The notes below the pieces were generated by a model. It made no database searches, had not been told where the DNA came from, and was given only the letters and a program-made list of their open reading frames with translations. This document shows positions 1 to 64,000 of a stretch of 64,000 nt of DNA, in pieces. Both the position numbers and the translations under genes were made by a program. Source of the DNA: Nitrospirota bacterium (GTDB lineage Bacteria > Nitrospirota > Nitrospiria > Nitrospirales > Nitrospiraceae); assembly GCA_963701855.1 (NCBI GenBank), contig CAVPBK010000006.1:288001-352000 (forward strand). Reading direction: 5' to 3'. Every line of letters starts with the position of its first letter. The stretch's first letter is position 1.

Positions 1-121
1 CCCTGACGCCTGCTTCTCCATCCTCAGCTTCCACCACATACCCCGCCTTCGACAAGATTAGACGCACCGATTTCCTGACATCCGCTTCGTCGTCCACGAC
101 CAACACTCTCCCTTCACTCAT
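1..121 (-). CDS. Response regulator receiver protein, N-terminal part (runs off the window)
   Basis: Manual translation from ATG at 121: MSEGRVLVVDDEADVRKSVRLILSKAGYVVEAEDGEAGVR, a typical CheY-like start. AGAAGGAG RBS upstream. Confidence 0.85.
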   Translation of the reverse strand, partial: MSEGRVLVVDDEADVRKSVRLILSKAGYVVEAEDGEAGVR

Positions 122-539
122 ACAACGCTCCTTCTATGTCAATTGCGCACCTGGCTTGCTGCGTTTCATCAATGATGCAGGTACCCCGACACGGTGCCAG
201 ATTCCATCACGGAGCCTTTCCTCACACGCAATTCTCATTGCCAGGATTCGCGAGGCGATGACCCCACCGAGGAAACCGATGGAGTTCCAGTTAAGATCGT
301 GTTAACGGTGGGGAGGTCGCGTGTAGGATCATGCCCAGAGAGGCAAATTTTACAACGTCCTTCAGCATCCGCTCCGCATCCAACCTAAATTTCCTCGTCC
401 TGATGTAGGAAATGGTGCAGATGCTCGGCGTGGATCACGGCTTCGAGTTGCTCCCTCGCGTCCTCGATTCGATCCTGCTACTTCTACATTCGCCAAGAAC
501 ATGCGCGCGTTAGGGACATTCACGTAGACAAGACTTGAA

Positions 540-593
540 TTTACGCAACGATAACAAGTCTCTAACCGCAGCGCAATGCTGGCCTGGTAGAAT
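540..593 (+). promoter_or_regulatory. 11-bp-periodic direct-repeat box plus extended -10, upstream of the CBS gene
   Basis: TTTACG(540), ATAACA(551), CTAACC(562), GCAATG(573); TGnTAGAAT with the hexamer at 588, 15 bp after the last unit start. Confidence 0.55.
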
Positions 594-634
594 CATGCCA
601 ATACAAAATAATCAATATTTAAGGAGGAGAAAAG

Positions 635-1018
635 ATGGTTACAGTCAGCCAACTCATGAAACGGGACCTCGTGACGGTGGACTCCGGCACCTCAGTCGTC
701 GAAGCTGCCAAATTGATGAAAGCCTGCAATGTGGGCTTCGTGTTGGTCGCCCACGATCACCAGATCATCGGCATCGTCACGGAGTCGGATGTGGTGAGAA
801 AATTCGTGGGAGCCGACAGGGGACCCTACTTTGTTCCCGTCGAAGACATCATGAGCAGTCCGATCGTCGGAATAGAAGAACGCCGCCCGCTCACTGAAGC
901 GGCAGACCTCATGAATAGGCATCAGACGCACCACCTGGGCGTCACCAAGAGTGGGACGGTGATTGGCATCCTCTCCGTCCGCGATTTGCTCCATCCTGTC
1001 TCCATCGACGAATTCTAG
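635..1018 (+). CDS. CBS domain (tandem CBS pair) protein
   Basis: 127 aa: VSQLMKRDLVTV...IIGIVTESDV and VEDIMSSPIV...VIGILSVRDLL. AGGAGG RBS. Confidence 0.9.
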   Translation: MVTVSQLMKRDLVTVDSGTSVVEAAKLMKACNVGFVLVAHDHQIIGIVTESDVVRKFVGADRGPYFVPVEDIMSSPIVGIEERRPLTEAADLMNRHQTHHLGVTKSGTVIGILSVRDLLHPVSIDEF

Positions 1019-1092
1019 CCGTCAACCTCCTAATCAACTTTCCTGATCCCTCGTTTCCACCGCATTCGATGCGGAGGAGACGGGGCTCGCTT

Positions 1093-1220
1093 TTGTTTGT
1101 CTTGTTCATTTGGTCTGTTCGGTCTATCTGGTCTGTCTCGTGTATTTGGTTGTTTGGTTGCTCTGGGTCGAACAACAAACACGATAGGCCGGATCAACCA
1201 GATGGACCAGATGGACCAGA
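1093..1220. repeat. Degenerate 9-bp tandem repeats arranged as two inverted arms (9-mer family)
   Basis: Left arm TTTGGTCTG/TTCGGTCTA/TCTGGTCTG; right arm TCAACCAGA/TGGACCAGA/TGGACCAGA, ending at the regulator stop codon. Confidence 0.8.
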
Positions 1221-1907
1221 CTAGGCTCGCAGCTTGTATCCCACACCCCTGACGGTCAAGATGAAGGTCGGACTGGAGGGGTTCTGCTCGATCTTCTGCC
1301 GGAGCGAATGAATATGCACATCGAGCGCGTGCTCTTCGAGCGCATATCCTTCTCCCCAGACCCGGTTGAGCATCTCCTGGCGAGAGAACACGCGGCGAGG
1401 TGATTCGAGGAACTGCTTGAGGATCTGGAATTCTTTTGGGGTCAGATCGATGGCATGGCCGTTGACCAGGACTTCGTGACGATCGAGGTCCATCCGAAGA
1501 TTCCCCGCGTGATATTGGGTGTTCGTCTCGACGCCGGCGTCTCGGCGTCGAAGGATGGCGCGCACACGGGCGACCAGCTCACGGATACTCTGGCCGCACA
1601 CGATCAAATCTACATCCTCATCATATCCTAGAAGACAGTTCTCATCCTGGCAGGAGATGCTTCCCTCCTGCACCGCGACGATTGGAACCGTGTTCAGCGC
1701 GCTGACCCGACGAAAATTGGCGATGGAACTGGAGTGTAGGTCGAGAATAATCAAGGATGGCGCGTTCGTTTTTGCCTCTATGAGAGCAAGAGACTCCGTG
1801 GTCACCGCCGTGCCGCGATACCCACTCGTTTCCAGCGCCTTCTGCAACGACTGCGCGAAGGACTCGGATTTCAGAAAGATGATCACCGAATTGCGTACAC
1901 TTGTCAT
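1221..1907 (-). CDS. OmpR/PhoB-family response regulator with a degenerate receiver domain
   Basis: C-terminal winged helix LTPKEFQILKQFLESPRRVFSRQEMLNRVWG...LDVHIHSLRQKIE...ILTVRGVGYKL. Start taken at MTSVRN (1907); the ORF track extends to 1961. Confidence 0.9.
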   Translation of the reverse strand: MTSVRNSVIIFLKSESFAQSLQKALETSGYRGTAVTTESLALIEAKTNAPSLIILDLHSSSIANFRRVSALNTVPIVAVQEGSISCQDENCLLGYDEDVDLIVCGQSIRELVARVRAILRRRDAGVETNTQYHAGNLRMDLDRHEVLVNGHAIDLTPKEFQILKQFLESPRRVFSRQEMLNRVWGEGYALEEHALDVHIHSLRQKIEQNPSSPTFILTVRGVGYKLRA

Positions 1908-1963
1908 GGATGAGTTACCAGTCAACATTGCATAGTCATCATCAACCAGGCTCAACAACAAAT

Positions 1964-1991
1964 CGTTACGCCGGTATTAATTGCTCGTTAA
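1964..1991 (-). promoter_or_regulatory. 11-bp-periodic box upstream of the response regulator
   Basis: Minus-strand TTAACG, TTAATA, GTAACG at exact 11-bp spacing. Confidence 0.55.
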
Positions 1992-2038
1992 ATCGAACAG
2001 GCACATGGTGACTCATTTGGCCCTGCACCTGGACGGAG

Positions 2039-2092
2039 TTAACACCGATTTAACAATTGATTGATCTCGTGGTAATGACACACTGGTATCCT
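2039..2092 (+). promoter_or_regulatory. Pho-box-like tandem repeats and -10 of pstS
   Basis: TTAACA(2039), TTAACA(2050), TTGATC(2061), GTAATG(2072); TGnTATCCT with the hexamer at 2087. Confidence 0.7.
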
Positions 2093-2112
2093 CTTTGCAG
2101 AAGGTTGAAAAG

Positions 2113-2222
2113 TCTATCCGGTCTGTTTGGTCTGTCTTGTTTATTTGGTTAAACCAGACAAACAAAACAAACCAGATCAACCAGCCAGACTAGATGAACC
2201 AGATCACCAGATAAACCGGACA
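2113..2222. repeat. 9-mer inverted tandem-repeat element in the pstS leader
   Basis: TCCGGTCTG TTTGGTCTG TCTTGTTTA TTTGGTT / AAACCAGAC...AAACCAGAT CAACCAG...GAACCAGAT. Confidence 0.8.
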
Positions 2223-2258
2223 TTTTGGGGAATGAAGGGAATGGAGGTACGACAGAAC

Positions 2259-3308
2259 ATGACACAGTATCGCCGCCCGGCCTCGGTGGGTCTCGGCCTC
2301 TTTCTTGTGCTGCTCTTTGCGGTAGCCTTCCAAGTCTCTGGTCAAGTCATGCCCTCGCTGGATCCCAAGATCCCTCCCTATCAGCGCGTGAGCGAGCTGA
2401 CCGGCACGCTCGCCGTTGCAGGATCGGACACCATGAAACCGTTGACAGAATCATGGTCGGCAAAACTCAAACAGCTATATCCCGGCCTCTCGATCAAAGT
2501 GGAAAGCAGAGGATCCGAGACAGGGCTGGATGCGCTGCTGGAAGGGAAAGCCCAGATCGCCGCGATGTCTCGGCGTATGACGCAGCAGGAGGTCGTTGAT
2601 TTTAAGCGGGAATTCGGCTATGAACCGACTGAGGTTCCTGTTGCCGTGGATGCACTGGCCGTCTTCGTGCATAAAGACAACCCGATCGAGGGATTGTCTC
2701 TCGCTGAACTGGATGCCATCTTCTCCAAAGAACGGCGACGCGGGTTGGAATACCCTATCAAGCGGTGGGGCGACGCGATGGTGTTCGAAGAGGAATGGGC
2801 GGAAACGCCTATTCAGATCTACGGGCGGAATGGGAATTCCGGTACTGCGTTATTCTTCAGAGAACACGTCTTGAACGGGGCTGATTTTAGGAAGCCCATG
2901 ACGGTGGGCGTCGGGTCGGCCTCGGTCGTGATTGAACTGATGAAGGATCGATTCGGAATCGGATTCAGCAGCATCGGCTATCGGACATCAGACCTCCGAC
3001 CTGTCCCCTTGGCAACGGTCAAGGGTGGACGGTATGTGACGCCGACCTTTGAGACGGCAATGGATGGGTCCTATCCTTTGAGACGCAACCTATATCTCTA
3101 TATCAACCGGCCGCCGAAAGTCGCACCGCCAGGGCCGCTCGCGGAGTATGTGAAATTCGCACTGAGCCAACGAGGACAGAAAATTGTCTTGGACCAAGGG
3201 TATTATCCGCTCCCAACGATAGAACTAGACCGACTGATCAAGATGTGGACGCCCCCTGTGTCTGTGCGAACCGCAGCCGCTGAAGAACCAGCCAAGACCC
3301 AGAACTAG
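2259..3308 (+). CDS. pstS: Phosphate ABC transporter substrate-binding protein
   Basis: Signal peptide; motifs AGSDTM, GSETG, AAMSR, VAVDALAVFVHKDNP, GRNGNSGT, IGFSSIGY, YPLRRNLYLY. GGAGG RBS before ATG 2259. Confidence 0.92.
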   Translation: MTQYRRPASVGLGLFLVLLFAVAFQVSGQVMPSLDPKIPPYQRVSELTGTLAVAGSDTMKPLTESWSAKLKQLYPGLSIKVESRGSETGLDALLEGKAQIAAMSRRMTQQEVVDFKREFGYEPTEVPVAVDALAVFVHKDNPIEGLSLAELDAIFSKERRRGLEYPIKRWGDAMVFEEEWAETPIQIYGRNGNSGTALFFREHVLNGADFRKPMTVGVGSASVVIELMKDRFGIGFSSIGYRTSDLRPVPLATVKGGRYVTPTFETAMDGSYPLRRNLYLYINRPPKVAPPGPLAEYVKFALSQRGQKIVLDQGYYPLPTIELDRLIKMWTPPVSVRTAAAEEPAKTQN

Positions 3309-3410
3309 ACTGATCTGTCTAGTTGATCTGGTCTGTCTTGCCTATTCGGTCTATCTCGTGTATTTGGTTGAATGAACTCAACCAGATAGACCAAATGAAC
3401 AAGAGAGACT
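3305..3410. repeat. 9-mer inverted tandem-repeat element
   Basis: TCTGGTCTG...TTCGGTCTA TCTCGTGTA TTTGGTTGA / TCAACCAGA TAGACCAAA TGAACAAGA, starting at the pstS stop codon. Confidence 0.8.
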
Positions 3411-3456
3411 GCTGTTCCATTCAACATCATGCCAAGGTACACACACGGACCCTCCC

Positions 3457-4158
3457 ATGAGCCGACTCATCTGCCTGGCTTTTCTTGCCTCCGTCGGCGT
3501 CGGACTGATCGGTGCCTGTAGCCCTAGACAATTCACCACCGTCACGATTTACGACAAACCCGATGCCTTTGTCCGGTTGGAGTTTGATCGGACAGTAACG
3601 AAGGGAGCAGAGCACTCGCATCCGATCTCGCTCAAAGCCGAACAAATCGCCGCGGTCCTGAGCGGGGTGAGGATTCATGAGCCCATTCCCCTGGCTCAGG
3701 GTGATATCCTACAGCGAGATCATATTCCGCGCATCCATCCGGCCTTCTCTGATAAAGAAATAGAGCTCTTCGCGCCGCTGTTCGCTCAGGCCCTCAGCAA
3801 GGCAACGCCGGAAGAAGTCGTCACCTTCTATCAGACTCGAGACATTTCAGCCATCACGCGAGAAGTCACGTCCGGAGGGCTATATGTCCAAGGCGATGAA
3901 CTGCATCTGATTCTCGCGAACTACCGGTCGCATACCCGCTATATGGCCGACTTCGGTGTCGCCGAAACACAGGACGACCGGCTCACGCCGATGCAATCGT
4001 TGGCCCCACAAGATGGCCGTCTTGAGTTTGAGCCGGACTCAGCCAAACGGGAACAACCTGCTGGAGGGTTGGGAAAACTCTTTCAATGGAATCATCGCGA
4101 ACTGGCGGTGCTGTATAAACAACTGCCTCCCCGCCCCTTGGTTCAGCCAGCCCCTTAA
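3457..4158 (+). CDS. Hypothetical lipoprotein
   Basis: 233 aa with a hydrophobic N-terminus and lipobox LIGAC; co-oriented after pstS. Confidence 0.75.
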   Translation: MSRLICLAFLASVGVGLIGACSPRQFTTVTIYDKPDAFVRLEFDRTVTKGAEHSHPISLKAEQIAAVLSGVRIHEPIPLAQGDILQRDHIPRIHPAFSDKEIELFAPLFAQALSKATPEEVVTFYQTRDISAITREVTSGGLYVQGDELHLILANYRSHTRYMADFGVAETQDDRLTPMQSLAPQDGRLEFEPDSAKREQPAGGLGKLFQWNHRELAVLYKQLPPRPLVQPAP

Positions 4159-4294
4159 GCTGCCACAGTCCCCTAGCTGGCGGCTCTAGGCAGTCTGCTG
4201 GCAAATCTGGCGCAGGACGTACGAGAAAAGCCAGTGGTCAAGCACTCATTCTGCCAAGTTGCGCCTCTCTCACTCATCTCGCCTGTCTCGCGGA

Positions 4295-5737
4295 CTAAAA
4301 ACTCCATTGGAGTTGGAACCTGACCAAGTTGCCGGTTTGGAGCTGGTAGGGGGTCTGGCTGCACGAGACCTGCGAGGAGGAAGTGCCGCAGAAGCTATTG
4401 GCAGGAAGGGTGGCCGAATCCCCCGAGGTTCGCTGCGTCCATGAATAGGCAACGGTCAATTCGAGCGAGCGATTGAACTGATACTCGAGCCCCAGTTCTG
4501 TTTCCCGCACCGACTGCTGAGGCGCATTACTCTGAAGCTTCTGGCCGCCGAAATATTCTTGCGTGCGTACATACGGAAAGATGCTCTGGCAATAGGTGTC
4601 GCATTTGTAGTTGTAATACAATTGAACATACCCGCCGTGCAAGGAGCCGAGTTCCACCGCCGTCCGATCGTTATTCAGTTGAGGCCCCCTCCCAATCAGA
4701 TACTCCGCCTGAAGGCCGAACGGTTGCGGAAAGACGATAAGATTCCAAGTGACCCGTTCGTCGAGATAATTCCCATTGTTCGTGGCTAGAGGCGAAACCG
4801 GGACTCCATCCGTTGAATTGGTGGGCACGACAGGAGAGGTTGACACGACGATTTCACCCGTATAGGCGTCCATCCCGACCTGGACGATTTGACCGTTGGA
4901 AAACTCATGGGGATACGCCGAGTGAAATACCACATGCTTGTTTTTGTTCGCATCTTGCTGATCGATACCCTGACCATTGTAGACCCCGATGCCCAACATG
5001 CCATAGTCGCCTGACCCTTTGAGGCCGCTCTCCACCAACCGCCGGAACCGCTCGCGCACCACGGTCGGCGCGTAATAGAGAAAGACGCCCAGATTGCGCT
5101 CATTCGGGACTGCGCTAAAGGTCGCATCATTGCGGTCGAACGCCAGCCGGTTTTGGCTTGACTGCACGGTCTCGAATCCAAACGGTATCTTCGACTGCCC
5201 GGGCCGGATCCGCCATTCTTTGTTCGCTGTGAGATAGATATCGGCATAGGCATCTCTCAGTACCACCGTGCCTTCATTATTGTTGCCTTGCACATTGTTG
5301 ACGAAGCCTGCGAATTCACCCTGCAGATAGACGAATACGCGATCGTGAGGCTGGCCGCTCACAATGAGGCGGGCGCGGCGCAGAAAGAACTCGTTGTTCT
5401 TGACGATCGAGCGATCACCCGGGGAAGTCAGGTTCTCACTATTTGGCGTGGAACTGTAGCGGAATTGGGTATAGCCCCTGATACTGATCTTTTCATACCA
5501 TCGTTCCCGGACAGGCACATCGCCAATCCCCCGGCTTTCTTCCATGACCTTCGCTTCCCGTTTCTCTTCCTCCGCTTTCAGCCGGACCCACTGATCGAAG
5601 GTGATCTGCTTATTCTCCAGGAGGACGTCCTCAGTCGGACCTCCCCAGCCATCATTCCACCAGCACAAAGAAAGCAGGGTGGCGATGAGAGCAATCTTAA
5701 ACGTTCCTCTCATTGCCCCAAAAAACCAATCGCACAT
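4295..5737 (-). CDS. Phosphate-selective porin O/P (OprO/OprP-like)
   Basis: Signal peptide; IRGYTQFRY, FFLRRARL, LRDAYAD, GQSKIPFGFETVQSS, GVYNGQG; C-terminal FQLQWSF. Start uncertain (5737 or 5713). Confidence 0.85.
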   Translation of the reverse strand: MCDWFFGAMRGTFKIALIATLLSLCWWNDGWGGPTEDVLLENKQITFDQWVRLKAEEEKREAKVMEESRGIGDVPVRERWYEKISIRGYTQFRYSSTPNSENLTSPGDRSIVKNNEFFLRRARLIVSGQPHDRVFVYLQGEFAGFVNNVQGNNNEGTVVLRDAYADIYLTANKEWRIRPGQSKIPFGFETVQSSQNRLAFDRNDATFSAVPNERNLGVFLYYAPTVVRERFRRLVESGLKGSGDYGMLGIGVYNGQGIDQQDANKNKHVVFHSAYPHEFSNGQIVQVGMDAYTGEIVVSTSPVVPTNSTDGVPVSPLATNNGNYLDERVTWNLIVFPQPFGLQAEYLIGRGPQLNNDRTAVELGSLHGGYVQLYYNYKCDTYCQSIFPYVRTQEYFGGQKLQSNAPQQSVRETELGLEYQFNRSLELTVAYSWTQRTSGDSATLPANSFCGTSSSQVSCSQTPYQLQTGNLVRFQLQWSF

Positions 5738-5783
5738 GCATCCTCCAAGCCTATGTAATAGCAACGAACCGAGCAACTAGGGG

Positions 5784-5837
5784 AGGATAGGGAGGAAGGG
5801 TTACAGGCAGGTTACGATGGGGTCCGGGATGGGTTAA
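5784..5837 (-). promoter_or_regulatory. Pho-box-like repeats and -10 of the porin gene
   Basis: Minus strand TTAACC, CGGACC, GTAACC, GTAACC at 11-bp period, then TATCCT 15 bp after the last unit, the same geometry as at pstS. Confidence 0.65.
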
Positions 5838-6030
5838 CTCGTGAAGGGCCGGAGTGGGCGAGGCAAGCGGGAGGAACGAGACTCGCGTGACGTACGCGAA
5901 ATGCGGGACGAGTGAGGGGGTCTTAAGACTGCAAGCTAACGTGTTCGGAACTTCGAGCCCAGATCTTCGAATTTCGTGTCGCGCCAGTCACGCTTTTCCT
6001 GCCAGTCTCGATCGTCTCGCTTAGCCCAGG

Positions 6031-7443
6031 TTAAGGCAGCCGACCACTCGACACCGCCGTGCCCCTGAATTGCTGCCAATTCTGCCTAAGAAACTTGAAC
6101 CAGGACAGTGGAAAGCCGGATGAGTCATTGACAGAGTCGACTCGACTGGCGATGTCTTTGAAATTGGGGTCGGCCTCATGAATTTCACGGTACTGCTCGT
6201 AGGCTTCATCGCGGTGGCCCAACGAATCCAGCGTCAGTGCCAGAACATAGCGGACATGCAGGATATCGCTCGTCTTTGCGCCATTGACGGCAAGAGCATG
6301 GCGAAATGACACGGCAGCGTCATCCAGCTTTCCGATCGCCCGCAAACAGAGTCCCCGTTGTGCCGAGGCCTTGAAGCGGTAGGCCTCGTCCCCTTCCGCC
6401 GCCTCGAATTTCTTTAGCGCCTCCCGATACGATCCCGCTTGTTTCAAGTCAAGCCCTTTTCCATACAACTCAGCGGCGGCATTCTCATGGACTGAAGCCA
6501 CAGGTGGTGCAGGAGTATCGTGTTGCACAAACACGGGAACCGGCACCGGCGTCGGCACATGCTCCTGATATTCCTGACTGAGCCGGGCCGGATCGAGGAG
6601 AATAGTCCTCGGATCGGCAACGGCCGGGAGGATGCCTCCTTGCGCACGATCAACGGCAGCCTGCAACAACAACGAAGCAGTAATGCGGTCAACCCCTTCC
6701 CCGAAGCCATACATGAGCGCCAGATCGCACAGTTGATTGATCAGGCGGGGATTGCCGCCACTGAGTTGATGGACCAGCGAACAGGCGTACTCCGTTAAGA
6801 GATCAGGCTCGCCCCCTGCCACGTGGAGCCGATGCTGCACGTAGGCGTTCGCTTCGTCTTCGTTGAGCGGCTCGAGCGCATAATCCACTGCCACGCGTTG
6901 AGCCAATTGCTGCATGTCGCTTCTGGTGAGCAGTGTGCGAAGGTTGGGCTGTCCCGCCAAAATGATTTGTATACTGCTCTGTCGGCCGTCATTGATGTTG
7001 GACAGGAGACGGAGGTCTTCCAGCATTTGGATGTTGAGGTTTTGGGCCTCATCGACGACGAGGAGTACTTGCTGCCCCGCGGCAAAGGATCGCCCGAGAA
7101 ACGCTGTGAGCGCCCGGAAGTAACCGACCGTATCCTGGCCGGGACAATCCAGTCCGAACGCATCAACCACCCATGGCAGGAGGCTGCCGGCGTCCGGATG
7201 GGTCGTCGTAATGACTCCAATGGTAATCGAATACTGCCCCCTGCTCTGGTCAAGAACCTTGTTCAACAGTGTCGTCTTGCCGGTCCCCGGCTCTCCTGTC
7301 AGTACCGTGAACACCGCGCGGTTGAAGAGTCCGTACTCCAGGAGATTCAATCCCTTCTTATGCCGGGTGCTCAAAAAAAGGAACTCGGGGTCCGGCAACA
7401 ACGAAAACGGTTTTGTGCGGAACTTATAGAATGACTGGTACAT
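6031..7443 (-). CDS. ExeA-like AAA ATPase of PEP-CTERM/exosortase loci, with C-terminal TPR repeats
   Basis: MYQSFYKFRTKPFSLLPDPEFLF, Walker A GEPGTGKTT, Walker B VVDEAQ, GGNPRLIN; helical TPR-like tail. Confidence 0.88.
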   Translation of the reverse strand: MYQSFYKFRTKPFSLLPDPEFLFLSTRHKKGLNLLEYGLFNRAVFTVLTGEPGTGKTTLLNKVLDQSRGQYSITIGVITTTHPDAGSLLPWVVDAFGLDCPGQDTVGYFRALTAFLGRSFAAGQQVLLVVDEAQNLNIQMLEDLRLLSNINDGRQSSIQIILAGQPNLRTLLTRSDMQQLAQRVAVDYALEPLNEDEANAYVQHRLHVAGGEPDLLTEYACSLVHQLSGGNPRLINQLCDLALMYGFGEGVDRITASLLLQAAVDRAQGGILPAVADPRTILLDPARLSQEYQEHVPTPVPVPVFVQHDTPAPPVASVHENAAAELYGKGLDLKQAGSYREALKKFEAAEGDEAYRFKASAQRGLCLRAIGKLDDAAVSFRHALAVNGAKTSDILHVRYVLALTLDSLGHRDEAYEQYREIHEADPNFKDIASRVDSVNDSSGFPLSWFKFLRQNWQQFRGTAVSSGRLP

Positions 7444-7450
7444 GAAGTGC

Positions 7451-8299
7451 CTACCTTCTCTGTTTCGCATCCCCCACATTCATACGCTTCATTTTGGACA
7501 GGCTGAGTTGATCGCGGCCGACTTTATTCAAAACGGTTCCCAGGATCGGGACGCTGCCTTTTAAGATCTGCATGGCCTGCTGGAGTTCAGGCTCCGTGGT
7601 CTTGCCATCCTCCACAACCAGAAGCAGCGCGTCCAATTGGGGAGTGAAGGCCAGCGCATCCGCCTGGCCGAGAACCGGCGGAAGATCGAAAATCACGATG
7701 CGAGACGCGTAACGACTTTTTAACTCTTTTCCGAGCGCACTCATGCGCGGGGAAGTGAGAACTTCGGCAGACTGGTCCGTCCCCCGCCCACCCGGCAACA
7801 GGATCAGTCGACCTAGACCCGGATAGACTAACATGTCCTCGATCGACCGGCCGTCCAGCAGAAACTCCGTCAGTCCCTCGCAGGATTCCAACCCAAGCTC
7901 CTCATGAAGGTGCGGAGCGCGAAGATCGGCATCCACCAGGAGAACCGTGAGAGTGGGCTCGGCCGCCAGGGCGATGGCCAGGTTAATCGACGTGAGGGTC
8001 TTGCCTTCTCCGTCCTTAGGGCTGGTGATGCCCAACGCATTCCATTTATTTTCGCGTAATCGATGAATCACCTGAGTCCTGAGGACTTTGTAGGCATCCG
8101 AAAACTGGTTCGAATCTCGGCCGGTGAGAATGCGATGGCGTCGCAAAATCTCGTCGGGAATCACGACCGAACGGGTCCGCGAATAGATTACGGTCGGCGG
8201 TGCGGCCACCTGTGACGCGTTCGGCTTAGGAGGCACGTGCGGGGCATCGTGTTGCTCCTTAAATCGATCCATCGCACTCTGCAGTTTGTCTTTGATCAT
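7451..8299 (-). CDS. CpsD/CapB-family tyrosine kinase (Wzc kinase domain)
   Basis: DAYKVLRT, ITSPKDGEGKT, LLVDADLRAP, IFDLPP, GTVLNK. Confidence 0.9.
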   Translation of the reverse strand: MIKDKLQSAMDRFKEQHDAPHVPPKPNASQVAAPPTVIYSRTRSVVIPDEILRRHRILTGRDSNQFSDAYKVLRTQVIHRLRENKWNALGITSPKDGEGKTLTSINLAIALAAEPTLTVLLVDADLRAPHLHEELGLESCEGLTEFLLDGRSIEDMLVYPGLGRLILLPGGRGTDQSAEVLTSPRMSALGKELKSRYASRIVIFDLPPVLGQADALAFTPQLDALLLVVEDGKTTEPELQQAMQILKGSVPILGTVLNKVGRDQLSLSKMKRMNVGDAKQRR

Positions 8300-8328
8300 G
8301 AGGGGAATATCTCTTCCTTCGTAGGTAC

Positions 8329-8437
8329 TCAGGGGTTCAGGTGAAGGCTGAAGGTATAAATGATCGCGCAAGACACGGACCAAACCATTCAACATCGTCG
8401 AAGCCTAATCCCTATAAGCCTTCAGCCTATCTACCTG
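8329..8437. repeat. GGCTGAAG-family inverted tandem-repeat element
   Basis: TCAGGGGTTCAGGTGAAGGCTGAAGG ... CCTTCAGCCTATCTACCTGA; homologous copy at 16184-16323. Confidence 0.7.
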
Positions 8438-8448
8438 AGTCGTTAGCT

Positions 8449-10194
8449 TCATGCAAGGCCGAACTTTCTGAGCGCCGTAAACCAAAGAACATCCAACGGG
8501 GGCCCCATCGCCAGCACGGACACGATCAGCAGCACCACCACCCCCGCTCCCGCCACGGCAACCCGGACTCGATGCCTGACCAATCGCTTGAAGTCGTCTT
8601 GATTAGGAAGATAGGGAATCACGGCCAGTGGAGGCAGTCCCGCAAGCCTGCTTAGATGTTCGCCGCCGCGAATCGACTGATTGAGGTGCTCCAGCACCGC
8701 GCCGCTTCCGATTCCTCCCGCAATGGCGAGAATCAGACCGAGAAACATAATGACGGGGCGATTGGGTTTCTCCGGCTTCTCCGGAAGCTCCGGTGGATCG
8801 ATGAGAGAAAACCGTTCACCTTTATGCTGAACTTCCAACTCTTTCGACACCTCCGCTTCCAAGAGGCGGGATACGATCTCCTGGTGCTTTCGAACCGATC
8901 CTTCACGATTCCGGCTGAGATCCAGGTATGCAGGTTCAAGTTCGATCGTCCGTTCGAGCCGGCTGGCATAGGTATCGACACGGCGTTTAATGCCTTCGCG
9001 GGATTTTCGAGTCGATTGGAGCGAGGCCGTCACCGAGGAGAGTTGTGAGCGAATATTGATATAAGCGGGATTTTCCGGCTTGACAGCGGCGGTCTGGATC
9101 CCGGCCGCCACGACACGCTGCAGTTCCTGTTCAAGCGAGGCAATGATCTGGCGTGATCGGATCACATCGGGATGTTCATCGCCATATCTATCGACGAGAC
9201 TCGCCAGACGGGCCTGTTCTCCGCTCAGCTTCTTGTGCAATTCTTCGGGCGTAGCGTGCTGGCCGGTTTCTCGTTCCAACGCGGCAATCTCTTGCTGCAT
9301 CTTGAGCACGTCTGGATGTTCAGACGACAAATACCCGACCGCGCTGGCATACTGGGCCCGAAGAGCTTTCAGCCGTTCAGCCGAATCGAGAATGCGCTCC
9401 CCGCTCGCCGAGATCATCGGCGTGTGTGGCTTCAGCGTAGCCAGTTCCCCTTCCAGGTACGTTTTCTTTTCCTCGAACGAGCGGATTTCGCGGTCGGCAT
9501 CCTGGAGTTCACGTTCGGCCTGATTGAGCATCGTCATGTTGAGCGAGGTCAGCTCCGGCAGGGCTCCGTCCGCCTTCTGCTTGACCGCAGCAAGTTGAGA
9601 CTCCAGCGTGCCGATATGTTGAGCGAGCTGTTCAGATTCCTTTTTCAAAAAGGCAGTTGTTTCATTGGCATGTCGCTCGCGCGACTTGAGATTTTCCCCC
9701 AGAAACAGACTCGTGAGTTCATTGGCCACCTTCTGCGTAATGCCAGGACTCTCTCCCTCGTACGTCAGCGTGAAGGCGATCGTCGCCTGCGACGGGCTTT
9801 GCGACCGTTTGTCGATGACTTTGGCATTGATCACATCCACACGAATGTCCTTCGTAAAACGTTCCAGCACTTCTTCCGTGGGACTATTTCGGCGCAGACT
9901 CGAATAGAGCCCGTATTGTTCGATGATCCCCCAGAGGGTCGACCGCGTCATGACCTGCTGCTTGATTGTCTCGATCCGTTGATCGGCATAGCTGGTGATC
10001 GCGGACCGGACGATGTCGGAGGGGATCTCCTGTTCCTCGATCAGGATAGTGGCAGTCGAGCGATACACGGCAGGCAGGAGCAGGGCAACCGCAACACCGG
10101 TGAGAAAAATCATGCCAGCAGCCAGTGCGATGGACCCTTTCCGTCGACGAGCGATGCTCCAGATTGCCTGCAATTTCACTGGTGTGTGTTCCAT
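8449..10194 (-). CDS. Polysaccharide co-polymerase / chain-length determinant (GumC/Wzz type)
   Basis: N-terminal TM, LPAVYRSTATILIE, coiled coil with HPDV motifs, FSLIDPPELPEKPEKPNR, C-terminal TMs. Confidence 0.9.
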   Translation of the reverse strand: MEHTPVKLQAIWSIARRRKGSIALAAGMIFLTGVAVALLLPAVYRSTATILIEEQEIPSDIVRSAITSYADQRIETIKQQVMTRSTLWGIIEQYGLYSSLRRNSPTEEVLERFTKDIRVDVINAKVIDKRSQSPSQATIAFTLTYEGESPGITQKVANELTSLFLGENLKSRERHANETTAFLKKESEQLAQHIGTLESQLAAVKQKADGALPELTSLNMTMLNQAERELQDADREIRSFEEKKTYLEGELATLKPHTPMISASGERILDSAERLKALRAQYASAVGYLSSEHPDVLKMQQEIAALERETGQHATPEELHKKLSGEQARLASLVDRYGDEHPDVIRSRQIIASLEQELQRVVAAGIQTAAVKPENPAYINIRSQLSSVTASLQSTRKSREGIKRRVDTYASRLERTIELEPAYLDLSRNREGSVRKHQEIVSRLLEAEVSKELEVQHKGERFSLIDPPELPEKPEKPNRPVIMFLGLILAIAGGIGSGAVLEHLNQSIRGGEHLSRLAGLPPLAVIPYLPNQDDFKRLVRHRVRVAVAGAGVVVLLIVSVLAMGPPLDVLWFTALRKFGLA

Positions 10195-10239
10195 GATCCT
10201 CTCTGCTTCACGCAGTCTCAAAATTGAACTCGCCGTCCT

Positions 10240-11430
10240 TCACCAGCCCACCGAGAACTTGGCCGGTGTGTAGGTGATGGCCACCGACACGATATTCGCC
10301 ATGGCTGTGACGCTGAGGGAATTGACATCGCGCTGCGAATAGGTGTACCAGGCTTCCGCTCCCCACCAGTCATTAATCTTCCACGAGAATCTTGGTTCAA
10401 CCGAAAAGTATCGTTGCTTGGGGAATGATGTCACGGATCCGACCGTGGCGGTTGAAGAAGAGGCAATTGCTTGACCGGTAAACGATGCGCTGAGGTTCTC
10501 CGTCAGTTTCTGCTCGATTGTCATGCCGATTCTATCCGTCTCGAGCAACAACCCGAAACCGCTGGGATTGATTTGACGGCTTGCGTCCAAGGTCACCGTC
10601 GTGCGTTCCAGCTGCTTTTGAATGGTGGCATTGCCCACCCACACCCATGAGTGATCACTACGGTCTTGGGGACCGGATTGCACGACATTGTTAATATAAC
10701 GTGGCCCCGCCTCCAGTTTCACACTGAAGGTCTCGGAGAATTCGTGATTCAGGGAAGCCGAAGCTCCGAAAATTTTTGATTCAAGATTCCTCTGCGGCGC
10801 TTGATAAAGAGTCGCTATTCCCATGAGTTTGACCTGACTCTTCTCTGCGATCTGATAGGAGATTCCTGCGTTTCCCCCGTTCGTCTGATAGTCCACCAAC
10901 CCGAGACTGAGCCCGTTTTCATAAGTCGCGTCCGCGAACTGGTATCCCGCGGTGAGGGCAGCCCGTTCGGTCAGATTGTGCGTCCAGGAGGGCGACGCGG
11001 TCCACAAATTGCGTTGTGTGAAAGCCAAGACCACCCCCGTCTTTTGCAGTTCCCCCATCAAGGTATTGTCACGTGTGAGCCCACCGTCGACATTCCAGAT
11101 ATCCCGTTCACCTCGATACTTCACTGAGAGCGGGAAATAGAAATTCGTGAACGAACTGTCCTGCCCTCCGTAATAATGCACGAAATCAGCTGCCGTGCGG
11201 CCACTGATCTCCAGATTCTCCGTCGAGCCTGTGAATGTCATCCCCGGAGAAAGCCAGCTTCCCCATACCGCTTTTTGCGACCCCTCAGCCAGTAACAGAT
11301 TGCTGTTGTAGTTTCCCCTCGCGGTCACGGTGGGTACTGCCGACCATTCCGCAGCGTCGGCTCCTCTAGCGGTCATGAAGAACAAACATCCCACGATCAC
11401 CCCTGCGAGAAGAACCTGTCGTCGTGTCAT
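10240..11430 (-). CDS. Outer-membrane beta-barrel protein of the EPS export locus
   Basis: Signal peptide (ADA-AEW), alternating beta-strand pattern, terminal aromatic W; lies between wza and the co-polymerase. Confidence 0.8.
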   Translation of the reverse strand: MTRRQVLLAGVIVGCLFFMTARGADAAEWSAVPTVTARGNYNSNLLLAEGSQKAVWGSWLSPGMTFTGSTENLEISGRTAADFVHYYGGQDSSFTNFYFPLSVKYRGERDIWNVDGGLTRDNTLMGELQKTGVVLAFTQRNLWTASPSWTHNLTERAALTAGYQFADATYENGLSLGLVDYQTNGGNAGISYQIAEKSQVKLMGIATLYQAPQRNLESKIFGASASLNHEFSETFSVKLEAGPRYINNVVQSGPQDRSDHSWVWVGNATIQKQLERTTVTLDASRQINPSGFGLLLETDRIGMTIEQKLTENLSASFTGQAIASSSTATVGSVTSFPKQRYFSVEPRFSWKINDWWGAEAWYTYSQRDVNSLSVTAMANIVSVAITYTPAKFSVGW

Positions 11431-11484
11431 CTGGAGTCCCTGATCTCATCCTCCGCCCCGCGGAAGAATGATCCCTTAATTCAA

Positions 11485-12105
11485 TCAGGGAACCACCACC
11501 ACGTCGCCGCGTTCCAGTATGATATTCTGGTCCAATTCTTTTCCCTTGCGGACATCCCCGTAACGAAATTGAAACACCAATTGTTCTCCGCGAATCCGCC
11601 GCATGATACGGATGTCGTTTTCCGACGCGTACGGAGTCAGCCCGCCGGCCAAACTCAAGGCTTGGAGCACATCGGTATAATGGCCGACCAAAAATTCGCC
11701 CGGCTTGTTGACCCGTCCGATCACATAGATCTTGTTGCTCAAAATCTTTGTGGCCAGGACCGAGACATGCGGGTTCGGCACGAATTTGTTGAGGCGTTTG
11801 ACCAATTCAAGCCGCACGTCTTCAATCGTCCTTCCGGCGGCAGGAATGTCGCCGACGAGCGGAAACGAGATCATGCCGTCCGGCCTCACGACCACTTCCT
11901 GTGTCAGGTGTTCATCCTTCCAAACAGAGATCTTGACCATGTCTTCAGGACCAAGCAGATAGGACCCTTCCGCGACAACCGGCAGCGGCTCACCACCGCT
12001 TGGTAGCGCGGCGGCGACAGTGTGCGTGCCCAACAGAAGCACACACATCAGCAAGAATCCGCCGAGCCGACAAAAACCAAGGCCTGTGGTACCGGTCAAT
12101 CTCAT
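11485..12105 (-). CDS. wza: Polysaccharide export protein (Poly_export plus SLBB)
   Basis: YLLGPEDMVKISVW, VRPDGMISFPLVG, VIGRVNKPG, ALSLAGGLT, LERGDVVVVP. Confidence 0.92.
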   Translation of the reverse strand: MRLTGTTGLGFCRLGGFLLMCVLLLGTHTVAAALPSGGEPLPVVAEGSYLLGPEDMVKISVWKDEHLTQEVVVRPDGMISFPLVGDIPAAGRTIEDVRLELVKRLNKFVPNPHVSVLATKILSNKIYVIGRVNKPGEFLVGHYTDVLQALSLAGGLTPYASENDIRIMRRIRGEQLVFQFRYGDVRKGKELDQNIILERGDVVVVP

Positions 12106-12108
12106 GAA

Positions 12109-14499
12109 TTATCCTTGTAACTGCGCCAGCACAGACTTGGCGTCATCGAGACCCTGGAAGGTCTTCTGCGAAGCCACGGCCTTTTGGAGATGAGCTTTTG
12201 CTTCTGTCGTATGCCCGGCCTTGAAATGCGCGATGCCCAGATGATAGTTCAGCACGGGATGGTCAGGCGCTTTTGCCGCCGCTTGTTGCATGAACCGAAG
12301 CGCCTCATCCCGATGGCCCAACTTGAGATGGACCCATCCGAGGGTATCGAGAAAGTAGGGATTCGGCGCCGATGTCTCAAACTCTTTCGTGAGCAACAGC
12401 GCGCGTTCCAGACTTTTTTGATCGCCCTTTTGGTCGACCAGCAAGGACGCCAAGTTGTTCGCAGCGACGAGGGCTCGGGGATCGAGACGTAACAGCGCAT
12501 CGTATTCTCGAATTGCCCCGTCGACGTTTCCGGCTTCGCTGAACGTCGTCGCCAGTAGCAGGCGCAATTCCTGACTTTTTGGATTCTGTTGGACCCCCTT
12601 CTCGAGTACCTCCCGTGCCTCGTCTCCTCTTTTCTGAGACAGTTTGAGCGTAGCCAGGTGCATCCAGGGCATCGGCCAGTCCGGTTTGATCCTGGTCGCT
12701 TCTGTAAACCGGCTCTCGGCTCCGACCTGGTCCCCACCGAGGAGCAATAGTTCCCCGAGGAGTCCGGTTGCATAGGGGTGAGCCGGATTGCGCGCGAGCA
12801 TCTGTTCCAATCGCTCCTTGGCTTGGGCGGTTTTTCCCTGCTTGATGTCGAGCTGCACCAGAGCAACCAACGGCTCCGGCGCATCTGGGTGACTGACGAG
12901 CACCCGTTCATAGGCACTCCGTGCTCGGTCCCACTCCTGCCTCGCTTGAGAAAGACGCGCTTCCGTCAGATCGGCCACCGAGCTGTCCACTCCCGCCGAA
13001 CGGGCGCGCGATAAGGTTTGATCTGTGGCAGCCCAATCCCGTTCCGCCGCCTGAAGATTCAGCAGCACGCTCAAAGCTTGCAGGTTGTTCGGGTCGAGCT
13101 TGAGCAGCGTATCGAGACGCACGCGGGCCTCCTTGAATTTGCCGGACGACGTGTCGAGCGCGGCCAGCGTCATATGGGCCTCGACCATTCGGGGATTTAG
13201 GAGGGCGGCTTTTTCGAGACTTTCTCGTGCCAGATCCGTATCACCCGTCATCAGATAGGCGCGGCCGATCAACGCATGGACTTCCGCCAACTCCGGCTGA
13301 TCCTTCAGCACCGTGCGGAAGGCCTGGATCGCGTCCTTTCCGTTCCCTCGCTGCAACGCAATCTTGCCCTGCAACAATAAGGCTTCGGACGACCGAGGAT
13401 TTTCCTTCAGCACTTCAGACAGCTGTTGCTCGGCCGCTTCCTGTTTGCCTGCAGACCAATCGAGCGCAGCCAGTTTGACAGCGGCGTCCAGCGCGGCGGG
13501 TTTGGCGCGATGCGCGGCCCGAACCTGCTCGTAGACGGCCCTCGCCTTCTCCGGCTGCCTGTTCAGCTCGTATAACTCGCCCAGTGCGAACTGAATGGCC
13601 GTCGACCGTGGCAAGGCGCGCGTCGCATCCAACAGTGCCGCTTCCCCTTGCAAGACGCCGCGTCGCGATAGCTGGAATTTGGCGAATCCCAAATAACGTT
13701 GTTCGTTATCCGGGTCGAGCCGGATCACCTCGCGCAGGATACTTTCAGCCTTGTCATATTCACGCCGCTCATCATAGAAACCGGCCAGACGCAATCGGTG
13801 ATCGAACATTTTTGGTTCCGCCGCCACGATCTTTTTCAAGATTTCCTCGGCCCGTTCAAACTGATCCAACCTGAGCAAGGCCGAGACGAAGGAGTCCAAC
13901 AGCACAAGGTTGCCGGGATTGGCGTCAAGGGCGCGTCGCATGACCGGCTCGACTTCACCACGCCGGCCTTGAGCCAGATACAGTGTCGCCAGGATCGTTG
14001 CAGCATCGGGATCGGTTGGATGCTTCGCGCCCAGCGCCTCGGCGGCGAGTGTCGCCTCGCTCAAATTCCCATTGACTGCCTGAACGGCGATGCGAAGGCT
14101 TTCAGCCTCGACCTGTCCGGGCGATTTCTCCAGGACCTTGCCCGTCATTTCCAACACTTTATCCATCGCGCGGGCCTCGAGATAAAACTTGGCAAGTTTG
14201 ATCAATGCCCGCTCATGGTCGGGTTTCAACTCTACCGTTCGCTGATAATTCGCAAAAGCATTTCGCCAATTCTTTTCTTTTTCTTCGATCTCGGCGAAGA
14301 CAAAATACGGTTCAGGATCCTTCGGGTCGATCTTAAGGACGTTCCGGATGGCCACTCGAGCCTTCGGGAAATTCCCTTCTTGAATGTAGTCCTGAGCCTG
14401 GGCCAGATATTTGGCTTTTTTCTCTTCAGGAGTGCCGCATCCGATGACGGCGAACAACAATACAAGGACGACGGCTGAGGTGAATGAATGGGCACGCAT
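12109..14499 (-). CDS. prsT: TPR-repeat lipoprotein of PEP-CTERM systems (PrsT-like)
   Basis: Lipobox VIGC, many TPR repeats, C-terminal NNLA...DTLGWV...YHLG. Confidence 0.8.
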   Translation of the reverse strand: MRAHSFTSAVVLVLLFAVIGCGTPEEKKAKYLAQAQDYIQEGNFPKARVAIRNVLKIDPKDPEPYFVFAEIEEKEKNWRNAFANYQRTVELKPDHERALIKLAKFYLEARAMDKVLEMTGKVLEKSPGQVEAESLRIAVQAVNGNLSEATLAAEALGAKHPTDPDAATILATLYLAQGRRGEVEPVMRRALDANPGNLVLLDSFVSALLRLDQFERAEEILKKIVAAEPKMFDHRLRLAGFYDERREYDKAESILREVIRLDPDNEQRYLGFAKFQLSRRGVLQGEAALLDATRALPRSTAIQFALGELYELNRQPEKARAVYEQVRAAHRAKPAALDAAVKLAALDWSAGKQEAAEQQLSEVLKENPRSSEALLLQGKIALQRGNGKDAIQAFRTVLKDQPELAEVHALIGRAYLMTGDTDLARESLEKAALLNPRMVEAHMTLAALDTSSGKFKEARVRLDTLLKLDPNNLQALSVLLNLQAAERDWAATDQTLSRARSAGVDSSVADLTEARLSQARQEWDRARSAYERVLVSHPDAPEPLVALVQLDIKQGKTAQAKERLEQMLARNPAHPYATGLLGELLLLGGDQVGAESRFTEATRIKPDWPMPWMHLATLKLSQKRGDEAREVLEKGVQQNPKSQELRLLLATTFSEAGNVDGAIREYDALLRLDPRALVAANNLASLLVDQKGDQKSLERALLLTKEFETSAPNPYFLDTLGWVHLKLGHRDEALRFMQQAAAKAPDHPVLNYHLGIAHFKAGHTTEAKAHLQKAVASQKTFQGLDDAKSVLAQLQG

Positions 14500-14531
14500 A
14501 AACGTTCTCCTTTTCGACTCGATGGTGAGTC

Positions 14532-16150
14532 TCACCACCAAGCGCGGAACCCAAGCCCCAGTAAGACCCATAGCGACACGAACTCGAATGGCTTCAGCCG
14601 TTCGGCAAAGGTGTGCAGGAGCAATTCAAACGCAAAAAACATGACGATCAGCTTTGCGGTCAGAAGACTAATGTTAATCTCCTCGACCCGTATCTCCGGA
14701 AGGAACGGAATCGCAAATGCCATAAAGATGATCAGGTAGTCCAACGGTGTTATCTGAAATCGCTTTTCCAGCCCGAACCGGATCGTCAACATGATGAGGA
14801 TCGCCAAGCAGAGGAAAAACACATTCAAGGGCGTATGGAAGCTCCATTGCTGTGGCAGACATCCCTTGATCGCTGAAGTACAAGACAAACGTGCTCCCCA
14901 CATACAGCCCGACCCGTATGAACCAGGGTGCAGCAGAAGGAAAGATCCATATCCCCATCGGGAGAAGAAGGAACAGCAGAAGAGCGACGCCGCCCACGTC
15001 GAGCGGCACATGGGAAGGCAGGAACACGCTGCCGAGGAGAAATACTGTGACTATACAGGCGAGTGCATAAATGGGAAGCGTCGAGAACCACCCGGCGCCG
15101 GCCTCCGGAATCGCCGGCGGGCCCGTGGGACGGCGTTGGGGAAAGAGCCGGTCGAGGCGTATGACAAATAAGGTAAAAATGGCGCATGCGAAGAATGCGT
15201 AGATCGCCAGCACCATGGTGTCCGATTCCCACCGCAACAGAAAGGCGAGACTGACGAGCATAGCCTGAAGCCCATAAATCGCCATAACCGCTTCACGATG
15301 CGACAGTCCCAACCCTAACAGTTTGTGGTGCACGTGGTTTTTGTCCGCCACGAACGGGGAGCGCCGTTCCACCAATCGCTGGATCATCACACCGGCCGTA
15401 TCCAGGATCGGGAGCCCCCAGATGAAACCGATGAGCGCAGGACTGTACGGTCCGCGCGCCGGATCGGTGAGCACGATGGCACAAAGGCCCAGATAGAACC
15501 CAAGGAACTGACTCCCCGCGTCCCCCATGAAGATACTCGCCGGGTAGGTGTTGAACCGGAGGAATCCCAAGAGTCCGCCCATGATCGCGACCATCATGCT
15601 CATCACGACCCAGTCGCCGGCCAGATAGGCAAGGAAGGCCATCCCTCCAAAACTCAGCAGAGACAATCCGCCCGCCAATCCATCTAACCCATCGGCAAGA
15701 TTCAGGGCATTGGTCACGGCCACGAGCAGGACGCAGGGTCACCGGCACCGCAATCCACAGAGGCAGTGGCGTCTCGCCCATAAAGGGCAATGAGGAGAGA
15801 TGCACACCCCCGAGCCAGACGACAACGGAAGCGGCGAGCAGTTGTCCCAGGAACTTGGCTTTATATCCGAGTCCGACTCGATCGTCCCATGCACCGAACA
15901 ATAAAATGACGGCGCCGCCGATCAGACCCGACGTGATGATCGGATCCTTCGGCGCCCACAGCAACATCGAAACAAATGTTCCCGCCGCGAATGCAATCCC
16001 GCCGACCTTGGCCATCGGCATATGATGGACTTTCCGGTCGCTCGGAAGATCGAGAAACTGCAGACGGCCAGCTGTCGCCATCAGGACAGGAATGAGCGCC
16101 ATACAGATGACGAGAGACCCGAGGAAACTGAAAAATAGAGGACTTGACAT
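14532..16150 (-). pseudogene. wecA: WecA/MraY-family (glycosyltransferase 4) undecaprenyl-P GlcNAc-1-P transferase, split by two frameshifts (real or sequencing error)
   Basis: Three overlapping frames: RKVHHMP..GG..GAWDD (15293-16165), NALNLADGLDGLAGG..FMGDAGS..HVHHKL (14674-15723) and a C-terminal TM segment (14532-15011). Shifts near 15735 and about 14850. Confidence 0.8.
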
Positions 16151-16183
16151 AAGTTCCCGACGCACTCAAAAGATCGTCACGAC

Positions 16184-16323
16184 TCAGGTGTTCAGGCTGA
16201 AGGCTGAAGTATTCGGAACTTCGAACCGCCTGTCAGACACGTCTTGCTTGTCGCACTCACGCTTCACGCCCTTTTCGATTTCTATGACCTTACCCCCTAT
16301 AAACCTTCAGCCTGTCTACCTGA
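16184..16323. repeat. GGCTGAAG-family inverted tandem-repeat element with a TTCGGAACTTCGA core
   Basis: TCAGGTGTTCAGGCTGAAGGCTGAAG ... CCTTCAGCCTGTCTACCTGA. Confidence 0.7.
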
Positions 16324-16345
16324 GTAGTGACAAACGACCGAAAGA

Positions 16346-17992
16346 TCAATCAGGAACAAACCGGCTCATCAGGGGATTGACCGATTGGGTGAAATCGGCC
16401 AGTACCCTGTCGGCTTCTTCTTCGTCATGCCCCGGCTGGACCGAAGCCGTTAATCGAATCAAGGCGCCGTCCGTCCGTTGCTTCGCCAGGGCATCCCAGA
16501 AGAGAAAGAACTTCACGAGATACTCATTTGCCAGCGCCCGATCCCGTTGCTTAAACCAGTAGTAGACAATTTGCTTCATGTCTGCCTTTTGAATGACCAA
16601 TCGATTGACGCGCAAGGACATCGTTACGGCATCGTTCGCCGGCACCTCCATCGTCCGCAAGGAGGTAATCTCCCATCCACCGCCAGGAATGCAGGTTCGC
16701 GGTGAATGGGCCGACTGCCCTTTGCGCTGCGAGCCATAATAGGCCACATAGAAGTTCACAGGAGCACCTTCAGCCGCGTGATAATCAGCCAGCAAATAGT
16801 CGTCAAATCGCAAGGCTTCGATATATTCCTTTTCCAACGGAAACGTGCTTCCCTGCCATTGTTGAACCTGCATGGGAAAACTGAGGAGAGCCTGCCGCGC
16901 CGGCACGATTTCATCACGAGAGATGATGTACGGCGACGCGACGGCGAGGCACACCAACAGACCCACCGAACAGAAGAACGGCGCCGGCAACGTTCCGGCA
17001 GGAGAAGATGATCGAACCACGCCAGGCTGGGAGACAGTGTCGGAATCGGACGGCAGACGCAGCAGATCGGAAAACGATTGTCGCTCACTGCCGGATCCTA
17101 TTCTCGAAAGTCCCCACATTACGAGGGCAAGAATGGCCAGACTCATGAGGAAGATAACCCACCCTTCGAAGAGGTGGAGAAATCCATCGGCAGCTCCTGC
17201 CCCGAAGTACTCGACCAGCACTCCGATGACGCCGATGCGGAAGCCGTTCAAAACGATCGCTATCGGCATGCTGGACAAAAACACCACGGCACGCTTCCAC
17301 ATCGGCCCCTGGAACAAGTAGGCGCAAAGCAGCGCCAGCGACATCAGAGGGAATAGGTATCGCAGGCCGCTGCAGGCCTCCACGACTTGCAATTGGATCG
17401 GGCCGAGATCGATCACGTTCCCCTCACGGAACGCCGTGACGCCGATGACTTGCAGGCACCCAACCCCCAACGCGGACGAAATCAACTGCAATTGGCCGGA
17501 GAGCCCTTGCAAGAGGAATTGTGGCAGTGGAATCATGGTGAGGAGGTACAGCAGAGGAAAACTCAGCTCCCGAAGGATTTTCCCTCCGAGGGCGGCCCAG
17601 CAAAGGCCCACCACAACAAGCCAGAACGACAGCTGCAGGAGAGGGGCAAGGGTGCCCAGTTCACCCATAACGTATAATGCGAGACCCGCCAGAATGAGCG
17701 ACAGGCCCCACCAGGATCCCTGTGACTCAAGCGCCCGGATCTTGGCTCGCTTCATCCAGATCAAGAACAGCGAGATGACGGGCACAAAGAACCCATGACC
17801 ATAATTTTCATCATCCACCCACACGCTGACCATGACCGCGAGTGCGTCGTAATAAATCACTCCCAACAGCGCGGCGCAGAGAACCCCACCCACCCACCAG
17901 TTTCTGTGCCACCAGCCGGACGCGATCGACGGCGTGTCGCCAACCAGCGGCGAGCCGACTTTCGGAGCCATATCGATTCGGGAAAAGTTCAT
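16346..17992 (-). CDS. xrtD: Exosortase fused to an EpsI domain, probably VPLPA-CTERM-specific exosortase D
   Basis: YGHGFFVP, EGNVIDLG, VVEACSGLRYLFPL (catalytic Cys), NGFRI, HLFEGW; EpsI part with HSPRTCIPGGGW and RTDGALIR. ATGA overlap with the upstream stop. VPLPA-type substrates occur in the window. Confidence 0.88.
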   Translation of the reverse strand: MNFSRIDMAPKVGSPLVGDTPSIASGWWHRNWWVGGVLCAALLGVIYYDALAVMVSVWVDDENYGHGFFVPVISLFLIWMKRAKIRALESQGSWWGLSLILAGLALYVMGELGTLAPLLQLSFWLVVVGLCWAALGGKILRELSFPLLYLLTMIPLPQFLLQGLSGQLQLISSALGVGCLQVIGVTAFREGNVIDLGPIQLQVVEACSGLRYLFPLMSLALLCAYLFQGPMWKRAVVFLSSMPIAIVLNGFRIGVIGVLVEYFGAGAADGFLHLFEGWVIFLMSLAILALVMWGLSRIGSGSERQSFSDLLRLPSDSDTVSQPGVVRSSSPAGTLPAPFFCSVGLLVCLAVASPYIISRDEIVPARQALLSFPMQVQQWQGSTFPLEKEYIEALRFDDYLLADYHAAEGAPVNFYVAYYGSQRKGQSAHSPRTCIPGGGWEITSLRTMEVPANDAVTMSLRVNRLVIQKADMKQIVYYWFKQRDRALANEYLVKFFLFWDALAKQRTDGALIRLTASVQPGHDEEEADRVLADFTQSVNPLMSRFVPD

Positions 17993-18722
17993 CCCATGAC
18001 TCGTTGTTTCAATATGTGAAACGCGAACCGCGGCAAGGCTGTTTGACGATGGAGGCGCTGGGGGTTGGTCACCAGCCGGTAGAACCACTCGAGGTGCACG
18101 GCTCGAAATGCAGCGGGAGCCCTCCGTACACGCCCGGCAATGACATCGAACGTGCCGCCGACGCCCTGGCATATCTTGACGTTCAACTGCGGCAGATACC
18201 GGTCGATCCAGTCTTCCTGTTTGGGACTGCCGAGTGCGACAAACAGAATATCGGCCTGCGACAAATTGATCTTGTCGATCAGATCCGGCATGTCTCCGTC
18301 CTTCAGAAAACCGTGCTGCGTGCCGGCGACCGTCAAACCCCTGTAGCGTTTCCGCAAGACTTGCGCGGCGCGCTCGTTGACATCAGGGGCGGCGCCGAAC
18401 AGGAACACACGGCGTCCGGTTTGCCCCGCCAGTTCGCAGAGTCGTGGCATCAACTCCGATCCGGGGACCCGCTGAAACGTCCCAATCCGAGAATCCGGGC
18501 GGCGATGACGACACCGATTCCGTCCGGAATAAGAACCCCCGCCCGCCTCAATTGATCTCGCAGGCGAACGTCATAGCGCGCCCGCATGACTTTTTCAGGA
18601 TTGACCGCCACGATACTATGGGCCACATTCCCAGCGAGCACCGAGGCGGCGAGATCGACCGTTCGATCCATGGTCAAACAATCGACTGGCACGCCGAGAA
18701 TCTCAATGCGTCTGGGTTCCAT
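17989..18722 (-). pseudogene. WecB/TagA/CpsF-family glycosyltransferase with one frameshift (probably a sequencing error)
   Basis: N-part VNPEKV..IPDGIGVV (18450-18722); C-part FLFGA..GTQHGF..ALGSPKQE..GVGGTFD..LEWFYR (17989-18453). One extra A in the AAA at about 18475 restores RFQRVPGSELM. Confidence 0.85.
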
Positions 18723-20643
18723 ACATCAACTTTCTCAGTGACGAAACAGCAGCCTGTCGCTCCGCCACGCCATGATCTCCTGTGACCAAACAGGTGACGA
18801 AGTCGTGCGGGAGCGCCCCCCGATAAGTCACGTGCAACACATCGATAGGAACTTTTGCCCCATACGACGAAGATCGCCAACCGAGGATCGGAGCTGTCTG
18901 CCCACGATGAACGGTAACCGCGCCCCCTTCGACCGTAAGACCGATTCGGGCTTCCGCTCCCTCGAGTACATATCCATTTCCATCCGCAACCGGCTTGAGA
19001 CCGAGATGCCAATTCAACTCAACCTCGTGGGTCCCGGATCCCGTCAATTGGTCAACGATCACCCACAAACCGGGGGATCGGTAGATGATGCCCCGCCAAT
19101 GAACGACGCCGTTTCGACCCAGATATCCGTCGTGCATGGCAATCAAGACCGTCTCACCGTCAGCGCGCTCTGCGCGGTACACCAGCCGGGAGTTGAAGGG
19201 AGAAGACCATTGAAAGGCCGTCTCCTGCACCGCCTGATCGAGCCCATCGACGACCACCGTATTGTGGGCGCTGGTTCCCCTGAAGTATTTCCGCCAATCC
19301 GGATCCCCCGAATAGATAAAGGTGCCGGTGTCGACCAAGACGTCCCGCCCCCCTGTTTGGAACAGGACCGATAGGGCATCGGCGTGCCCGTGCGCATAGC
19401 AGGGGGCCATTCCCAACGGGCCGTGATCCAGGATCAAACGAGCCGGGGAAACACCGACTGACTCCAGCACGGAATAGCCCGATTCCTCGAAGGTCGTCAG
19501 TCCAGGCGCACGAGAGGGTCTGACTGGAGAGAAATCGAGCACCGGACCGAGCGCGAATCCGCCGTCGCCGTCGCCGATCGAAGCGAGCCCGCCCGCCTCG
19601 TCGGTCATCGCCGAAAGAAATGTCCAGCTCTTGGTACAGGCGCGTTGCACCGCGTCAGAAATTCGTTCACCGTGCGCCTCAAGAAGCGCCATGACGAGAC
19701 CGTAGAGATCCGAGATAAACCGCAAATACCACACACCTTGCTCGATCCCCCCGCCGTCGGCTAAGACCTGGTGTGAGGATTCCGATTCCAACAACGTGAG
19801 CCCGGTCATGCGCCACTGCGCCGCGTGCGGCATCTCCGTAAAGAGCAAACCGGCATAGACCAGCGCGGTGGCCTCCGCGATCGTGTGGTTGCCCAACGAA
19901 GAATGCAGAGAAATCCGCTGCCGGATCAACTCCGCATGGCCTTGGACTAGCTGGACCACGGCCGGCCAGACCCGGTCGGGCTGCCGAATCCACGGACGGA
20001 CCTGGTCGAACGCATGGCAGACGGCAATGAGCCGGAGCCCGCATTCCATGGCCGAGACATAATGTACCCCAGTGAGATTGGGATTGGCGTCGATCCAGGA
20101 CAGAAATTGCGCTTCCATCGCACCGACCGCCCGCTCCCGAAGGGAGACATCACCCTGCACAGCGATCCGCGAGAGCACCACCAGCTGTTGAAGGCGAGAC
20201 GGCTCCCATACCCGACGGACATCGCCGTAAGGGTTGCCCTCGCGATACGGAATAGAACCGAAAAATCTCCGCGGCCAGGTCCGCCCCGTGTCGGGAGCCC
20301 GGTGCCATACGTCGGGATCCTGAGTCCAGGACCAATTCCAGTGGTCTTCAGGCAACCCGCCGGCCAGCACCCTGGCGCTCATCGCCTCATCAAGCTGCGG
20401 CTCGTAGAACCACACCGGCAACTGCGGCTCGCGCGCACAACAGTATCCATAGCAGTGGAAATCGAGCTGGTCCGCGTGCGTGGCCGTCAATCCGAGACGA
20501 TGCCGGAGGGAAAGGACGGCCAGCTCGTACTGTGAACCGACTCGTGACAGCACTTCGCCCGGCTGCATCACACTGAGCCGTCTGACATACCAGGCAAGCG
20601 CCCGTCCGGAAATCATGTTGGCCGATGTCCTTGTCGTCATCAT
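18703..20643 (-). CDS. Heparinase II/III-family protein
   Basis: WEPSRLQQL, GNHTIAE, IGDGDGG, AHGHADALS, VDTGTFIY, FRGTSAHNTV. Confidence 0.88.
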   Translation of the reverse strand: MMTTRTSANMISGRALAWYVRRLSVMQPGEVLSRVGSQYELAVLSLRHRLGLTATHADQLDFHCYGYCCAREPQLPVWFYEPQLDEAMSARVLAGGLPEDHWNWSWTQDPDVWHRAPDTGRTWPRRFFGSIPYREGNPYGDVRRVWEPSRLQQLVVLSRIAVQGDVSLRERAVGAMEAQFLSWIDANPNLTGVHYVSAMECGLRLIAVCHAFDQVRPWIRQPDRVWPAVVQLVQGHAELIRQRISLHSSLGNHTIAEATALVYAGLLFTEMPHAAQWRMTGLTLLESESSHQVLADGGGIEQGVWYLRFISDLYGLVMALLEAHGERISDAVQRACTKSWTFLSAMTDEAGGLASIGDGDGGFALGPVLDFSPVRPSRAPGLTTFEESGYSVLESVGVSPARLILDHGPLGMAPCYAHGHADALSVLFQTGGRDVLVDTGTFIYSGDPDWRKYFRGTSAHNTVVVDGLDQAVQETAFQWSSPFNSRLVYRAERADGETVLIAMHDGYLGRNGVVHWRGIIYRSPGLWVIVDQLTGSGTHEVELNWHLGLKPVADGNGYVLEGAEARIGLTVEGGAVTVHRGQTAPILGWRSSSYGAKVPIDVLHVTYRGALPHDFVTCLVTGDHGVAERQAAVSSLRKLMYGTQTH

Positions 20644-20646
20644 CGG

Positions 20647-20836
20647 CTAGGAGCCTGTCCGACATTGGCCTTCGCGACGAGGCGAAGGAGGCGCTGCCAG
20701 ATGCGAGGCCACAGGCCCGGAAAAACCGGAAGCGTATTCGCTGGAATACGTTGAGGATTTTTTCGAGCCGAGAACAACGCAGATGGTCGTGAATCATTCG
20801 CCGCAGTAGAATGGCCCATGTCGGACAGGCTCCTAG
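20647..20836. mobile_element. MITE-like element with perfect 19-bp terminal inverted repeats
   Basis: CTAGGAGCCTGTCCGACAT ... ATGTCGGACAGGCTCCTAG; no ORF inside; the right CTAG contains the oxidoreductase stop codon. Confidence 0.8.
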
Positions 20837-22986
20837 ACATCGTAGACCGCTCCGGTCTTCAACCCACCGACCGCCAAAAGACAGGCCCGCGTCACGGCAT
20901 AGATCTCGTCGAATCGTATGGCCGGCTCAGCACCCTGCGCCACACTTTCAGTGAACCGGCGCATTTCCTGTTCAAACCCCTTGTCGCGGACGCTGGTCTT
21001 GTACTTCGTCCTCTTCCCTTGGGCATAGAACTCAGTCACGGCAAAATCGTCCAGCGTGACGGCCTTACCGTCTCCGAAAGCCTCAAATCGTTCCTTGGCC
21101 AGACCGGTGTCTCCACCGGCGGTATAGACGACGGTGCCGATCGAACCGTCGTTGAAGGTGAGTGAAATCAGACTCTGGTCGTCCGCCATGCCGGAGGTAT
21201 GGCCGCCGATGCGCGCCGCATGAACCGAGATCGGCCGTCCCCCGCAAACGGCTTGCATGAAATCGACGAAATGGCAGGCCTCCCCGATAAGCCGCCCGCC
21301 GCCGACTTCAGGGTCCTGCACCCAATGAGTGGGCGGCAGAGGCCCGGCATTGACGCGATAGACCATGACCAAGGGGTTTCTTCGCCCCCGGAAGAACTCG
21401 ATGATCTTGGTTGCGTGCGAGGAGAATCGCCGGTTGAATCCAACCCACAGTTGCAAGCCGCGCGCTGCGGCATCTTCGTAGGACTGCGCAATCCGCTCGA
21501 GTTCGTCATGGGTCAGACAGAGCGGCTTTTCGACGAATACGTGTTTGCCGGCCTTCAACGCTTCGTCCACGATCTCGGCATGGGTATCGTGCCTCGTCCC
21601 TATGAGCACCGTATTGACTGCATCGTCGCGGAGCACGGAACGAAAATCGGTGGTGCAATAGGCCGCCTTGCACTTGTCTCCGACCATCTTGGCGGTGATG
21701 CCCGATCCTGTGCAGACCGCCGCGATCGTCACGCCGGACAGATTGGACAAGACCGGTAGCAACATATCCCGCACATGCTGACCCGCTCCGATCACGCCGA
21801 GCGTAACAGGTCCGGACGAACGAGCCTGCGCCAGATGACAGACCTGTAACCCGCGATCGCCAATTTCAGCGGAATAGGAAATGAGCAGGCCCAGCGAGGA
21901 AGCCGACCCGTCCGTCAGGCGTTGGTAGGCGACTTCAGCCTCTTCGATCGGATAGCGATCCGTGACGAGCTGCGCCACCTTTACGGAACCCTGTCGTAGC
22001 AGGTGGAGAAACGCCTCTATGTTCCGCTGCTCGGTCCACCGGACATACCCGAAAGGATAATCGCGACCCTGCTCTTCATACGAACGGTCGTATCGGCCCG
22101 GTCCGTAGGACATCGACAGGCGGAACTCCAGCTCTTTCTTGTAATAGGGCTCGCGAGGCAGCGTCATACCGACCGCGCCGACGACCACGACCCGTCCTTT
22201 CTGTCGAGCGATCTCACCAGCCGCCTCCACCGGTTCGTTCGACTTGGTACTGGCGGTAATGATGACGCCGTCGACGCCCTGTCCCTGACTGAAAGCCTTG
22301 GCTGCTTCGATCAGTTCTGACGCATCCGACACAACATCCGCGCCCAGTTCAGCAGCCAGTTCCCGTCTGGAACGGTCCAGGTCGGAACCCAACACCCGGC
22401 ATCCGGAGGCCTTGAGTAATTGCACCGTCAGTTGCCCGATCAATCCCAACCCGATCACAGCAACCCGGTCACCGAGCCGTGGCTCGGCCTGCCTCACCCC
22501 CTGCAATGCAATGGCGCCCAGCGTGACGAAGGAAGCATCGTCGAAGCTCACGCCGTCAGGAATCTTGACGCAGAGATGCTTCGGCACGGAGACGATCTCA
22601 GCGTGGGACGCATAATTCTGGCCCGCGCAGGCCACCCGATCGCCGACTGACAGTCCCGACACATCTCTCCCCATGGCCAGCACGACGCCTGCGCAACTGT
22701 AGCCGAGCGCAGCCGGGGTATCGAGCCGATCGAACACGCGATGGAGGGTCGCGAACACCCCATCTTTCTGCATAGCGGCAACAACTTTTCGGGCCATCTC
22801 CGGACGATCGAGCGCTTTGCCGAGCAGATTTTTTTGCGCAACTTGCACAGTGGAACGTTCAGTACCAGGACTGATCAGCGACACGCGATTGGCAACCAAC
22901 ACCTCGCAAGCAGACACAGTCGGGGCCGGAACGGACTCGACCTTGAGGACACCGGTCCTGAAGTTTTGGACGACTTGTTTCATCAA
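20833..22986 (-). CDS. Bi-domain oxidoreductase (Zn-binding dehydrogenase plus Gfo/Idh/MocA)
   Basis: SLISPGTE, LGYSCAG, GLGLIG, SYGPGRYD, GVIGAG, HVFVEKP, VGFNRRF, GEACHFVD. Confidence 0.92.
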   Translation of the reverse strand: MMKQVVQNFRTGVLKVESVPAPTVSACEVLVANRVSLISPGTERSTVQVAQKNLLGKALDRPEMARKVVAAMQKDGVFATLHRVFDRLDTPAALGYSCAGVVLAMGRDVSGLSVGDRVACAGQNYASHAEIVSVPKHLCVKIPDGVSFDDASFVTLGAIALQGVRQAEPRLGDRVAVIGLGLIGQLTVQLLKASGCRVLGSDLDRSRRELAAELGADVVSDASELIEAAKAFSQGQGVDGVIITASTKSNEPVEAAGEIARQKGRVVVVGAVGMTLPREPYYKKELEFRLSMSYGPGRYDRSYEEQGRDYPFGYVRWTEQRNIEAFLHLLRQGSVKVAQLVTDRYPIEEAEVAYQRLTDGSASSLGLLISYSAEIGDRGLQVCHLAQARSSGPVTLGVIGAGQHVRDMLLPVLSNLSGVTIAAVCTGSGITAKMVGDKCKAAYCTTDFRSVLRDDAVNTVLIGTRHDTHAEIVDEALKAGKHVFVEKPLCLTHDELERIAQSYEDAAARGLQLWVGFNRRFSSHATKIIEFFRGRRNPLVMVYRVNAGPLPPTHWVQDPEVGGGRLIGEACHFVDFMQAVCGGRPISVHAARIGGHTSGMADDQSLISLTFNDGSIGTVVYTAGGDTGLAKERFEAFGDGKAVTLDDFAVTEFYAQGKRTKYKTSVRDKGFEQEMRRFTESVAQGAEPAIRFDEIYAVTRACLLAVGGLKTGAVYDV

Positions 22987-23022
22987 GAAGGCCTAACTGA
23001 TTTGTTCGTTTAGGGATGCAGA

Positions 23023-23088
23023 ATTCTAGCGCATGGGTGGTTGTCCCTGTGGTACGCAAAGGTCAAGATTGAGTTAACGAATTGTTAA
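23023..23088 (-). promoter_or_regulatory. 11-bp-periodic box and -10 heading the main EPS/exosortase operon
   Basis: Minus strand TTAACA, TTAACT, TTGACC, GTACCA at 11-bp period; TAGAAT 60 bp after the first unit. Confidence 0.65.
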
Positions 23089-23102
23089 AATGGAAGGGCC
23101 TA

Positions 23103-23221
23103 TTCAGGGGTTCAGACTGAAGTGGGTCAGGCTGAAGGTTGATCTGGTCTGTCTGGTCTATTCGGTCTGTTTCGTGTATTTGGTCGAATAAAATCAACCA
23201 GATAGACGAGATAGACCAGAG
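23103..23221. repeat. GGCTGAAG-family arm fused to a 9-mer inverted tandem-repeat element
   Basis: TTCAGGGGTTCAGACTGAAG...GGCTGAAGG, then TCTGGTCTG TCTGGTCTA TTCGGTCTG TTTCGTGTA TTTGGTCGA / TCAACCAGA TAGACGAGA TAGACCAGA. Confidence 0.75.
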
Positions 23222-23504
23222 GAGAAAATGGGGATGGATCGGCCGGATTATTAAAAGGGCAGTGGCAAAAAAACAACTGACGCATTTAACAGATTCCACC
23301 TTACCGACAGAGGGTCAGCATGACATCGGCAAAGCATCTCGCCAAGACCTGGCGGTCGAAATGCTCTAAGAGATAGCACCTGCCGCTTGCCCCAAGTTGC
23401 TGACACCTGGTGGGATCGCCAACCTTCTCTTCGAACCTCCAACCTGAACCTCAGCCTCAACCTCGCTTCACCCCTCGAACCTCGAACATCCAGAGCCTGA
23501 TGGA

Positions 23505-23909
23505 TCAATCCGTCGAGATCATTCTCAGAAAATCCGCCAGCCGCACGAGCGGAATTCCTTCGAACTCTTTGAGCGCCAAGAGGTGGCGGTCGCCTGTGAC
23601 AACCAGATCGGCCTGGGCCGACAACGCGCACTCAAGAATTCGGTTATCGGGCACATTCTCAAACACGGTCACTGTGCGAGCCGGACGTACAATGGTCGCC
23701 GCGCGGCTTATCTGCTTCAGTGCCGCCAAGACATCTCGTTCAGGCTGGTCGAATTTGGTTCGGAGGATGCGAGTGGTCTCGGTCAAAATAGGAACTGAGG
23801 TGTACAGATCAACCTTGCGGCGATGGGCAAGCAGGAGAGCCTCTTCCCCCTTACTGCCTGGAACGATGAATGCCGACACAAACACATTCGTATCGTAGAC
23901 CACCTTCAT
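23505..23909 (-). CDS. PIN-domain toxin (VapC-like)
   Basis: MKVVYDTNVFVSA ... DNRILECAL..ADLVVTGDRHLL. Confidence 0.9.
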   Translation of the reverse strand: MKVVYDTNVFVSAFIVPGSKGEEALLLAHRRKVDLYTSVPILTETTRILRTKFDQPERDVLAALKQISRAATIVRPARTVTVFENVPDNRILECALSAQADLVVTGDRHLLALKEFEGIPLVRLADFLRMISTD

Positions 23910-24154
23910 CAGCGGTCCTCAAACACGATCCGTTCGACCTCCTTCTCGGTCAGCGCGCCGGTCTTGCGAACCCGGCCAGCCATCTTACGCTGGAGCGCAA
24001 TAAACTCCTGCTCATCACGCTCCGCCTTATAGGTGCTCACCATGCGACGAAACAAGTCGCTTTTGGTGGTCCCTTCGCGCTCCGCGAGTTGCTCGTACTC
24101 CCTCGCAAGCGCTGGACTCACCGAAAATCCCAGTACCGCCGTCTTGCGCGCCAT
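23909..24154 (-). CDS. Ribbon-helix-helix (CopG-like) antitoxin
   Basis: 81 aa, GFSVSPALAREYEQLAEREGTTKSDLFRRM; overlaps the PIN gene start. Confidence 0.85.
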   Translation of the reverse strand: MARKTAVLGFSVSPALAREYEQLAEREGTTKSDLFRRMVSTYKAERDEQEFIALQRKMAGRVRKTGALTEKEVERIVFEDR

Positions 24155-24242
24155 GGCAACCTCCTAGCAGTTTGTTGACAAACTAGATGACGGCACCGGA
24201 AGCGATACCACTTCTGGATCACTGACGGAAGCTGAATGGTCT

Positions 24243-24412
24243 GCAGGCTGTTCAGAAAGGCCAGACATCTCACCCCCCAACCCCGGCGCGCCAAGACGCG
24301 CCATTCCACAGCCAAGGCCGCAGCGAGCGAAGAGGCGATGCGTATTCTGTGCCGTACGTTGAGCCTCTGAGCGACGCGAGAACGCCGCTGACAGACTTTG
24401 TCAACAGCCTGC
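24243..24412. mobile_element. MITE-like element (GCAGGCTGTT..AACAGCCTGC termini)
   Basis: Terminal inverted repeats; the internal GCGTATTC..TACGTTGAG..GAGAAC segment is shared with the 20647-20836 element. Confidence 0.7.
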
Positions 24413-24470
24413 TAATTGTACAGTGTTAAACGCTACCACGCCCCAAGAGAACGGCAACCAGGGGGTTTAA

Positions 24471-24730
24471 CCCGCATTATTCATCACGGTTCGGCGCGAA
24501 ATCGCTGAGCCGCGTCGCGAGAGCGGCGCGCGGAGCCCGGGGGACTGACACCCTTCCCCGCGTCGGCACGTGGTGTCTGTCCCGGTCCGGACGAGGACAG
24601 GCGCCAGGAAGAAAGGCACCAGTCCCCAACAGTACGTTGAGGGTTCGAGGGGCGAGCCCGCCGACCGAAGGCTCGTCGTAGCAGCGGATCGGCGATTGCA
24701 GCAGAAGTGTTCATGAATATTGCGGGCTAG
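24471..24730. mobile_element. MITE/REP-like element (CCCGCATTATTCAT termini)
   Basis: CCCGCATTATTCAT ... ATGAATATTGCGGG-CTAG; internal GGGACTGACACC/GGTGTCTGTCCC hairpins; related copy at 38761. Confidence 0.7.
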
Positions 24731-24854
24731 ATGACATCGTGGCCTGCGGCCTTCAGCGGATCAACGGCGCCACCCCAGACGCAGGTATCGAGCAGAATTT
24801 TCACGAGGCGGATTCGAGAGGCAAAGGTATCTGCTCAGGTGGCAGGCTGAAGAC

Positions 24855-24950
24855 TGGTTGGTTTGGTTTATTTTGCTTGTTTGGTTCATCTGGTTGATTT
24901 CGTACAACCAAATAAACAAAAAGAACTAAACAAACAAGACAAACCAAAAC
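24855..24950. repeat. 9-mer inverted tandem-repeat element
   Basis: TTTGGTTTA TTTTGCTTG TTTGGTTCA TCTGGTTGA / CAACCAAAT AAACAAAAA GAACTAAAC AAACAAGAC AAACCAAAA. Confidence 0.8.
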
Positions 24951-25000
24951 TTGAGTCAAATGTAACAGGGCCACTGAACCGGCCATGCTACACTGCGCCC

Positions 25001-26212
25001 ATGAAACTGCTCCTTGTCGCCGGTGCGCGACCGAATTTCATGAAAATCGCCTCGATCGTCGTGGCACTCGACACACACAATCTCGGCGCGAAGAAGCGGA
25101 TCGACTATCTCCTGATCCATACAGGACAGCATTACGACGAGAAGATGTCCCAAACCTTCTTCCGGGAACTGGACCTGCCCAGGCCGGCTGTGGATCTGGA
25201 GGTCGGGTCCGGAACGCACGCGGCTCAGACCGCAGAGATCATGAAACGGTTTGAACCGGTGCTGGTCAAGGAACGACCAGATGCGGTTATCCTCGTCGGC
25301 GACGTCAACTCGACCATCGCCTGTGCGCTCGTTGCCTCGAAGATCGTCTACCCAGATGGAACGGACACGTCAGACCGAACCCGCCCATTCATCGTTCATG
25401 TCGAGGCAGGGTTGCGCAGCCGGGATCGCTCGATGCCGGAGGAGATCAACCGTATATTGACTGACGCCTTATCGGACCTGCTCTTTGTTACGGAGCAGAG
25501 CGCCGTTCATAACTTGCGAAGCGAAGGCATCACCCGCAACCGCATCCACCTCGTCGGCAATACGATGGTAGATACCTTGCTGCGCCATCAGGACCGCGCG
25601 GAACAATCTGCCATTCTGCAACGACTCGGCCTCGCAGGATCTGATTCAGACAAACAGGCAGTCCTGCCCTACGGCGTCGTGACGCTGCATCGACCGGGCA
25701 ATGTCGACGACCCAACCGCCTTTCGAAACATTCTCGACGCCTTGCTCACCATCGGACAGAGGCTGCCCCTCGTGTTTCCGGTCCATCCGCGAACCGTCTC
25801 CCGTATCCAGGAGTTCGGCCTTGCCGGCCAATGCCCCCTGCTGGCGCCACATGAGACAGTTCAAGATATCAAAGCAGGTTTGTATTGCATCGAGCCGCTG
25901 AGCTATCTCCATTTTCTCAAGCTGATGTCGAAGGCGAGAATCGTCCTCACGGACTCGGGAGGGATTCAGGAGGAAACGACGATGTTGGGCGTCCCTTGCG
26001 TCACCCTGCGGAATAACACAGAACGGCCTGTGACAGTCTCCGAGGGCACCAACGTGCTGGCAGGAACGTCGAAAGAGGCCATCGTGCGGCAGGCCTTCAG
26101 GCAGTTGAAGCGACGGGTGCAACGAACAAGGCCGCGCTTCTGGGACGGCAAAGCTGGACACCGCATCGTCAAAGTCCTCTCAAAAGCCATTCTCGCTACC
26201 CGCAAATCCTAA
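25001..26212 (+). CDS. wecB: UDP-N-acetylglucosamine 2-epimerase (non-hydrolysing)
   Basis: GARPNFMK, HTGQHYD, GDVNST, HVEAGLRS, MPEEINR, TLHRPGNVD, TDSGGIQEE, TERP. Confidence 0.95.
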   Translation: MKLLLVAGARPNFMKIASIVVALDTHNLGAKKRIDYLLIHTGQHYDEKMSQTFFRELDLPRPAVDLEVGSGTHAAQTAEIMKRFEPVLVKERPDAVILVGDVNSTIACALVASKIVYPDGTDTSDRTRPFIVHVEAGLRSRDRSMPEEINRILTDALSDLLFVTEQSAVHNLRSEGITRNRIHLVGNTMVDTLLRHQDRAEQSAILQRLGLAGSDSDKQAVLPYGVVTLHRPGNVDDPTAFRNILDALLTIGQRLPLVFPVHPRTVSRIQEFGLAGQCPLLAPHETVQDIKAGLYCIEPLSYLHFLKLMSKARIVLTDSGGIQEETTMLGVPCVTLRNNTERPVTVSEGTNVLAGTSKEAIVRQAFRQLKRRVQRTRPRFWDGKAGHRIVKVLSKAILATRKS

Positions 26213-26326
26213 TTCGCGCTTATCGATCCTTATTCGTTCTTCCTTCTCAACTCGAAGGTTTATGTGTGGATTGAGAGATGGATGAGACCCTAAACATCCC
26301 GAAGAGCAATCTGCGAAGCCGTTGAT

Positions 26327-27061
26327 TTAAGAAGAGCGATCTTTTTGTGCAGTGACTAAAAACATCGTGGCCATCCGTCGACCACGGTAGCTGCGAAAGA
26401 AGTTTTCTGAGAATTTCTGCAAAGGCAGAGAAAAATATTCCTCTTCATTTATTTTATAGCCAAATGCGGCCAGTAATGTATTAACACGGCCTGGATCAAA
26501 CTGGTGCCGTTGATGTTGCAGATATGAATCCTGCAACGCCAGAAATGGTCGAAGCGTGCGCTCAAAGATCCGAAAGAGAGAAAGACGATTAGGAAGAGAA
26601 AGAAGAAGAATCCCTCCTGGCTTTAAAATGGAATGGAACTGACGTAGCACTCTCTCATAATCAGAAACGTATTCCATTACGCTCGAACATATGATTAACC
26701 CGGCGGAATTCTCGTAAACCTTGGTTAATTCCTCTGAGAGGGGAAGAGAAGCGAGGATATACTCGGTTCGTGATCCAACTCCTTCCTCAACAGCTCGATG
26801 TCTCGCCAGTGCAAGCATTGCTTCACTCTGATCAAAGCCAACTATGCGAATCCCCCGGGCTGCGACCTGCCTGCTAATCGATCCATCACCGCATCCCATG
26901 TCCAGACAGAGTGACTTGCCTGGTATATGTGTAAAACTTTTTTCTATGGCCCGTTGCCACACCTTCAAACGCTCTTTGAATGCAGGAGAGTCCGAATAGT
27001 TAGAGATGAACGTGGTAGCCTTTCGATTAAAATGGGCTGTGACACTTTCTGGCCTCTTCAT
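26327..27061 (-). CDS. Class I SAM-dependent methyltransferase
   Basis: LDMGCGDG, GFDQSEAML, LKPGGILLL; visibly more AT-rich than its flanks. Confidence 0.88.
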   Translation of the reverse strand: MKRPESVTAHFNRKATTFISNYSDSPAFKERLKVWQRAIEKSFTHIPGKSLCLDMGCGDGSISRQVAARGIRIVGFDQSEAMLALARHRAVEEGVGSRTEYILASLPLSEELTKVYENSAGLIICSSVMEYVSDYERVLRQFHSILKPGGILLLSLPNRLSLFRIFERTLRPFLALQDSYLQHQRHQFDPGRVNTLLAAFGYKINEEEYFSLPLQKFSENFFRSYRGRRMATMFLVTAQKDRSS

Positions 27062-27126
27062 AATGCCTCATCCGGTTTGATCAAATACTCCCACGATGCC
27101 GCACATACAAATTTTCTTTTACCCTA

Positions 27127-28317
27127 TCAGGCCCGATGCCGTTCAGTCTGGCCCACTCTAGCGGCTGCAACTCGTAGGTGAGGATGTTGCCCTCCAGACG
27201 CCATTGTAAGGAGATCGCCCAAATCCTTAATGAATCGTTCGCTGGTATAGAACCGCTCGAACCGCTCCCGGGCATTCCGACCCATCCGCTCGACCTCTTC
27301 CGGATGGTCGAGGAACCAGAGAATGCGATCAGTCAGATGGTGAAGATCATTGCACCGCACCTCGAATCCGCACTCTCCCTCAATCACGGTATCCCTCAGG
27401 CAGCCTCGGTCCGTAAACAGCACCGGCAGCCCTGAAGCCATCGCTTCGAGCACGACAAGGGGTTGACCCTCTTGCTGTATTCCGGGAAACACGAACAGGT
27501 CTGCCGATGAATAGATGGACCGTTTATGTTCAACAGTGTTAACGGGACCGGTGAATTCGACATGGTTGCTGAGTCCATGCTGCGCAACGAACGCTTCCGC
27601 CTCCCGTCGATCTTCTTCATGTAGCCAGGGACCGGCGAAAATGAATTCCACGTCCTGCCTAATCTTCAAGACCATCGGGATCGCAGCCAGCAAGACCGAC
27701 GCGCCCTTCAGCCGGCTCAAGGTGCTCAAATGCAAAATCCGATACCGGCGTGGTTTGTGCGGGTTGGGGATCGGCTTGTGGACAGCCGGCCAGTCGATCC
27801 CATTCGGCACCACCGCGATCCTAGAAGGCGCGATGACGCTGGCAAAGAGATGACGGAGCGACTCGCCCAGGACGGCCACATGGGACACGCGGCGGAACAC
27901 CATCCGCACATACAACTTCATCGGATACGAACGACCATCGTACCAGCCTTTGAAATTCCCTCCATGGAGGTGAAAGATCACAGAAGCGCCCGCAATCCAG
28001 GCCGGCAGCATAAAGAAACTGTCTCGCAGAAAACCGATGGTCGACTGGGATATCGGCAAGTAGGCAACCGCTGGCCGCTCCTTTCGCAGAATCGCGAGTA
28101 GTTTCCACCACTGTTTGAGGAACAACACGACGTCGTAGAAATCAGGTTTGTCCACATGCTGAATTCCGCGTCGATCAGCTAGATCGAGATGTTCCAACCG
28201 GAATCGCTCACGAAGAGGAGATTTCAGAATGGCTTCTGTCGCCAGACTCACGCCGTGAAACGGCGGCGGGGTCGGCCCAATGATTACGACTATTGGAACC
28301 TCAGGCGTCGTGATCAT
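27127..28317 (-). CDS. Glycosyltransferase family 4
   Basis: GPTPPPFHG, HLHGG, VVPNGI, EGQPLVVLEAMASGLPV. Confidence 0.92.
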   Translation of the reverse strand: MITTPEVPIVVIIGPTPPPFHGVSLATEAILKSPLRERFRLEHLDLADRRGIQHVDKPDFYDVVLFLKQWWKLLAILRKERPAVAYLPISQSTIGFLRDSFFMLPAWIAGASVIFHLHGGNFKGWYDGRSYPMKLYVRMVFRRVSHVAVLGESLRHLFASVIAPSRIAVVPNGIDWPAVHKPIPNPHKPRRYRILHLSTLSRLKGASVLLAAIPMVLKIRQDVEFIFAGPWLHEEDRREAEAFVAQHGLSNHVEFTGPVNTVEHKRSIYSSADLFVFPGIQQEGQPLVVLEAMASGLPVLFTDRGCLRDTVIEGECGFEVRCNDLHHLTDRILWFLDHPEEVERMGRNARERFERFYTSERFIKDLGDLLTMASGGQHPHLRVAAARVGQTERHRA

Positions 28318-28389
28318 AACTTCAAGTTCAATCGATCTTTTTCTGTTGATTGCAGACCATTAGTACAACCAGAATGAAAACATTGGCAG

Positions 28390-29628
28390 CTATGCTTGCC
28401 CTCTATCTCTCCCGATATCCAGAATGAGATCACAAATCGACCCGGAAGTTTGGCGCAATGAACTCGCGGACCCAACGCATTCCTCCCGAAGCTCGACAGG
28501 CAGGTTCAGCCCTGATTCAATCCCCCGAACAAGTTCATCCACCGTTCGATTTTCAAGAAGGAATCCTGATCGACCGTCGTGGATTACAAATGGTGCAATC
28601 CCAACACGAGTGCTAACCACCGGTGTTCCGCAGGCCAGCGACTCCAAAATCGTAAAGCACAGGCTTTCCTGCTCCGACGCGACAACAGTCAAAGCAGCAC
28701 TGTTGTATAGCACCGGCAATTCCTCATGAGGAATCCTGCCTAGAAAGCGAACACAGGTGCCAAGATTTACTGCTTCGACTTGTTTGCGAAGCGAGTCCTC
28801 TTCTTCACCATTTCCGGCAACCAATAAGAAAATATCAGACCTCATACGCCTCAAGCGCATCACCGCCTCAATGATCAGGTGGACTCCCTTCAGTCGAGTC
28901 AACCTCCCGACATAGAGCAACACCCTGCCACCTTGAGGAATGCCGTATCGATTCTTTGTAGCGCTCCGAACCTCCGGTGAAATAGGCTTGAACAGCTCCG
29001 CATCCGCCATCCCCCAAAACAAGTGGATATCCTGAGCCCTTGCAGGCCACCGGGTACGATAAGCCTCGTAACATTGTTGGTCTATACAGACAAACTGACC
29101 CGCACAGGAGCCAATCTGATTGATCATAGTTGTGTAGAGCCTCCTGAATGCCGATGTTCGACAAATCCAGTACCTGGAATACTGTGCCCCCCACTCTTCG
29201 GTACCGTGCGCGTGGTAAACGATGCGTGCCTGCTGAGCCGGCATGAGAGGATATAATTCAGGGGCGTGCAGGTAGAGAACGTCAAACGACCGTTGTGTCA
29301 CAAGGTACCGATTGCGCAGGCATGACCAAAACATCTTGGCCCTGAGAGGAATGAGTGGACGATGACCATTCACCTCCATCTCAGTCAACTTGCACAAAGG
29401 GATAAACGGATAAGACACACCATGGATGGTTCGCCTATACACATTGCCAACAGTTTCGCCTTGTCTCCAGCACAGACCAAATAAGGTAATGTTAAAAGGA
29501 TAATCCTTTGTGGACTTCAGAATATTCTTGACAGCCGTCAACATACCTCCGGTAGGCCGCTCCTCAAAGTCGCTAGGCAAGATAACAGCTACGTTAACCA
29601 GGGAGGATATAGACTTCGTCAACTTCAT
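28390..29628 (-). CDS. Glycosyltransferase family 4
   Basis: LYVGRLTRLKG, AGNG, FLGRI, ESLCFTILESLACGTPVV. Start taken at MKLTKS. Confidence 0.9.
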   Translation of the reverse strand: MKLTKSISSLVNVAVILPSDFEERPTGGMLTAVKNILKSTKDYPFNITLFGLCWRQGETVGNVYRRTIHGVSYPFIPLCKLTEMEVNGHRPLIPLRAKMFWSCLRNRYLVTQRSFDVLYLHAPELYPLMPAQQARIVYHAHGTEEWGAQYSRYWICRTSAFRRLYTTMINQIGSCAGQFVCIDQQCYEAYRTRWPARAQDIHLFWGMADAELFKPISPEVRSATKNRYGIPQGGRVLLYVGRLTRLKGVHLIIEAVMRLRRMRSDIFLLVAGNGEEEDSLRKQVEAVNLGTCVRFLGRIPHEELPVLYNSAALTVVASEQESLCFTILESLACGTPVVSTRVGIAPFVIHDGRSGFLLENRTVDELVRGIESGLNLPVELREECVGSASSLRQTSGSICDLILDIGRDRGQA

Positions 29629-29938
29629 ACACTCGCTCAAGTAAATCTGATTATGATCCTGGTGCAAGCAAACCCAGATAAAACACAATGTCCTTGCACA
29701 CTTTTGTCCAAAGGATACGAATCGCGGTGTCTGAACGAAGAGCTATCACTTCAAGCCATCATCGGAATACATAACCTTCGTGGTAATTTCTTTCGTTTGC
29801 CCACAAACTAAGAAATCCTTCCCTCTTTCCCTCAAACCCTGGAGCGATCTCTTCAGAAGAGAATTCAATCTCATAGATTTTGTCTCCGTGAAAACACTTC
29901 TCGATCCCTCTTTTTAGCAGGGGGGCCTGCATCGTGCG

Positions 29939-31483
29939 TTAAGTGAATTGGTTGAACCGACGCTTCAATTGAAGCAGAACGGCCCTGTCCCCCTCATGAA
30001 GCCCAAGGGCAAAAAGGAAACCGACATAAGACAGAATGAAGAACCCAAGCAGCACGGCAATATGAGACAATAAAGGCATATACCTAACGGTTAAGACAAG
30101 CAATAAGGCAGCTGCTCCTGCTGCCAATGGCTTGTAGATGGTCGAGTCAAAAGGCCAGATGTCGAGAATATGATGAACCTGAACAGTGCGTAAGATGACG
30201 GTCAGCACAAGGCTGGCGCTGGTCGCAAAAGTAGCCCCAATGATTCCGTAGGAGGGGATCAAAATGAGATAGAGTCCGATCTGAACAGCGGAGACTGCGA
30301 TGCTGTTCCACATAACGAGTTTCGAATGTCCGGCCCATAACAACATGCCGTGGCTGCATCCCGTGACCGAATAGAGAAATTGTCCGACCGCAAGAATGAT
30401 GAGACAGACAGCCCCGGATTCGAAGCGGTTCCCGAACAGACTCATGATGTCCTTCGCGAACACCGCCATAACGATGCAGAGAGGAAGCGTTCCCGTCACA
30501 GTCCAACGTAGCACCGTTCCTGTCAGTGAGCGGATCTGGCTTGGATCGTTTTTCGATATGCTCTCCGAGAGGAACGGGGTCGCGATGGATTCTAATGTCC
30601 CTAGCACCAGAGCCATAATGGCGGAGGTCTGGAAGGCTGCACTGTAGATGCCAACATCCTCCATTGAAGACCAAAAGCCGAGGAGGAGGACATCAGATCG
30701 TGTGGCAAGACCGTTAAAGACCAGCCCACCGAGCAGGGGCAGGGAGTACCGTAACACGTCCCGGTAGGCGATGCCGGAAGGACGTGCATCGCTCCCATTC
30801 GACAATAGACGGTGCAAAGGCAAGATGGCGAATATCGTCGTCAGGCCCAACGCGACAGGAAGAGCCACTAACGCTGACATCAGACCCCAACCCCACCATA
30901 CGAGAACCAGCGTGACTGCAACCTTCACGACCGGTTCGCACAAATATTTAACGGAAGTTCGCCAGCGAACCTCTCGAAAGGCCTGCAGTACTGCTAGAGA
31001 AACTGTTGAAACAACTAGCAGTGGAATGGAAAGGGCGAAGAGCTTCAGTACACTCGATGCTTCGTCATTGTGGAAGAAACGGGTGGCGAGCGTGTCGGAA
31101 CTCAACAGCAAGGCCGCGGCAGATAGGATGCCGAGACCTGCGGCCAGAACCAGAGCCGCTCGAATGATTCTCCCGATTCCGGCAGCATCACTCTGAACGC
31201 GCAGCGTCGGGACAAACCTAAGAACAGCGGTGTCGAGGCCGGCCAAGGCAATGACGGACAGGAGGTTGAAGCAACCGAGCCCGAGCGCATAAAATCCGAA
31301 CTGTTCGGGACCCAGCACCCTGGCCAGGATAATTGCATAAAGATAGTTGAGGCCAAGCCCTAAGAAGGTAACGACAAAAAGCATCGCGGATCCCCCAGCG
31401 ATCCTGGCCAATGCCTGATCGGAAGGTAACCGCGAAGTGTTTATCTCAATACGTGGTATGCCGATGCCAAGATCAAGAGCCAT
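29939..31483 (-). CDS. wzx: Polysaccharide flippase
   Basis: About 14 hydrophobic segments; LARVLGPEQFG, DVLLLGFW..VGIYSAA, LIPSYGIIGA. Confidence 0.9.
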   Translation of the reverse strand: MALDLGIGIPRIEINTSRLPSDQALARIAGGSAMLFVVTFLGLGLNYLYAIILARVLGPEQFGFYALGLGCFNLLSVIALAGLDTAVLRFVPTLRVQSDAAGIGRIIRAALVLAAGLGILSAAALLLSSDTLATRFFHNDEASSVLKLFALSIPLLVVSTVSLAVLQAFREVRWRTSVKYLCEPVVKVAVTLVLVWWGWGLMSALVALPVALGLTTIFAILPLHRLLSNGSDARPSGIAYRDVLRYSLPLLGGLVFNGLATRSDVLLLGFWSSMEDVGIYSAAFQTSAIMALVLGTLESIATPFLSESISKNDPSQIRSLTGTVLRWTVTGTLPLCIVMAVFAKDIMSLFGNRFESGAVCLIILAVGQFLYSVTGCSHGMLLWAGHSKLVMWNSIAVSAVQIGLYLILIPSYGIIGATFATSASLVLTVILRTVQVHHILDIWPFDSTIYKPLAAGAAALLLVLTVRYMPLLSHIAVLLGFFILSYVGFLFALGLHEGDRAVLLQLKRRFNQFT

Positions 31484-31493
31484 GATCGAGTTC

Positions 31494-32612
31494 TTACTTC
31501 GCCTCTATACCCATTGGAGTGGCTGGCGGCTTAAACGGACCGGCCTTGACTGCTGCGATCTGCTCGTCTGATAGCCACTTGTACTCATAGACCCCGACCC
31601 CACTCTGCGGCCAACTCCGTAGAATAGTGCTAATTGTCTCGGCGAACCACTTCCCATCGCGCGAGTAATACTTGCCAGGGATCCGCATTTCATCGCTGGT
31701 GGACACATTAGAGATAACGATGGTCAATGCATCAGAATTTTTCAAAAGCCCGCGAATCTTGTCCGTCAACTTGACATCAATGTCCCGGTAGTAGGCCATC
31801 CGACAGAGCACGTCCACCAGTCCCTTGTTCACCCAGTCGATACTGTTCTGTCCCTGATCCGTGCCGGCAATGAGCGGGATCACGTCCGCGCTGATTACGA
31901 TATTAGGTTTGATGGCCCGAACTCGCTGTGCGATTTCCTCCACCAGTGCAGCGACGTCCGACTCCTGATACTCGACCAGCGTCGGCACTCGTCCAAACGT
32001 CAGCTTGAATTGGGCGGTGTCCAGTAGAAGGTTGCGGTCGTATCTCGCTGCATAGTCGGCTTTGCAGAAGTCGCTCGTGCACAGCCCAACTGCTCTTACA
32101 TAATCGAGATTAATTCCATCCACGTCATACTGGCTCACGACCTCCGCAATTAGATTCGCCATTAAATGTCGAAACTCCGGCATGTGGACATCAAATGCTC
32201 GTTCGGGAGTGCCGGGTGAAGCGTATTGTGGGAGGAAGCTTCCTTCTCGCAGGGTCAGAGTAAACCAGGGGTGTACCTCGATCCCCATTTCGTGAGCCCG
32301 GTCGATGAGATACTTCAGCGGATCAAAACCCTGCTTCGGCTGGGCTTTGAGCCAGTAATCCCATTCGGCATATGTCGACGGCCACGTGGTGCCCCTTCCG
32401 TGCCAGACCACTGGGCTAAAAGCATTAAAGCCCGCGGTTTTGATTCTCATGAGTAACTCATCCGTTCCTTGCTTGGTCGTCCAGGCAGACACGTCCTCCT
32501 CAAAGATTATTTTCTTGCCGGCAAATGTTTTGCCCGACGCGAGAGCATGATCGACTGAGAAAGTCAGTCCAAACACCAGTAGATACGCGAACAAGAGTAG
32601 ACGGACAAACAT
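31494..32612 (-). CDS. Glycoside hydrolase-like family 10 (GHL10) protein, secreted
   Basis: Signal peptide; FDPLKYLIDRAHEMGIEVHPWF, YDVDGINLDYVR. Confidence 0.85.
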   Translation of the reverse strand: MFVRLLLFAYLLVFGLTFSVDHALASGKTFAGKKIIFEEDVSAWTTKQGTDELLMRIKTAGFNAFSPVVWHGRGTTWPSTYAEWDYWLKAQPKQGFDPLKYLIDRAHEMGIEVHPWFTLTLREGSFLPQYASPGTPERAFDVHMPEFRHLMANLIAEVVSQYDVDGINLDYVRAVGLCTSDFCKADYAARYDRNLLLDTAQFKLTFGRVPTLVEYQESDVAALVEEIAQRVRAIKPNIVISADVIPLIAGTDQGQNSIDWVNKGLVDVLCRMAYYRDIDVKLTDKIRGLLKNSDALTIVISNVSTSDEMRIPGKYYSRDGKWFAETISTILRSWPQSGVGVYEYKWLSDEQIAAVKAGPFKPPATPMGIEAK

Positions 32613-32620
32613 GTTGAATC

Positions 32621-33982
32621 TCACCTTTGGTCTGACAGAAGTGGGAATCGGCGCTCAACGACGGCCTCTCTGAGCGGAGCTTCATGGGGAGCGTCCCCCT
32701 GGCCAAGAACTGCTTCCCTCAATGGTTCCTCACTCGCTGCATCGGCGCGCATTCTCAAACTCATGCCAATCACCCCCCATATAAGCCACTGTTCCGCTGG
32801 GTAGGCGCTCGGGACAAGCCCAATCGCATCGATCAGCCACATGAGGAACATCATCAATGCTGCAACGGCCATTTCATCCGCCTTGGCGAGCAGATTTCTG
32901 ACGATCCTGACACCGATAACGATCAACAATGAGAGGTACATCGCCAGGCCCACGATCCCTCCATGAAACAGCATTTGAAGAAAATCGTTGTGTGCCCCAA
33001 TCGCGAGTTTTCCGCTGCTGAACAGTTGGCTCATTGGGGGAAGACGTTCCCATTCGGCCATCATTTCCATCCACCCGAACCAACGTCCCTGAAACGTCAT
33101 CTTCCCTTCGACCTTTCCTGAAACGAAGCCGAGTTCCTTGTTAAAGAGCGTCCCGATCTGGTCCATGAGATCGCCAGCGTAATACGTCGTGATCAGCAAG
33201 CCCGCGATGCCGAGCAGCGCGAGCACGGCAAACTGTCGCCGGAGGATCGTCCAGCACAACACCCACAGAGCGAAGGTCAGCAGCGCGGCCTTGCTGTACA
33301 CCCTCACCATGACCACAGTGGAGATAGCCAAGTACCCCATCGTCATGACTTTCAGCGGAATGTTTCTTGTCTTGACGTACAAGGCCGAATAGAGCAGCAA
33401 TCCGAAAATGGTTTGAAGCGCATAGGTACGCATGTTGACGCCGTCGTGCCAGATACCGATGTTCCGCACAAGCCCTTCGGCTTGTGCCTCACGCCACTGG
33501 AATCCCGTCAGAGCCTGATACAATCCAAGGCTCATTGGAAGCAATCCGCCAAGGATCAAAGCCCAAAGGAACCACTTGAACCGATGACCCTGACGGAAAA
33601 AAGCCTGAAGGAAGTAAAATCCGATGATCCCATTAATGTATCGCAAAAATATGTTCGCCCCTGTTTTCGGTTCATCGCTGTACGCAATAATCATCGAAAA
33701 AAATACAATATAGATGGAATATGCTATCCATATTCCTTTGAGCGGCATCCTCATCAAAGACTTGTCATTTCTGGCCAGTGCCATGTGTGCCAGTAAGATA
33801 AATGTAATGAGCACGGAGTAGACTTCGGTTTGCCGGAGTCCGAATAGAAGCTCAAGGTCCCAAGAGGCGTCAATGAACGGTTTTGCGATGAACACCGCCA
33901 CCATGCCGACGGCTGGGCTCATGACAAGGCACAGAATCGAGATCAGACCCAAACCCAAGGCTATGTGAGGGAGCATTTCCAT
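32621..33982 (-). CDS. O-antigen ligase/polymerase (Wzy-like) membrane protein
   Basis: Multi-TM; GR..GW, GAHNDFLQMLFHGGIVGL. Start taken at MEMLPH because the upstream part of the ORF belongs to a GNAT remnant. Confidence 0.85.
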   Translation of the reverse strand: MEMLPHIALGLGLISILCLVMSPAVGMVAVFIAKPFIDASWDLELLFGLRQTEVYSVLITFILLAHMALARNDKSLMRMPLKGIWIAYSIYIVFFSMIIAYSDEPKTGANIFLRYINGIIGFYFLQAFFRQGHRFKWFLWALILGGLLPMSLGLYQALTGFQWREAQAEGLVRNIGIWHDGVNMRTYALQTIFGLLLYSALYVKTRNIPLKVMTMGYLAISTVVMVRVYSKAALLTFALWVLCWTILRRQFAVLALLGIAGLLITTYYAGDLMDQIGTLFNKELGFVSGKVEGKMTFQGRWFGWMEMMAEWERLPPMSQLFSSGKLAIGAHNDFLQMLFHGGIVGLAMYLSLLIVIGVRIVRNLLAKADEMAVAALMMFLMWLIDAIGLVPSAYPAEQWLIWGVIGMSLRMRADAASEEPLREAVLGQGDAPHEAPLREAVVERRFPLLSDQR

Positions 33983-33990
33983 GGAAATTC

Positions 33991-34280
33991 TTATGACACC
34001 CGAATACCGCGCACTTGCAAGCTGGCCATTCCTACTGCGCGATCGCCGCTGAACGCCAGCCACACCGCGCGTCTTGAGTTGTCCAGATCCAGTCCGCTCA
34101 CCTCCGCTGATATCGTCTCGTCACTTTGCCGGCGCACAGCAAACAGTGCTCATGCCGGACTCCCTTCGGATCGCTCGGTTCTTCTACCAACGAGGCAATC
34201 GCAAGTGGCCCCTTCGTACACCGATCTCGGCATACTCCCAGAGAGATTCTATTCACGCCTTCTTACTTCCTTACGGCCAA
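33991..34280 (-). pseudogene. Decayed 5' duplicate of the GNAT gene at 39911-41080
   Basis: Translates as LFAVRRQSDETISAEVSGLDLDNSRRAVWLAFSGDRAVGMASLQVRGIRVS*, against intact LFAVRRQAEEATSSDARGPELDRAGRILWLALDGDRAVGMTSVQERQLRVG; early stop and frameshift. Confidence 0.85.
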
Positions 34281-34290
34281 ACACATCGAG

Positions 34291-34355
34291 ATTCTACCGT
34301 TTTGCCCGGGAGCAATGGCAACGGGCATCTCAAGCCTCGGTTAACAAATTGTTAA
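34291..34355 (-). promoter_or_regulatory. 11-bp-periodic box and -10 heading the wzy-GHL10-wzx-GT operon
   Basis: Minus strand TTAACA, TTAACC, TTGAGA, GTTGCC, then TAGAAT; homologous to 41133-41198. Confidence 0.65.
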
Positions 34356-35163
34356 GAAAGAAATGACTTATAATGTATGGTGGGTATGTATCCGACAGGA
34401 CCGAGGCTAGAGAAACTTTGAGAACTCAATGAGAGGCCAAGTTCTAACACATTGATGTACCATCGATAACCACAACTGCACACCGGTGAGGTCTGGTGTG
34501 CCGCTCTGTCGGCTCGCTTACATATACCTTCTACCTGGCTAGGAACGAGCCTTCCCCTCAGGCCAGGGAGACCAGAACGGGAGCGATTCTACTCCCGGTT
34601 CGGCCCCAGGTCCTGAATCCCTAGGTGATCTGGACGTTCTGCGAGGAAGGGCGTGAGGATCGCATTCGTAGTTTTCTCTACAGGGACTCGTCATTATTGC
34701 TCCTGTCTCATAATTAACATGGAATTGACCGTTTTAAGATATCGCTTGTAACCAGGAATGAGAATATTCACTTGATCTCGCTTCCTAATCTCAAGGCATA
34801 CCGTGCTCATCGAGTCCTTGCTAAAAGGATTCTGTTGAATGCAAACAGAAATCAGTTTTGGTGAATACACAGGAAGAGAGTGAAGAGAAAGAGAGATGGT
34901 GCGCAAATCTTTGAAGTTCAGCTTTCTACTTTAGGCATTCATCCTGACCAACATGTTCGTGGCTTCCCCCTGGGCTTGGAGGAGCTGGCCCGGATGGCCG
35001 GTTCTGTATTCCATAGGAAACAGGCCTCAAGCGCAGGCAGAGAAATGCGCGTCTTCGGCCTGTCGAACGGCATTAGCAAGACCGAACTCTGCACATCGAC
35101 CACGAGCACGAGTACGGCGGATGGCAACTCGCCGCAAGTTCGCGTGCATGCCTGGAGGTAGAT

Positions 35164-36117
35164 ATGAAGACACTGCTTCTCATGATGACAGCCTGCTTGG
35201 TACTCCTGGTGAACGATTCTGTGGAGGCCGATCCATCCAACGGTATAATAGAGAGTACCAGTGGGGTGCCCACGACGGCAACGGATGGCTTCAACAAAGG
35301 CTTTTTCCCGGATAATACCGACTCCATCCCAAACCCCAGCTTCATCAAGTGTGCTGGTGGAGACATGGGGAGTCAAGCGGGGGGAGGCTATAACTGTTTG
35401 ATCCAAGTGGATCAAAGTGATCAGCAAGGCTATGCCTTTGGTATTTTCATGAAGAACGGAACTCAAGATGCGTTTCCCTATTTCCGAGTACGGAAAACCG
35501 GGGCAACGATCATGGATGCGTTCAACAATCAACCGAACTATGTGAACACTTTTTACTATACGCCCTATGTCTTCGGTGATCCCACTGACACGTACGAAGA
35601 AGCCTGTACGGTCTGCTTAACGACCAACCAAAATATCACGGCACAAAACACGAGTTCCGTCCTCGCGATCTACGGCACACCCACAAATATCTTTCCGAAC
35701 GTGCTTCCCTTACAGCGCGCCTATGGACACACCACCGCGAATAGTAGCACGGGCAGGCAGGTCGGCACGCTCGTGTATCAAATGGGCGATGAGGGCCATG
35801 TCCATTACGGTGGAGCCTATGGGTCTGGCTCATTAGCGGTATCTAGTTGTGGCACAGGGTCTCCCACAATTGCTGGGGCTGATGGTGCGTTTGTCATTAC
35901 GCTTGGCACCGGCACCCCAGTAGCCTGTACCGTGTCGTTTCATGCTACCTGGACGAGCGCCGATCTCACATGTAGCTTCATTTCGGAAAGCGACTTAGTC
36001 AACTGGAAGTTTGCCAAAGTGGGCAACGCCAAAGCCTGGACAGCTGTGACCCTCACGGCGAGTGCGCCTTTGACCAACGGGAGCAAGATTCATGGCCTCT
36101 GTGTGGGGCATCTCTAA
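35164..36117 (+). CDS. Hypothetical secreted protein, Gly/Thr/Ser-rich with several Cys
   Basis: GGAGG RBS; signal peptide MKTLLLMMTACLVLLVNDSVEA; 317 aa. Confidence 0.75.
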   Translation: MKTLLLMMTACLVLLVNDSVEADPSNGIIESTSGVPTTATDGFNKGFFPDNTDSIPNPSFIKCAGGDMGSQAGGGYNCLIQVDQSDQQGYAFGIFMKNGTQDAFPYFRVRKTGATIMDAFNNQPNYVNTFYYTPYVFGDPTDTYEEACTVCLTTNQNITAQNTSSVLAIYGTPTNIFPNVLPLQRAYGHTTANSSTGRQVGTLVYQMGDEGHVHYGGAYGSGSLAVSSCGTGSPTIAGADGAFVITLGTGTPVACTVSFHATWTSADLTCSFISESDLVNWKFAKVGNAKAWTAVTLTASAPLTNGSKIHGLCVGHL

Positions 36118-36355
36118 TGATGACACGATTTATCGTTAACTCTGACATCCCCTCTTGATCGAGTTCCACAATACAGGCCTGTCGTGTCAAGCAAGTCTGC
36201 TGGAATTTAAACCAGTGGCCCCGGCTTCAGAGAGTGTTTGTTCGGAAGGATACTATTCGAGGACACGGATGCGCTGCCCACAAGATGACCAGACGCGAAA
36301 ATTGCAAGACAGACCGCGCCGCTCTCGAACGTCGCGCCAAAAAGTTGAAGAAGTT

Positions 36356-37087
36356 TCAACACGTGATTCCTCCATCGATCACCAACACTTGCCCGGTGAT
36401 GAAGCCCGCCTCGGGAGACAGCAGGAAATGGACAGCGCCGACGACATCATCGGGTGTCCCCAGTCGCCCTAACGGTGTCCGCCGGACAATCTGATTGCGC
36501 TGGGTGTCGCCAAGCCCGTGCGTCATCTCGGTCTCGAGATAGCCAGGAGCGATCGAGTTCACCCGGATGTTCCGCGGGCCCAGTTCGCGGGCCAAACCTC
36601 TGGTCATGCCGTCCAGGCCGGCCTTTGTCGCGGAGTAGGCGGCGAGACCTGCATAGCCGCGCAATCCGATGATCGACGAAATGTTGATGATGCTTCCGCG
36701 GGAACGGACGACCATCTGTCTCACCACCAGGCGTGTCAGCAGCAGCGTGCCCGTGAGGTTTACGGCAATCACCTGCTCGATCTGACCAGGCTGCATGGTC
36801 GCAAGCACTCCGTCGGTCGCAATACCGGCATTGTTGATGAGCACGTCAATCGGCCCGCAATCCTTTTCCACGCGCTTGACCACCGAGCCGAGCGAGGCTT
36901 GATCGGACATGTCGCCCTCGAAAAAACTGAAACTCTCACCGTATTTCTCCTTCAGCCGCTCGATTGGCTCTCCCGGGCGCCGGCTGAAGGTCGCCACCCT
37001 GGAGCCCTGGTCCAGGAGGCTTCTCACCATGGCCAGGCCAAGCCCGCGGCTGCCTCCGCTGATGAGCACGACCCCGTCGCCTTTCAT
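36356..37087 (-). CDS. fabG: SDR-family 3-oxoacyl-ACP reductase
   Basis: SGGSRGLG, NNAG, YSATK, VNSIAPG, ITGQVLVIDGG. Confidence 0.88.
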   Translation of the reverse strand: MKGDGVVLISGGSRGLGLAMVRSLLDQGSRVATFSRRPGEPIERLKEKYGESFSFFEGDMSDQASLGSVVKRVEKDCGPIDVLINNAGIATDGVLATMQPGQIEQVIAVNLTGTLLLTRLVVRQMVVRSRGSIINISSIIGLRGYAGLAAYSATKAGLDGMTRGLARELGPRNIRVNSIAPGYLETEMTHGLGDTQRNQIVRRTPLGRLGTPDDVVGAVHFLLSPEAGFITGQVLVIDGGITC

Positions 37088-38445
37088 TCCGCCTCCGACC
37101 GCACGACCTTCATCGCACCGTTGTGCGCGATGGATTCCACCATGCGCAGGAGACGCGGCACTTCGTGCTGAGCAAGCCGGCCGCGCGCAATCCGGTTGAT
37201 TTCTCCGCGCACCACAATCTCATCGCTCCCGCGTGCCAGCACAATGTCCGCCGCGACGAGCTGCCCGACGAGCGAACTGCTTTTGCCGTATACCCGCACG
37301 TCCCCGACCCCCGTGGCCTCGCGCAACACCATCTCAACCGTCGCCGGCATCACCTTTCGCCCTCCCACATTAATGACGTCGGTCTTGCGTCCTTGGAACA
37401 GCACACGGTCTCCATGACGCTCGACGAGATCGCCTGTTGCGACCCATCCATCTGGAGGGACAGCTGTGGGCTGCCCGGAATCGCCCGCTGCCCGTCGATC
37501 GTACCCGAGCATGGCATTGTGTGAGCGTGCCACGAGTTCGCCGTCGACGACTTGCAGTTCGATTCCCTGTTCCGGTGGCCGATCGAGCCATTCGGCGGGA
37601 AAACCCTCACGCTTGTCCGTCACCGAGAGGAGCCGTCCCAGTTCGGTGGAGGCATAGATATGCACGAGCCTGGTCTGCGGGAACAGCCCGGATAACTGAT
37701 CGAGCAACCCTTGGGTGACCGCCTCGCCTCCCATCGTGATCTGTTCGAGTCTGCATTCGCTCAGTTCATCATGGGGCGCAAAGAGCAAGAGCTGCCGCCA
37801 GAAGGTCGGCGTACCTGACGCATGTGTGACCGCGGACTCGCGCATCGTCTGTGCGACGATTGTCGGATCAAGTGAGGACGGCGTCACCAAGGTCGACCAA
37901 TTCAGGAGCGCTTGCAGCATCACCTGCGTGCCGGCATACAAATTGAGCGGATAGGCGCACATCCAGCAGTTCCGCGCGTATCGAGGGTCGCGCCTGACCG
38001 GCGAGGCCAGCGTGATCCAGGTATGATTCGCCGCTTTGGGGCGGCCGGTGGTTCCCGATGTCAGTATGGTCACGACTCCCTCACTGAGAGAACCGGTGTC
38101 GGCAGGAACTGCCGGACCGCTGTGGACCTGCGGGGAGTCAACCAGATTCCACACGATCACGCTCCATTGCAGCCGGTCCGCCAGCTCCATAATCTCTCTG
38201 GGGCTGCGGCTTCCCGCGAGAAACACATGGCAACGCAATGCTTCGAGCGCTGCTACCGCCGGAGCGAACTCCGTGGGTTCGTTGAGCGCGAGTCCGACGC
38301 GGAGCCCTGCAAGCGATCGCCACCTGACCGAAAGCTCATGTACACGGCTGGCAAGCCCCGCATAGGTCACCACCCGATCGCCGGCGATCAGCGCCGCAGC
38401 GTCGCGACGATCTGACGGCACAGCCTGAAGATGTTCAGCCATCAT
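37084..38445 (-). CDS. AMP-binding acyl-CoA/acyl-ACP ligase (ANL superfamily)
   Basis: LTSGTTGRPK, GGE, YASTE, ATGDLV, GRKTDVINVGGRKV. Confidence 0.9.
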   Translation of the reverse strand: MMAEHLQAVPSDRRDAAALIAGDRVVTYAGLASRVHELSVRWRSLAGLRVGLALNEPTEFAPAVAALEALRCHVFLAGSRSPREIMELADRLQWSVIVWNLVDSPQVHSGPAVPADTGSLSEGVVTILTSGTTGRPKAANHTWITLASPVRRDPRYARNCWMCAYPLNLYAGTQVMLQALLNWSTLVTPSSLDPTIVAQTMRESAVTHASGTPTFWRQLLLFAPHDELSECRLEQITMGGEAVTQGLLDQLSGLFPQTRLVHIYASTELGRLLSVTDKREGFPAEWLDRPPEQGIELQVVDGELVARSHNAMLGYDRRAAGDSGQPTAVPPDGWVATGDLVERHGDRVLFQGRKTDVINVGGRKVMPATVEMVLREATGVGDVRVYGKSSSLVGQLVAADIVLARGSDEIVVRGEINRIARGRLAQHEVPRLLRMVESIAHNGAMKVVRSEAE

Positions 38446-38463
38446 TGCCGGATTCCCCAGAAA

Positions 38464-38721
38464 TTACACTACCGCCTTCACGTAGAGATCGATCAGGTCG
38501 GAGACTGTCTTCAACCTGCCGATCGTCCCTTCGGCAAACGGATCGATGCCCGTCTCCAACTCAATCCTGACGACCACGGCTGCCCAATCGAGCGAGTCCA
38601 AGCCGAGGCTGGAATCGACCGGGGAATCGAGTCCAAGCCCCTGCGCGCTCAAATCCTTGGCGACAAGCGTTTCCCCGATGATCTGAAGCATGGCTCGCGT
38701 GAGATCGTCCCTGGATGGCAT
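38464..38721 (-). CDS. Acyl carrier protein
   Basis: LGLDSLD phosphopantetheine site; TVSDLIDL. Confidence 0.88.
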   Translation of the reverse strand: MPSRDDLTRAMLQIIGETLVAKDLSAQGLGLDSPVDSSLGLDSLDWAAVVVRIELETGIDPFAEGTIGRLKTVSDLIDLYVKAVV

Positions 38722-38760
38722 GTTTTCCCCTTTTGTTACGTTGCTCACTCACAGATCCAT

Positions 38761-38872
38761 AGCCCGCATTATTCATGAGGAACAGCGGGACAGGCACCGG
38801 CGGGGACTGTCCCGCAGCGGGACTGTCCCACTTCTCTGCCGGAGCCAGTCCCTGCAATCAGCATGCGGCCAG
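38761..38872. repeat. REP/MITE-like element related to 24471-24730
   Basis: AGCCCGCATTATTCATGA start; GGGACAGGCACC/GGGACTGTCCC/GGAGCCAGTCCC palindromic units. Confidence 0.65.
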
Positions 38873-39787
38873 CGACGCCTGGGATTCCCTCTCCGGACAG
38901 GCCTGCCGCTCGGCATACTGCGACATGGTCATGAAACGCACCCCCTCGAAACCTGCCATGTATTTCCAGAGGCTGAGATTCCAGTCGAGTTTGGACGAGG
39001 AATCGCCGCGATACAGGTGCCGACGGAGCCGCAGCCCATGGATCTTGAGGTTGCTGCTGTAATCCTTCGCTCCCTCGATCTCCTCGGCAAATTCATAGGG
39101 ATGAAACAGGTACACGATCGGCTTTCCGGTTCGCCACGATTCCGAATATAGTGCGCGGAAGAGCAGCTTCATGAGCCGCAACCCAAAGACATACAGCGTG
39201 CTGGAGATAAATGGGATGGCCAGGGCTGACACGGGGACTTCTAGTATCGCAAGGTTGCCTCGTCCATAAGCATCGTCTGCGCTCGGGTGATACGGGTATC
39301 GGGGGGCGCGGAGCCACCCTGGATGAACAAGATTCGAGCTGATCAGGTCGAATCGCTGAGAACAGACCGTCGAATCTGCGAGGTAACCCATGCGGGATAG
39401 GATCTTCAACGTCGGGCCGGAGACCTTGACGCGGGGCCCCCGGAACGACAGGATCTCGCAGTTGCCCAGCGTGCTGAGCAGGCCCGTCGCCTTTCCCAGA
39501 TACTCTTCCTGCATGCTCAACGGCATCGAATCGTACTCCTCTTCGTTGCCGTGTGTGAGCCCATGGCAACCGATCTCGTGTCCCGCCTCCCGCAAGATGC
39601 GGGGATAGCCGGGAACCTGCTCCGCCTCCCGGGCGACGAAGAAAAACGTGATCCCTCCGGCAAGTTCCCGACCGGCCTGCAGTATCTGCTCGAAGGCCCG
39701 GCTCTTATCCTGCTCGCGGTGATGGGTAGAGTAGTCGACGTCCCCTGTCAGGAGGACTGGAACCGTTCGTGCGTTTCGGGCTTGCAT
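38858..39787 (-). CDS. Polysaccharide deacetylase (CE4-like)
   Basis: LTGDVD, TFFFV, GHEIGCHGLTH, FRGP, YLFHPYEF. Confidence 0.88.
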   Translation of the reverse strand: MQARNARTVPVLLTGDVDYSTHHREQDKSRAFEQILQAGRELAGGITFFFVAREAEQVPGYPRILREAGHEIGCHGLTHGNEEEYDSMPLSMQEEYLGKATGLLSTLGNCEILSFRGPRVKVSGPTLKILSRMGYLADSTVCSQRFDLISSNLVHPGWLRAPRYPYHPSADDAYGRGNLAILEVPVSALAIPFISSTLYVFGLRLMKLLFRALYSESWRTGKPIVYLFHPYEFAEEIEGAKDYSSNLKIHGLRLRRHLYRGDSSSKLDWNLSLWKYMAGFEGVRFMTMSQYAERQACPERESQASLAAC

Positions 39788-39808
39788 CGGTTCTCTCTCT
39801 CAAATGCC

Positions 39809-39897
39809 GTAAAAGGTAAGACCTGAAAGGTGAAAGGTAGGATTGCCCAGTGTTTTTCCTCCGAAACGTTTCACGTTTCACCTATTACGTTTCACGG
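39809..39897. repeat. 7-mer (TGAAAGG/TTTCACG) inverted tandem-repeat element
   Basis: GTAAAAGG TAAGACC TGAAAGG TGAAAGG ... GTTTCAC GTTTCAC CTATTAC GTTTCAC. Confidence 0.7.
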
Positions 39898-39910
39898 CTA
39901 CCTTAGTCCG

Positions 39911-41080
39911 CTAAAACGTATCGTGGTCGCCGAAGGCAAATCGCCAGGACCGGAGATCTTGAGGAAACCGCAACGGATCCGTTCCTCGATCCGTCCACAT
40001 TAGCAACGAATATTTTTCCGGTGACTTCAGATACGCACGGCTTCTAACCAGACGCGCGTCATCGGGCGAGAGGCCGTCGAGTAACAACACGCCCTCGCAT
40101 CCGCTCGCCAGCGCAAGACGCTCGACCCCTGCAATCGCCATCTTGGCGGCACGATTCGAATTCGGCTCATGGATGAGGTCCAAGATGACGGCTGCCCGAA
40201 TCCCTTCTGCACGCTCAACCATTCGAACGATAGCCGCTGCACGCAACCGGCTTTGATGCCGCACCGCGAGCAACCGGTAATCCGACCCCTGGCCTGCGTA
40301 GCGAGCCCGAAGCGATTCGACGCTCCAAGTCTGAGCCGTCTGTCCAGCATGGCCTTGCGCATAGAGACAGGCGAGGTCAGCCACTTCTTCGGAAACCCAC
40401 GGAATCTCGATGACCTCCCATGACGCCCCAGCGCGAGGCCCCTGAAAACGGATTCCCATACCGACCACTGCATCCGGAATGCTGCAGAGCGCCCGAAGAA
40501 ATCGCTGGCCCCCATCACGGCGGATGAACCGCTTGTACTTGGCAAATAGCAGCGCGGGTCTCAGTGGTTTAGCCAAAACGGCCATGTCGCCGATCTTTTT
40601 AAATCCGATTTTCAGATGCGCTTCCGCAATCTGCTGCCTGCGCACGGCCGCATAGAGACAGTGAATCCCTATCTCTCGGAGTCCGACGTACATCGCTGAG
40701 ATCAGCCGTGGGTAGATGAAGAAGCTTCGGTATGAAGGATCGATGAACAAGCCGGTCCAGTAGGCAATCCGGAGTTGTTCATCTCCGACACGTAGTTGCC
40801 GTTCCTGCACACTGGTCATTCCGACGGCTCGATCTCCATCAAGGGCAAGCCACAATATGCGGCCAGCCCTGTCCAGCTCCGGCCCTCTTGCGTCGGATGA
40901 CGTCGCCTCCTCGGCTTGCCGGCGCACGGCGAACAGCGCTCGCGCCGCATCTTCATCGGACCGCTCGGCTTTTCTGATCACGAGGCGATTGCGACCGGCC
41001 TGTGGGACGCCGATGTCGGCATGTTCTTGCAGTAATTCCCCGGAGACGCTACTCACGGCTTTTCGTTTCCTCACAACCAC
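39911..41080 (-). CDS. GNAT-family N-acyltransferase
   Basis: IRKAERSDE, WLALDGDRAVG, LFIDPSYR, KIGF; ends WRFAFGDHDTF. Confidence 0.8.
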   Translation of the reverse strand: MVVRKRKAVSSVSGELLQEHADIGVPQAGRNRLVIRKAERSDEDAARALFAVRRQAEEATSSDARGPELDRAGRILWLALDGDRAVGMTSVQERQLRVGDEQLRIAYWTGLFIDPSYRSFFIYPRLISAMYVGLREIGIHCLYAAVRRQQIAEAHLKIGFKKIGDMAVLAKPLRPALLFAKYKRFIRRDGGQRFLRALCSIPDAVVGMGIRFQGPRAGASWEVIEIPWVSEEVADLACLYAQGHAGQTAQTWSVESLRARYAGQGSDYRLLAVRHQSRLRAAAIVRMVERAEGIRAAVILDLIHEPNSNRAAKMAIAGVERLALASGCEGVLLLDGLSPDDARLVRSRAYLKSPEKYSLLMWTDRGTDPLRFPQDLRSWRFAFGDHDTF

Positions 41081-41132
41081 GCAGATCGAGATCTATTGGT
41101 CAGACGATCACAGAGACGCCTAACAAAGCAGA

Positions 41133-41198
41133 ATTGTACCGCCATTGCCTCATCGATCTGGCAACGGAACCGTCAAGCCTCTGTTAACAAATTGTTAA
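41133..41198 (-). promoter_or_regulatory. 11-bp-periodic box and -10 heading the GNAT-deacetylase-ACP-ligase-fabG operon
   Basis: Minus strand TTAACA, TTAACA, TTGACG, GTTGCC; TACAAT 60 bp after the first unit. Confidence 0.65.
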
Positions 41199-41235
41199 AA
41201 CCGAAGGGGCGCAGGGGGGATGGCTTGGACAAGCC

Positions 41236-41361
41236 TGGTATTTCTGGTTCATCTGGTCTGTTTGGTCTATCTGGTTGGTCAGGTTCAACCCAACAATCAG
41301 GACAGACTATACTGACGAGACAGACCAGATAAACCGAATAGACCAGACCGACTAGGCCAGA
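41236..41361. repeat. 9-mer inverted tandem-repeat element
   Basis: TCTGGTTCA TCTGGTCTG TTTGGTCTA TCTGGTTGG / CAGACCAGA TAAACCGAA TAGACCAGA; a partial copy follows at 41577-41627. Confidence 0.8.
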
Positions 41362-41514
41362 GATTAAGGGCGGGACATGAACCGGGAGTCTATTATCGCT
41401 TCCCGTTCGGTTGGTAGTCGAGGCATTATGATCAACTTCTTAGTTTTCACGGCGTGCACTCCTCTTAATCGCGACGCGTCACTGGATGTCCTATGTACCA
41501 TATGCGAGGCCGTA

Positions 41515-41540
41515 ATATATATATATATATATATATATAT
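41515..41540. repeat. (AT)13 microsatellite
   Basis: 26 bp of perfect AT dinucleotide repeat. Confidence 0.9.
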
Positions 41541-41786
41541 GGTGAATCGACTCAAATCAAAATGTTGGAATCCTACTGTTTGGGTGAACGAATCACACGA
41601 GATAGACTAAACAGGCCAGTCAGACAGGCTTGTCCTCTACATGCGGACCATCGACGCTCTGCAGTGCCGATATAGTTGTTCCTCAACCTCCTAGCCCGCA
41701 TCTATGCGCTAGCTGGAAGGCGACCCTGCGCACTCGTACGCAGGGTGCAGCCCACCGCTGAATAACATGAACCTGTTGCCATTCCG

Positions 41787-42425
41787 CTAGGCCGTGGCCA
41801 GTGTCTGCCCGCGCCGTTTCAACCAGGACCAGGAGCCCAGCACGACCAAACCGGTCCCGAAGAGGAACACACTGGCGGCAATGGGCACCGCGGCGGGAGT
41901 CCCGCCCACCACTAGCCCTTGAAGAAAGACGGTGCCGAGGTGGTCTCGCATGTGGCCGTGCTTCTCTCCGTTGATCAGATGATCCCACGACAGTTGGAAC
42001 TCGGAGGTCTGCGGATTGTACAAGCCTTTGGCCGTACCGCCGATATTCCACATGTGGATTTCGTCACCGCGCTGCCAGCCGAGGAAGAGCGACGAGAGAT
42101 CCATCGTGATCGACATGCCGTCGATCGTCGCCGACGGAGCCGGCGCACCCAGGAAGTTGCTGGTAAAGAGACTGTAGGTTTTGTGTCCCCTGCTAATCGG
42201 ATCAACGATGTCCGACCACGACTGATATTGCCCCATCTTCAGGGTCCCGTCTTGCTCCAGCAGGCGATCGAGTATCCGGCCCTCTTTCCCGCCCCAGTTC
42301 GCAGCGCCGCTCGTAAACTCCACTTGCGTTACGAGCGCGGCGTCGGCGGATTCCCAGACCCCGCTCATCGTCAACAGCCCCGCCATCAAGAAACTCATCG
42401 CAAACATGTATACTCCGGTCTTCAT
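41787..42425 (-). CDS. VPLPA/PEP-CTERM-like sorting-signal surface protein
   Basis: Signal peptide (ADA); C-terminus AVPIAASVFLFGTGLVVLGSWSWLKRR. Confidence 0.8.
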   Translation of the reverse strand: MKTGVYMFAMSFLMAGLLTMSGVWESADAALVTQVEFTSGAANWGGKEGRILDRLLEQDGTLKMGQYQSWSDIVDPISRGHKTYSLFTSNFLGAPAPSATIDGMSITMDLSSLFLGWQRGDEIHMWNIGGTAKGLYNPQTSEFQLSWDHLINGEKHGHMRDHLGTVFLQGLVVGGTPAAVPIAASVFLFGTGLVVLGSWSWLKRRGQTLATA

Positions 42426-42502
42426 CACGCCATCCTTTCTGTGGGCACTCGCGCGCAGAGCGCGGCCCATCGGTGAATAAAATAAAACTGCACTCAACTA
42501 GC

Positions 42503-42900
42503 CCTAGCCAGTATCTGCCCGGGCCGTTTCAACCAGGACCAGGAACCCAGAACGATCAACCCGTTTCCAAAGAGGAGCTCGCCCGGCGGCAAGGGGCACC
42601 GCGACAGTTTCTCCAATTTGGGGCCAAATGATGCTGGAGCTTTGGCTGAATGGAAGCTGACCCAAACTGCTCACTTTGAAAAAAATGATGAGGCAGGCGA
42701 TATGACGCGTCCCCTGCGAGAAGATAAGCAGGAATAAGGGAAAGGGTCGTGCGGGACGATGATAACCGGCCCCGGAAATCCACTTCGCCTCCTGTGAACT
42801 CTAATTGCAGTACATTGGACGGCGTGACGAGCACTGTATAAGCGGGCATCTGCCAGAAGAGGTCGAGCAGCGCGAGCATGAACAAGGCAACTTGTCGCAT
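42503..42900 (-). pseudogene. Decayed paralog of the 41787-42425 surface protein
   Basis: 3' end reads AVPLAAG/ELLFGNGLIVLGSWSWLKRPGQILA* across a frameshift; N-part VLQLEFTGGEVDFRG resembles VTQVEFTSGAANWGG. Confidence 0.7.
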
Positions 42901-43415
42901 TGCTTTCATATACTTGTTCCGTTCTGTAACGGAGAGAAGAGAATTGTAATCCCCGCAAAATATTGATACAAGCCGTGCATAACAAATGTGTAACAATCAC
43001 GTTTGCTATTTATTAAATTTTCATCAAGATTTTTCTCCATTCATGGCGAACACCATCAAGCCCCCTCTCGCCCTGATTCATCCAGAAAGTGGAGCACCCT
43101 ATCCCTGGGTGGTGTGTCCGAGATACTTACCAGGTATTGGGGGTAGAGAGTGCGTGAGGCGTGAAACGTTGTTCGTTAATCGTGAGCGAGACAAGCAAGA
43201 CCTCAGCGACGGGTGAGACGGACGACGTTGCGAGGTCCAAAGATCGAGGTTTTTGGAACTTCGAACTTCAATTTGTGTTTTTCTTGCACGTCTCGCGCTT
43301 CACGCGCCACGGCCTGTAGCGCTGGCGGACTTATTCAGTACCCTGCTAGAGCGGGTAGCACTGAGAAGCGGGGCGGGAGCAGGAACGGCTCGCATGTCTG
43401 AAGTCAAAATAAAGA

Positions 43416-43454
43416 CGCCTTATCTGATGCAGGATCGCTGCATTAGATAAGGCG
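43416..43454 (-). terminator. Rho-independent terminator after the VPLPA gene cluster
   Basis: 17-bp stem CGCCTTATCTGATGCAG / CTGCATTAGATAAGGCG, followed on the minus strand by TCTTTATTTT. Confidence 0.75.
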
Positions 43455-43483
43455 GAAAGGCCGATCAAGCCTTGAAGCAGAAC

Positions 43484-44185
43484 TTAGGCGAGGCTGAGTT
43501 TCTTCCGCAAGGCCCCGGAGAGGCCGAGGAGCCCGCTACCGAATAGCAACGCGGCTGCCGGCAAGGGCACCACCGCATTCACGACGTTACCGCTAAATAC
43601 ACTGGTGCTGGTAAACGGACTGCCCGCTCCGTTATCCGGTGCCGCGAAGAGGAGCGTAAGGGCGCCTTGAAACGACGTCCCCGGCGTCAGTCCGTAATAC
43701 GACAGAAGATCAGCGTTTTTTGTATCGTTGAATGATCCGAAAGTCACTTTGAACTGGGTTCCCAAATCCTGCACGAAGGCGTTGTTGAAATTGCCCGTCA
43801 GGAGTGTGGAGCCCAAGGGAATATCGGTGCCGCCCTGCAGTTGGACGCCACCGGTAATGGTGATGGCTCCACCTGATCCGAATGCCCACCACCCACCGTT
43901 CTGAGGGCCCGATCCAGTCAAGGTCCCCGAGTTGAAGTTCAGCGCACAGCTTATACAGAGCGCGCCCGCACCACCCGCATTGGCCGGCGTGGACAGGCCG
44001 ACCACATTATCCACTTCTATGTTGCTCCCGATCAACGCACCACCACTGCCGCCATAGGAGATCGTGCCGGAGGTGGGCGCGCTGATATTGAAAACGAGTT
44101 CGACCGCCATCGCAGCCGGGGCAACGAGAAGTCCCGTTACCCACAAGCCCACGGCCATGACTGCCACTACGATTCTTGTTTTCAT
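43484..44185 (-). CDS. VPLPA-CTERM surface protein
   Basis: Signal peptide (AMA); Gly/Ser/Thr-rich; VVPLPAAALLFGSGLLGLSGALRKK. Confidence 0.9.
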   Translation of the reverse strand: MKTRIVVAVMAVGLWVTGLLVAPAAMAVELVFNISAPTSGTISYGGSGGALIGSNIEVDNVVGLSTPANAGGAGALCISCALNFNSGTLTGSGPQNGGWWAFGSGGAITITGGVQLQGGTDIPLGSTLLTGNFNNAFVQDLGTQFKVTFGSFNDTKNADLLSYYGLTPGTSFQGALTLLFAAPDNGAGSPFTSTSVFSGNVVNAVVPLPAAALLFGSGLLGLSGALRKKLSLA

Positions 44186-44282
44186 ACTAATGTCCTTGGT
44201 CTGAAGAGTCTGCTACTACTCTCCGTAAAGGCTCAATCCACTCTTCTTCATTCTGAAATAATAGAATCTCTCGCTTCCTTGT

Positions 44283-44311
44283 GGCGCCGGAAGGGATTCC
44301 CTTCCGGCGCC
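44283..44311. terminator. Perfect intergenic hairpin (terminator or mRNA-stabilising stem)
   Basis: GGCGCCGGAAGGG-ATT-CCCTTCCGGCGCC. Confidence 0.6.
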
Positions 44312-44322
44312 CCTGTCTTGAC

Positions 44323-45609
44323 TTAGTGCGAGGAGGCTCCACTCTTGCAAACTGCGCTGATATTGGCCCCATTGTTGCTCGGGGTAAACCAGTTCAACGG
44401 TCCACGATCGTCGTTCTTGGCGACGAAGGTGTCGTTCTCCGACAACCAGTAATCCGGCAGGGGGTTCTCGTTACTCATATTCGTCTGTAAGGCAGCGATC
44501 AAGTTGTCCGTCCCGGCAGGCGCGAGGATGGGCGCCGCTTCTACCCCGGCATTGCGGGTGACGAAGTTCCAATCCGCCCAATAGATGTAGCGCCCGCAGC
44601 GAAGGTCGGTCAAACGACCCACTCCGGTCCCGATCCCGTTGCCCGGCCCCAGGTTGATCTCATGCCCGTTGATGGAGACTTGATAGGCGCCGCTGGGAAA
44701 GGTCACCGCAGTCACCGAATCGCTGTCGATGTAGCCGATCGAGTTCAGATGGGTATCAATACACGTCGCCATCCCGCTGGAGCTCCCGGCGTTGATGATC
44801 GTTGCAGACGCCGCGTTGGGAAAACTTCCACCCCAGAACTTCGGGTGCATGATGGTTTCATCCAAGGTGGCCAACGTGCCGGACCCGACGCTCCTGTGGC
44901 AGCTCACGATCGCCGCCGATCCCGCGCTCACGCTGTATCCCAGATCCGTCCAATTCGCCACGTTTCCGGACAGAATCTGCCGGATTTCCCAATCGGATAA
45001 CGTCTTCAAAGTGGCGCCATTGCCGTCCCGCACATTGGCACCCACGACAATCGCAAACGGCACAATGACCGTCGGTGTTGCCGTCAGATGACCGGAGGCC
45101 GGTGGCGTTATCGGAACATTGAATATCTTCTGGTGCAGAGAGGTGGCTTTCACGTCAGCCCCGCCCCAATGTACCGTCAGGCTTTGGGTCGGCGTGGCTG
45201 CGGGACAGGTCGAGACCTTGACGGTGACACCCGTGCCCTTGAAGTTCGGCGTGCTAGTGCCCGCCGGGCACGTTGCGGTGTTGAGATAGACCGCCGTCCC
45301 GATTGCGCCATTCGGCTGCGTGAGGTAGCCGTCCGCCGAGGCGGTCGCGCTATAACGGATAATGACCGGGGCTGTCGAAATGTTGCATTGCCATTCGGTC
45401 TTGTTGGGTGGAACTTCGGTACTTTGGAAATACAGGGGCGCGGGAGATGGATCGCAGAGAAGAGCCGGCGACAATCCGGCAAACTGCCGCCCAGCTGACG
45501 AGCCGGCTCCGTTGGCGACGAGGGTCGTCACAGCCTGAGCGCTTTCGGCCGCCAACGCCAGACCGGCCGCACCCACGAGGGCGACGGTCAATTTCGACAT
45601 GGTATGCAT
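44323..45609 (-). CDS. Secreted PstS/PBP-fold (DING-like) putative phosphate-binding protein
   Basis: Signal peptide (AQA); motifs GAGSSA, VPFAIVV, LSDWEIRQILSGNVANWTDL, HRSVGSGT, SSSGM, SIGYID; several Cys; no C-terminal anchor. Confidence 0.75.
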   Translation of the reverse strand: MHTMSKLTVALVGAAGLALAAESAQAVTTLVANGAGSSAGRQFAGLSPALLCDPSPAPLYFQSTEVPPNKTEWQCNISTAPVIIRYSATASADGYLTQPNGAIGTAVYLNTATCPAGTSTPNFKGTGVTVKVSTCPAATPTQSLTVHWGGADVKATSLHQKIFNVPITPPASGHLTATPTVIVPFAIVVGANVRDGNGATLKTLSDWEIRQILSGNVANWTDLGYSVSAGSAAIVSCHRSVGSGTLATLDETIMHPKFWGGSFPNAASATIINAGSSSGMATCIDTHLNSIGYIDSDSVTAVTFPSGAYQVSINGHEINLGPGNGIGTGVGRLTDLRCGRYIYWADWNFVTRNAGVEAAPILAPAGTDNLIAALQTNMSNENPLPDYWLSENDTFVAKNDDRGPLNWFTPSNNGANISAVCKSGASSH

Positions 45610-45671
45610 AATATGGTCTCCTTCGAAGTGATAAATAATCGCACCTGTCTCATTGATTTCGATAATACGAA

Positions 45672-46424
45672 CTATGCCGCCTCAGGCCGTGCACCCGACA
45701 TCTTGCGACGGGCCAAGCCCACGAGTCCGATCACACCTGTCGCAAAGAGCACCACTGCGGCCGGAACCGGCACCGCGCTGACCACGAAGTGCCCGGTCTG
45801 CGAGCTCAGGGACGCTGTCCCAAGCTGGGCCAGCGTGCCACTGGCTCCGCCGACTTGGCGCCCCAGTAGATAGAGCGTGCTGTCGATGGTCGAAAACGCC
45901 GGCCTTGAGCTTGGCACTCCGCCACCGAGGCTACCAGAGCTAGCCGGATCCATATTCGTGGAGAAGGAATTGGCATCTGTTGCAGCAAGCAACTGCGAGC
46001 TACTAAGCCCTGCTGTTAACGTAAGCCAACCCGAGAGGCCGGTCTGGATAGTGCCTGCACTTACCCCGGTTTTGTTACCGCTAGTCCACGAAGACAGTTT
46101 GGTCCCGTCGCCAAAGAAGATCGAGTCGGTTGTCGTCTCCCCGGTATACCCCACGAGCGTATACTTGAGCGGGGTGCTGGTCGGTCCCGCACCACCCGGG
46201 CTGTTCGTGTTGATAATGGAGCTCAGATTGAGATCGACTCCGGTTGACAACAACGTGTTCATGTTGCCCAGGTCCTGATAGTACTCCGTGTTGTTGCCGT
46301 AGAGCACGAGCACGGCATCGCCAACGTTGAACAGCGCGGCGTGCGCCGCTGTCACAGGACCGGCGAGCGCCGCCGCTGCCACCGCCGCGATTGACAAACG
46401 TTTACCGATTGATAGACACTTCAT
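45672..46424 (-). CDS. VPLPA/PEP-CTERM surface protein
   Basis: AGGAGG RBS; signal peptide (AHA); Ser/Thr/Gly-rich; AVPVPAAVVLFATGVIGLVGLARRK. Confidence 0.9.
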   Translation of the reverse strand: MKCLSIGKRLSIAAVAAAALAGPVTAAHAALFNVGDAVLVLYGNNTEYYQDLGNMNTLLSTGVDLNLSSIINTNSPGGAGPTSTPLKYTLVGYTGETTTDSIFFGDGTKLSSWTSGNKTGVSAGTIQTGLSGWLTLTAGLSSSQLLAATDANSFSTNMDPASSGSLGGGVPSSRPAFSTIDSTLYLLGRQVGGASGTLAQLGTASLSSQTGHFVVSAVPVPAAVVLFATGVIGLVGLARRKMSGARPEAA

Positions 46425-46669
46425 GGCTAGCTCCTCCTGTTAAAAAATCCTGCTTCTCCCCGCCTGTCATTTCCTATTTACTACTGCCGCTCCCTAATCA
46501 CCTCCTCCTCGTTTTCTGCAGCCTGTTGAAAACATGAATCGGCGATTCTCACCGCCTTTTGTATGACAGTCCCCTGTTACAGTCTCCTCAACGGTCAGTT
46601 GGGAAGCGGTAAATCTTGAACGGTCAGTCCGACTGGTACAGAAGAGAGGCCCTAGGCCTCACGGGTTCT

Positions 46670-46734
46670 GTTCTAAAGCACATCGGTTACAGAAATGTTT
46701 GGGTTGTCTTACTTGAACGGAAACTGTGCGTTAA
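46670..46734 (-). promoter_or_regulatory. 11-bp-periodic box upstream of the VPLPA / PstS-like cluster
   Basis: Minus strand TTAACG, TTTCCG, GTAAGA, CAAACA, GTAACC; TAGAAC 15 bp after the last unit. Confidence 0.5.
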
Positions 46735-46767
46735 GAAGTGATGCCCCCTGCACGTCTGAGACAAGCC

Positions 46768-46853
46768 TGATCTGTCTGTCTATCTGGTTGATTTGGTTCA
46801 TCTGATCTCTCTGGTTCAACCAAATAACAAGACAAGCCAAACAAACCAAAGAA
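46768..46853. repeat. 9-mer inverted tandem-repeat element
   Basis: TCTGTCTA TCTGGTTGA TTTGGTTCA TCTGATCTC TCTGGTT / CAACCAAAT AACAAGAC AAGCCAAAC AAACCAAAG. Confidence 0.8.
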
Positions 46854-46861
46854 CGGTCTTC

Positions 46862-47500
46862 TTAGGTCGGAGGGAAGAACTTGACGGTTACGGTCCGGTC
46901 CATCCCTTCGGGGGGAGGCCGGACTTGGGCGAGCTTCGACAAGGCATCGAGCGCGGATTGGTCGAAGAGCAGACTTCCTGACGAATTGAGCAGACGGTAC
47001 TGCAATACGCGCCCTTGCTCGTCGAGCACCAGTTCGCACATCACCGCATATTCAAGATCGTCCGGCAGCGACGGCGGCTGCTGATACTTCGCCTGAATCG
47101 ACGCCGTGAGGATATCCTGGTACCCGGCGAATCGGCTCCGCGCCTTGCCGAAGGCAAATGGATTGGCATCGACCCCCGGGGGGCCAGGCGCATCCGACGC
47201 CTTCTGTGGTGGCGGCGCTTCGGCTTGTGGGGGCGGAGGGGGTGGCGCTTCCTGAGGTTTTGGCTCCGGTTTCGGCGGTTCCGGTTCGGGCTCCGGTTCC
47301 GGCTCTTTCTCAGGTGGAGGGGGAGGCTCTTCTTTCTTGAACGCGTTAAGCTTGTAAACTTTGATGAGGTTCTGCCCCCAATCGGTTTGCGACACCCAAT
47401 AGAGACCGGCACCGATCCCAAGATGGATCAACCCGACGATCAACAGTGTCGTGCCGAGCTTGCTCTTCTTTTCTTCAAAACCCTTGTAGCCGCCCATCAC
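46862..47500 (-). CDS. tonB: TonB/TolA-family energy transducer
   Basis: N-terminal TM with His, EP/KP-rich linker, C-terminal LDEQGRV..SSGSLLFDQSAL. Confidence 0.85.
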   Translation of the reverse strand: MMGGYKGFEEKKSKLGTTLLIVGLIHLGIGAGLYWVSQTDWGQNLIKVYKLNAFKKEEPPPPPEKEPEPEPEPEPPKPEPKPQEAPPPPPPQAEAPPPQKASDAPGPPGVDANPFAFGKARSRFAGYQDILTASIQAKYQQPPSLPDDLEYAVMCELVLDEQGRVLQYRLLNSSGSLLFDQSALDALSKLAQVRPPPEGMDRTVTVKFFPPT

Positions 47501-47506
47501 GCCAAC

Positions 47507-47685
47507 TCGTCAGACGTTAAACGTGAAACGTGAATCGTACGGGGTGACGGGTACGTGGTGAGTGGTGAGTGAAGAGCCCATATGGGAAGAGGGCCACATG
47601 AATTGTCGAATCCCAAGATGCCAGAACATAACCATGCGCCCTGTGCCTTTTCCACTTCCCACTTACGTCTCACGCTTCACGAACC
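47507..47685. repeat. 7-mer (CGTGAAA/CTTCACG) inverted tandem-repeat element
   Basis: CGTCAGA CGTTAAA CGTGAAA CGTGAAT ... CTTACG TCTCACG CTTCACG. Confidence 0.65.
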
Positions 47686-47688
47686 ACA

Positions 47689-47881
47689 AGCAGAATGCCT
47701 ACAACGTTCGCCAACAAGGCCCTTCCAATTCTCTCTACCTCTTCTTTAGGGGAGTGGCCAAAGCTGCCCTTTACTGCGCGCATCGAACGAGCACCGTCTT
47801 ATCGTGCGCGTTCTGCGAGCGAGAAGGGCACCTGGCCACCCTCCCCCTCTCTGCTGGTGGGCTTTTTCAGCATCCTGTTAG
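47689..47881. mobile_element. MITE-like element ending CTTTTTCAGCATCCTGTTAG at the exbD stop codon
   Basis: Imperfect termini AGCAGAATGC / GCATCCTGTT; internal hairpins; end similar to 43325-43349. Confidence 0.55.
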
Positions 47882-48291
47882 GGATCGATCGGTTTCGTGG
47901 CTATCGCCAAATCTTCGACCGGAATCCGCTGGAGAATGTCCAGCACCGCCACAACATGTTTGTACTCCACGCCGGAATCGCCGCGGAGCACGAGCGGCAG
48001 CTTGCCGCCCTTGGCAGCTTTCAAATCACGGATCAGTTTTTCCAGCTCGTTGAGCTTCACCCGTTCCTCGTCCATGTAGATGTCGCCACCCTTTTTCACC
48101 GAGATGGTCGGCGTGTTGCTTTCCATGTCGGTTTCGTGCGGCGTGGACTCCGGCAACTTGAGTTCGATCCCCTGCACCATCGCCGTCGTCGTGATGATAA
48201 AAATCACCAGCAGCACCCAGGCCAGGTCCAGCAACGGCGTAATGTTGATGTCCGACACCGCGCCATAACTCTTTCTCGAAAATCGTCTCAT
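47878..48291 (-). CDS. exbD: Biopolymer transport protein ExbD
   Basis: INITPLLDLAWVLLVIFII, LRGD...YKHVVAVLD. Confidence 0.92.
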   Translation of the reverse strand: MRRFSRKSYGAVSDINITPLLDLAWVLLVIFIITTTAMVQGIELKLPESTPHETDMESNTPTISVKKGGDIYMDEERVKLNELEKLIRDLKAAKGGKLPLVLRGDSGVEYKHVVAVLDILQRIPVEDLAIATKPIDP

Positions 48292-48301
48292 CTTTTCACC
48301 T

Positions 48302-48380
48302 AGTCCTGAGTGCTGGGTGCTGAGTACCGAGTTGGAGAGATCTTGCCCTTCTCAGCACTCATCGCTCAGCACTCAGAACT
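48302..48380. repeat. 7-mer (TGAGTGC/GCACTCA) inverted tandem-repeat element
   Basis: AGTCCTG AGTGCTG GGTGCTG AGTACCG AGT ... CTCAGCA CTCATCG CTCAGCA CTCAGAA CT. Confidence 0.75.
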
Positions 48381-48390
48381 TCCCCATGTT

Positions 48391-49173
48391 CTAGTGTCCT
48401 GTTGCCGCGCCAGAGGGTTCCGACTCTTGGCGGTGTCCACCCGGGCGGTAGTCCTCGATATCTTCCTGCGCGGACGCCGCCTCGTTCTTCTCGCGGAGAT
48501 ACTCCGTCATAAACACGGTTTCGAGATGGGCCGCGAAATTATCGAGTTCCATCGTGAGTGTTTTAGTCTTGGTCACCAAAAAGTTGTAACAAAAGAGCGA
48601 GGGGATCGCGACCATGAGGCCTGCGACCGTGGCAATGAGCGCCGACGCGACGCCGGGCGCCATGGTCGTGAGCGTGGCCTGCTGGGCCCGACCGATGCCG
48701 GCGAAGGTATCCATGACCCCCCAGACCGTCCCGAGTAATCCAATAAAGGGCCCACCGCTGATCGCCGTCGCCAGCACGATCATCCCGGACTCCAGACCTA
48801 CCGCGGCTTCACCGAGAACCCGCTCCAGCGCGATCCGGATGGCGCTCATGCCGTGATTCGGGACCTTGTCGGTCCCGTATTTTTCCTGTTGTACTTTCAA
48901 TTCCTCGCACCCTCCATAATAAAGCTCATACATGGGGGAGCCTTGGAGCTGCTTGATCGGTCCCTTGCTGAAGATGATCAGCGGGCTTTTCGCCTTCGAA
49001 TAGAGCCCGAGAAACGTCGCGTTCCGCTTCTTGGCCTTCGCCAGTTGGCGGAACTTGTTGATGATGACCGTCCAGCTGACCAGCGAAAACACCAGCAACA
49101 CCGCGATCGTGATCTTGCCTTCCAGCGTGGCGTGGTTGAGCGCAAACGCCACTCCACCAGAACTCATATCCAT
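48391..49173 (-). CDS. exbB: MotA/TolQ/ExbB proton channel protein
   Basis: GPFIGLLGTVWGVM, APGVASALIATVAGLMVAIP. Confidence 0.92.
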   Translation of the reverse strand: MDMSSGGVAFALNHATLEGKITIAVLLVFSLVSWTVIINKFRQLAKAKKRNATFLGLYSKAKSPLIIFSKGPIKQLQGSPMYELYYGGCEELKVQQEKYGTDKVPNHGMSAIRIALERVLGEAAVGLESGMIVLATAISGGPFIGLLGTVWGVMDTFAGIGRAQQATLTTMAPGVASALIATVAGLMVAIPSLFCYNFLVTKTKTLTMELDNFAAHLETVFMTEYLREKNEAASAQEDIEDYRPGGHRQESEPSGAATGH

Positions 49174-49193
49174 TCGCGGGACTCCTTCCTTGA

Positions 49194-52100
49194 TTAACTG
49201 GCCGGCTTGACATCAACCTGAATGACGACCCCGCGCTTCACGCGGATTGATTTCGCCAGTTGGCTCTTGCCGTCTTTTTCATCATCATTCTTCGACGCCA
49301 CCTGTTTGGATTGCGCGTTCTGACTGGACACCTCGGCGGCGGTTTCCTGAACAGAATCAGAAGACTTAGCTGAGGTGCTGACCGCCGCCTGGGTGGAGGA
49401 GACCGAGGCGGTCGCCGAGCTTCCGGTCACCGGAGTGACCGGTGTCGCCACAGCCCCCGTTCCGGTTCCGGTAATGCTCAGGGGCGGACCGCTGACGCTT
49501 ACTGTGGCAGGAATGATGACGTTGCCGATGATTTGACCGCCTTGGTTGTCGACTTTCGGAGCAAATATTTGGACGGTTCGACCTTGGATGCCTGCGGAAG
49601 GGATGATGACGCTGCCCCGTTCAGCGACCAGATTCACATCACCCAATTTCAAGGAGTTGATGTACGGCTTGAGCACGGTCTCATTGAAGATCGGCTGACG
49701 CTGGGCCTGCAGTTTGTTCGCCTGCGCAAGAAGCGCCGCGGCCGTGGCTGTGCGGCCGAAAAATGTTTCTCTTGACGCCTCATTCTTCAAAGCCGTGATC
49801 TGCGGATCGTTGAACTGAATGAACTTGAGCGGCCTGGGATCGTCCGGATGGAAGGTCGAAATGCCGCTGCTCGGCGCGTTAACGTGAAGATCCGGAACCG
49901 TTTTTCCCGTGACTGGATCGTTAGGTTGCGCAATTGTGATATCGGTGGATTCATTTCTGGATCCACTGCCTGCGTTAATGTTGCCATTGGTTGAGGTGAG
50001 GTTGATATCGCCACCGTAAAAGGTTGAGATTCGCGACTTCTCAACGTTGATATCGCCGGTTGCAAGTACGTCGATATCGCCGCCGCCGAGCGTCGAAATC
50101 CCAAGCGGCGCTCCCCTAAGAGCAGGATTCGAGGAGACGTTGGTGCCGACGGTGACGATTCCCGGCAACGATTGCACCTTCGCCACTTGACTGGCCTGAG
50201 CCAACAACACGGTCCCATCTGGAGCCTATCAGCACGAACTTTCCATTGACCAGCACCGGATCGAATCCCGTCAGCGTTTTGCCTGCATCGAGCGGGACTT
50301 CCGCGCGAACAACTTGGTACGGCTGTCCATTTTTATCGAGGAGCAGCTTGCCCCCCTGCTCGGCGAAACTCAAATGAAGGGTGACGGGACTGACCGAGTC
50401 GGCGAGGGTTTGCGCTCCATCCAATATCACCGGATTGTTGTTGAATTGCAGGATCTGTCCGTTGACCGAGATCTCCGACTGACCATTCGCATCCTGTACC
50501 ACCGTGCCGGTCACCACCACCGGTTTGCCACTTGCACTGATCACGTTGCCGCTGCCGTCGAGAATGGGGGTGGAGCCGATGCCATGGATGGAGATCGGCG
50601 CACCGTTGTAGGTTGCGATCCGCGACGAATCCATCTTGATGGATCCCCCCACGGAAATATCGAGAAAGCCCCCTTGGTTCTTGGCCCCGTTCAGAACCGG
50701 CGAGGAGTGGAAGTTGATGCCTGTGCTCGTTGCGAGATCCATCAAATCCCCGACGGTCACCCTGCCGGTGCCGGTCCCGTTGAACGTCAGATCGCTCGCC
50801 GTAACTGAGTTCGTGCCTGTCGTCACACCCGCCGTTCTCATATTGAGATTATGGCCGGCAACCACTGTGGCCACGACCCCGGCCGGCACCCCGATTTTAG
50901 CAGTCGTGGCTACAATATCATTCGCGGCCTGGATGGTCACCTGCTTACTGAGCGGCACGCTCTCTAGATGAAACGTCAGGGTCTGAATGTTGCCGGACCG
51001 AGCCTCGATCAGGACGGGCGGGGGAACTGCGGGCTGAGAGATCACATTTGTGGTGCGCGCCGTCAAAAAAGACAACCTAAACTGCTTTGGAACGGGCATG
51101 TTATTGAACAGAGTCGGATCCTGCTCCAGCAATGTCACAGAGGGCACGGTCGTCGAAACCGTCTTCAAGGGAAGACCACTGTTGCCCGGGTTTACAATCC
51201 CGTTGACGCTCTGAAGCTTCGTCGTCCCGACAAACGGGGCCAAGGTTGGATCGGCAAGCGCGTCCGCAAGCTTCACCAGTTGCCAGTGGCCACCCGGCAC
51301 ATTCGGAAATCCGATAAAAATGTAACCATAGCTGGTGTCAATAATCTGGCTTGTTTGCTGGACGCCGATCAGATCCTTCCCGGCGGACAGCGTCAAGGCC
51401 CCGGTCGGTGAGGGCCATAGTTTGACATCGTGTTCGATGAAGATGCTGCCGGTTTTTGTCGTCGCGCTAAAGGACGCCGGATAGATCTGGGCGATATTGT
51501 TGGTAGCATTGCTGGTCTGATTGGTGATCGTCCGCGGATTGAGGAAAATGTCTCCTTGGGCATTGAGAACGGCGCTATTCGAAGGATCCACTGTCATTAT
51601 TAGATTAGAGCCGGGAGTCGCATCCACAACCCCCTTGTCAGCCAACCTGCCGAGGTATATGTTGCCGGTCTGCGCTGTGAGGTTGATCGTTCCCTTGCTG
51701 AACGTGATGTTGGCATATTCATCGGGGTCCGTGGGATTCACGCCCACGGTCGGACCACCGATGTTTCGTCCGGCTGTCACGTTCGCCGTCCCGTTCGTGA
51801 GAACAAATCCGGGTCCCGTCAACACACCACTCACGACGCCGCCCCTGACATCGTTGCCCGCAGTAATCGTGAGATCGCCGGGGCCATCTAAACGGATGCC
51901 CCCCAATACACCTGACCCAACGAGCCCCGTGGTGTCTGTCGCGCTCGGACTGACAACATCGAGTCCCGCCGTCAAGGTGATATCGCCGCCGGCTGCAGAC
52001 GTTCCTAAAACAGAGAGGTTGCCAAGACTATCGACCAGTTTGATATTTCCCTGCGGCGCCGTGAAAGTCAGGTTGCCGCCAAAGCCGGTTGTGACGAAGC

Positions 52101-53426
52101 GAGTTGTTGAAGAGCACGTCACCTGTCGTGGCCGTGCCGACATAGTCCCACCTGGTGTTCGAGTTGTTGTTGGTCAGCTGCGCATTGTTGAAGATCAAAT
52201 TGGCGCCGGCCAGGAAGGTCAGGGTGCCCGGCGTACCGGAGAGGGTCCATCCGGCGCCGAGATCATACTGCCCGGTCACAACGAGATCGCTTCCTGCCGG
52301 AGACTGAAAGGTGACGCTCGATGCGCCGCTGCCTTCGAAACTCGCGAAGTCGGCCGGCCCCACCGTTGAGACCGTCGGATCGATCAAGAAACGCCCGCCA
52401 TGGAAGCCGGCGAGCGTCCGGCCGAGGAATTGGCCGCCTAATCTTACTGCGGCGCCGCTCACTTCGGCAAATCCTCCGTTGCCTCCGTTCCTGCCTCCGG
52501 AGACGTCCACCACGGCGCCCTTCTGAAATGTGGCCGTGCCGTTCTTCAAGTCGGCGATGGCGCGGATCGTGCCTCCGTTCGAACTCCCTTCATCGTTTCC
52601 GCGCGCAAGCGTGCGGCTCCCGTCCTGCAGCGTGACGGCCTCGCTGGCGAGCAATTCGATTTTTCCATTTTGTTCGCGCACGCTGTCGGCCCGGATGAAG
52701 CCTGCTTGATTGACCACCCGGCCGGCCAAGGTGATATTGCCGCCGTCCGCAATTAAATCTTTGAGGTTCACGGCTTGTCCGAGGGGGTTGGAGAGTTCGG
52801 CCAGAAACCCTCGCCCGTCGGGCCGGTTCGACAGAAAGGCTGTCGCGCCGGCGGCCAAGACAATGTTTCCCCCTGGACTCGTAATCACCCCGCTGTTTTC
52901 GACGTTGGGCGCCAGCAAATACACGCCGTCGTGCGATCCTTGAATCGCGCCCATGTTCTTGACCGATTCCCTCGATGCCCGTTCCTTGGAACAGATAGTG
53001 GCCGGCGAGAAAATTGGCGCTCGACAGATTCAGCGACGACGCAATCAGCCCCCCGACGTTGACTTGCGCATTCGGACCGAACACGATCCCATTGCTGTTG
53101 AGGAGGATCACCGTTCCGTTGGCATGCAGCGACCCGAAAATCTGGCTGGGATTTTGATCGAAGATTCGATTGAGCGCAATCGCCTGGACATTCGGCTGAA
53201 TGAACTGCGTCACTTCGTTCGGCGCGATATTGAACTGCTGCCAGTTGATGATGGCCTGTTGAGAGGCCTGCGCGATCGTCACGTGCGAGGTGCCGAGGCC
53301 CGACACCGCCGCGTGGCCTCCCACCACGACTGGCCCGGTCGGATTGGCCAGGACGACTGGCACGACTACCAGTTGCGCGAGATATGCGAACAGAATCAGA
53401 CCGGCGGCAATCTGTTTGTGTCTCAT
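49194..53426 (-). pseudogene. Filamentous haemagglutinin-family TpsA (about 1400 aa), split by three single-base frameshifts (real or sequencing error)
   Basis: TPS domain IINWQQFNI..NPSQIFGSL.ANG.V.L.N.NGIVFG; beta-helix repeats; C-terminal GDINVEKSRISTFYGGDI..NGNINAG resembling DUF3739. Frames 52590-53426, 52028-52954, 50116-52143, 49194-50210; shifts near 52965, 52098, 50222. Confidence 0.85.
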
Positions 53427-53464
53427 GTTATTTTAATTCCATTCATTATTGCCATCCATCTTCG

Positions 53465-55304
53465 TTAAAACGCGAGACCGACGGAAAAATGCACGAACGT
53501 GTCGCCCCGCTTCGTGGTCGCGGTGTCTTGGAGCGCGAATCCTTGATCGATGATGAGCTGCCCCACATCCTTGGGAAACTTCACGCGAATCCCAGCCCCG
53601 ACCCCTTCGAGCCGGAATTGTGACGTCTGCCCAGGCTGCGCGTCCTGCACCCAGAGTTGGGCGGCATCGTAGAAGGTGGCGAACTTTACTTTGATCGTGT
53701 AATCGGCACTGCGTCGGCGCTGCCAGATTCGATCAATCGGGATGGAAATGAGTTCCGGAGTCGTCAGTTCCGCTCGACCGCGGACGGCATTGTCGCCGAT
53801 CGCTTGGTACTGAAGGTACCCTCGAACCGTATCAAATCCTCCGGCAAAATAATTTTCGGCGGGAATCAACGGCTGGCTTCCCCATTGGCCATCGGCATGA
53901 AGCGCCAGCGTAAAGTCTCCCGGCAAGGGCTGCGCACGATCGAGCCCGCCCTGCAGCACGGCAAATGTCCCCGTCGATCCTTGGCGGTTGCCCGGCTGGC
54001 TGGGATCGTTGGGATTTCCTGCGAAATCCTGCTCCGTTCCGCCAGGGATCGTGCCCGCAATATAGCCCTTGGCCGACAACGACAGTTTCGTCAGACCCAA
54101 TCGATCCGGATAGAAGCCGGTATAGGCCACTGACGCCGGAGTGTACTGAACCGGACTCTTCACCACTGCCGTCCCACCGCCAGGAAATGTCGCGTTCGAG
54201 GGCTCCAGTCGTTTGTAGTCAACCCCGACTGACAGTTGATGCGTGTTCGATCCTCCGGAAAAAATCGGGAATATATAGCGAAATCCCGCGACGGTTGCAT
54301 TGCCGGCGATCGCGACATCGCCTCCACCTCCGAGTGAAATGCCCGACCCTGCCAAGACCGAGTTACTTTTCGAATGGGAACCGTAGACGGCCAGCAGATG
54401 ATCGGGCCATCTTACCGGGTAGACGAAACTCGCTCCGTAGTTCTGGACTGCGCCCCAATCCGTCGGCGTCTGGACCGTATTGACCGTGAAAATTTCGTCC
54501 CCACCGAAAAGATTGGTATGTTGAACTTCTGCGAGTAAACGATTTTGGGGGGTCGTGATCGGTCCCCTGTTATCGGCTTCCAGCTTCCCGTGAACCGGCA
54601 GACGATCTTTTACTTTGAGTTCGAGATCCACCGTTCCCGGCTCCGTGCCGGGCTTCAGCACCGGCGCCACTTGGAGATCCGGGTTTGCATTGATCGCCGA
54701 GAGTTCTTTCACGAACTTAGGCTCATAGAGCACTGTTCCGATCTGGATGGACGGCAGTTTTTCGAGAATACGGTATCGGTTGTAGTACTGCTGCCCCGTC
54801 ACCTTCACTTCGACGAGAGGGGCTTCAATCACTTGGAGTGTGACGCTACCCTGCTCGATGGTCTGCTCCGGAAGGTTCACCAGGACGGTGGGATACCCCG
54901 CCGCGTGATAGGCCTTCTCCAGCTCGGCACGCGCCTGGTCGACTTCCTTGAATTGAAAGGGGGCGCCTTTGTATTTGTCGAGAATCTCGTCGATCTTCTG
55001 TTGGATCAAGATCGTGTTGCCTTCGACGTTGAATTTCGACACAGTCATGGCGCCCGGCCTTACCTGCTCCGGCCGGCCGTCTTGATTCGGGACGGGACCG
55101 TTCGTGCCCGGTTCTCCCCGCATCGCTCGTGCGCCGCTCTTGGTCATCTGCACGCGTGGCAGACAACCCTGATAGTCTGCGTGGTGGAGAGACGATCCCT
55201 GGATCCTGATGGTTCATCGCGCCCCCCATTGCTTCCGATGTCACCCCAAGCCACACGAAGCACAGGACTATCCCAGCTAATACCTTCCCCGACTGATACT
55301 TCAT
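53465..55304 (-). CDS. ShlB/FhaC/HecB-family TpsB transporter; the signal-peptide segment is out of frame (shift at about 55155-55213)
   Basis: POTRA FNVEGNT..YHAAGYPT..LPEQ; DNRG; GGFDTVRGY; C-terminal F. Signal peptide MKYQSGKVLAGIVLCFVWLG lies in a different frame. Confidence 0.88.
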
Positions 55305-55455
55305 GCTCCATTGCTTTCCCCGGAACAAAGAGAGTTTTGTACTCTGCTCAGGGAGGTTTTCTAGACTCCGGGCAAGGACGAAGTCTTCTGCGTAGTTCTG
55401 CTGTCCGACAAATTATCGGCTCGCGTCCAAGAGGTTCAATAGTGAATATAGTGGA

Positions 55456-55509
55456 GAGATACTGGTACAGCGTTACGGAATTGTTATCGAGGCATTTGGC
55501 AGCTGTTAA
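55456..55509 (-). promoter_or_regulatory. 11-bp-periodic box upstream of the tpsB-tpsA-exbBD-tonB operon
   Basis: Minus strand TTAACA, CAAATG, ATAACA, GTAACG; TATCTC 15 bp after the last unit. Confidence 0.55.
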
Positions 55510-55550
55510 TTATCGTAATCGCCTGTAATTAAGACGTTTTTCCCCTTGCC

Positions 55551-56552
55551 ATGGAACCCGGCTTGTTGTTAGGAAGAGCCATGCGAGTAACTTTGCCGAT
55601 TCCAAGCACGCGGAAGCTGATGATCTGTCTGTATCTGGGTCTGTTGACTCTCATTGCCGCTCACATCGTGAACGCCTTTGTCGCCCACGAGCTGCTCGTA
55701 CCGGACATGCTTCCTCCTCCGTTGCCCTCGCAGGACGGTGCCCATCAGGATTCTGTGTCTCCTCAGCAGCTAGCACAGGACATGATGACTCGCGGTCTAT
55801 TCGTACTGCCCGCGGAATCATCGCAGGGCGCAGGATCTTCGACAAGCACTGGACTGGGACCTCCCCTCGAAGCGGCCAAGAAGCTATTGCTGCATGGCAC
55901 GGCACTCGGGGTCGACGATAGACCGATGGCGATCGTTCAGGATCGATCAACTCAGCAACAGAAATTGCTGCATCTCCACGACCATATTCCTAACGTGGGC
56001 GAACTTGTTTCCATTGAAAAAACTCGTGTGTTATTCCAAGACAGGGGGCAAGAGGAATGGCTTGAACTGGGGATACTCGCCGACTTGGAACAATCGCGGC
56101 GCATGCCGCCTCTCCCGGAATCCTCACAAGGACGGCCTCTTGCCATCTCTCAGCCTCCCCGTTCCACCAGCAATGCCGGCCTCACGCGGATGGCGTCACT
56201 GAATTCCACCTTGTCCTCCGCAGTCAGCAGTAAGCCGATTCAGATCCTCGATCGTCTTGAATTGACCAAGGCTCTCTCGGACATCCCTCTCTTACTATTG
56301 CAGGCCCAACCGGTCGTCTCAATAATCGACGGGCGGTTCAATGGCATCCTCCTTGAGGCTGTGCGCTTCGGCGGATTATACCAGACGATAGGTTTGCAGT
56401 CAGACGACGTGCTAAAACGCATCAATGGAATGGAACTCCGCGACCCGAACATGGTCATTGCCGCCCTTGCGCAGATGAAGAACGAACACCGGGTGAAACT
56501 GGATCTTGTTCGTAATGGTACGCCTCGCACTTTTACTTACGAAATCCGCTGA
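55551..56552 (+). CDS. gspC: Type II secretion system protein C with PDZ domain
   Basis: N-terminal TM; HR domain LLLHGT..MAIV; PDZ GLQSDDVLKRING..LVRNG..FTYEIR. Confidence 0.85.
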   Translation: MEPGLLLGRAMRVTLPIPSTRKLMICLYLGLLTLIAAHIVNAFVAHELLVPDMLPPPLPSQDGAHQDSVSPQQLAQDMMTRGLFVLPAESSQGAGSSTSTGLGPPLEAAKKLLLHGTALGVDDRPMAIVQDRSTQQQKLLHLHDHIPNVGELVSIEKTRVLFQDRGQEEWLELGILADLEQSRRMPPLPESSQGRPLAISQPPRSTSNAGLTRMASLNSTLSSAVSSKPIQILDRLELTKALSDIPLLLLQAQPVVSIIDGRFNGILLEAVRFGGLYQTIGLQSDDVLKRINGMELRDPNMVIAALAQMKNEHRVKLDLVRNGTPRTFTYEIR

Positions 56553-56641
56553 TCAATCTCACACTCTCGATCGTCCCCCTACGCACATCCTCATGTGGGG
56601 TTTCTCACCTCTACGTTTTTGACCAACTGATCATCGCCGAA

Positions 56642-56696
56642 TTAACCGAACGTTAATCTTGGCGTAATGGGTACGTCATTGGGGATGGAATAAGGT
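56642..56696 (+). promoter_or_regulatory. 11-bp-periodic box upstream of the OMP gene
   Basis: TTAACC(56642), TTAATC(56653), GTAATG(56664), GTCATT(56675); TAAGGT at 56691. Confidence 0.6.
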
Positions 56697-56772
56697 GGCT
56701 CGGACTTTTGTCGACTGATTTTGCACACCTTTGCGTGCAGAGTCTACCCATCGGGACTTAGGAGGCGTGGAA

Positions 56773-57570
56773 TTGAATCGGCTCGTAACAATTGGTGTCT
56801 TGGTTCTGGTGTTCCTCCTTCAGGTGGAGCCGGCTCGAAGTGAATGGTACTTGGGCGGCTACGGAGGCTATAGTGCGGCCCAACCGCTTAAGGATGTCAC
56901 CATGAATAATTATGGGTATAACTTGGCGGTGAACCGGTACGGGTATGGCCCTAGTAACGCAGAGTTTGGAGACAGCTTAACCCAAAACTTCCAGACCTCT
57001 GACCTGTCTCTTAAGCAGTCTGCTCTCTTTGGCGGGAAGGGTGGATATTTCTTCAACGACGAGGGCTTCTCGTGGCTGGGCGTGGAGTTGGAAGCGTTTA
57101 CGACGACTCCAACGATCAAAACGCAGACTGTAACAACGAACCAGGATATCACATTTCTCCTTGGTCCAGATCACGCTCCCGGAGCTTGCCCTTTGCCACC
57201 ACCAAATACCCAGTGCTCAGTCCAGGAAAATTTGAAATCGACGTTGCCCCTGACCCAAAGCACGCTCCGCTTGGTCACCGTCATCTTCAATGTGGTGGCT
57301 CGTTATCCAGGAACAACCTTCCAACCCTATATCGGTGTCGGAGGCGGCGCCTTCTACTTCAATAGCTCAGGCCAGATTGATGGCCGTCAAGTAGTGCCGG
57401 GGTTCAACGCACAGGCAGGATTGAAAGTGCTGGCGACTGAGGAGTGGGGGCTCTTTGTGGAAGGGAAGTACAACTACGCTACGATCACAAACCTCGATCC
57501 CTCCGGCTATGGACTCAGCGGCACATACAGCGCCTTCAACATTCTTGGCGGCGTTGCGTACCACTTTTAG
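56773..57570 (+). CDS. Outer-membrane beta-barrel protein (OmpA/OmpW-like 8-stranded type)
   Basis: TTG start after GGAGG; signal peptide; EWYLGGYGG, FQPYIGVGGG, GLFVEGKYN; terminal YHF. Confidence 0.85.
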   Translation: MNRLVTIGVLVLVFLLQVEPARSEWYLGGYGGYSAAQPLKDVTMNNYGYNLAVNRYGYGPSNAEFGDSLTQNFQTSDLSLKQSALFGGKGGYFFNDEGFSWLGVELEAFTTTPTIKTQTVTTNQDITFLLGPDHAPGACPLPPPNTQCSVQENLKSTLPLTQSTLRLVTVIFNVVARYPGTTFQPYIGVGGGAFYFNSSGQIDGRQVVPGFNAQAGLKVLATEEWGLFVEGKYNYATITNLDPSGYGLSGTYSAFNILGGVAYHF

Positions 57571-57584
57571 CAGAGTCAATATCG

Positions 57585-57672
57585 TTGTTTGGCTTTTTTG
57601 GTTTGTCTTGTTTATTTGGTTGAACCGGACGAACCAGATAAACGAAATCAACCAGATAAGCAAAACAAACCA
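57585..57672. repeat. 9-mer inverted tandem-repeat element
   Basis: TTTGGCTTT TTTGGTTTG TCTTGTTTA TTTGGTT / GAACCGGAC GAACCAGAT AAACGAAAT CAACCAGAT. Confidence 0.8.
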
Positions 57673-57781
57673 GCGTGGGATTGCTTCACGCCCCGGCTTG
57701 GCGTTTCTCCGAGCACTCGCTCATACGAGAGGGACCCTTGTGATTGAAACAGATGCAGTCTCGTCTCGCTCCGTCTCGCCG

Positions 57782-57831
57782 TTAACAGTTTATTAACTTA
57801 TTCGTAACTGTAATTACTGTAGGTAATTACA
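57782..57831 (+). promoter_or_regulatory. 11-bp-periodic box upstream of the Fn3-like repeat gene
   Basis: TTAACA(57782), TTAACT(57793), GTAACT(57804). Confidence 0.55.
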
Positions 57832-58119
57832 GTCAGTTTATCTTCTTAAAAATATGACGTTTGAATCAGTAATCTGCCCAATCCCTACAGTGTTTCTGCA
57901 TCTTCCTCTCTCCACAGCTCATTCAGGGTTTTTTTGCCCTGACCCTTCTTATCCTGAGAAGGCACACACATTGCTTAGCCGCAACACTCTCAATGTGAAC
58001 GGTTTCATTCTCCCAAGCTCTTCTCGGATCATCTGTCAGTCGACAACTCGATCTTTTGCCTGTGAGAAATAGCTTCTGCGGAACAGGATTGCCCAGGAAA
58101 AATCTAAAAGAGTAGCTGT

Positions 58120-59367
58120 ATGAATTGGCTGAGAGTCCTCCTTGGTGTGCTTGTGTTGTGGTCGAGTACTGCGTGGGGTGCCACGTTGATGTGGCAGGCC
58201 AACAGTGAGCCGGACCTGGCAGGATATCGCGTCTATCAATGCACTCTGCTACCCTGCACCCAATCGTCTGGTAATGCGTCTCTTCTCGTCACATTGGGAA
58301 CGGGGATAAGTTTCAATATCGGGACGCCGGCCGCAACTCAGTACTACTTCATTACAGCATATGATTTTTCTAATAATGAGTCAGCCATGAGCAACCTCGC
58401 GAGCATCGTTACCGCCGGGTCTCCTCCTCCGCCTTCGCCCCCTGTGAAGCCGGTAGGTCTGACGGTCGTGGGCAATCCGGCCACCGGTCCGTGGCCTCCC
58501 ACGTTGACGTGGCAGGCCAACAGTGAATCGGACCTGGCAGGATATCGCGTCTATCAATGCACTCTGCTACCCTGCACCCAATCGTCTGGTAATGCGTCTC
58601 TTCTCGTCACATTGGGAACGGGGACAAGTTTCAATATCGGAACGCCGGCCGTAACTCAGTACTACTTCATTACAGCATATGATTTTTCTAATAATGAGTC
58701 AGCCATGAGCAACCTCGCGAGCATCGTTACCGCCGGGTCTCCTCCTCCGCCTTCGCCCCCTGTGAAGCCGGTAGGTCTGACGGTCGTGGGCAATCCGGCC
58801 ACCGGTCCGTGGCCTCCCACGTTGACGTGGCAGGCCAACAGTGAATCGGACCTGGCAGGATATCGCGTCTATCAATGCACTCTGCTACCCTGCACCCAAT
58901 CGTCTGGTAATGCGTCTCTTCTCGTCACATTGGGAACGGGGACAAGTTTCAATATCGGAACGCCGGCCGTAACTCAGTACTACTTCATTACAGCATATGA
59001 TTTTTCTAATAATGAGTCAGCCATGAGCAATCTCGCGAGCATCATTACCGCCGGGTCTCCTCCCCCGCCTCCGCCCCCTGTGGGGACGGTGAGTCTGAAG
59101 GTCGTGGGCAATCCGGCCACAGGTCCGTGGGGTGTGGAAGGTTTCACGAGCGACCCACGGAATGTCATGGCAAGCATAGCCTTGGATGGGGTCGGGCATC
59201 ATATCGAACACTACGTGCCCTATGGCTTCCCTGACGACAACGGCACGACGGCCACGACGGCGCGGTTCGGCACTGGGTCGCATACGGTGGAGTTCGTGTT
59301 TTATCTGGAAGGCACCACGACCGAGATCGGGCGGGCTAGCGTGACCGTGCAGGAAGGGAGCCCCTGA
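58120..59367 (+). CDS. Secreted protein with three tandem fibronectin-type-III-like domains
   Basis: Signal peptide; three copies of TL.WQANSE.DLAGYRVY...YYFITAYDFSNNES..SN with Pro-rich linkers. Confidence 0.85.
   Translation: MNWLRVLLGVLVLWSSTAWGATLMWQANSEPDLAGYRVYQCTLLPCTQSSGNASLLVTLGTGISFNIGTPAATQYYFITAYDFSNNESAMSNLASIVTAGSPPPPSPPVKPVGLTVVGNPATGPWPPTLTWQANSESDLAGYRVYQCTLLPCTQSSGNASLLVTLGTGTSFNIGTPAVTQYYFITAYDFSNNESAMSNLASIVTAGSPPPPSPPVKPVGLTVVGNPATGPWPPTLTWQANSESDLAGYRVYQCTLLPCTQSSGNASLLVTLGTGTSFNIGTPAVTQYYFITAYDFSNNESAMSNLASIITAGSPPPPPPPVGTVSLKVVGNPATGPWGVEGFTSDPRNVMASIALDGVGHHIEHYVPYGFPDDNGTTATTARFGTGSHTVEFVFYLEGTTTEIGRASVTVQEGSP
58172..59134 (+). repeat. Three near-identical 318-bp tandem repeats
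   Basis: CCACGTTGA recurs at 58181, 58499 and 58817. Confidence 0.92.
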
Positions 59368-59430
59368 GGTGGGCTACGGGGGTCGCAGAGGGGAGCCCCT
59401 TGTGATGGCCTGCGGTTTGTTGGAACGCAA

Positions 59431-59475
59431 TGGAGCCGGCGATCAGAATTGAACGGACGACCTGCGGTTTATGAA
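59431..59475 (-). other. Degenerate 3' half of a tRNA (Thr-like), probable att site
   Basis: Minus strand TTCATAAACCGCAGGTCGTCCGTTCAATTCTGATCGCCGGCTCCA: T-loop GTTCAA and a CCA end, but no 5' half. Confidence 0.75.
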
Positions 59476-59659
59476 GGTGAGTAAGGCGTTTTTAAAAAGG
59501 CTCGGTGTTTCAACTGGTTTCCCCGTTTTTCTCTTTGTATCAGGCTCTGTGGTTTTCACTGTCTCCATTGATTCCGATGCGTCTTGGCCTTTACGGAAAG
59601 TTTTAGCACAAAATGATATATGGACCCAGCCTTCGCGGCCACGACGGCGTGTCACGCGA

Positions 59660-60470
59660 TGCACCAGATAAAAACAGGGTTGCGTCTATATATCCGGCCT
59701 CTCGGTGGACCACAGCTGTGTCCGGGCCTTGATGAATTACGCGCGCGTTCTCCTCATGAGCACCACGGCCTGGTGTGGGCCGACAATGTGTCCAGGGTCT
59801 GAACGCGCTGGGTGTCCCTCTGGTGTCATCACGGATCGTCCGCGCTGCACTCCGTGGTGTGAATCCTCCTGATGTGATGCGGCTCGCGTCTCCTCTCCTC
59901 CTAAAGACCGTCGCGACCCGTCCTGCCCCTAGGCGGGTGGTCGATACGCTTCATCATGGGCCAACAAGGCCCAGATCACTCGGGCATTGTTGTTGGCTCA
60001 GGCCACGGCAGCGACATTGGTGCCTTTGCGGCGCATGAGCGTGCACAGCCACTGTCCCTGCGTATCGGTCCTCCGCGCGGCTCGTTGCACGACAGCGCGC
60101 GCCCCATGAATCAGCAACGTCCGTACAGACCGACTGCCGCGTTTCGAAATCCCGCCGAAGCGCTCCTTGCCGCCACTCGAATATTGCCGAGGCACCAGCC
60201 CCACCAGGCCGCCAGATGCCGACCGTTGTGAAACGCCTGGGGCTGACCGACGGTCGCCACCAGCGCCGTGGCCGTCAGCGGACCAATCCCCGGCCCCGCC
60301 GCCAGTTTCTGGCAGACCGGATGCGCTCGGGACACGCGCTCCACCCGCTGCGTCACCCGCTCGATGCGCGCGTCGAGTTCCGTCAGTTGCGCGTACAACT
60401 CGGCGAAGGTCTCGCGGGCAAACGTGCTCAATCCCGACGCCGTGTCTCCAGAAACCGGATGAGGGCGGGC
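59660..60470 (-). mobile_element. IS110-family (IS1111-like) remnant: transposase C-terminus plus long downstream non-coding end
   Basis: PGIGPLTATAL..FHNGRHLAAW / GLVPRQYSSGGKERFGGISKRG..LRTLLIHGARAV-like segment..AAVA*ANNNARVIWALL; frameshift and internal stop; N-terminus missing. Confidence 0.85.
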
Positions 60471-60533
60471 CGGACCTTCCCCGGGGATTGGCCAATCACC
60501 AATCCATCCTCGGCCAACAAACCCCGACTCTGA

Positions 60534-60791
60534 TTGATGACGGCGGGCCGGTGTTTCACGAAGCGTGATCGCGTCCGGTGCACGATGAAGGTCCTCGCGA
60601 ATCCCGATCGTCCCTATACAGCCATGACAACCGAGGGCAAGGCGCGCATCTTCCAAGCACTCTATGCCGATAAAGCCGCGTCTCAACACTGCGCCGATTG
60701 CCACAATGTGCACCAGAAAAGCCCAAAGAGGGATTTCAAGGCAGGAGACGTGATGGGTGGGATGTTGATAACCATTGTGCTCCCCGAATAG
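60534..60791 (+). pseudogene. C-terminal fragment of a Tll0287/DUF3365-like haem c protein
   Basis: YADKAASQHCADCHNVHQKSPKRDFKAGDVMGG (CxxCH); the 5' part is lost at the IS110 junction. Confidence 0.7.
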
Positions 60792-61106
60792 GAATGGCCA
60801 ACTGAAGATGAGCGACTTTCATCGACGTAGGTATAGGGGCGAGCAAGGTAGGTCGTTTGATTGATCATAATCAGTTCTCTATGGCCCCATGTTGAATATA
60901 TCGCAGATCATCAATGAAATTAGATAGATACATGCGAGGCGCATACAAACATTTTGACCCCTTAAAGACTTCGCTTTGATCTGTATCAATGAGAGAAAAC
61001 GATTCGTCCTATCTGTGATACCTTTCTATAGATAGCGTCCCGTGTTGAAACCGTTGTTTCTTGATGAGAGTTTTTCCACCTGCCACGCTCCCTATTTAAA
61101 GGATTT

Positions 61107-62438
61107 ATGTCAAACGGGAAACCACGAGTGCTGATTCTGGGTGGTGGGTTCGGCGGCATGTATGCTGCGCTGGGGTTCGAACAAGCGCTTGCGCGGGGAG
61201 CCGACTTGGACGTCACCCTCGTCAACCGCGACAACTTTTTCCTCTTTACCCCGATGCTGCACGAAGTCGCGGCGAGCGACCTCGATATCACCAATATCGT
61301 CAGTCCGATCCGCAAGCTCTTGCGTCGTGTGACGTTTTTTCATGGAGACATCGAATCCATCGATCTCGTACACAAACGAGTCGGCTTGTCGCATGGGCAC
61401 GAGGAACATTGCCATTCGCTGCCCTACGATCACCTGGTGCTCGCCCTTGGGTCGACCACGAACTTCTTCAACATCCCCGGCTTGGAAGATCGCGCGCTCA
61501 CGATGAAATCGCTGGATGATGCGATTTTCCTGCGCAACCGCCTGATCGCGAATCTGGAAGAGGCGGACTTTGAATGTGCGGCGCCCCTCCGCGCGCCCTT
61601 ACTGAATTTCGTCGTGGCGGGTGGAGGGTTCGCCGGGGTCGAAACCATCGCCGCCATGAATGACTTTCTGCGGGAGGCAGTGCGGTCGTTTCCGCATCTT
61701 CGGGAGGACATGCTTCGTATCATCCTTGTCAATTCGGAGAAGATCATTTTGCCGGAACTCGGAGAGAAGCTCGGCACTTACGCCCAGCGCAAACTCACGG
61801 AGCACAAGGTCGAAATCCATTCGAACTGTAAAGTCACAGCCGTGACGGATCGCGAGGTCACGCTCAGCGATGGCACAACGGTCACGACCAATACGCTGGT
61901 CTGGACCTCTGGGACCACCCCACCTCCCCTTTTGGACACACTGCCCTGCACGAAAACGCGTGGTCGGATCCTCGTCAACGAGTACCTGGAGGTTCCCGAG
62001 TGGCCTGGCGTCTGGGCTCTTGGCGACTGTGCGGTCGTGCCGGATCGCAAAACCGGGCAATCCCATCCTCCGACCGCGCAACACGCACTGCGCGAAGGGA
62101 AGCTGGCGGCTCAGAATATCCTGGCAACGGTGCGCGGCGAGCGGAAGAAGCCGTTCTTGTTCTCGACGCTCGGGCTCTTGGCCCCAATCGGGAAACGGAG
62201 CGGCGTCGCTAACATTCTCGGCGTGAACTTTTCAGGCTTCATTGCCTGGTGGCTGTGGCGGACGATTTACTTGATGAAACTGCCCCGATTTGAGAAGAAA
62301 GTCCTCGTGGCGTTGGACTGGACGCTCGATGTGCTCTTTTCGAAGGATCTCGTCCACTTCAGGACTGCTCGCCCACTTATCCAGCCGCTTGCGGAAGAAG
62401 ACTCGGAAAGCGAGCCAGTCCAGGTTAGTCGGCACTGA
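61107..62438 (+). CDS. NAD(P)/FAD-dependent oxidoreductase, type II NADH dehydrogenase family
   Basis: ILGGGFGG, YDHLVLALGS, VAGGGFAGVE, WALGDCA, PPTAQHA, GFIAWWLWR. Confidence 0.9.
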   Translation: MSNGKPRVLILGGGFGGMYAALGFEQALARGADLDVTLVNRDNFFLFTPMLHEVAASDLDITNIVSPIRKLLRRVTFFHGDIESIDLVHKRVGLSHGHEEHCHSLPYDHLVLALGSTTNFFNIPGLEDRALTMKSLDDAIFLRNRLIANLEEADFECAAPLRAPLLNFVVAGGGFAGVETIAAMNDFLREAVRSFPHLREDMLRIILVNSEKIILPELGEKLGTYAQRKLTEHKVEIHSNCKVTAVTDREVTLSDGTTVTTNTLVWTSGTTPPPLLDTLPCTKTRGRILVNEYLEVPEWPGVWALGDCAVVPDRKTGQSHPPTAQHALREGKLAAQNILATVRGERKKPFLFSTLGLLAPIGKRSGVANILGVNFSGFIAWWLWRTIYLMKLPRFEKKVLVALDWTLDVLFSKDLVHFRTARPLIQPLAEEDSESEPVQVSRH

Positions 62439-62617
62439 CCTCGAGCTGCCGGCCGAGGTCGCCGACGGGGGTGTCAGATTCGGCTTGGCGGATGGCGTAC
62501 ACGATCTGCTCCTCCGAAAACTTCGACTGCTTCATGGGTCCGCTCCTTTCGTGCATGACCACCGAAGCGCCATCGTACTCCAGTTTCAAAATGCCGTCGT
62601 TTTCCGGGGAGACGTCA
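62434..62617 (-). mobile_element. IS3-family remnant (left end plus truncated orfA)
   Basis: 5'-TGACGTCTCCCCGGAAAAC end; MKQSKFSEEQIVYAIRQAESDTPVGDLGRQLEVS. Confidence 0.8.
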
Positions 62618-62836
62618 GTAGGAGTTGTACGCAGAAGGCGCAATAGGCCGCTGGAGTAAATACGAGTATTTGAAATATGGTTTGGAAGTTACCCGTGCTC
62701 ATTGCCGGCTGTCGTGTCGAATATAGTGTGGTAGAGAATTGCATATTCGCAGCCTCGCCCTAACTCGTTGCAGTAGCAAGGTTCATTCTTAACCTGTGGT
62801 TCAAGTGTGGCTAATGTGATCAGATCTTGACCAAAA

Positions 62837-62878
62837 AGCTGGCGAGAGGAATTGAACCTCCAACCTGCGGTTTGCAAA
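62837..62878 (-). other. Degenerate 3' half of a second tRNA (Thr-like), probable att site
   Basis: Minus strand TTTGCAAACCGCAGGTTGGAGGTTCAATTCCTCTCGCCAGCT: intact T-arm, no 5' half. Confidence 0.7.
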
Positions 62879-63208
62879 CTCGATTCTGACCAACCTGACA
62901 CGACCCACGACGAGCTAACACAAGGAAAACTGAAGAATCCGAGGAACCATCCTCTTGATGGGTCGGGATGGCTTGTCCTGTTCCGGTAGCAGAGTGGTAG
63001 CAGACGATCCTGTGTGCGACCAACATCTTTCATTTCCTTTTCGCCCCCCTAGCCGTGCTGTGCGCTGTGTTCGAAAACCCTTCTCCAATTCAAGACCCGA
63101 GAATTCGATTTTCTAGGACTTCGACTTATCCTTCCGCCTGTTCAACTCTCAAATATCAGCGTTGCCGAAACATGGGTGAAATAGTGAACGTGTTTCTAAC
63201 GGCAGGGG

Positions 63209-63248
63209 TTGACTTATTCTATATTTCTATTATTATAGAAGTATAGAA
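63209..63248 (+). promoter_or_regulatory. ars promoter with ArsR operator inverted repeat
   Basis: TTGACT -35; TTCTATATTTCTAT-N4-ATAGAAGTATAGAA overlapping the -10. Confidence 0.75.
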
Positions 63249-63260
63249 GGAGTGCCACAT

Positions 63261-63605
63261 ATGCCCAAACAGGATGAAGCCGAATTGATCACTCGCTATG
63301 CCGATATGTTCTCGGCCATGGGAACCGAGCCGCGCCTCAGGATTGTGCGCCTGCTGTTAAGCGCCCATCCGGAAGGGATGGTCGTCGGCGAAATCGGGAG
63401 CGAACTAGAAATCCCGAACTCGACCCTCTCACACCACCTTGAAAAGCTCAAGAACGAGGATCTCGTCAAGGTGCGTCGCGAGGGTACCTATCTCTGGTAC
63501 TCGGCCAATGCCGACACGCTGGAGGAGCTGCTCGGCTTCCTCTATGCCGAATGCTGCACCCGTAACAAAGCGATCGCGCCGCAGAAGATTGTCTGCTGCA
63601 AATAA
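63261..63605 (+). CDS. arsR: ArsR/SmtB-family repressor
   Basis: [24 protein letters not shown]...LV..RREG, AECC. Confidence 0.92.
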
Positions 63606-63620
63606 CGAAAGGACAAGACC

Positions 63621-64000
63621 ATGACTACGGGAAATGATGTGAAGGAAATTGTACGCGAGAAATACGGCCAGGCGGCGCAGCGCGTGGCGGTCGGGCAGGC
63701 CAATGGGTGCTGCGGGGCGTCCGCTCTGGAGGGCTGCGATCCCATTACCTCCGATCTGTACGATACGGCACAAGCCGGAGAAGTGCCGGAGAAGGCGATG
63801 CAGGCCTCGCTCGGTTGCGGCAACCCGACCGCCCTGGCGGAACTGAAGCCGGGCGAGACGGTTCTGGATCTCGGCTCGGGCGGTGGTATCGACGTGCTCC
63901 TCTCGGCGAAGCGCGTGGGTCCCCTCGGCAAGGCATACGGTCTCGACATGACCGATGACATGCTCGCGCTTGCCGAAGAGAACAAGCGCAAAAGCGGCCT
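63621..64000 (+). CDS. arsM: Arsenite S-adenosylmethyltransferase, partial (runs off the window)
   Basis: Manual translation: [76 protein letters not shown]. Confidence 0.92.

Follow-up and report, generated by a model that had tools for sequence, protein, structure and literature searches.

A predicted Pho-box island linking phosphate uptake to exopolysaccharide and surface-protein operons in a Nitrospirota bacterium

In the 64,000-nucleotide stretch of Nitrospirota DNA analysed here (the window), which is part of a ~75-kb phosphate island, promoters carry arrays of a repeat unit, ~N-K-T-A-A-C-A, that recurs every 11 bp, usually four times. The best overall explanation, to which we assign a probability of roughly three in four, is that these arrays are Nitrospira Pho boxes and mark a PhoB-driven island that couples phosphate uptake to an exopolysaccharide (EPS)/surface system. 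The mechanism is a known kind of switch; its consensus and target set are new, and a hold on this gene set has not been described.

All 12 sites of the original prediction are present, phased at 11 bp and pointing to the next same-strand gene, although several of its minus-strand coordinates mark the far end of an array rather than the first unit. First units lie at 305(-), 540(+), 1991(-), 2039(+), 5837/5815(-), 23088(-), 34355(-), 41198(-), 46734(-), 55509/55487(-), 56642(+) and 57782(+), and a 13th array had been overlooked (Table 1). The motif had been said to head almost every transcription unit; by count it heads 13 of 17, while a strong box is absent before a PIN antitoxin-toxin pair, wecB, the gene at 35164 and gspC (ranks 259-396 of 2534 promoters).

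Table 1. Arrays and genes in the window (G numbers denote related genomes)
Feature	Position	Strand	Remarks
Pho-box array, 2 units	290..305	-	before single-domain receiver gene ending left of window; rank 20/2534; kept in G015, G046, G066
Pho-box array, 4 units, -10-like TAGAAT at +48	540..593	+	before CBS-domain gene; conserved in most orthologous promoters
CBS-pair protein	635..1018	+	PF00571
Atypical OmpR-family regulator	1221..1886	-	PF00486, no PF00072; start possibly as many as 14 codons further upstream
Pho-box array, 3 good units + 1 weak	1954..1991	-	before atypical regulator; rank 3 (three-unit model)
Pho-box array TTAAC/TTAAC/TTGAT/GTAAT, -10-like TATCCT at +48	2039..2092	+	before pstS
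PstS-family phosphate-binding protein	2259..3308	+	PF12849, TIGR02136
Phosphate-selective porin O/P	4295..5737	-	PF07396
Pho-box array, -10-like TATCCT 15 bp past last unit	5784..5837	-	before porin; conserved in 7/7 syntenic islands
EPS operon 1	6031..22983	-	dehydrogenase, heparinase-like, wecG (split), exosortase XrtD, wecA (split), prsT, wza, outer-membrane protein, wzc pair, ATPase
Class B promoter, 4 units, -10-like TAGAAT at +60	23023..23088	-	EPS-type
EPS operon 2	26327..33982	-	polymerase-like membrane protein, GHL10, flippase, two GT4, methyltransferase
Class B promoter, 4 units, -10-like TAGAAT at +59	34291..34355	-	
EPS operon 3 (acylation)	36356..41056	-	GNAT, deacetylase, acyl carrier protein, acyl-CoA ligase, FabG
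Class B promoter, 4 units, -10-like TACAAT at +60	41133..41198	-	
Protein with exosortase-type C-terminal tail, VPIAA variant	41787..42425	-	
13th array	42963..43027	-	before short ORF and VPIAA-tail gene; conserved in G015, G011, G046
Distant PstS-like secreted protein between two VPLPA-CTERM-like proteins	43484..46424	-	TIGR03370 below cut-off; PF12849
Degenerate five-unit array	46686..46734	-	before VPLPA operon; rank 14 (three-unit model); first and last unit kept in G046
tpsB, tpsA (four ORFs in this assembly), exbB, exbD, tonB	46862..55153	-	
Pho-box array before TPS operon	55445..55509	-	intergenic region common with gspC; conserved in 6/6 relatives whose fetched DNA covers the site
GspC-like protein	55581..56552	+	NF041515; second genomic copy; lacks a strong box of its own
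Array TTAAC/TTAAT/GTAAT/GTCAT	56642..56696	+	before outer-membrane beta-barrel-like gene (56773-57570)
Three-unit array	57782..57808	+	338 bp before secreted three-repeat protein (58120-59367); kept in G015

Scanning the 4.3-Mb genome for exact KTAAC-N6-KTAAC copies gave 18, nine of them (two overlapping, one intragenic) in the window, which makes up 1.5% of the genome. The genome-wide surplus at period 11 is modest (18 copies versus 2-12 at other periods) and is gone when one mismatch is allowed in the tandem, so the signal lies in clustering and promoter position. Post-hoc choice was avoided in a test of 35,134 patterns at periods 9-13 across 218 windows of 64 kb (the studied one listed twice); here the window ranked second, and its top patterns were all TAAC variants at period 11. 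With a matrix derived only from pstS promoters of 13 other genomes, all 12 sites ranked 28th or better among 2534 promoters, and did so solely at period 11; 15 of its top 25 promoters fall in the island, which holds 49 of the 2534 (0-2 at other periods). With a matrix from non-window genes, seven of the 19 promoters scoring at least 12 bits lie in the window (37 of 2534 promoters), compared with 0-1 at periods 9, 10, 12 and 13. By these promoter-ranking scans the motif is not as frequent before unrelated genes. Moreover, all 20 intergenic dimer matches of at least 11 bits in C6:272000-346200, some of them overlapping, face a same-strand gene.

The repeat also occurs before canonical phosphate genes. 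Beside pstS and the porin in the window, it precedes pstSCAB-phoU (four units), a phoB paralog (phoB2), a phoX-like gene and mgsA-phoU, all outside the window. Within the genus, a pstS is preceded by a box in all ten genomes in which the regulator at 1221-1886 was not found; in other families this holds for three of five genomes. Because the repeat heads pstSCAB-phoU here and the core pstS in those ten relatives, we take it to be the Nitrospira Pho box, as had been proposed, and it is most likely read by PhoB. A PhoB-like regulator is encoded in 62 of 62 genomes. In the present genome, PhoB1 (C6:475301) is accompanied by a PhoR-type kinase (C6:476073) scoring above the PnpS cut-off, and PhoB2 (C6:272322), an orphan paralog in the island, is 73% identical to PhoB1 and has the same recognition helix; the best NCBIfam match of both copies is PhoB (TIGR02154), with scores of 246 and 226.5 that are both below the cut-off of 296.

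The E. coli Pho box is described as a pair of direct repeats of 11 bp, located 10 bp upstream of the -10 element (PMC4415409, PMC1906773). The Nitrospira arrays, with two or more direct repeats, resemble the E. coli PhoB regulon in their 11-bp period, in the replacement of the -35 element by one class of array (class A, below) and in their targets (pstS, porin, phoU, ppk, phoB). They differ in the unit, KTAAC(A) here and CTGTCAT in E. coli, in a second class (class B) placed one turn further upstream, in the orphan second PhoB and in the PhoBR operon, which, like pstS3 and arsR, is without a box in the promoter scan of the genome. Verified Pho boxes, as PMC4415409 reports, do not always lead to phosphate regulation.

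We suggest that, upon phosphate limitation, the PhoR-type kinase would phosphorylate PhoB1, which would bind, among others, the promoter of phoB2 and so amplify the signal. Four units would accommodate two regulator dimers, and head-to-tail PhoB dimers would activate sigma-70 promoters that have no -35 element, with E. coli geometry in class A and with the array one helical turn further upstream in class B. Through the island, a second exosortase D/EPS system, independent of PrsK/PrsR, would be tied to the uptake and saving of phosphate, and the same coupling would extend to VPLPA-type surface proteins and a TPS-ExbBD-TonB module.

In class A promoters (pstS, porin, CBS, phoB2, mgsA-phoU), the last unit lies 15-16 bp before a putative sigma-70 -10 hexamer, with no -35 element. 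This spacing had been claimed for six promoters; a strict TAnnnT is present in four (CBS, pstS, porin and the 56773 gene), including the predicted TATCCT at both pstS and porin, while the regulator and TPS promoters are imperfect. The EPS promoters do not have class A geometry. They form class B, TTAAC/TTAAC/TTGA/GNTGCC, with the -10 one helical turn further out; the offset of 59-60 bp proposed for the three EPS promoters is exact. Class B occurs in 25 copies in 11 genomes, preceding unrelated EPS cassettes whose first genes vary (XrtD, GT4, GT2, MurJ, WecG, WecA, flippase, dehydrogenase, GNAT). The putative -10 lies at +59/60 in all 25 sequences, and among the 21 non-window copies listed none has it at +48/49. 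The third unit, TTGA, is invariant in class B and is also found in class A, for example at the island pstS, whose first three units are those of class B. Read as a -35 element, TTGA has no -10 at proper spacing, and no -35/-10 pair was found at the EPS promoters.

Two of the three EPS promoters in the window share ~40 bp, as would be expected of freshly duplicated promoter DNA without function. The class B footprint refutes this reading: between 11 sequence clusters, the units retain 0.86-0.98 identity and the unselected -10 positions 0.66, while flanks are at background (0.25-0.28). With the matrix and pattern enrichment also speaking against chance, we give chance or duplication virtually no credence. 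It is likewise improbable that an unrelated protein reads a palindrome (TTAAC-N5-GTTAA) at the EPS promoters, which would then only look like Pho boxes and escape phosphate control. Class B units 1 and 2 do show inverted symmetry, with five positions pairing in 21-25 of the 25 sequences, in a test that is partly circular because the pattern had fixed some positions, and the class B -10 offset is unlike that of any class A promoter. However, the symmetry arises because GTTAAC is self-complementary; the inner pair is kept in 10 of 25 sequences and the outer pair in none, less than the direct repeat, and units 3 and 4 keep the 11-bp phase, in addition to the units held in common with pstS.

The EPS operons raise a further alternative, namely that PrsR and sigma-54 act there through PEP-CTERM boxes. 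As in the PEP-CTERM/EpsH system, for which PrsK/PrsR/PrsT and sigma-54 have been described (PMC1569441), exosortase, PrsT, CTERM proteins and EPS genes lie together here: XrtD scores 550.9 against the curated TIGR04152 cut-off of 400, and three tails within 41787-46424, with TIGR03370 matches below cut-off, complete an exosortase D/VPLPA-CTERM system. Motif 1 of Haft 2006 ends in TTTACA, close to TTAACA, TTGA-N10-GC resembles -24/-12 spacing, and prsR is encoded in the genome. That gene was found only on another contig (C11:183544), however, where the prsK/prsR arrangement resides; neither prsK nor prsR occurs in EPS operon 1 or the rest of the island. No TGGCA-N-TTGC site was found in the window or its intergenic DNA, GA replaces the -24 GG in 25 of 25 sequences, and a conserved sigma-70-type -10 lies at fixed distance, which together leave this alternative very improbable. 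As controls, the prsK/prsR PEP-CTERM/EPS cluster on C11 has one intergenic match in 13.9 kb of intergenic DNA (versus 12 in 11.4 kb here), and no box precedes exosortase D genes located outside the island.

The protein at 1221-1907 had been put forward as a regulator of these sites, and now appears less likely to be the main binder. As sole binder it is rejected by the box in all ten genomes in which it was not found. In an alignment, its winged helix is intact and its receiver, with Asp alone kept, lacks the acidic pocket, Thr and Lys of a canonical PhoB receiver (acidic pocket, Asp, Thr/Ser, Lys). The recognition helix reads HALDVHIHSL in 14 of 15 aligned family members, one with V for I, and HTVDVHVHSL in the most distant; the PhoB helix, RTVDVHIRRL, is absent. 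The regulator's own Pho box is conserved in relatives, and the promoter evidence suggests that the protein is probably itself a target of Pho control.

A second protein at class B is nonetheless possible, since this class departs from canonical boxes in its invariant TTGA, in spacers conserved at 0.62-0.68 and in its shifted -10, and 11 of 11 class B genomes carry both the atypical regulator and PhoB2. PhoB might induce the atypical regulator, which, independently of phosphorylation, would be required at class B alone or beside PhoB, with PhoB on the TTAAC pair and the regulator on TTGA/GNTGCC, in a feed-forward loop still under phosphate control. Such a circuit fits the regulator's own box and its near-invariant helix, unlike that of PhoB. 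It also fits the distribution of TTGA third units, seen in intergenic arrays of 16 of 24 regulator-bearing genomes and in none of the 38 others; five TTGA-array matches in genomes without the regulator all lie inside an infA-like coding sequence. S. meliloti EPS II, reviewed as controlled by PhoB and WggR, offers a parallel. We nevertheless consider this circuit unlikely: the physical linkage of regulator, PhoB2 and EPS genes makes their co-occurrence weakly informative, TTGA third units are found at class A too, and two genomes (G044, G014) retain the regulator but have no EPS cluster next to it. PhoB2-positive genomes without the atypical regulator cannot separate both proteins, most of them being fragmented or without the remainder of the island. 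A joint reading is likewise doubtful: PhoB would induce this Nitrospira-specific, phosphorylation-independent OmpR protein, whose three conserved receiver cysteines could conceivably sense metal, arsenite or redox state; both might act on the mixed array in a feed-forward loop running a portable phosphate-starvation coat programme, the cassette being re-used before swapped-in EPS genes and replacing PrsK/PrsR/sigma-54 control.

The island is syntenic, with sites kept, in seven relatives, and 11 of the 62 genomes searched represent island-bearing lineages, with and without amoA; these counts are not independent, as kin share the island. A link to comammox was discarded, with class B in seven genomes with amoA and in four where amoA was not found. 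Relatives retain the EPS, VPLPA-CTERM and TPS sites, in support of the single regulon of the original prediction; their binder and response to phosphate are predicted. The assembly splits tpsA, wecA and wecG, so part of the island's output may be dead here. The PstS-like secreted protein at 44323-45609 gave a single-sequence fold with pLDDT 33 and a PDB match at E 0.03 only. Three sediment RNA runs from one study (5-9% shared words, every bin covered) yielded relatives' contigs only, without starts or levels.

Other known systems share parts of this arrangement. The cyanobacterial SphR box (CTTAACCT, at least three tandem units; PMC1906773) and the Desulfovibrio vulgaris PhoB repeat (PMC3333781) likewise have a TTAAC/GTAAC core in three or more units, but belong to other phyla, and the targets here include exosortase/EPS operons. 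Pseudomonas aeruginosa PUMA3 is described with pdtA, pdtB, exbB2D2 and tonB4, and with PhoB at pdtA/phdA (PMC4971064); it resembles the island in a TPS pair with ExbBD and TonB under PhoB (predicted here) and in a Pho box reported upstream of the -35 rather than replacing it, and differs in that no ECF sigma factor was seen in the island, whose -10 is sigma-70-like. E. coli-type boxes in two proteobacterial TPS loci lend no support (one match, before an endonuclease gene, in L267; none in L268). In S. meliloti EPS II (wga/wgd/wge; PMC3233446), as in the island, EPS operons carry Pho boxes and may have a local co-regulator, a MarR protein there and, as candidate, the atypical OmpR protein here; the island differs in encoding exosortase D, sorted surface proteins and an EPS of the Wzx/Wzy type. 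PMC6606698 contains nothing on PhoB.

If PhoB acts as proposed, phosphate shortage would induce phosphate uptake plus a second set of slime-coat and surface-protein genes, and the accessory exosortase/EPS system would be under the control of phosphate instead of PrsK/PrsR, a pair for which Haft et al. left the stimulus open. Phosphate supply would then be linked to aggregation and biofilm formation in island-bearing lineages. The group concerned dominates nitrification in phosphate-poor filters, groundwater and soils. The analysis provides a usable Pho-box consensus for Nitrospirales with a ranked, testable regulon, and the class B cassette can serve as a marker for finding such operons. No tRNA gene occurs in the window or in L014/L015, hence no tRNA integration site was seen, and the GC profile is flat except in EPS operon 2.

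All 12 arrays of the original prediction, (T/G)TAAC(A/C)-like units repeated every 11 bp, are present in the window (C6:288001-352000), together with a 13th that its list lacked. In its exact tandem form, KTAAC-N6-KTAAC, the motif has 18 copies in the genome (G000; 4.30 Mb, 15 contigs), of which nine lie in the window (two overlap, one is inside a gene), while exact copies at other periods number 2–12. With one mismatch allowed, period 11 (215 copies) does not rise above other periods (156–244) genome-wide; the evidence for the motif therefore lies in its position rather than its total count. A test designed to remove post-hoc motif choice (35,134 tandem patterns, periods 9–13, 218 windows) ranked the window second, with TAAC variants at period 11 as its top patterns, after a period-10 repeat on contig C7. 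All 20 intergenic matches of at least 11 bits in the phosphate island that includes most of the window (some of them overlapping) point to a same-strand gene. A box had been proposed for almost every transcription unit; by our count 13 of 17 carry one, the exceptions being the PIN pair, wecB, the 35164 gene and gspC. The earlier gene list was recovered throughout: CBS protein, OmpR-family regulator, PstS, phosphate porin, three exopolysaccharide (EPS) operons, exosortase D (TIGR04152, 550.9 bits versus a cut-off of 400), CTERM proteins, tpsB/tpsA, exbBD, tonB and gspC. As amoA is present and close homologs of one protein from the window carry Nitrospira or Nitrospiraceae names, the genome is that of a comammox-type Nitrospira. 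Genes outside the window were called with a purpose-built codon model (4223 genes, start positions rough).

Beyond the window, this repeat also stands before pstSCAB-phoU on contig C11 (four units), the second phoB gene 15 kb to the left, a phoX-like gene and an mgsA-phoU unit. A matrix built from 11 units of four promoters outside the window found 19 promoters scoring at least 12 bits, seven of them among the window's 37 promoters (2534 in all); other periods gave 0–1. Across 36 PstS-family loci from 15 genomes (threshold 11.5 bits, period 11), a box precedes a pstS in 10/10 genus genomes in which the window's atypical regulator was not found and in three of five genomes from other families; none was seen at the more distant binding-protein loci of this set. 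A second matrix drew on one pstS promoter from each of 13 other genomes, leaving 23 of the 36 loci unused; the island, with 49 of 2534 promoters, then supplied 15 of the 25 best-scoring ones, and all 12 reported sites ranked in the top 28 of 2534 (better of two- and three-unit models). No box precedes phoBR, pstS3 or arsR in this genome. The 11-bp repeat is the predicted Pho box of Nitrospira, and, as a prediction, a Pho regulon concentrated in a single island is real and well supported. The Bacillus Pho consensus is TT(A/T/C)ACA. The Nitrospira unit resembles the cyanobacterial SphR box, CTTAACCT (PMC1906773), and the PhoB repeat of D. vulgaris (PMC3333781).

The promoters fall into two classes. 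In class A (pstS type), the last unit lies 15–16 bp before the -10 element, the arrangement of the E. coli Pho promoter (PMC1906773); this predicted spacing is strict in the window at the CBS, pstS, porin and 56773 genes. In class B (EPS type), TTAAC, TTAAC, TTGA and GNTGCC stand at offsets 0, 11, 22 and 33, and the -10 lies 59–60 bp from the first unit, as predicted; there is no consensus -35/-10 pair. The TTGA unit was not initially selected for, but emerged from EPS-region sites picked by a two-unit matrix. Class B has 25 distinct copies in 11/62 genomes; between its 11 sequence clusters, identity is 0.86–0.98 in units 1–3 (partly fixed by the search pattern), 0.62 in unit 4, 0.66 at the unselected -10 positions and 0.25–0.28 in the flanks. 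The first genes behind it vary (XrtD, GT4, GT2, MurJ, WecG, WecA, flippase, dehydrogenase, GNAT and one ORF without a family). Only xrtD-type class B promoters (L030, L033, L044, L117, L122, L063) carry an inverted repeat, ATCGCT-N9-AGCGAT, between unit 4 and the -10; it shows a two-sided change in one relative (G053) and is a possible second operator.

Six OmpR-family genes are encoded. PhoB1 adjoins a PhoR/PnpS-type kinase and occurs in 62/62 genomes; the orphan PhoB2 has the same recognition helix, and the box at its promoter scored highest with the first matrix (it was in the training set) and ranked 4–7 with the second. In the atypical regulator, found in 24/62 genomes, the receiver no longer has the acidic pocket, Thr and Lys, and the recognition helix reads HALDVHIHSL versus RTVDVHIRRL in PhoB; the changed positions contact bases in E. 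coli PhoB. Since its gene is preceded by its own conserved box, this regulator is probably a target of the Pho system. It is present, as is PhoB2, in all 11 class B genomes, so a role as co-activator at class B promoters is conceivable, if rather unlikely. In most relatives three cysteines (SC.DE.C ... C.Q) are retained in its degenerate receiver, for which metal, arsenite or redox sensing is possible; arsenic genes lie in the same island. Four relatives (G011, G003, G071, G051) have two or three copies of such a regulator.

Besides the window's genes, the island holds phoB2, dksA, phoX-like, phoU and ppk, and it ends in arsenic-resistance-type genes and IS remnants. Gene order and boxes are in place in G015, G011, G003, G017, G046, G053 and G054; the relatives compared throughout are kin and so not independent. 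Because the boxes stay in place while EPS export proteins are only 45–75% identical in four syntenic relatives and G015 (whose ppk and phoU are 97–98% identical), EPS cassettes must have been exchanged with their control sites retained. Among 30 exosortase D loci, a class B box is present in all six in which an island promoter immediately precedes the gene (it is mid-operon in four island loci), and those outside the island have no box above 9.2 bits. The other PEP-CTERM/EPS cluster of this genome, with prsK/prsR, prsT and another exosortase, has one intergenic match in 13.9 kb versus 12 in 11.4 kb for the island. A loose scan found no sigma-54 site in the window, nor in that cluster, a weak control; the PrsR/sigma-54 model of PMC1569441 does not fit the island. 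A conserved element, GGAGGTATCAAGCCCGTTCT, not found in this genome, stands ~250–300 bp before non-island xrtD (L090, L091, L092, L093, L097, L100, L104, L105); it may act as an ops-like antitermination site or as a control site of another kind.

The proposed mechanism of island control is of the textbook PhoB type. A review records EPS under PhoB in S. meliloti as already known (PMC3233446), and a P. aeruginosa study places the Pho box of pdtA/phdA upstream of the -35, with PhoB also controlling pdtB-exbBD-tonB (PMC4971064). TpsB relatives on two proteobacterial plasmids have a binding protein and porin nearby; one locus adds T2SS genes, the other phoU and phoX. Scanning these loci for E. coli-type boxes gave one and zero matches. 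A full-text literature search, mostly excluding subscription journals, yielded no report of a Pho box in Nitrospira or of PhoB controlling an exosortase system. New here are the putative Nitrospirales Pho-box consensus, the proposed re-use of one EPS promoter cassette whose geometry is shifted, and the apparent transfer, judging from sequence, of an exosortase/EPS system from PrsK/PrsR to phosphate control.

Coordinates of regulators, arrays and accompanying features (window positions unless a contig is named)
Feature	Position	Remark
Atypical regulator	1221-1886 (-)	
13th array	43027 (-)	
Phosphate island	C6:272k-346k	~75 kb
PhoB2	C6:272322	
PhoB1; kinase	C6:475301; C6:476073	
PEP-CTERM/EPS cluster	C11:173-235k	
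Second Pho cluster	C11:245800-256845	directly after T2SS operon; Slp-like lipoprotein with five-unit box, unnamed 498-aa exported protein, 309-aa lipoprotein, then pstSCAB-phoU
Period-10 enrichment	C7:1-64000	G[CG]TCA, 10/26 copies; strongest local tandem-pattern enrichment in genome; probably a dispersed repeat family
Strong arrays outside both Pho clusters	C6:788103; C6:1175482	one heads gene for 56-aa two-CxxC protein, other without clear downstream gene
AACCAGA/AAACAAA-type repeats	2120-2230; 3330-3440; 24900-24960; 41210-41260	low-complexity, dispersed in intergenic DNA; also in relatives and RNA contigs
wecA; wecG	14674-16165; 17989-18722	two ORFs each in assembly
tpsA	49194-53426	four ORFs
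PstS-like secreted protein	44323-45609	distant; between two CTERM genes
Secreted repeat protein	58120-59367	three near-identical ~105-aa repeats; no family match
Right end and locus L015	61128-64000	in order: IS110 remnant, NADH dehydrogenase-like gene, arsR, methyltransferase, ACR3-like transporter, third pstS (no Pho box before it), arsC-like gene

The splits of tpsA, wecA and wecG are either assembly errors or decay; tpsA matches of several relatives break near the same place. The PstS-like protein, a candidate surface phosphate-binding protein, has look-alikes in Verrucomicrobiota and Pseudomonadota clusters, and paralogs of the secreted repeat protein lie at C6:1290k and beside the C11 PEP-CTERM cluster.
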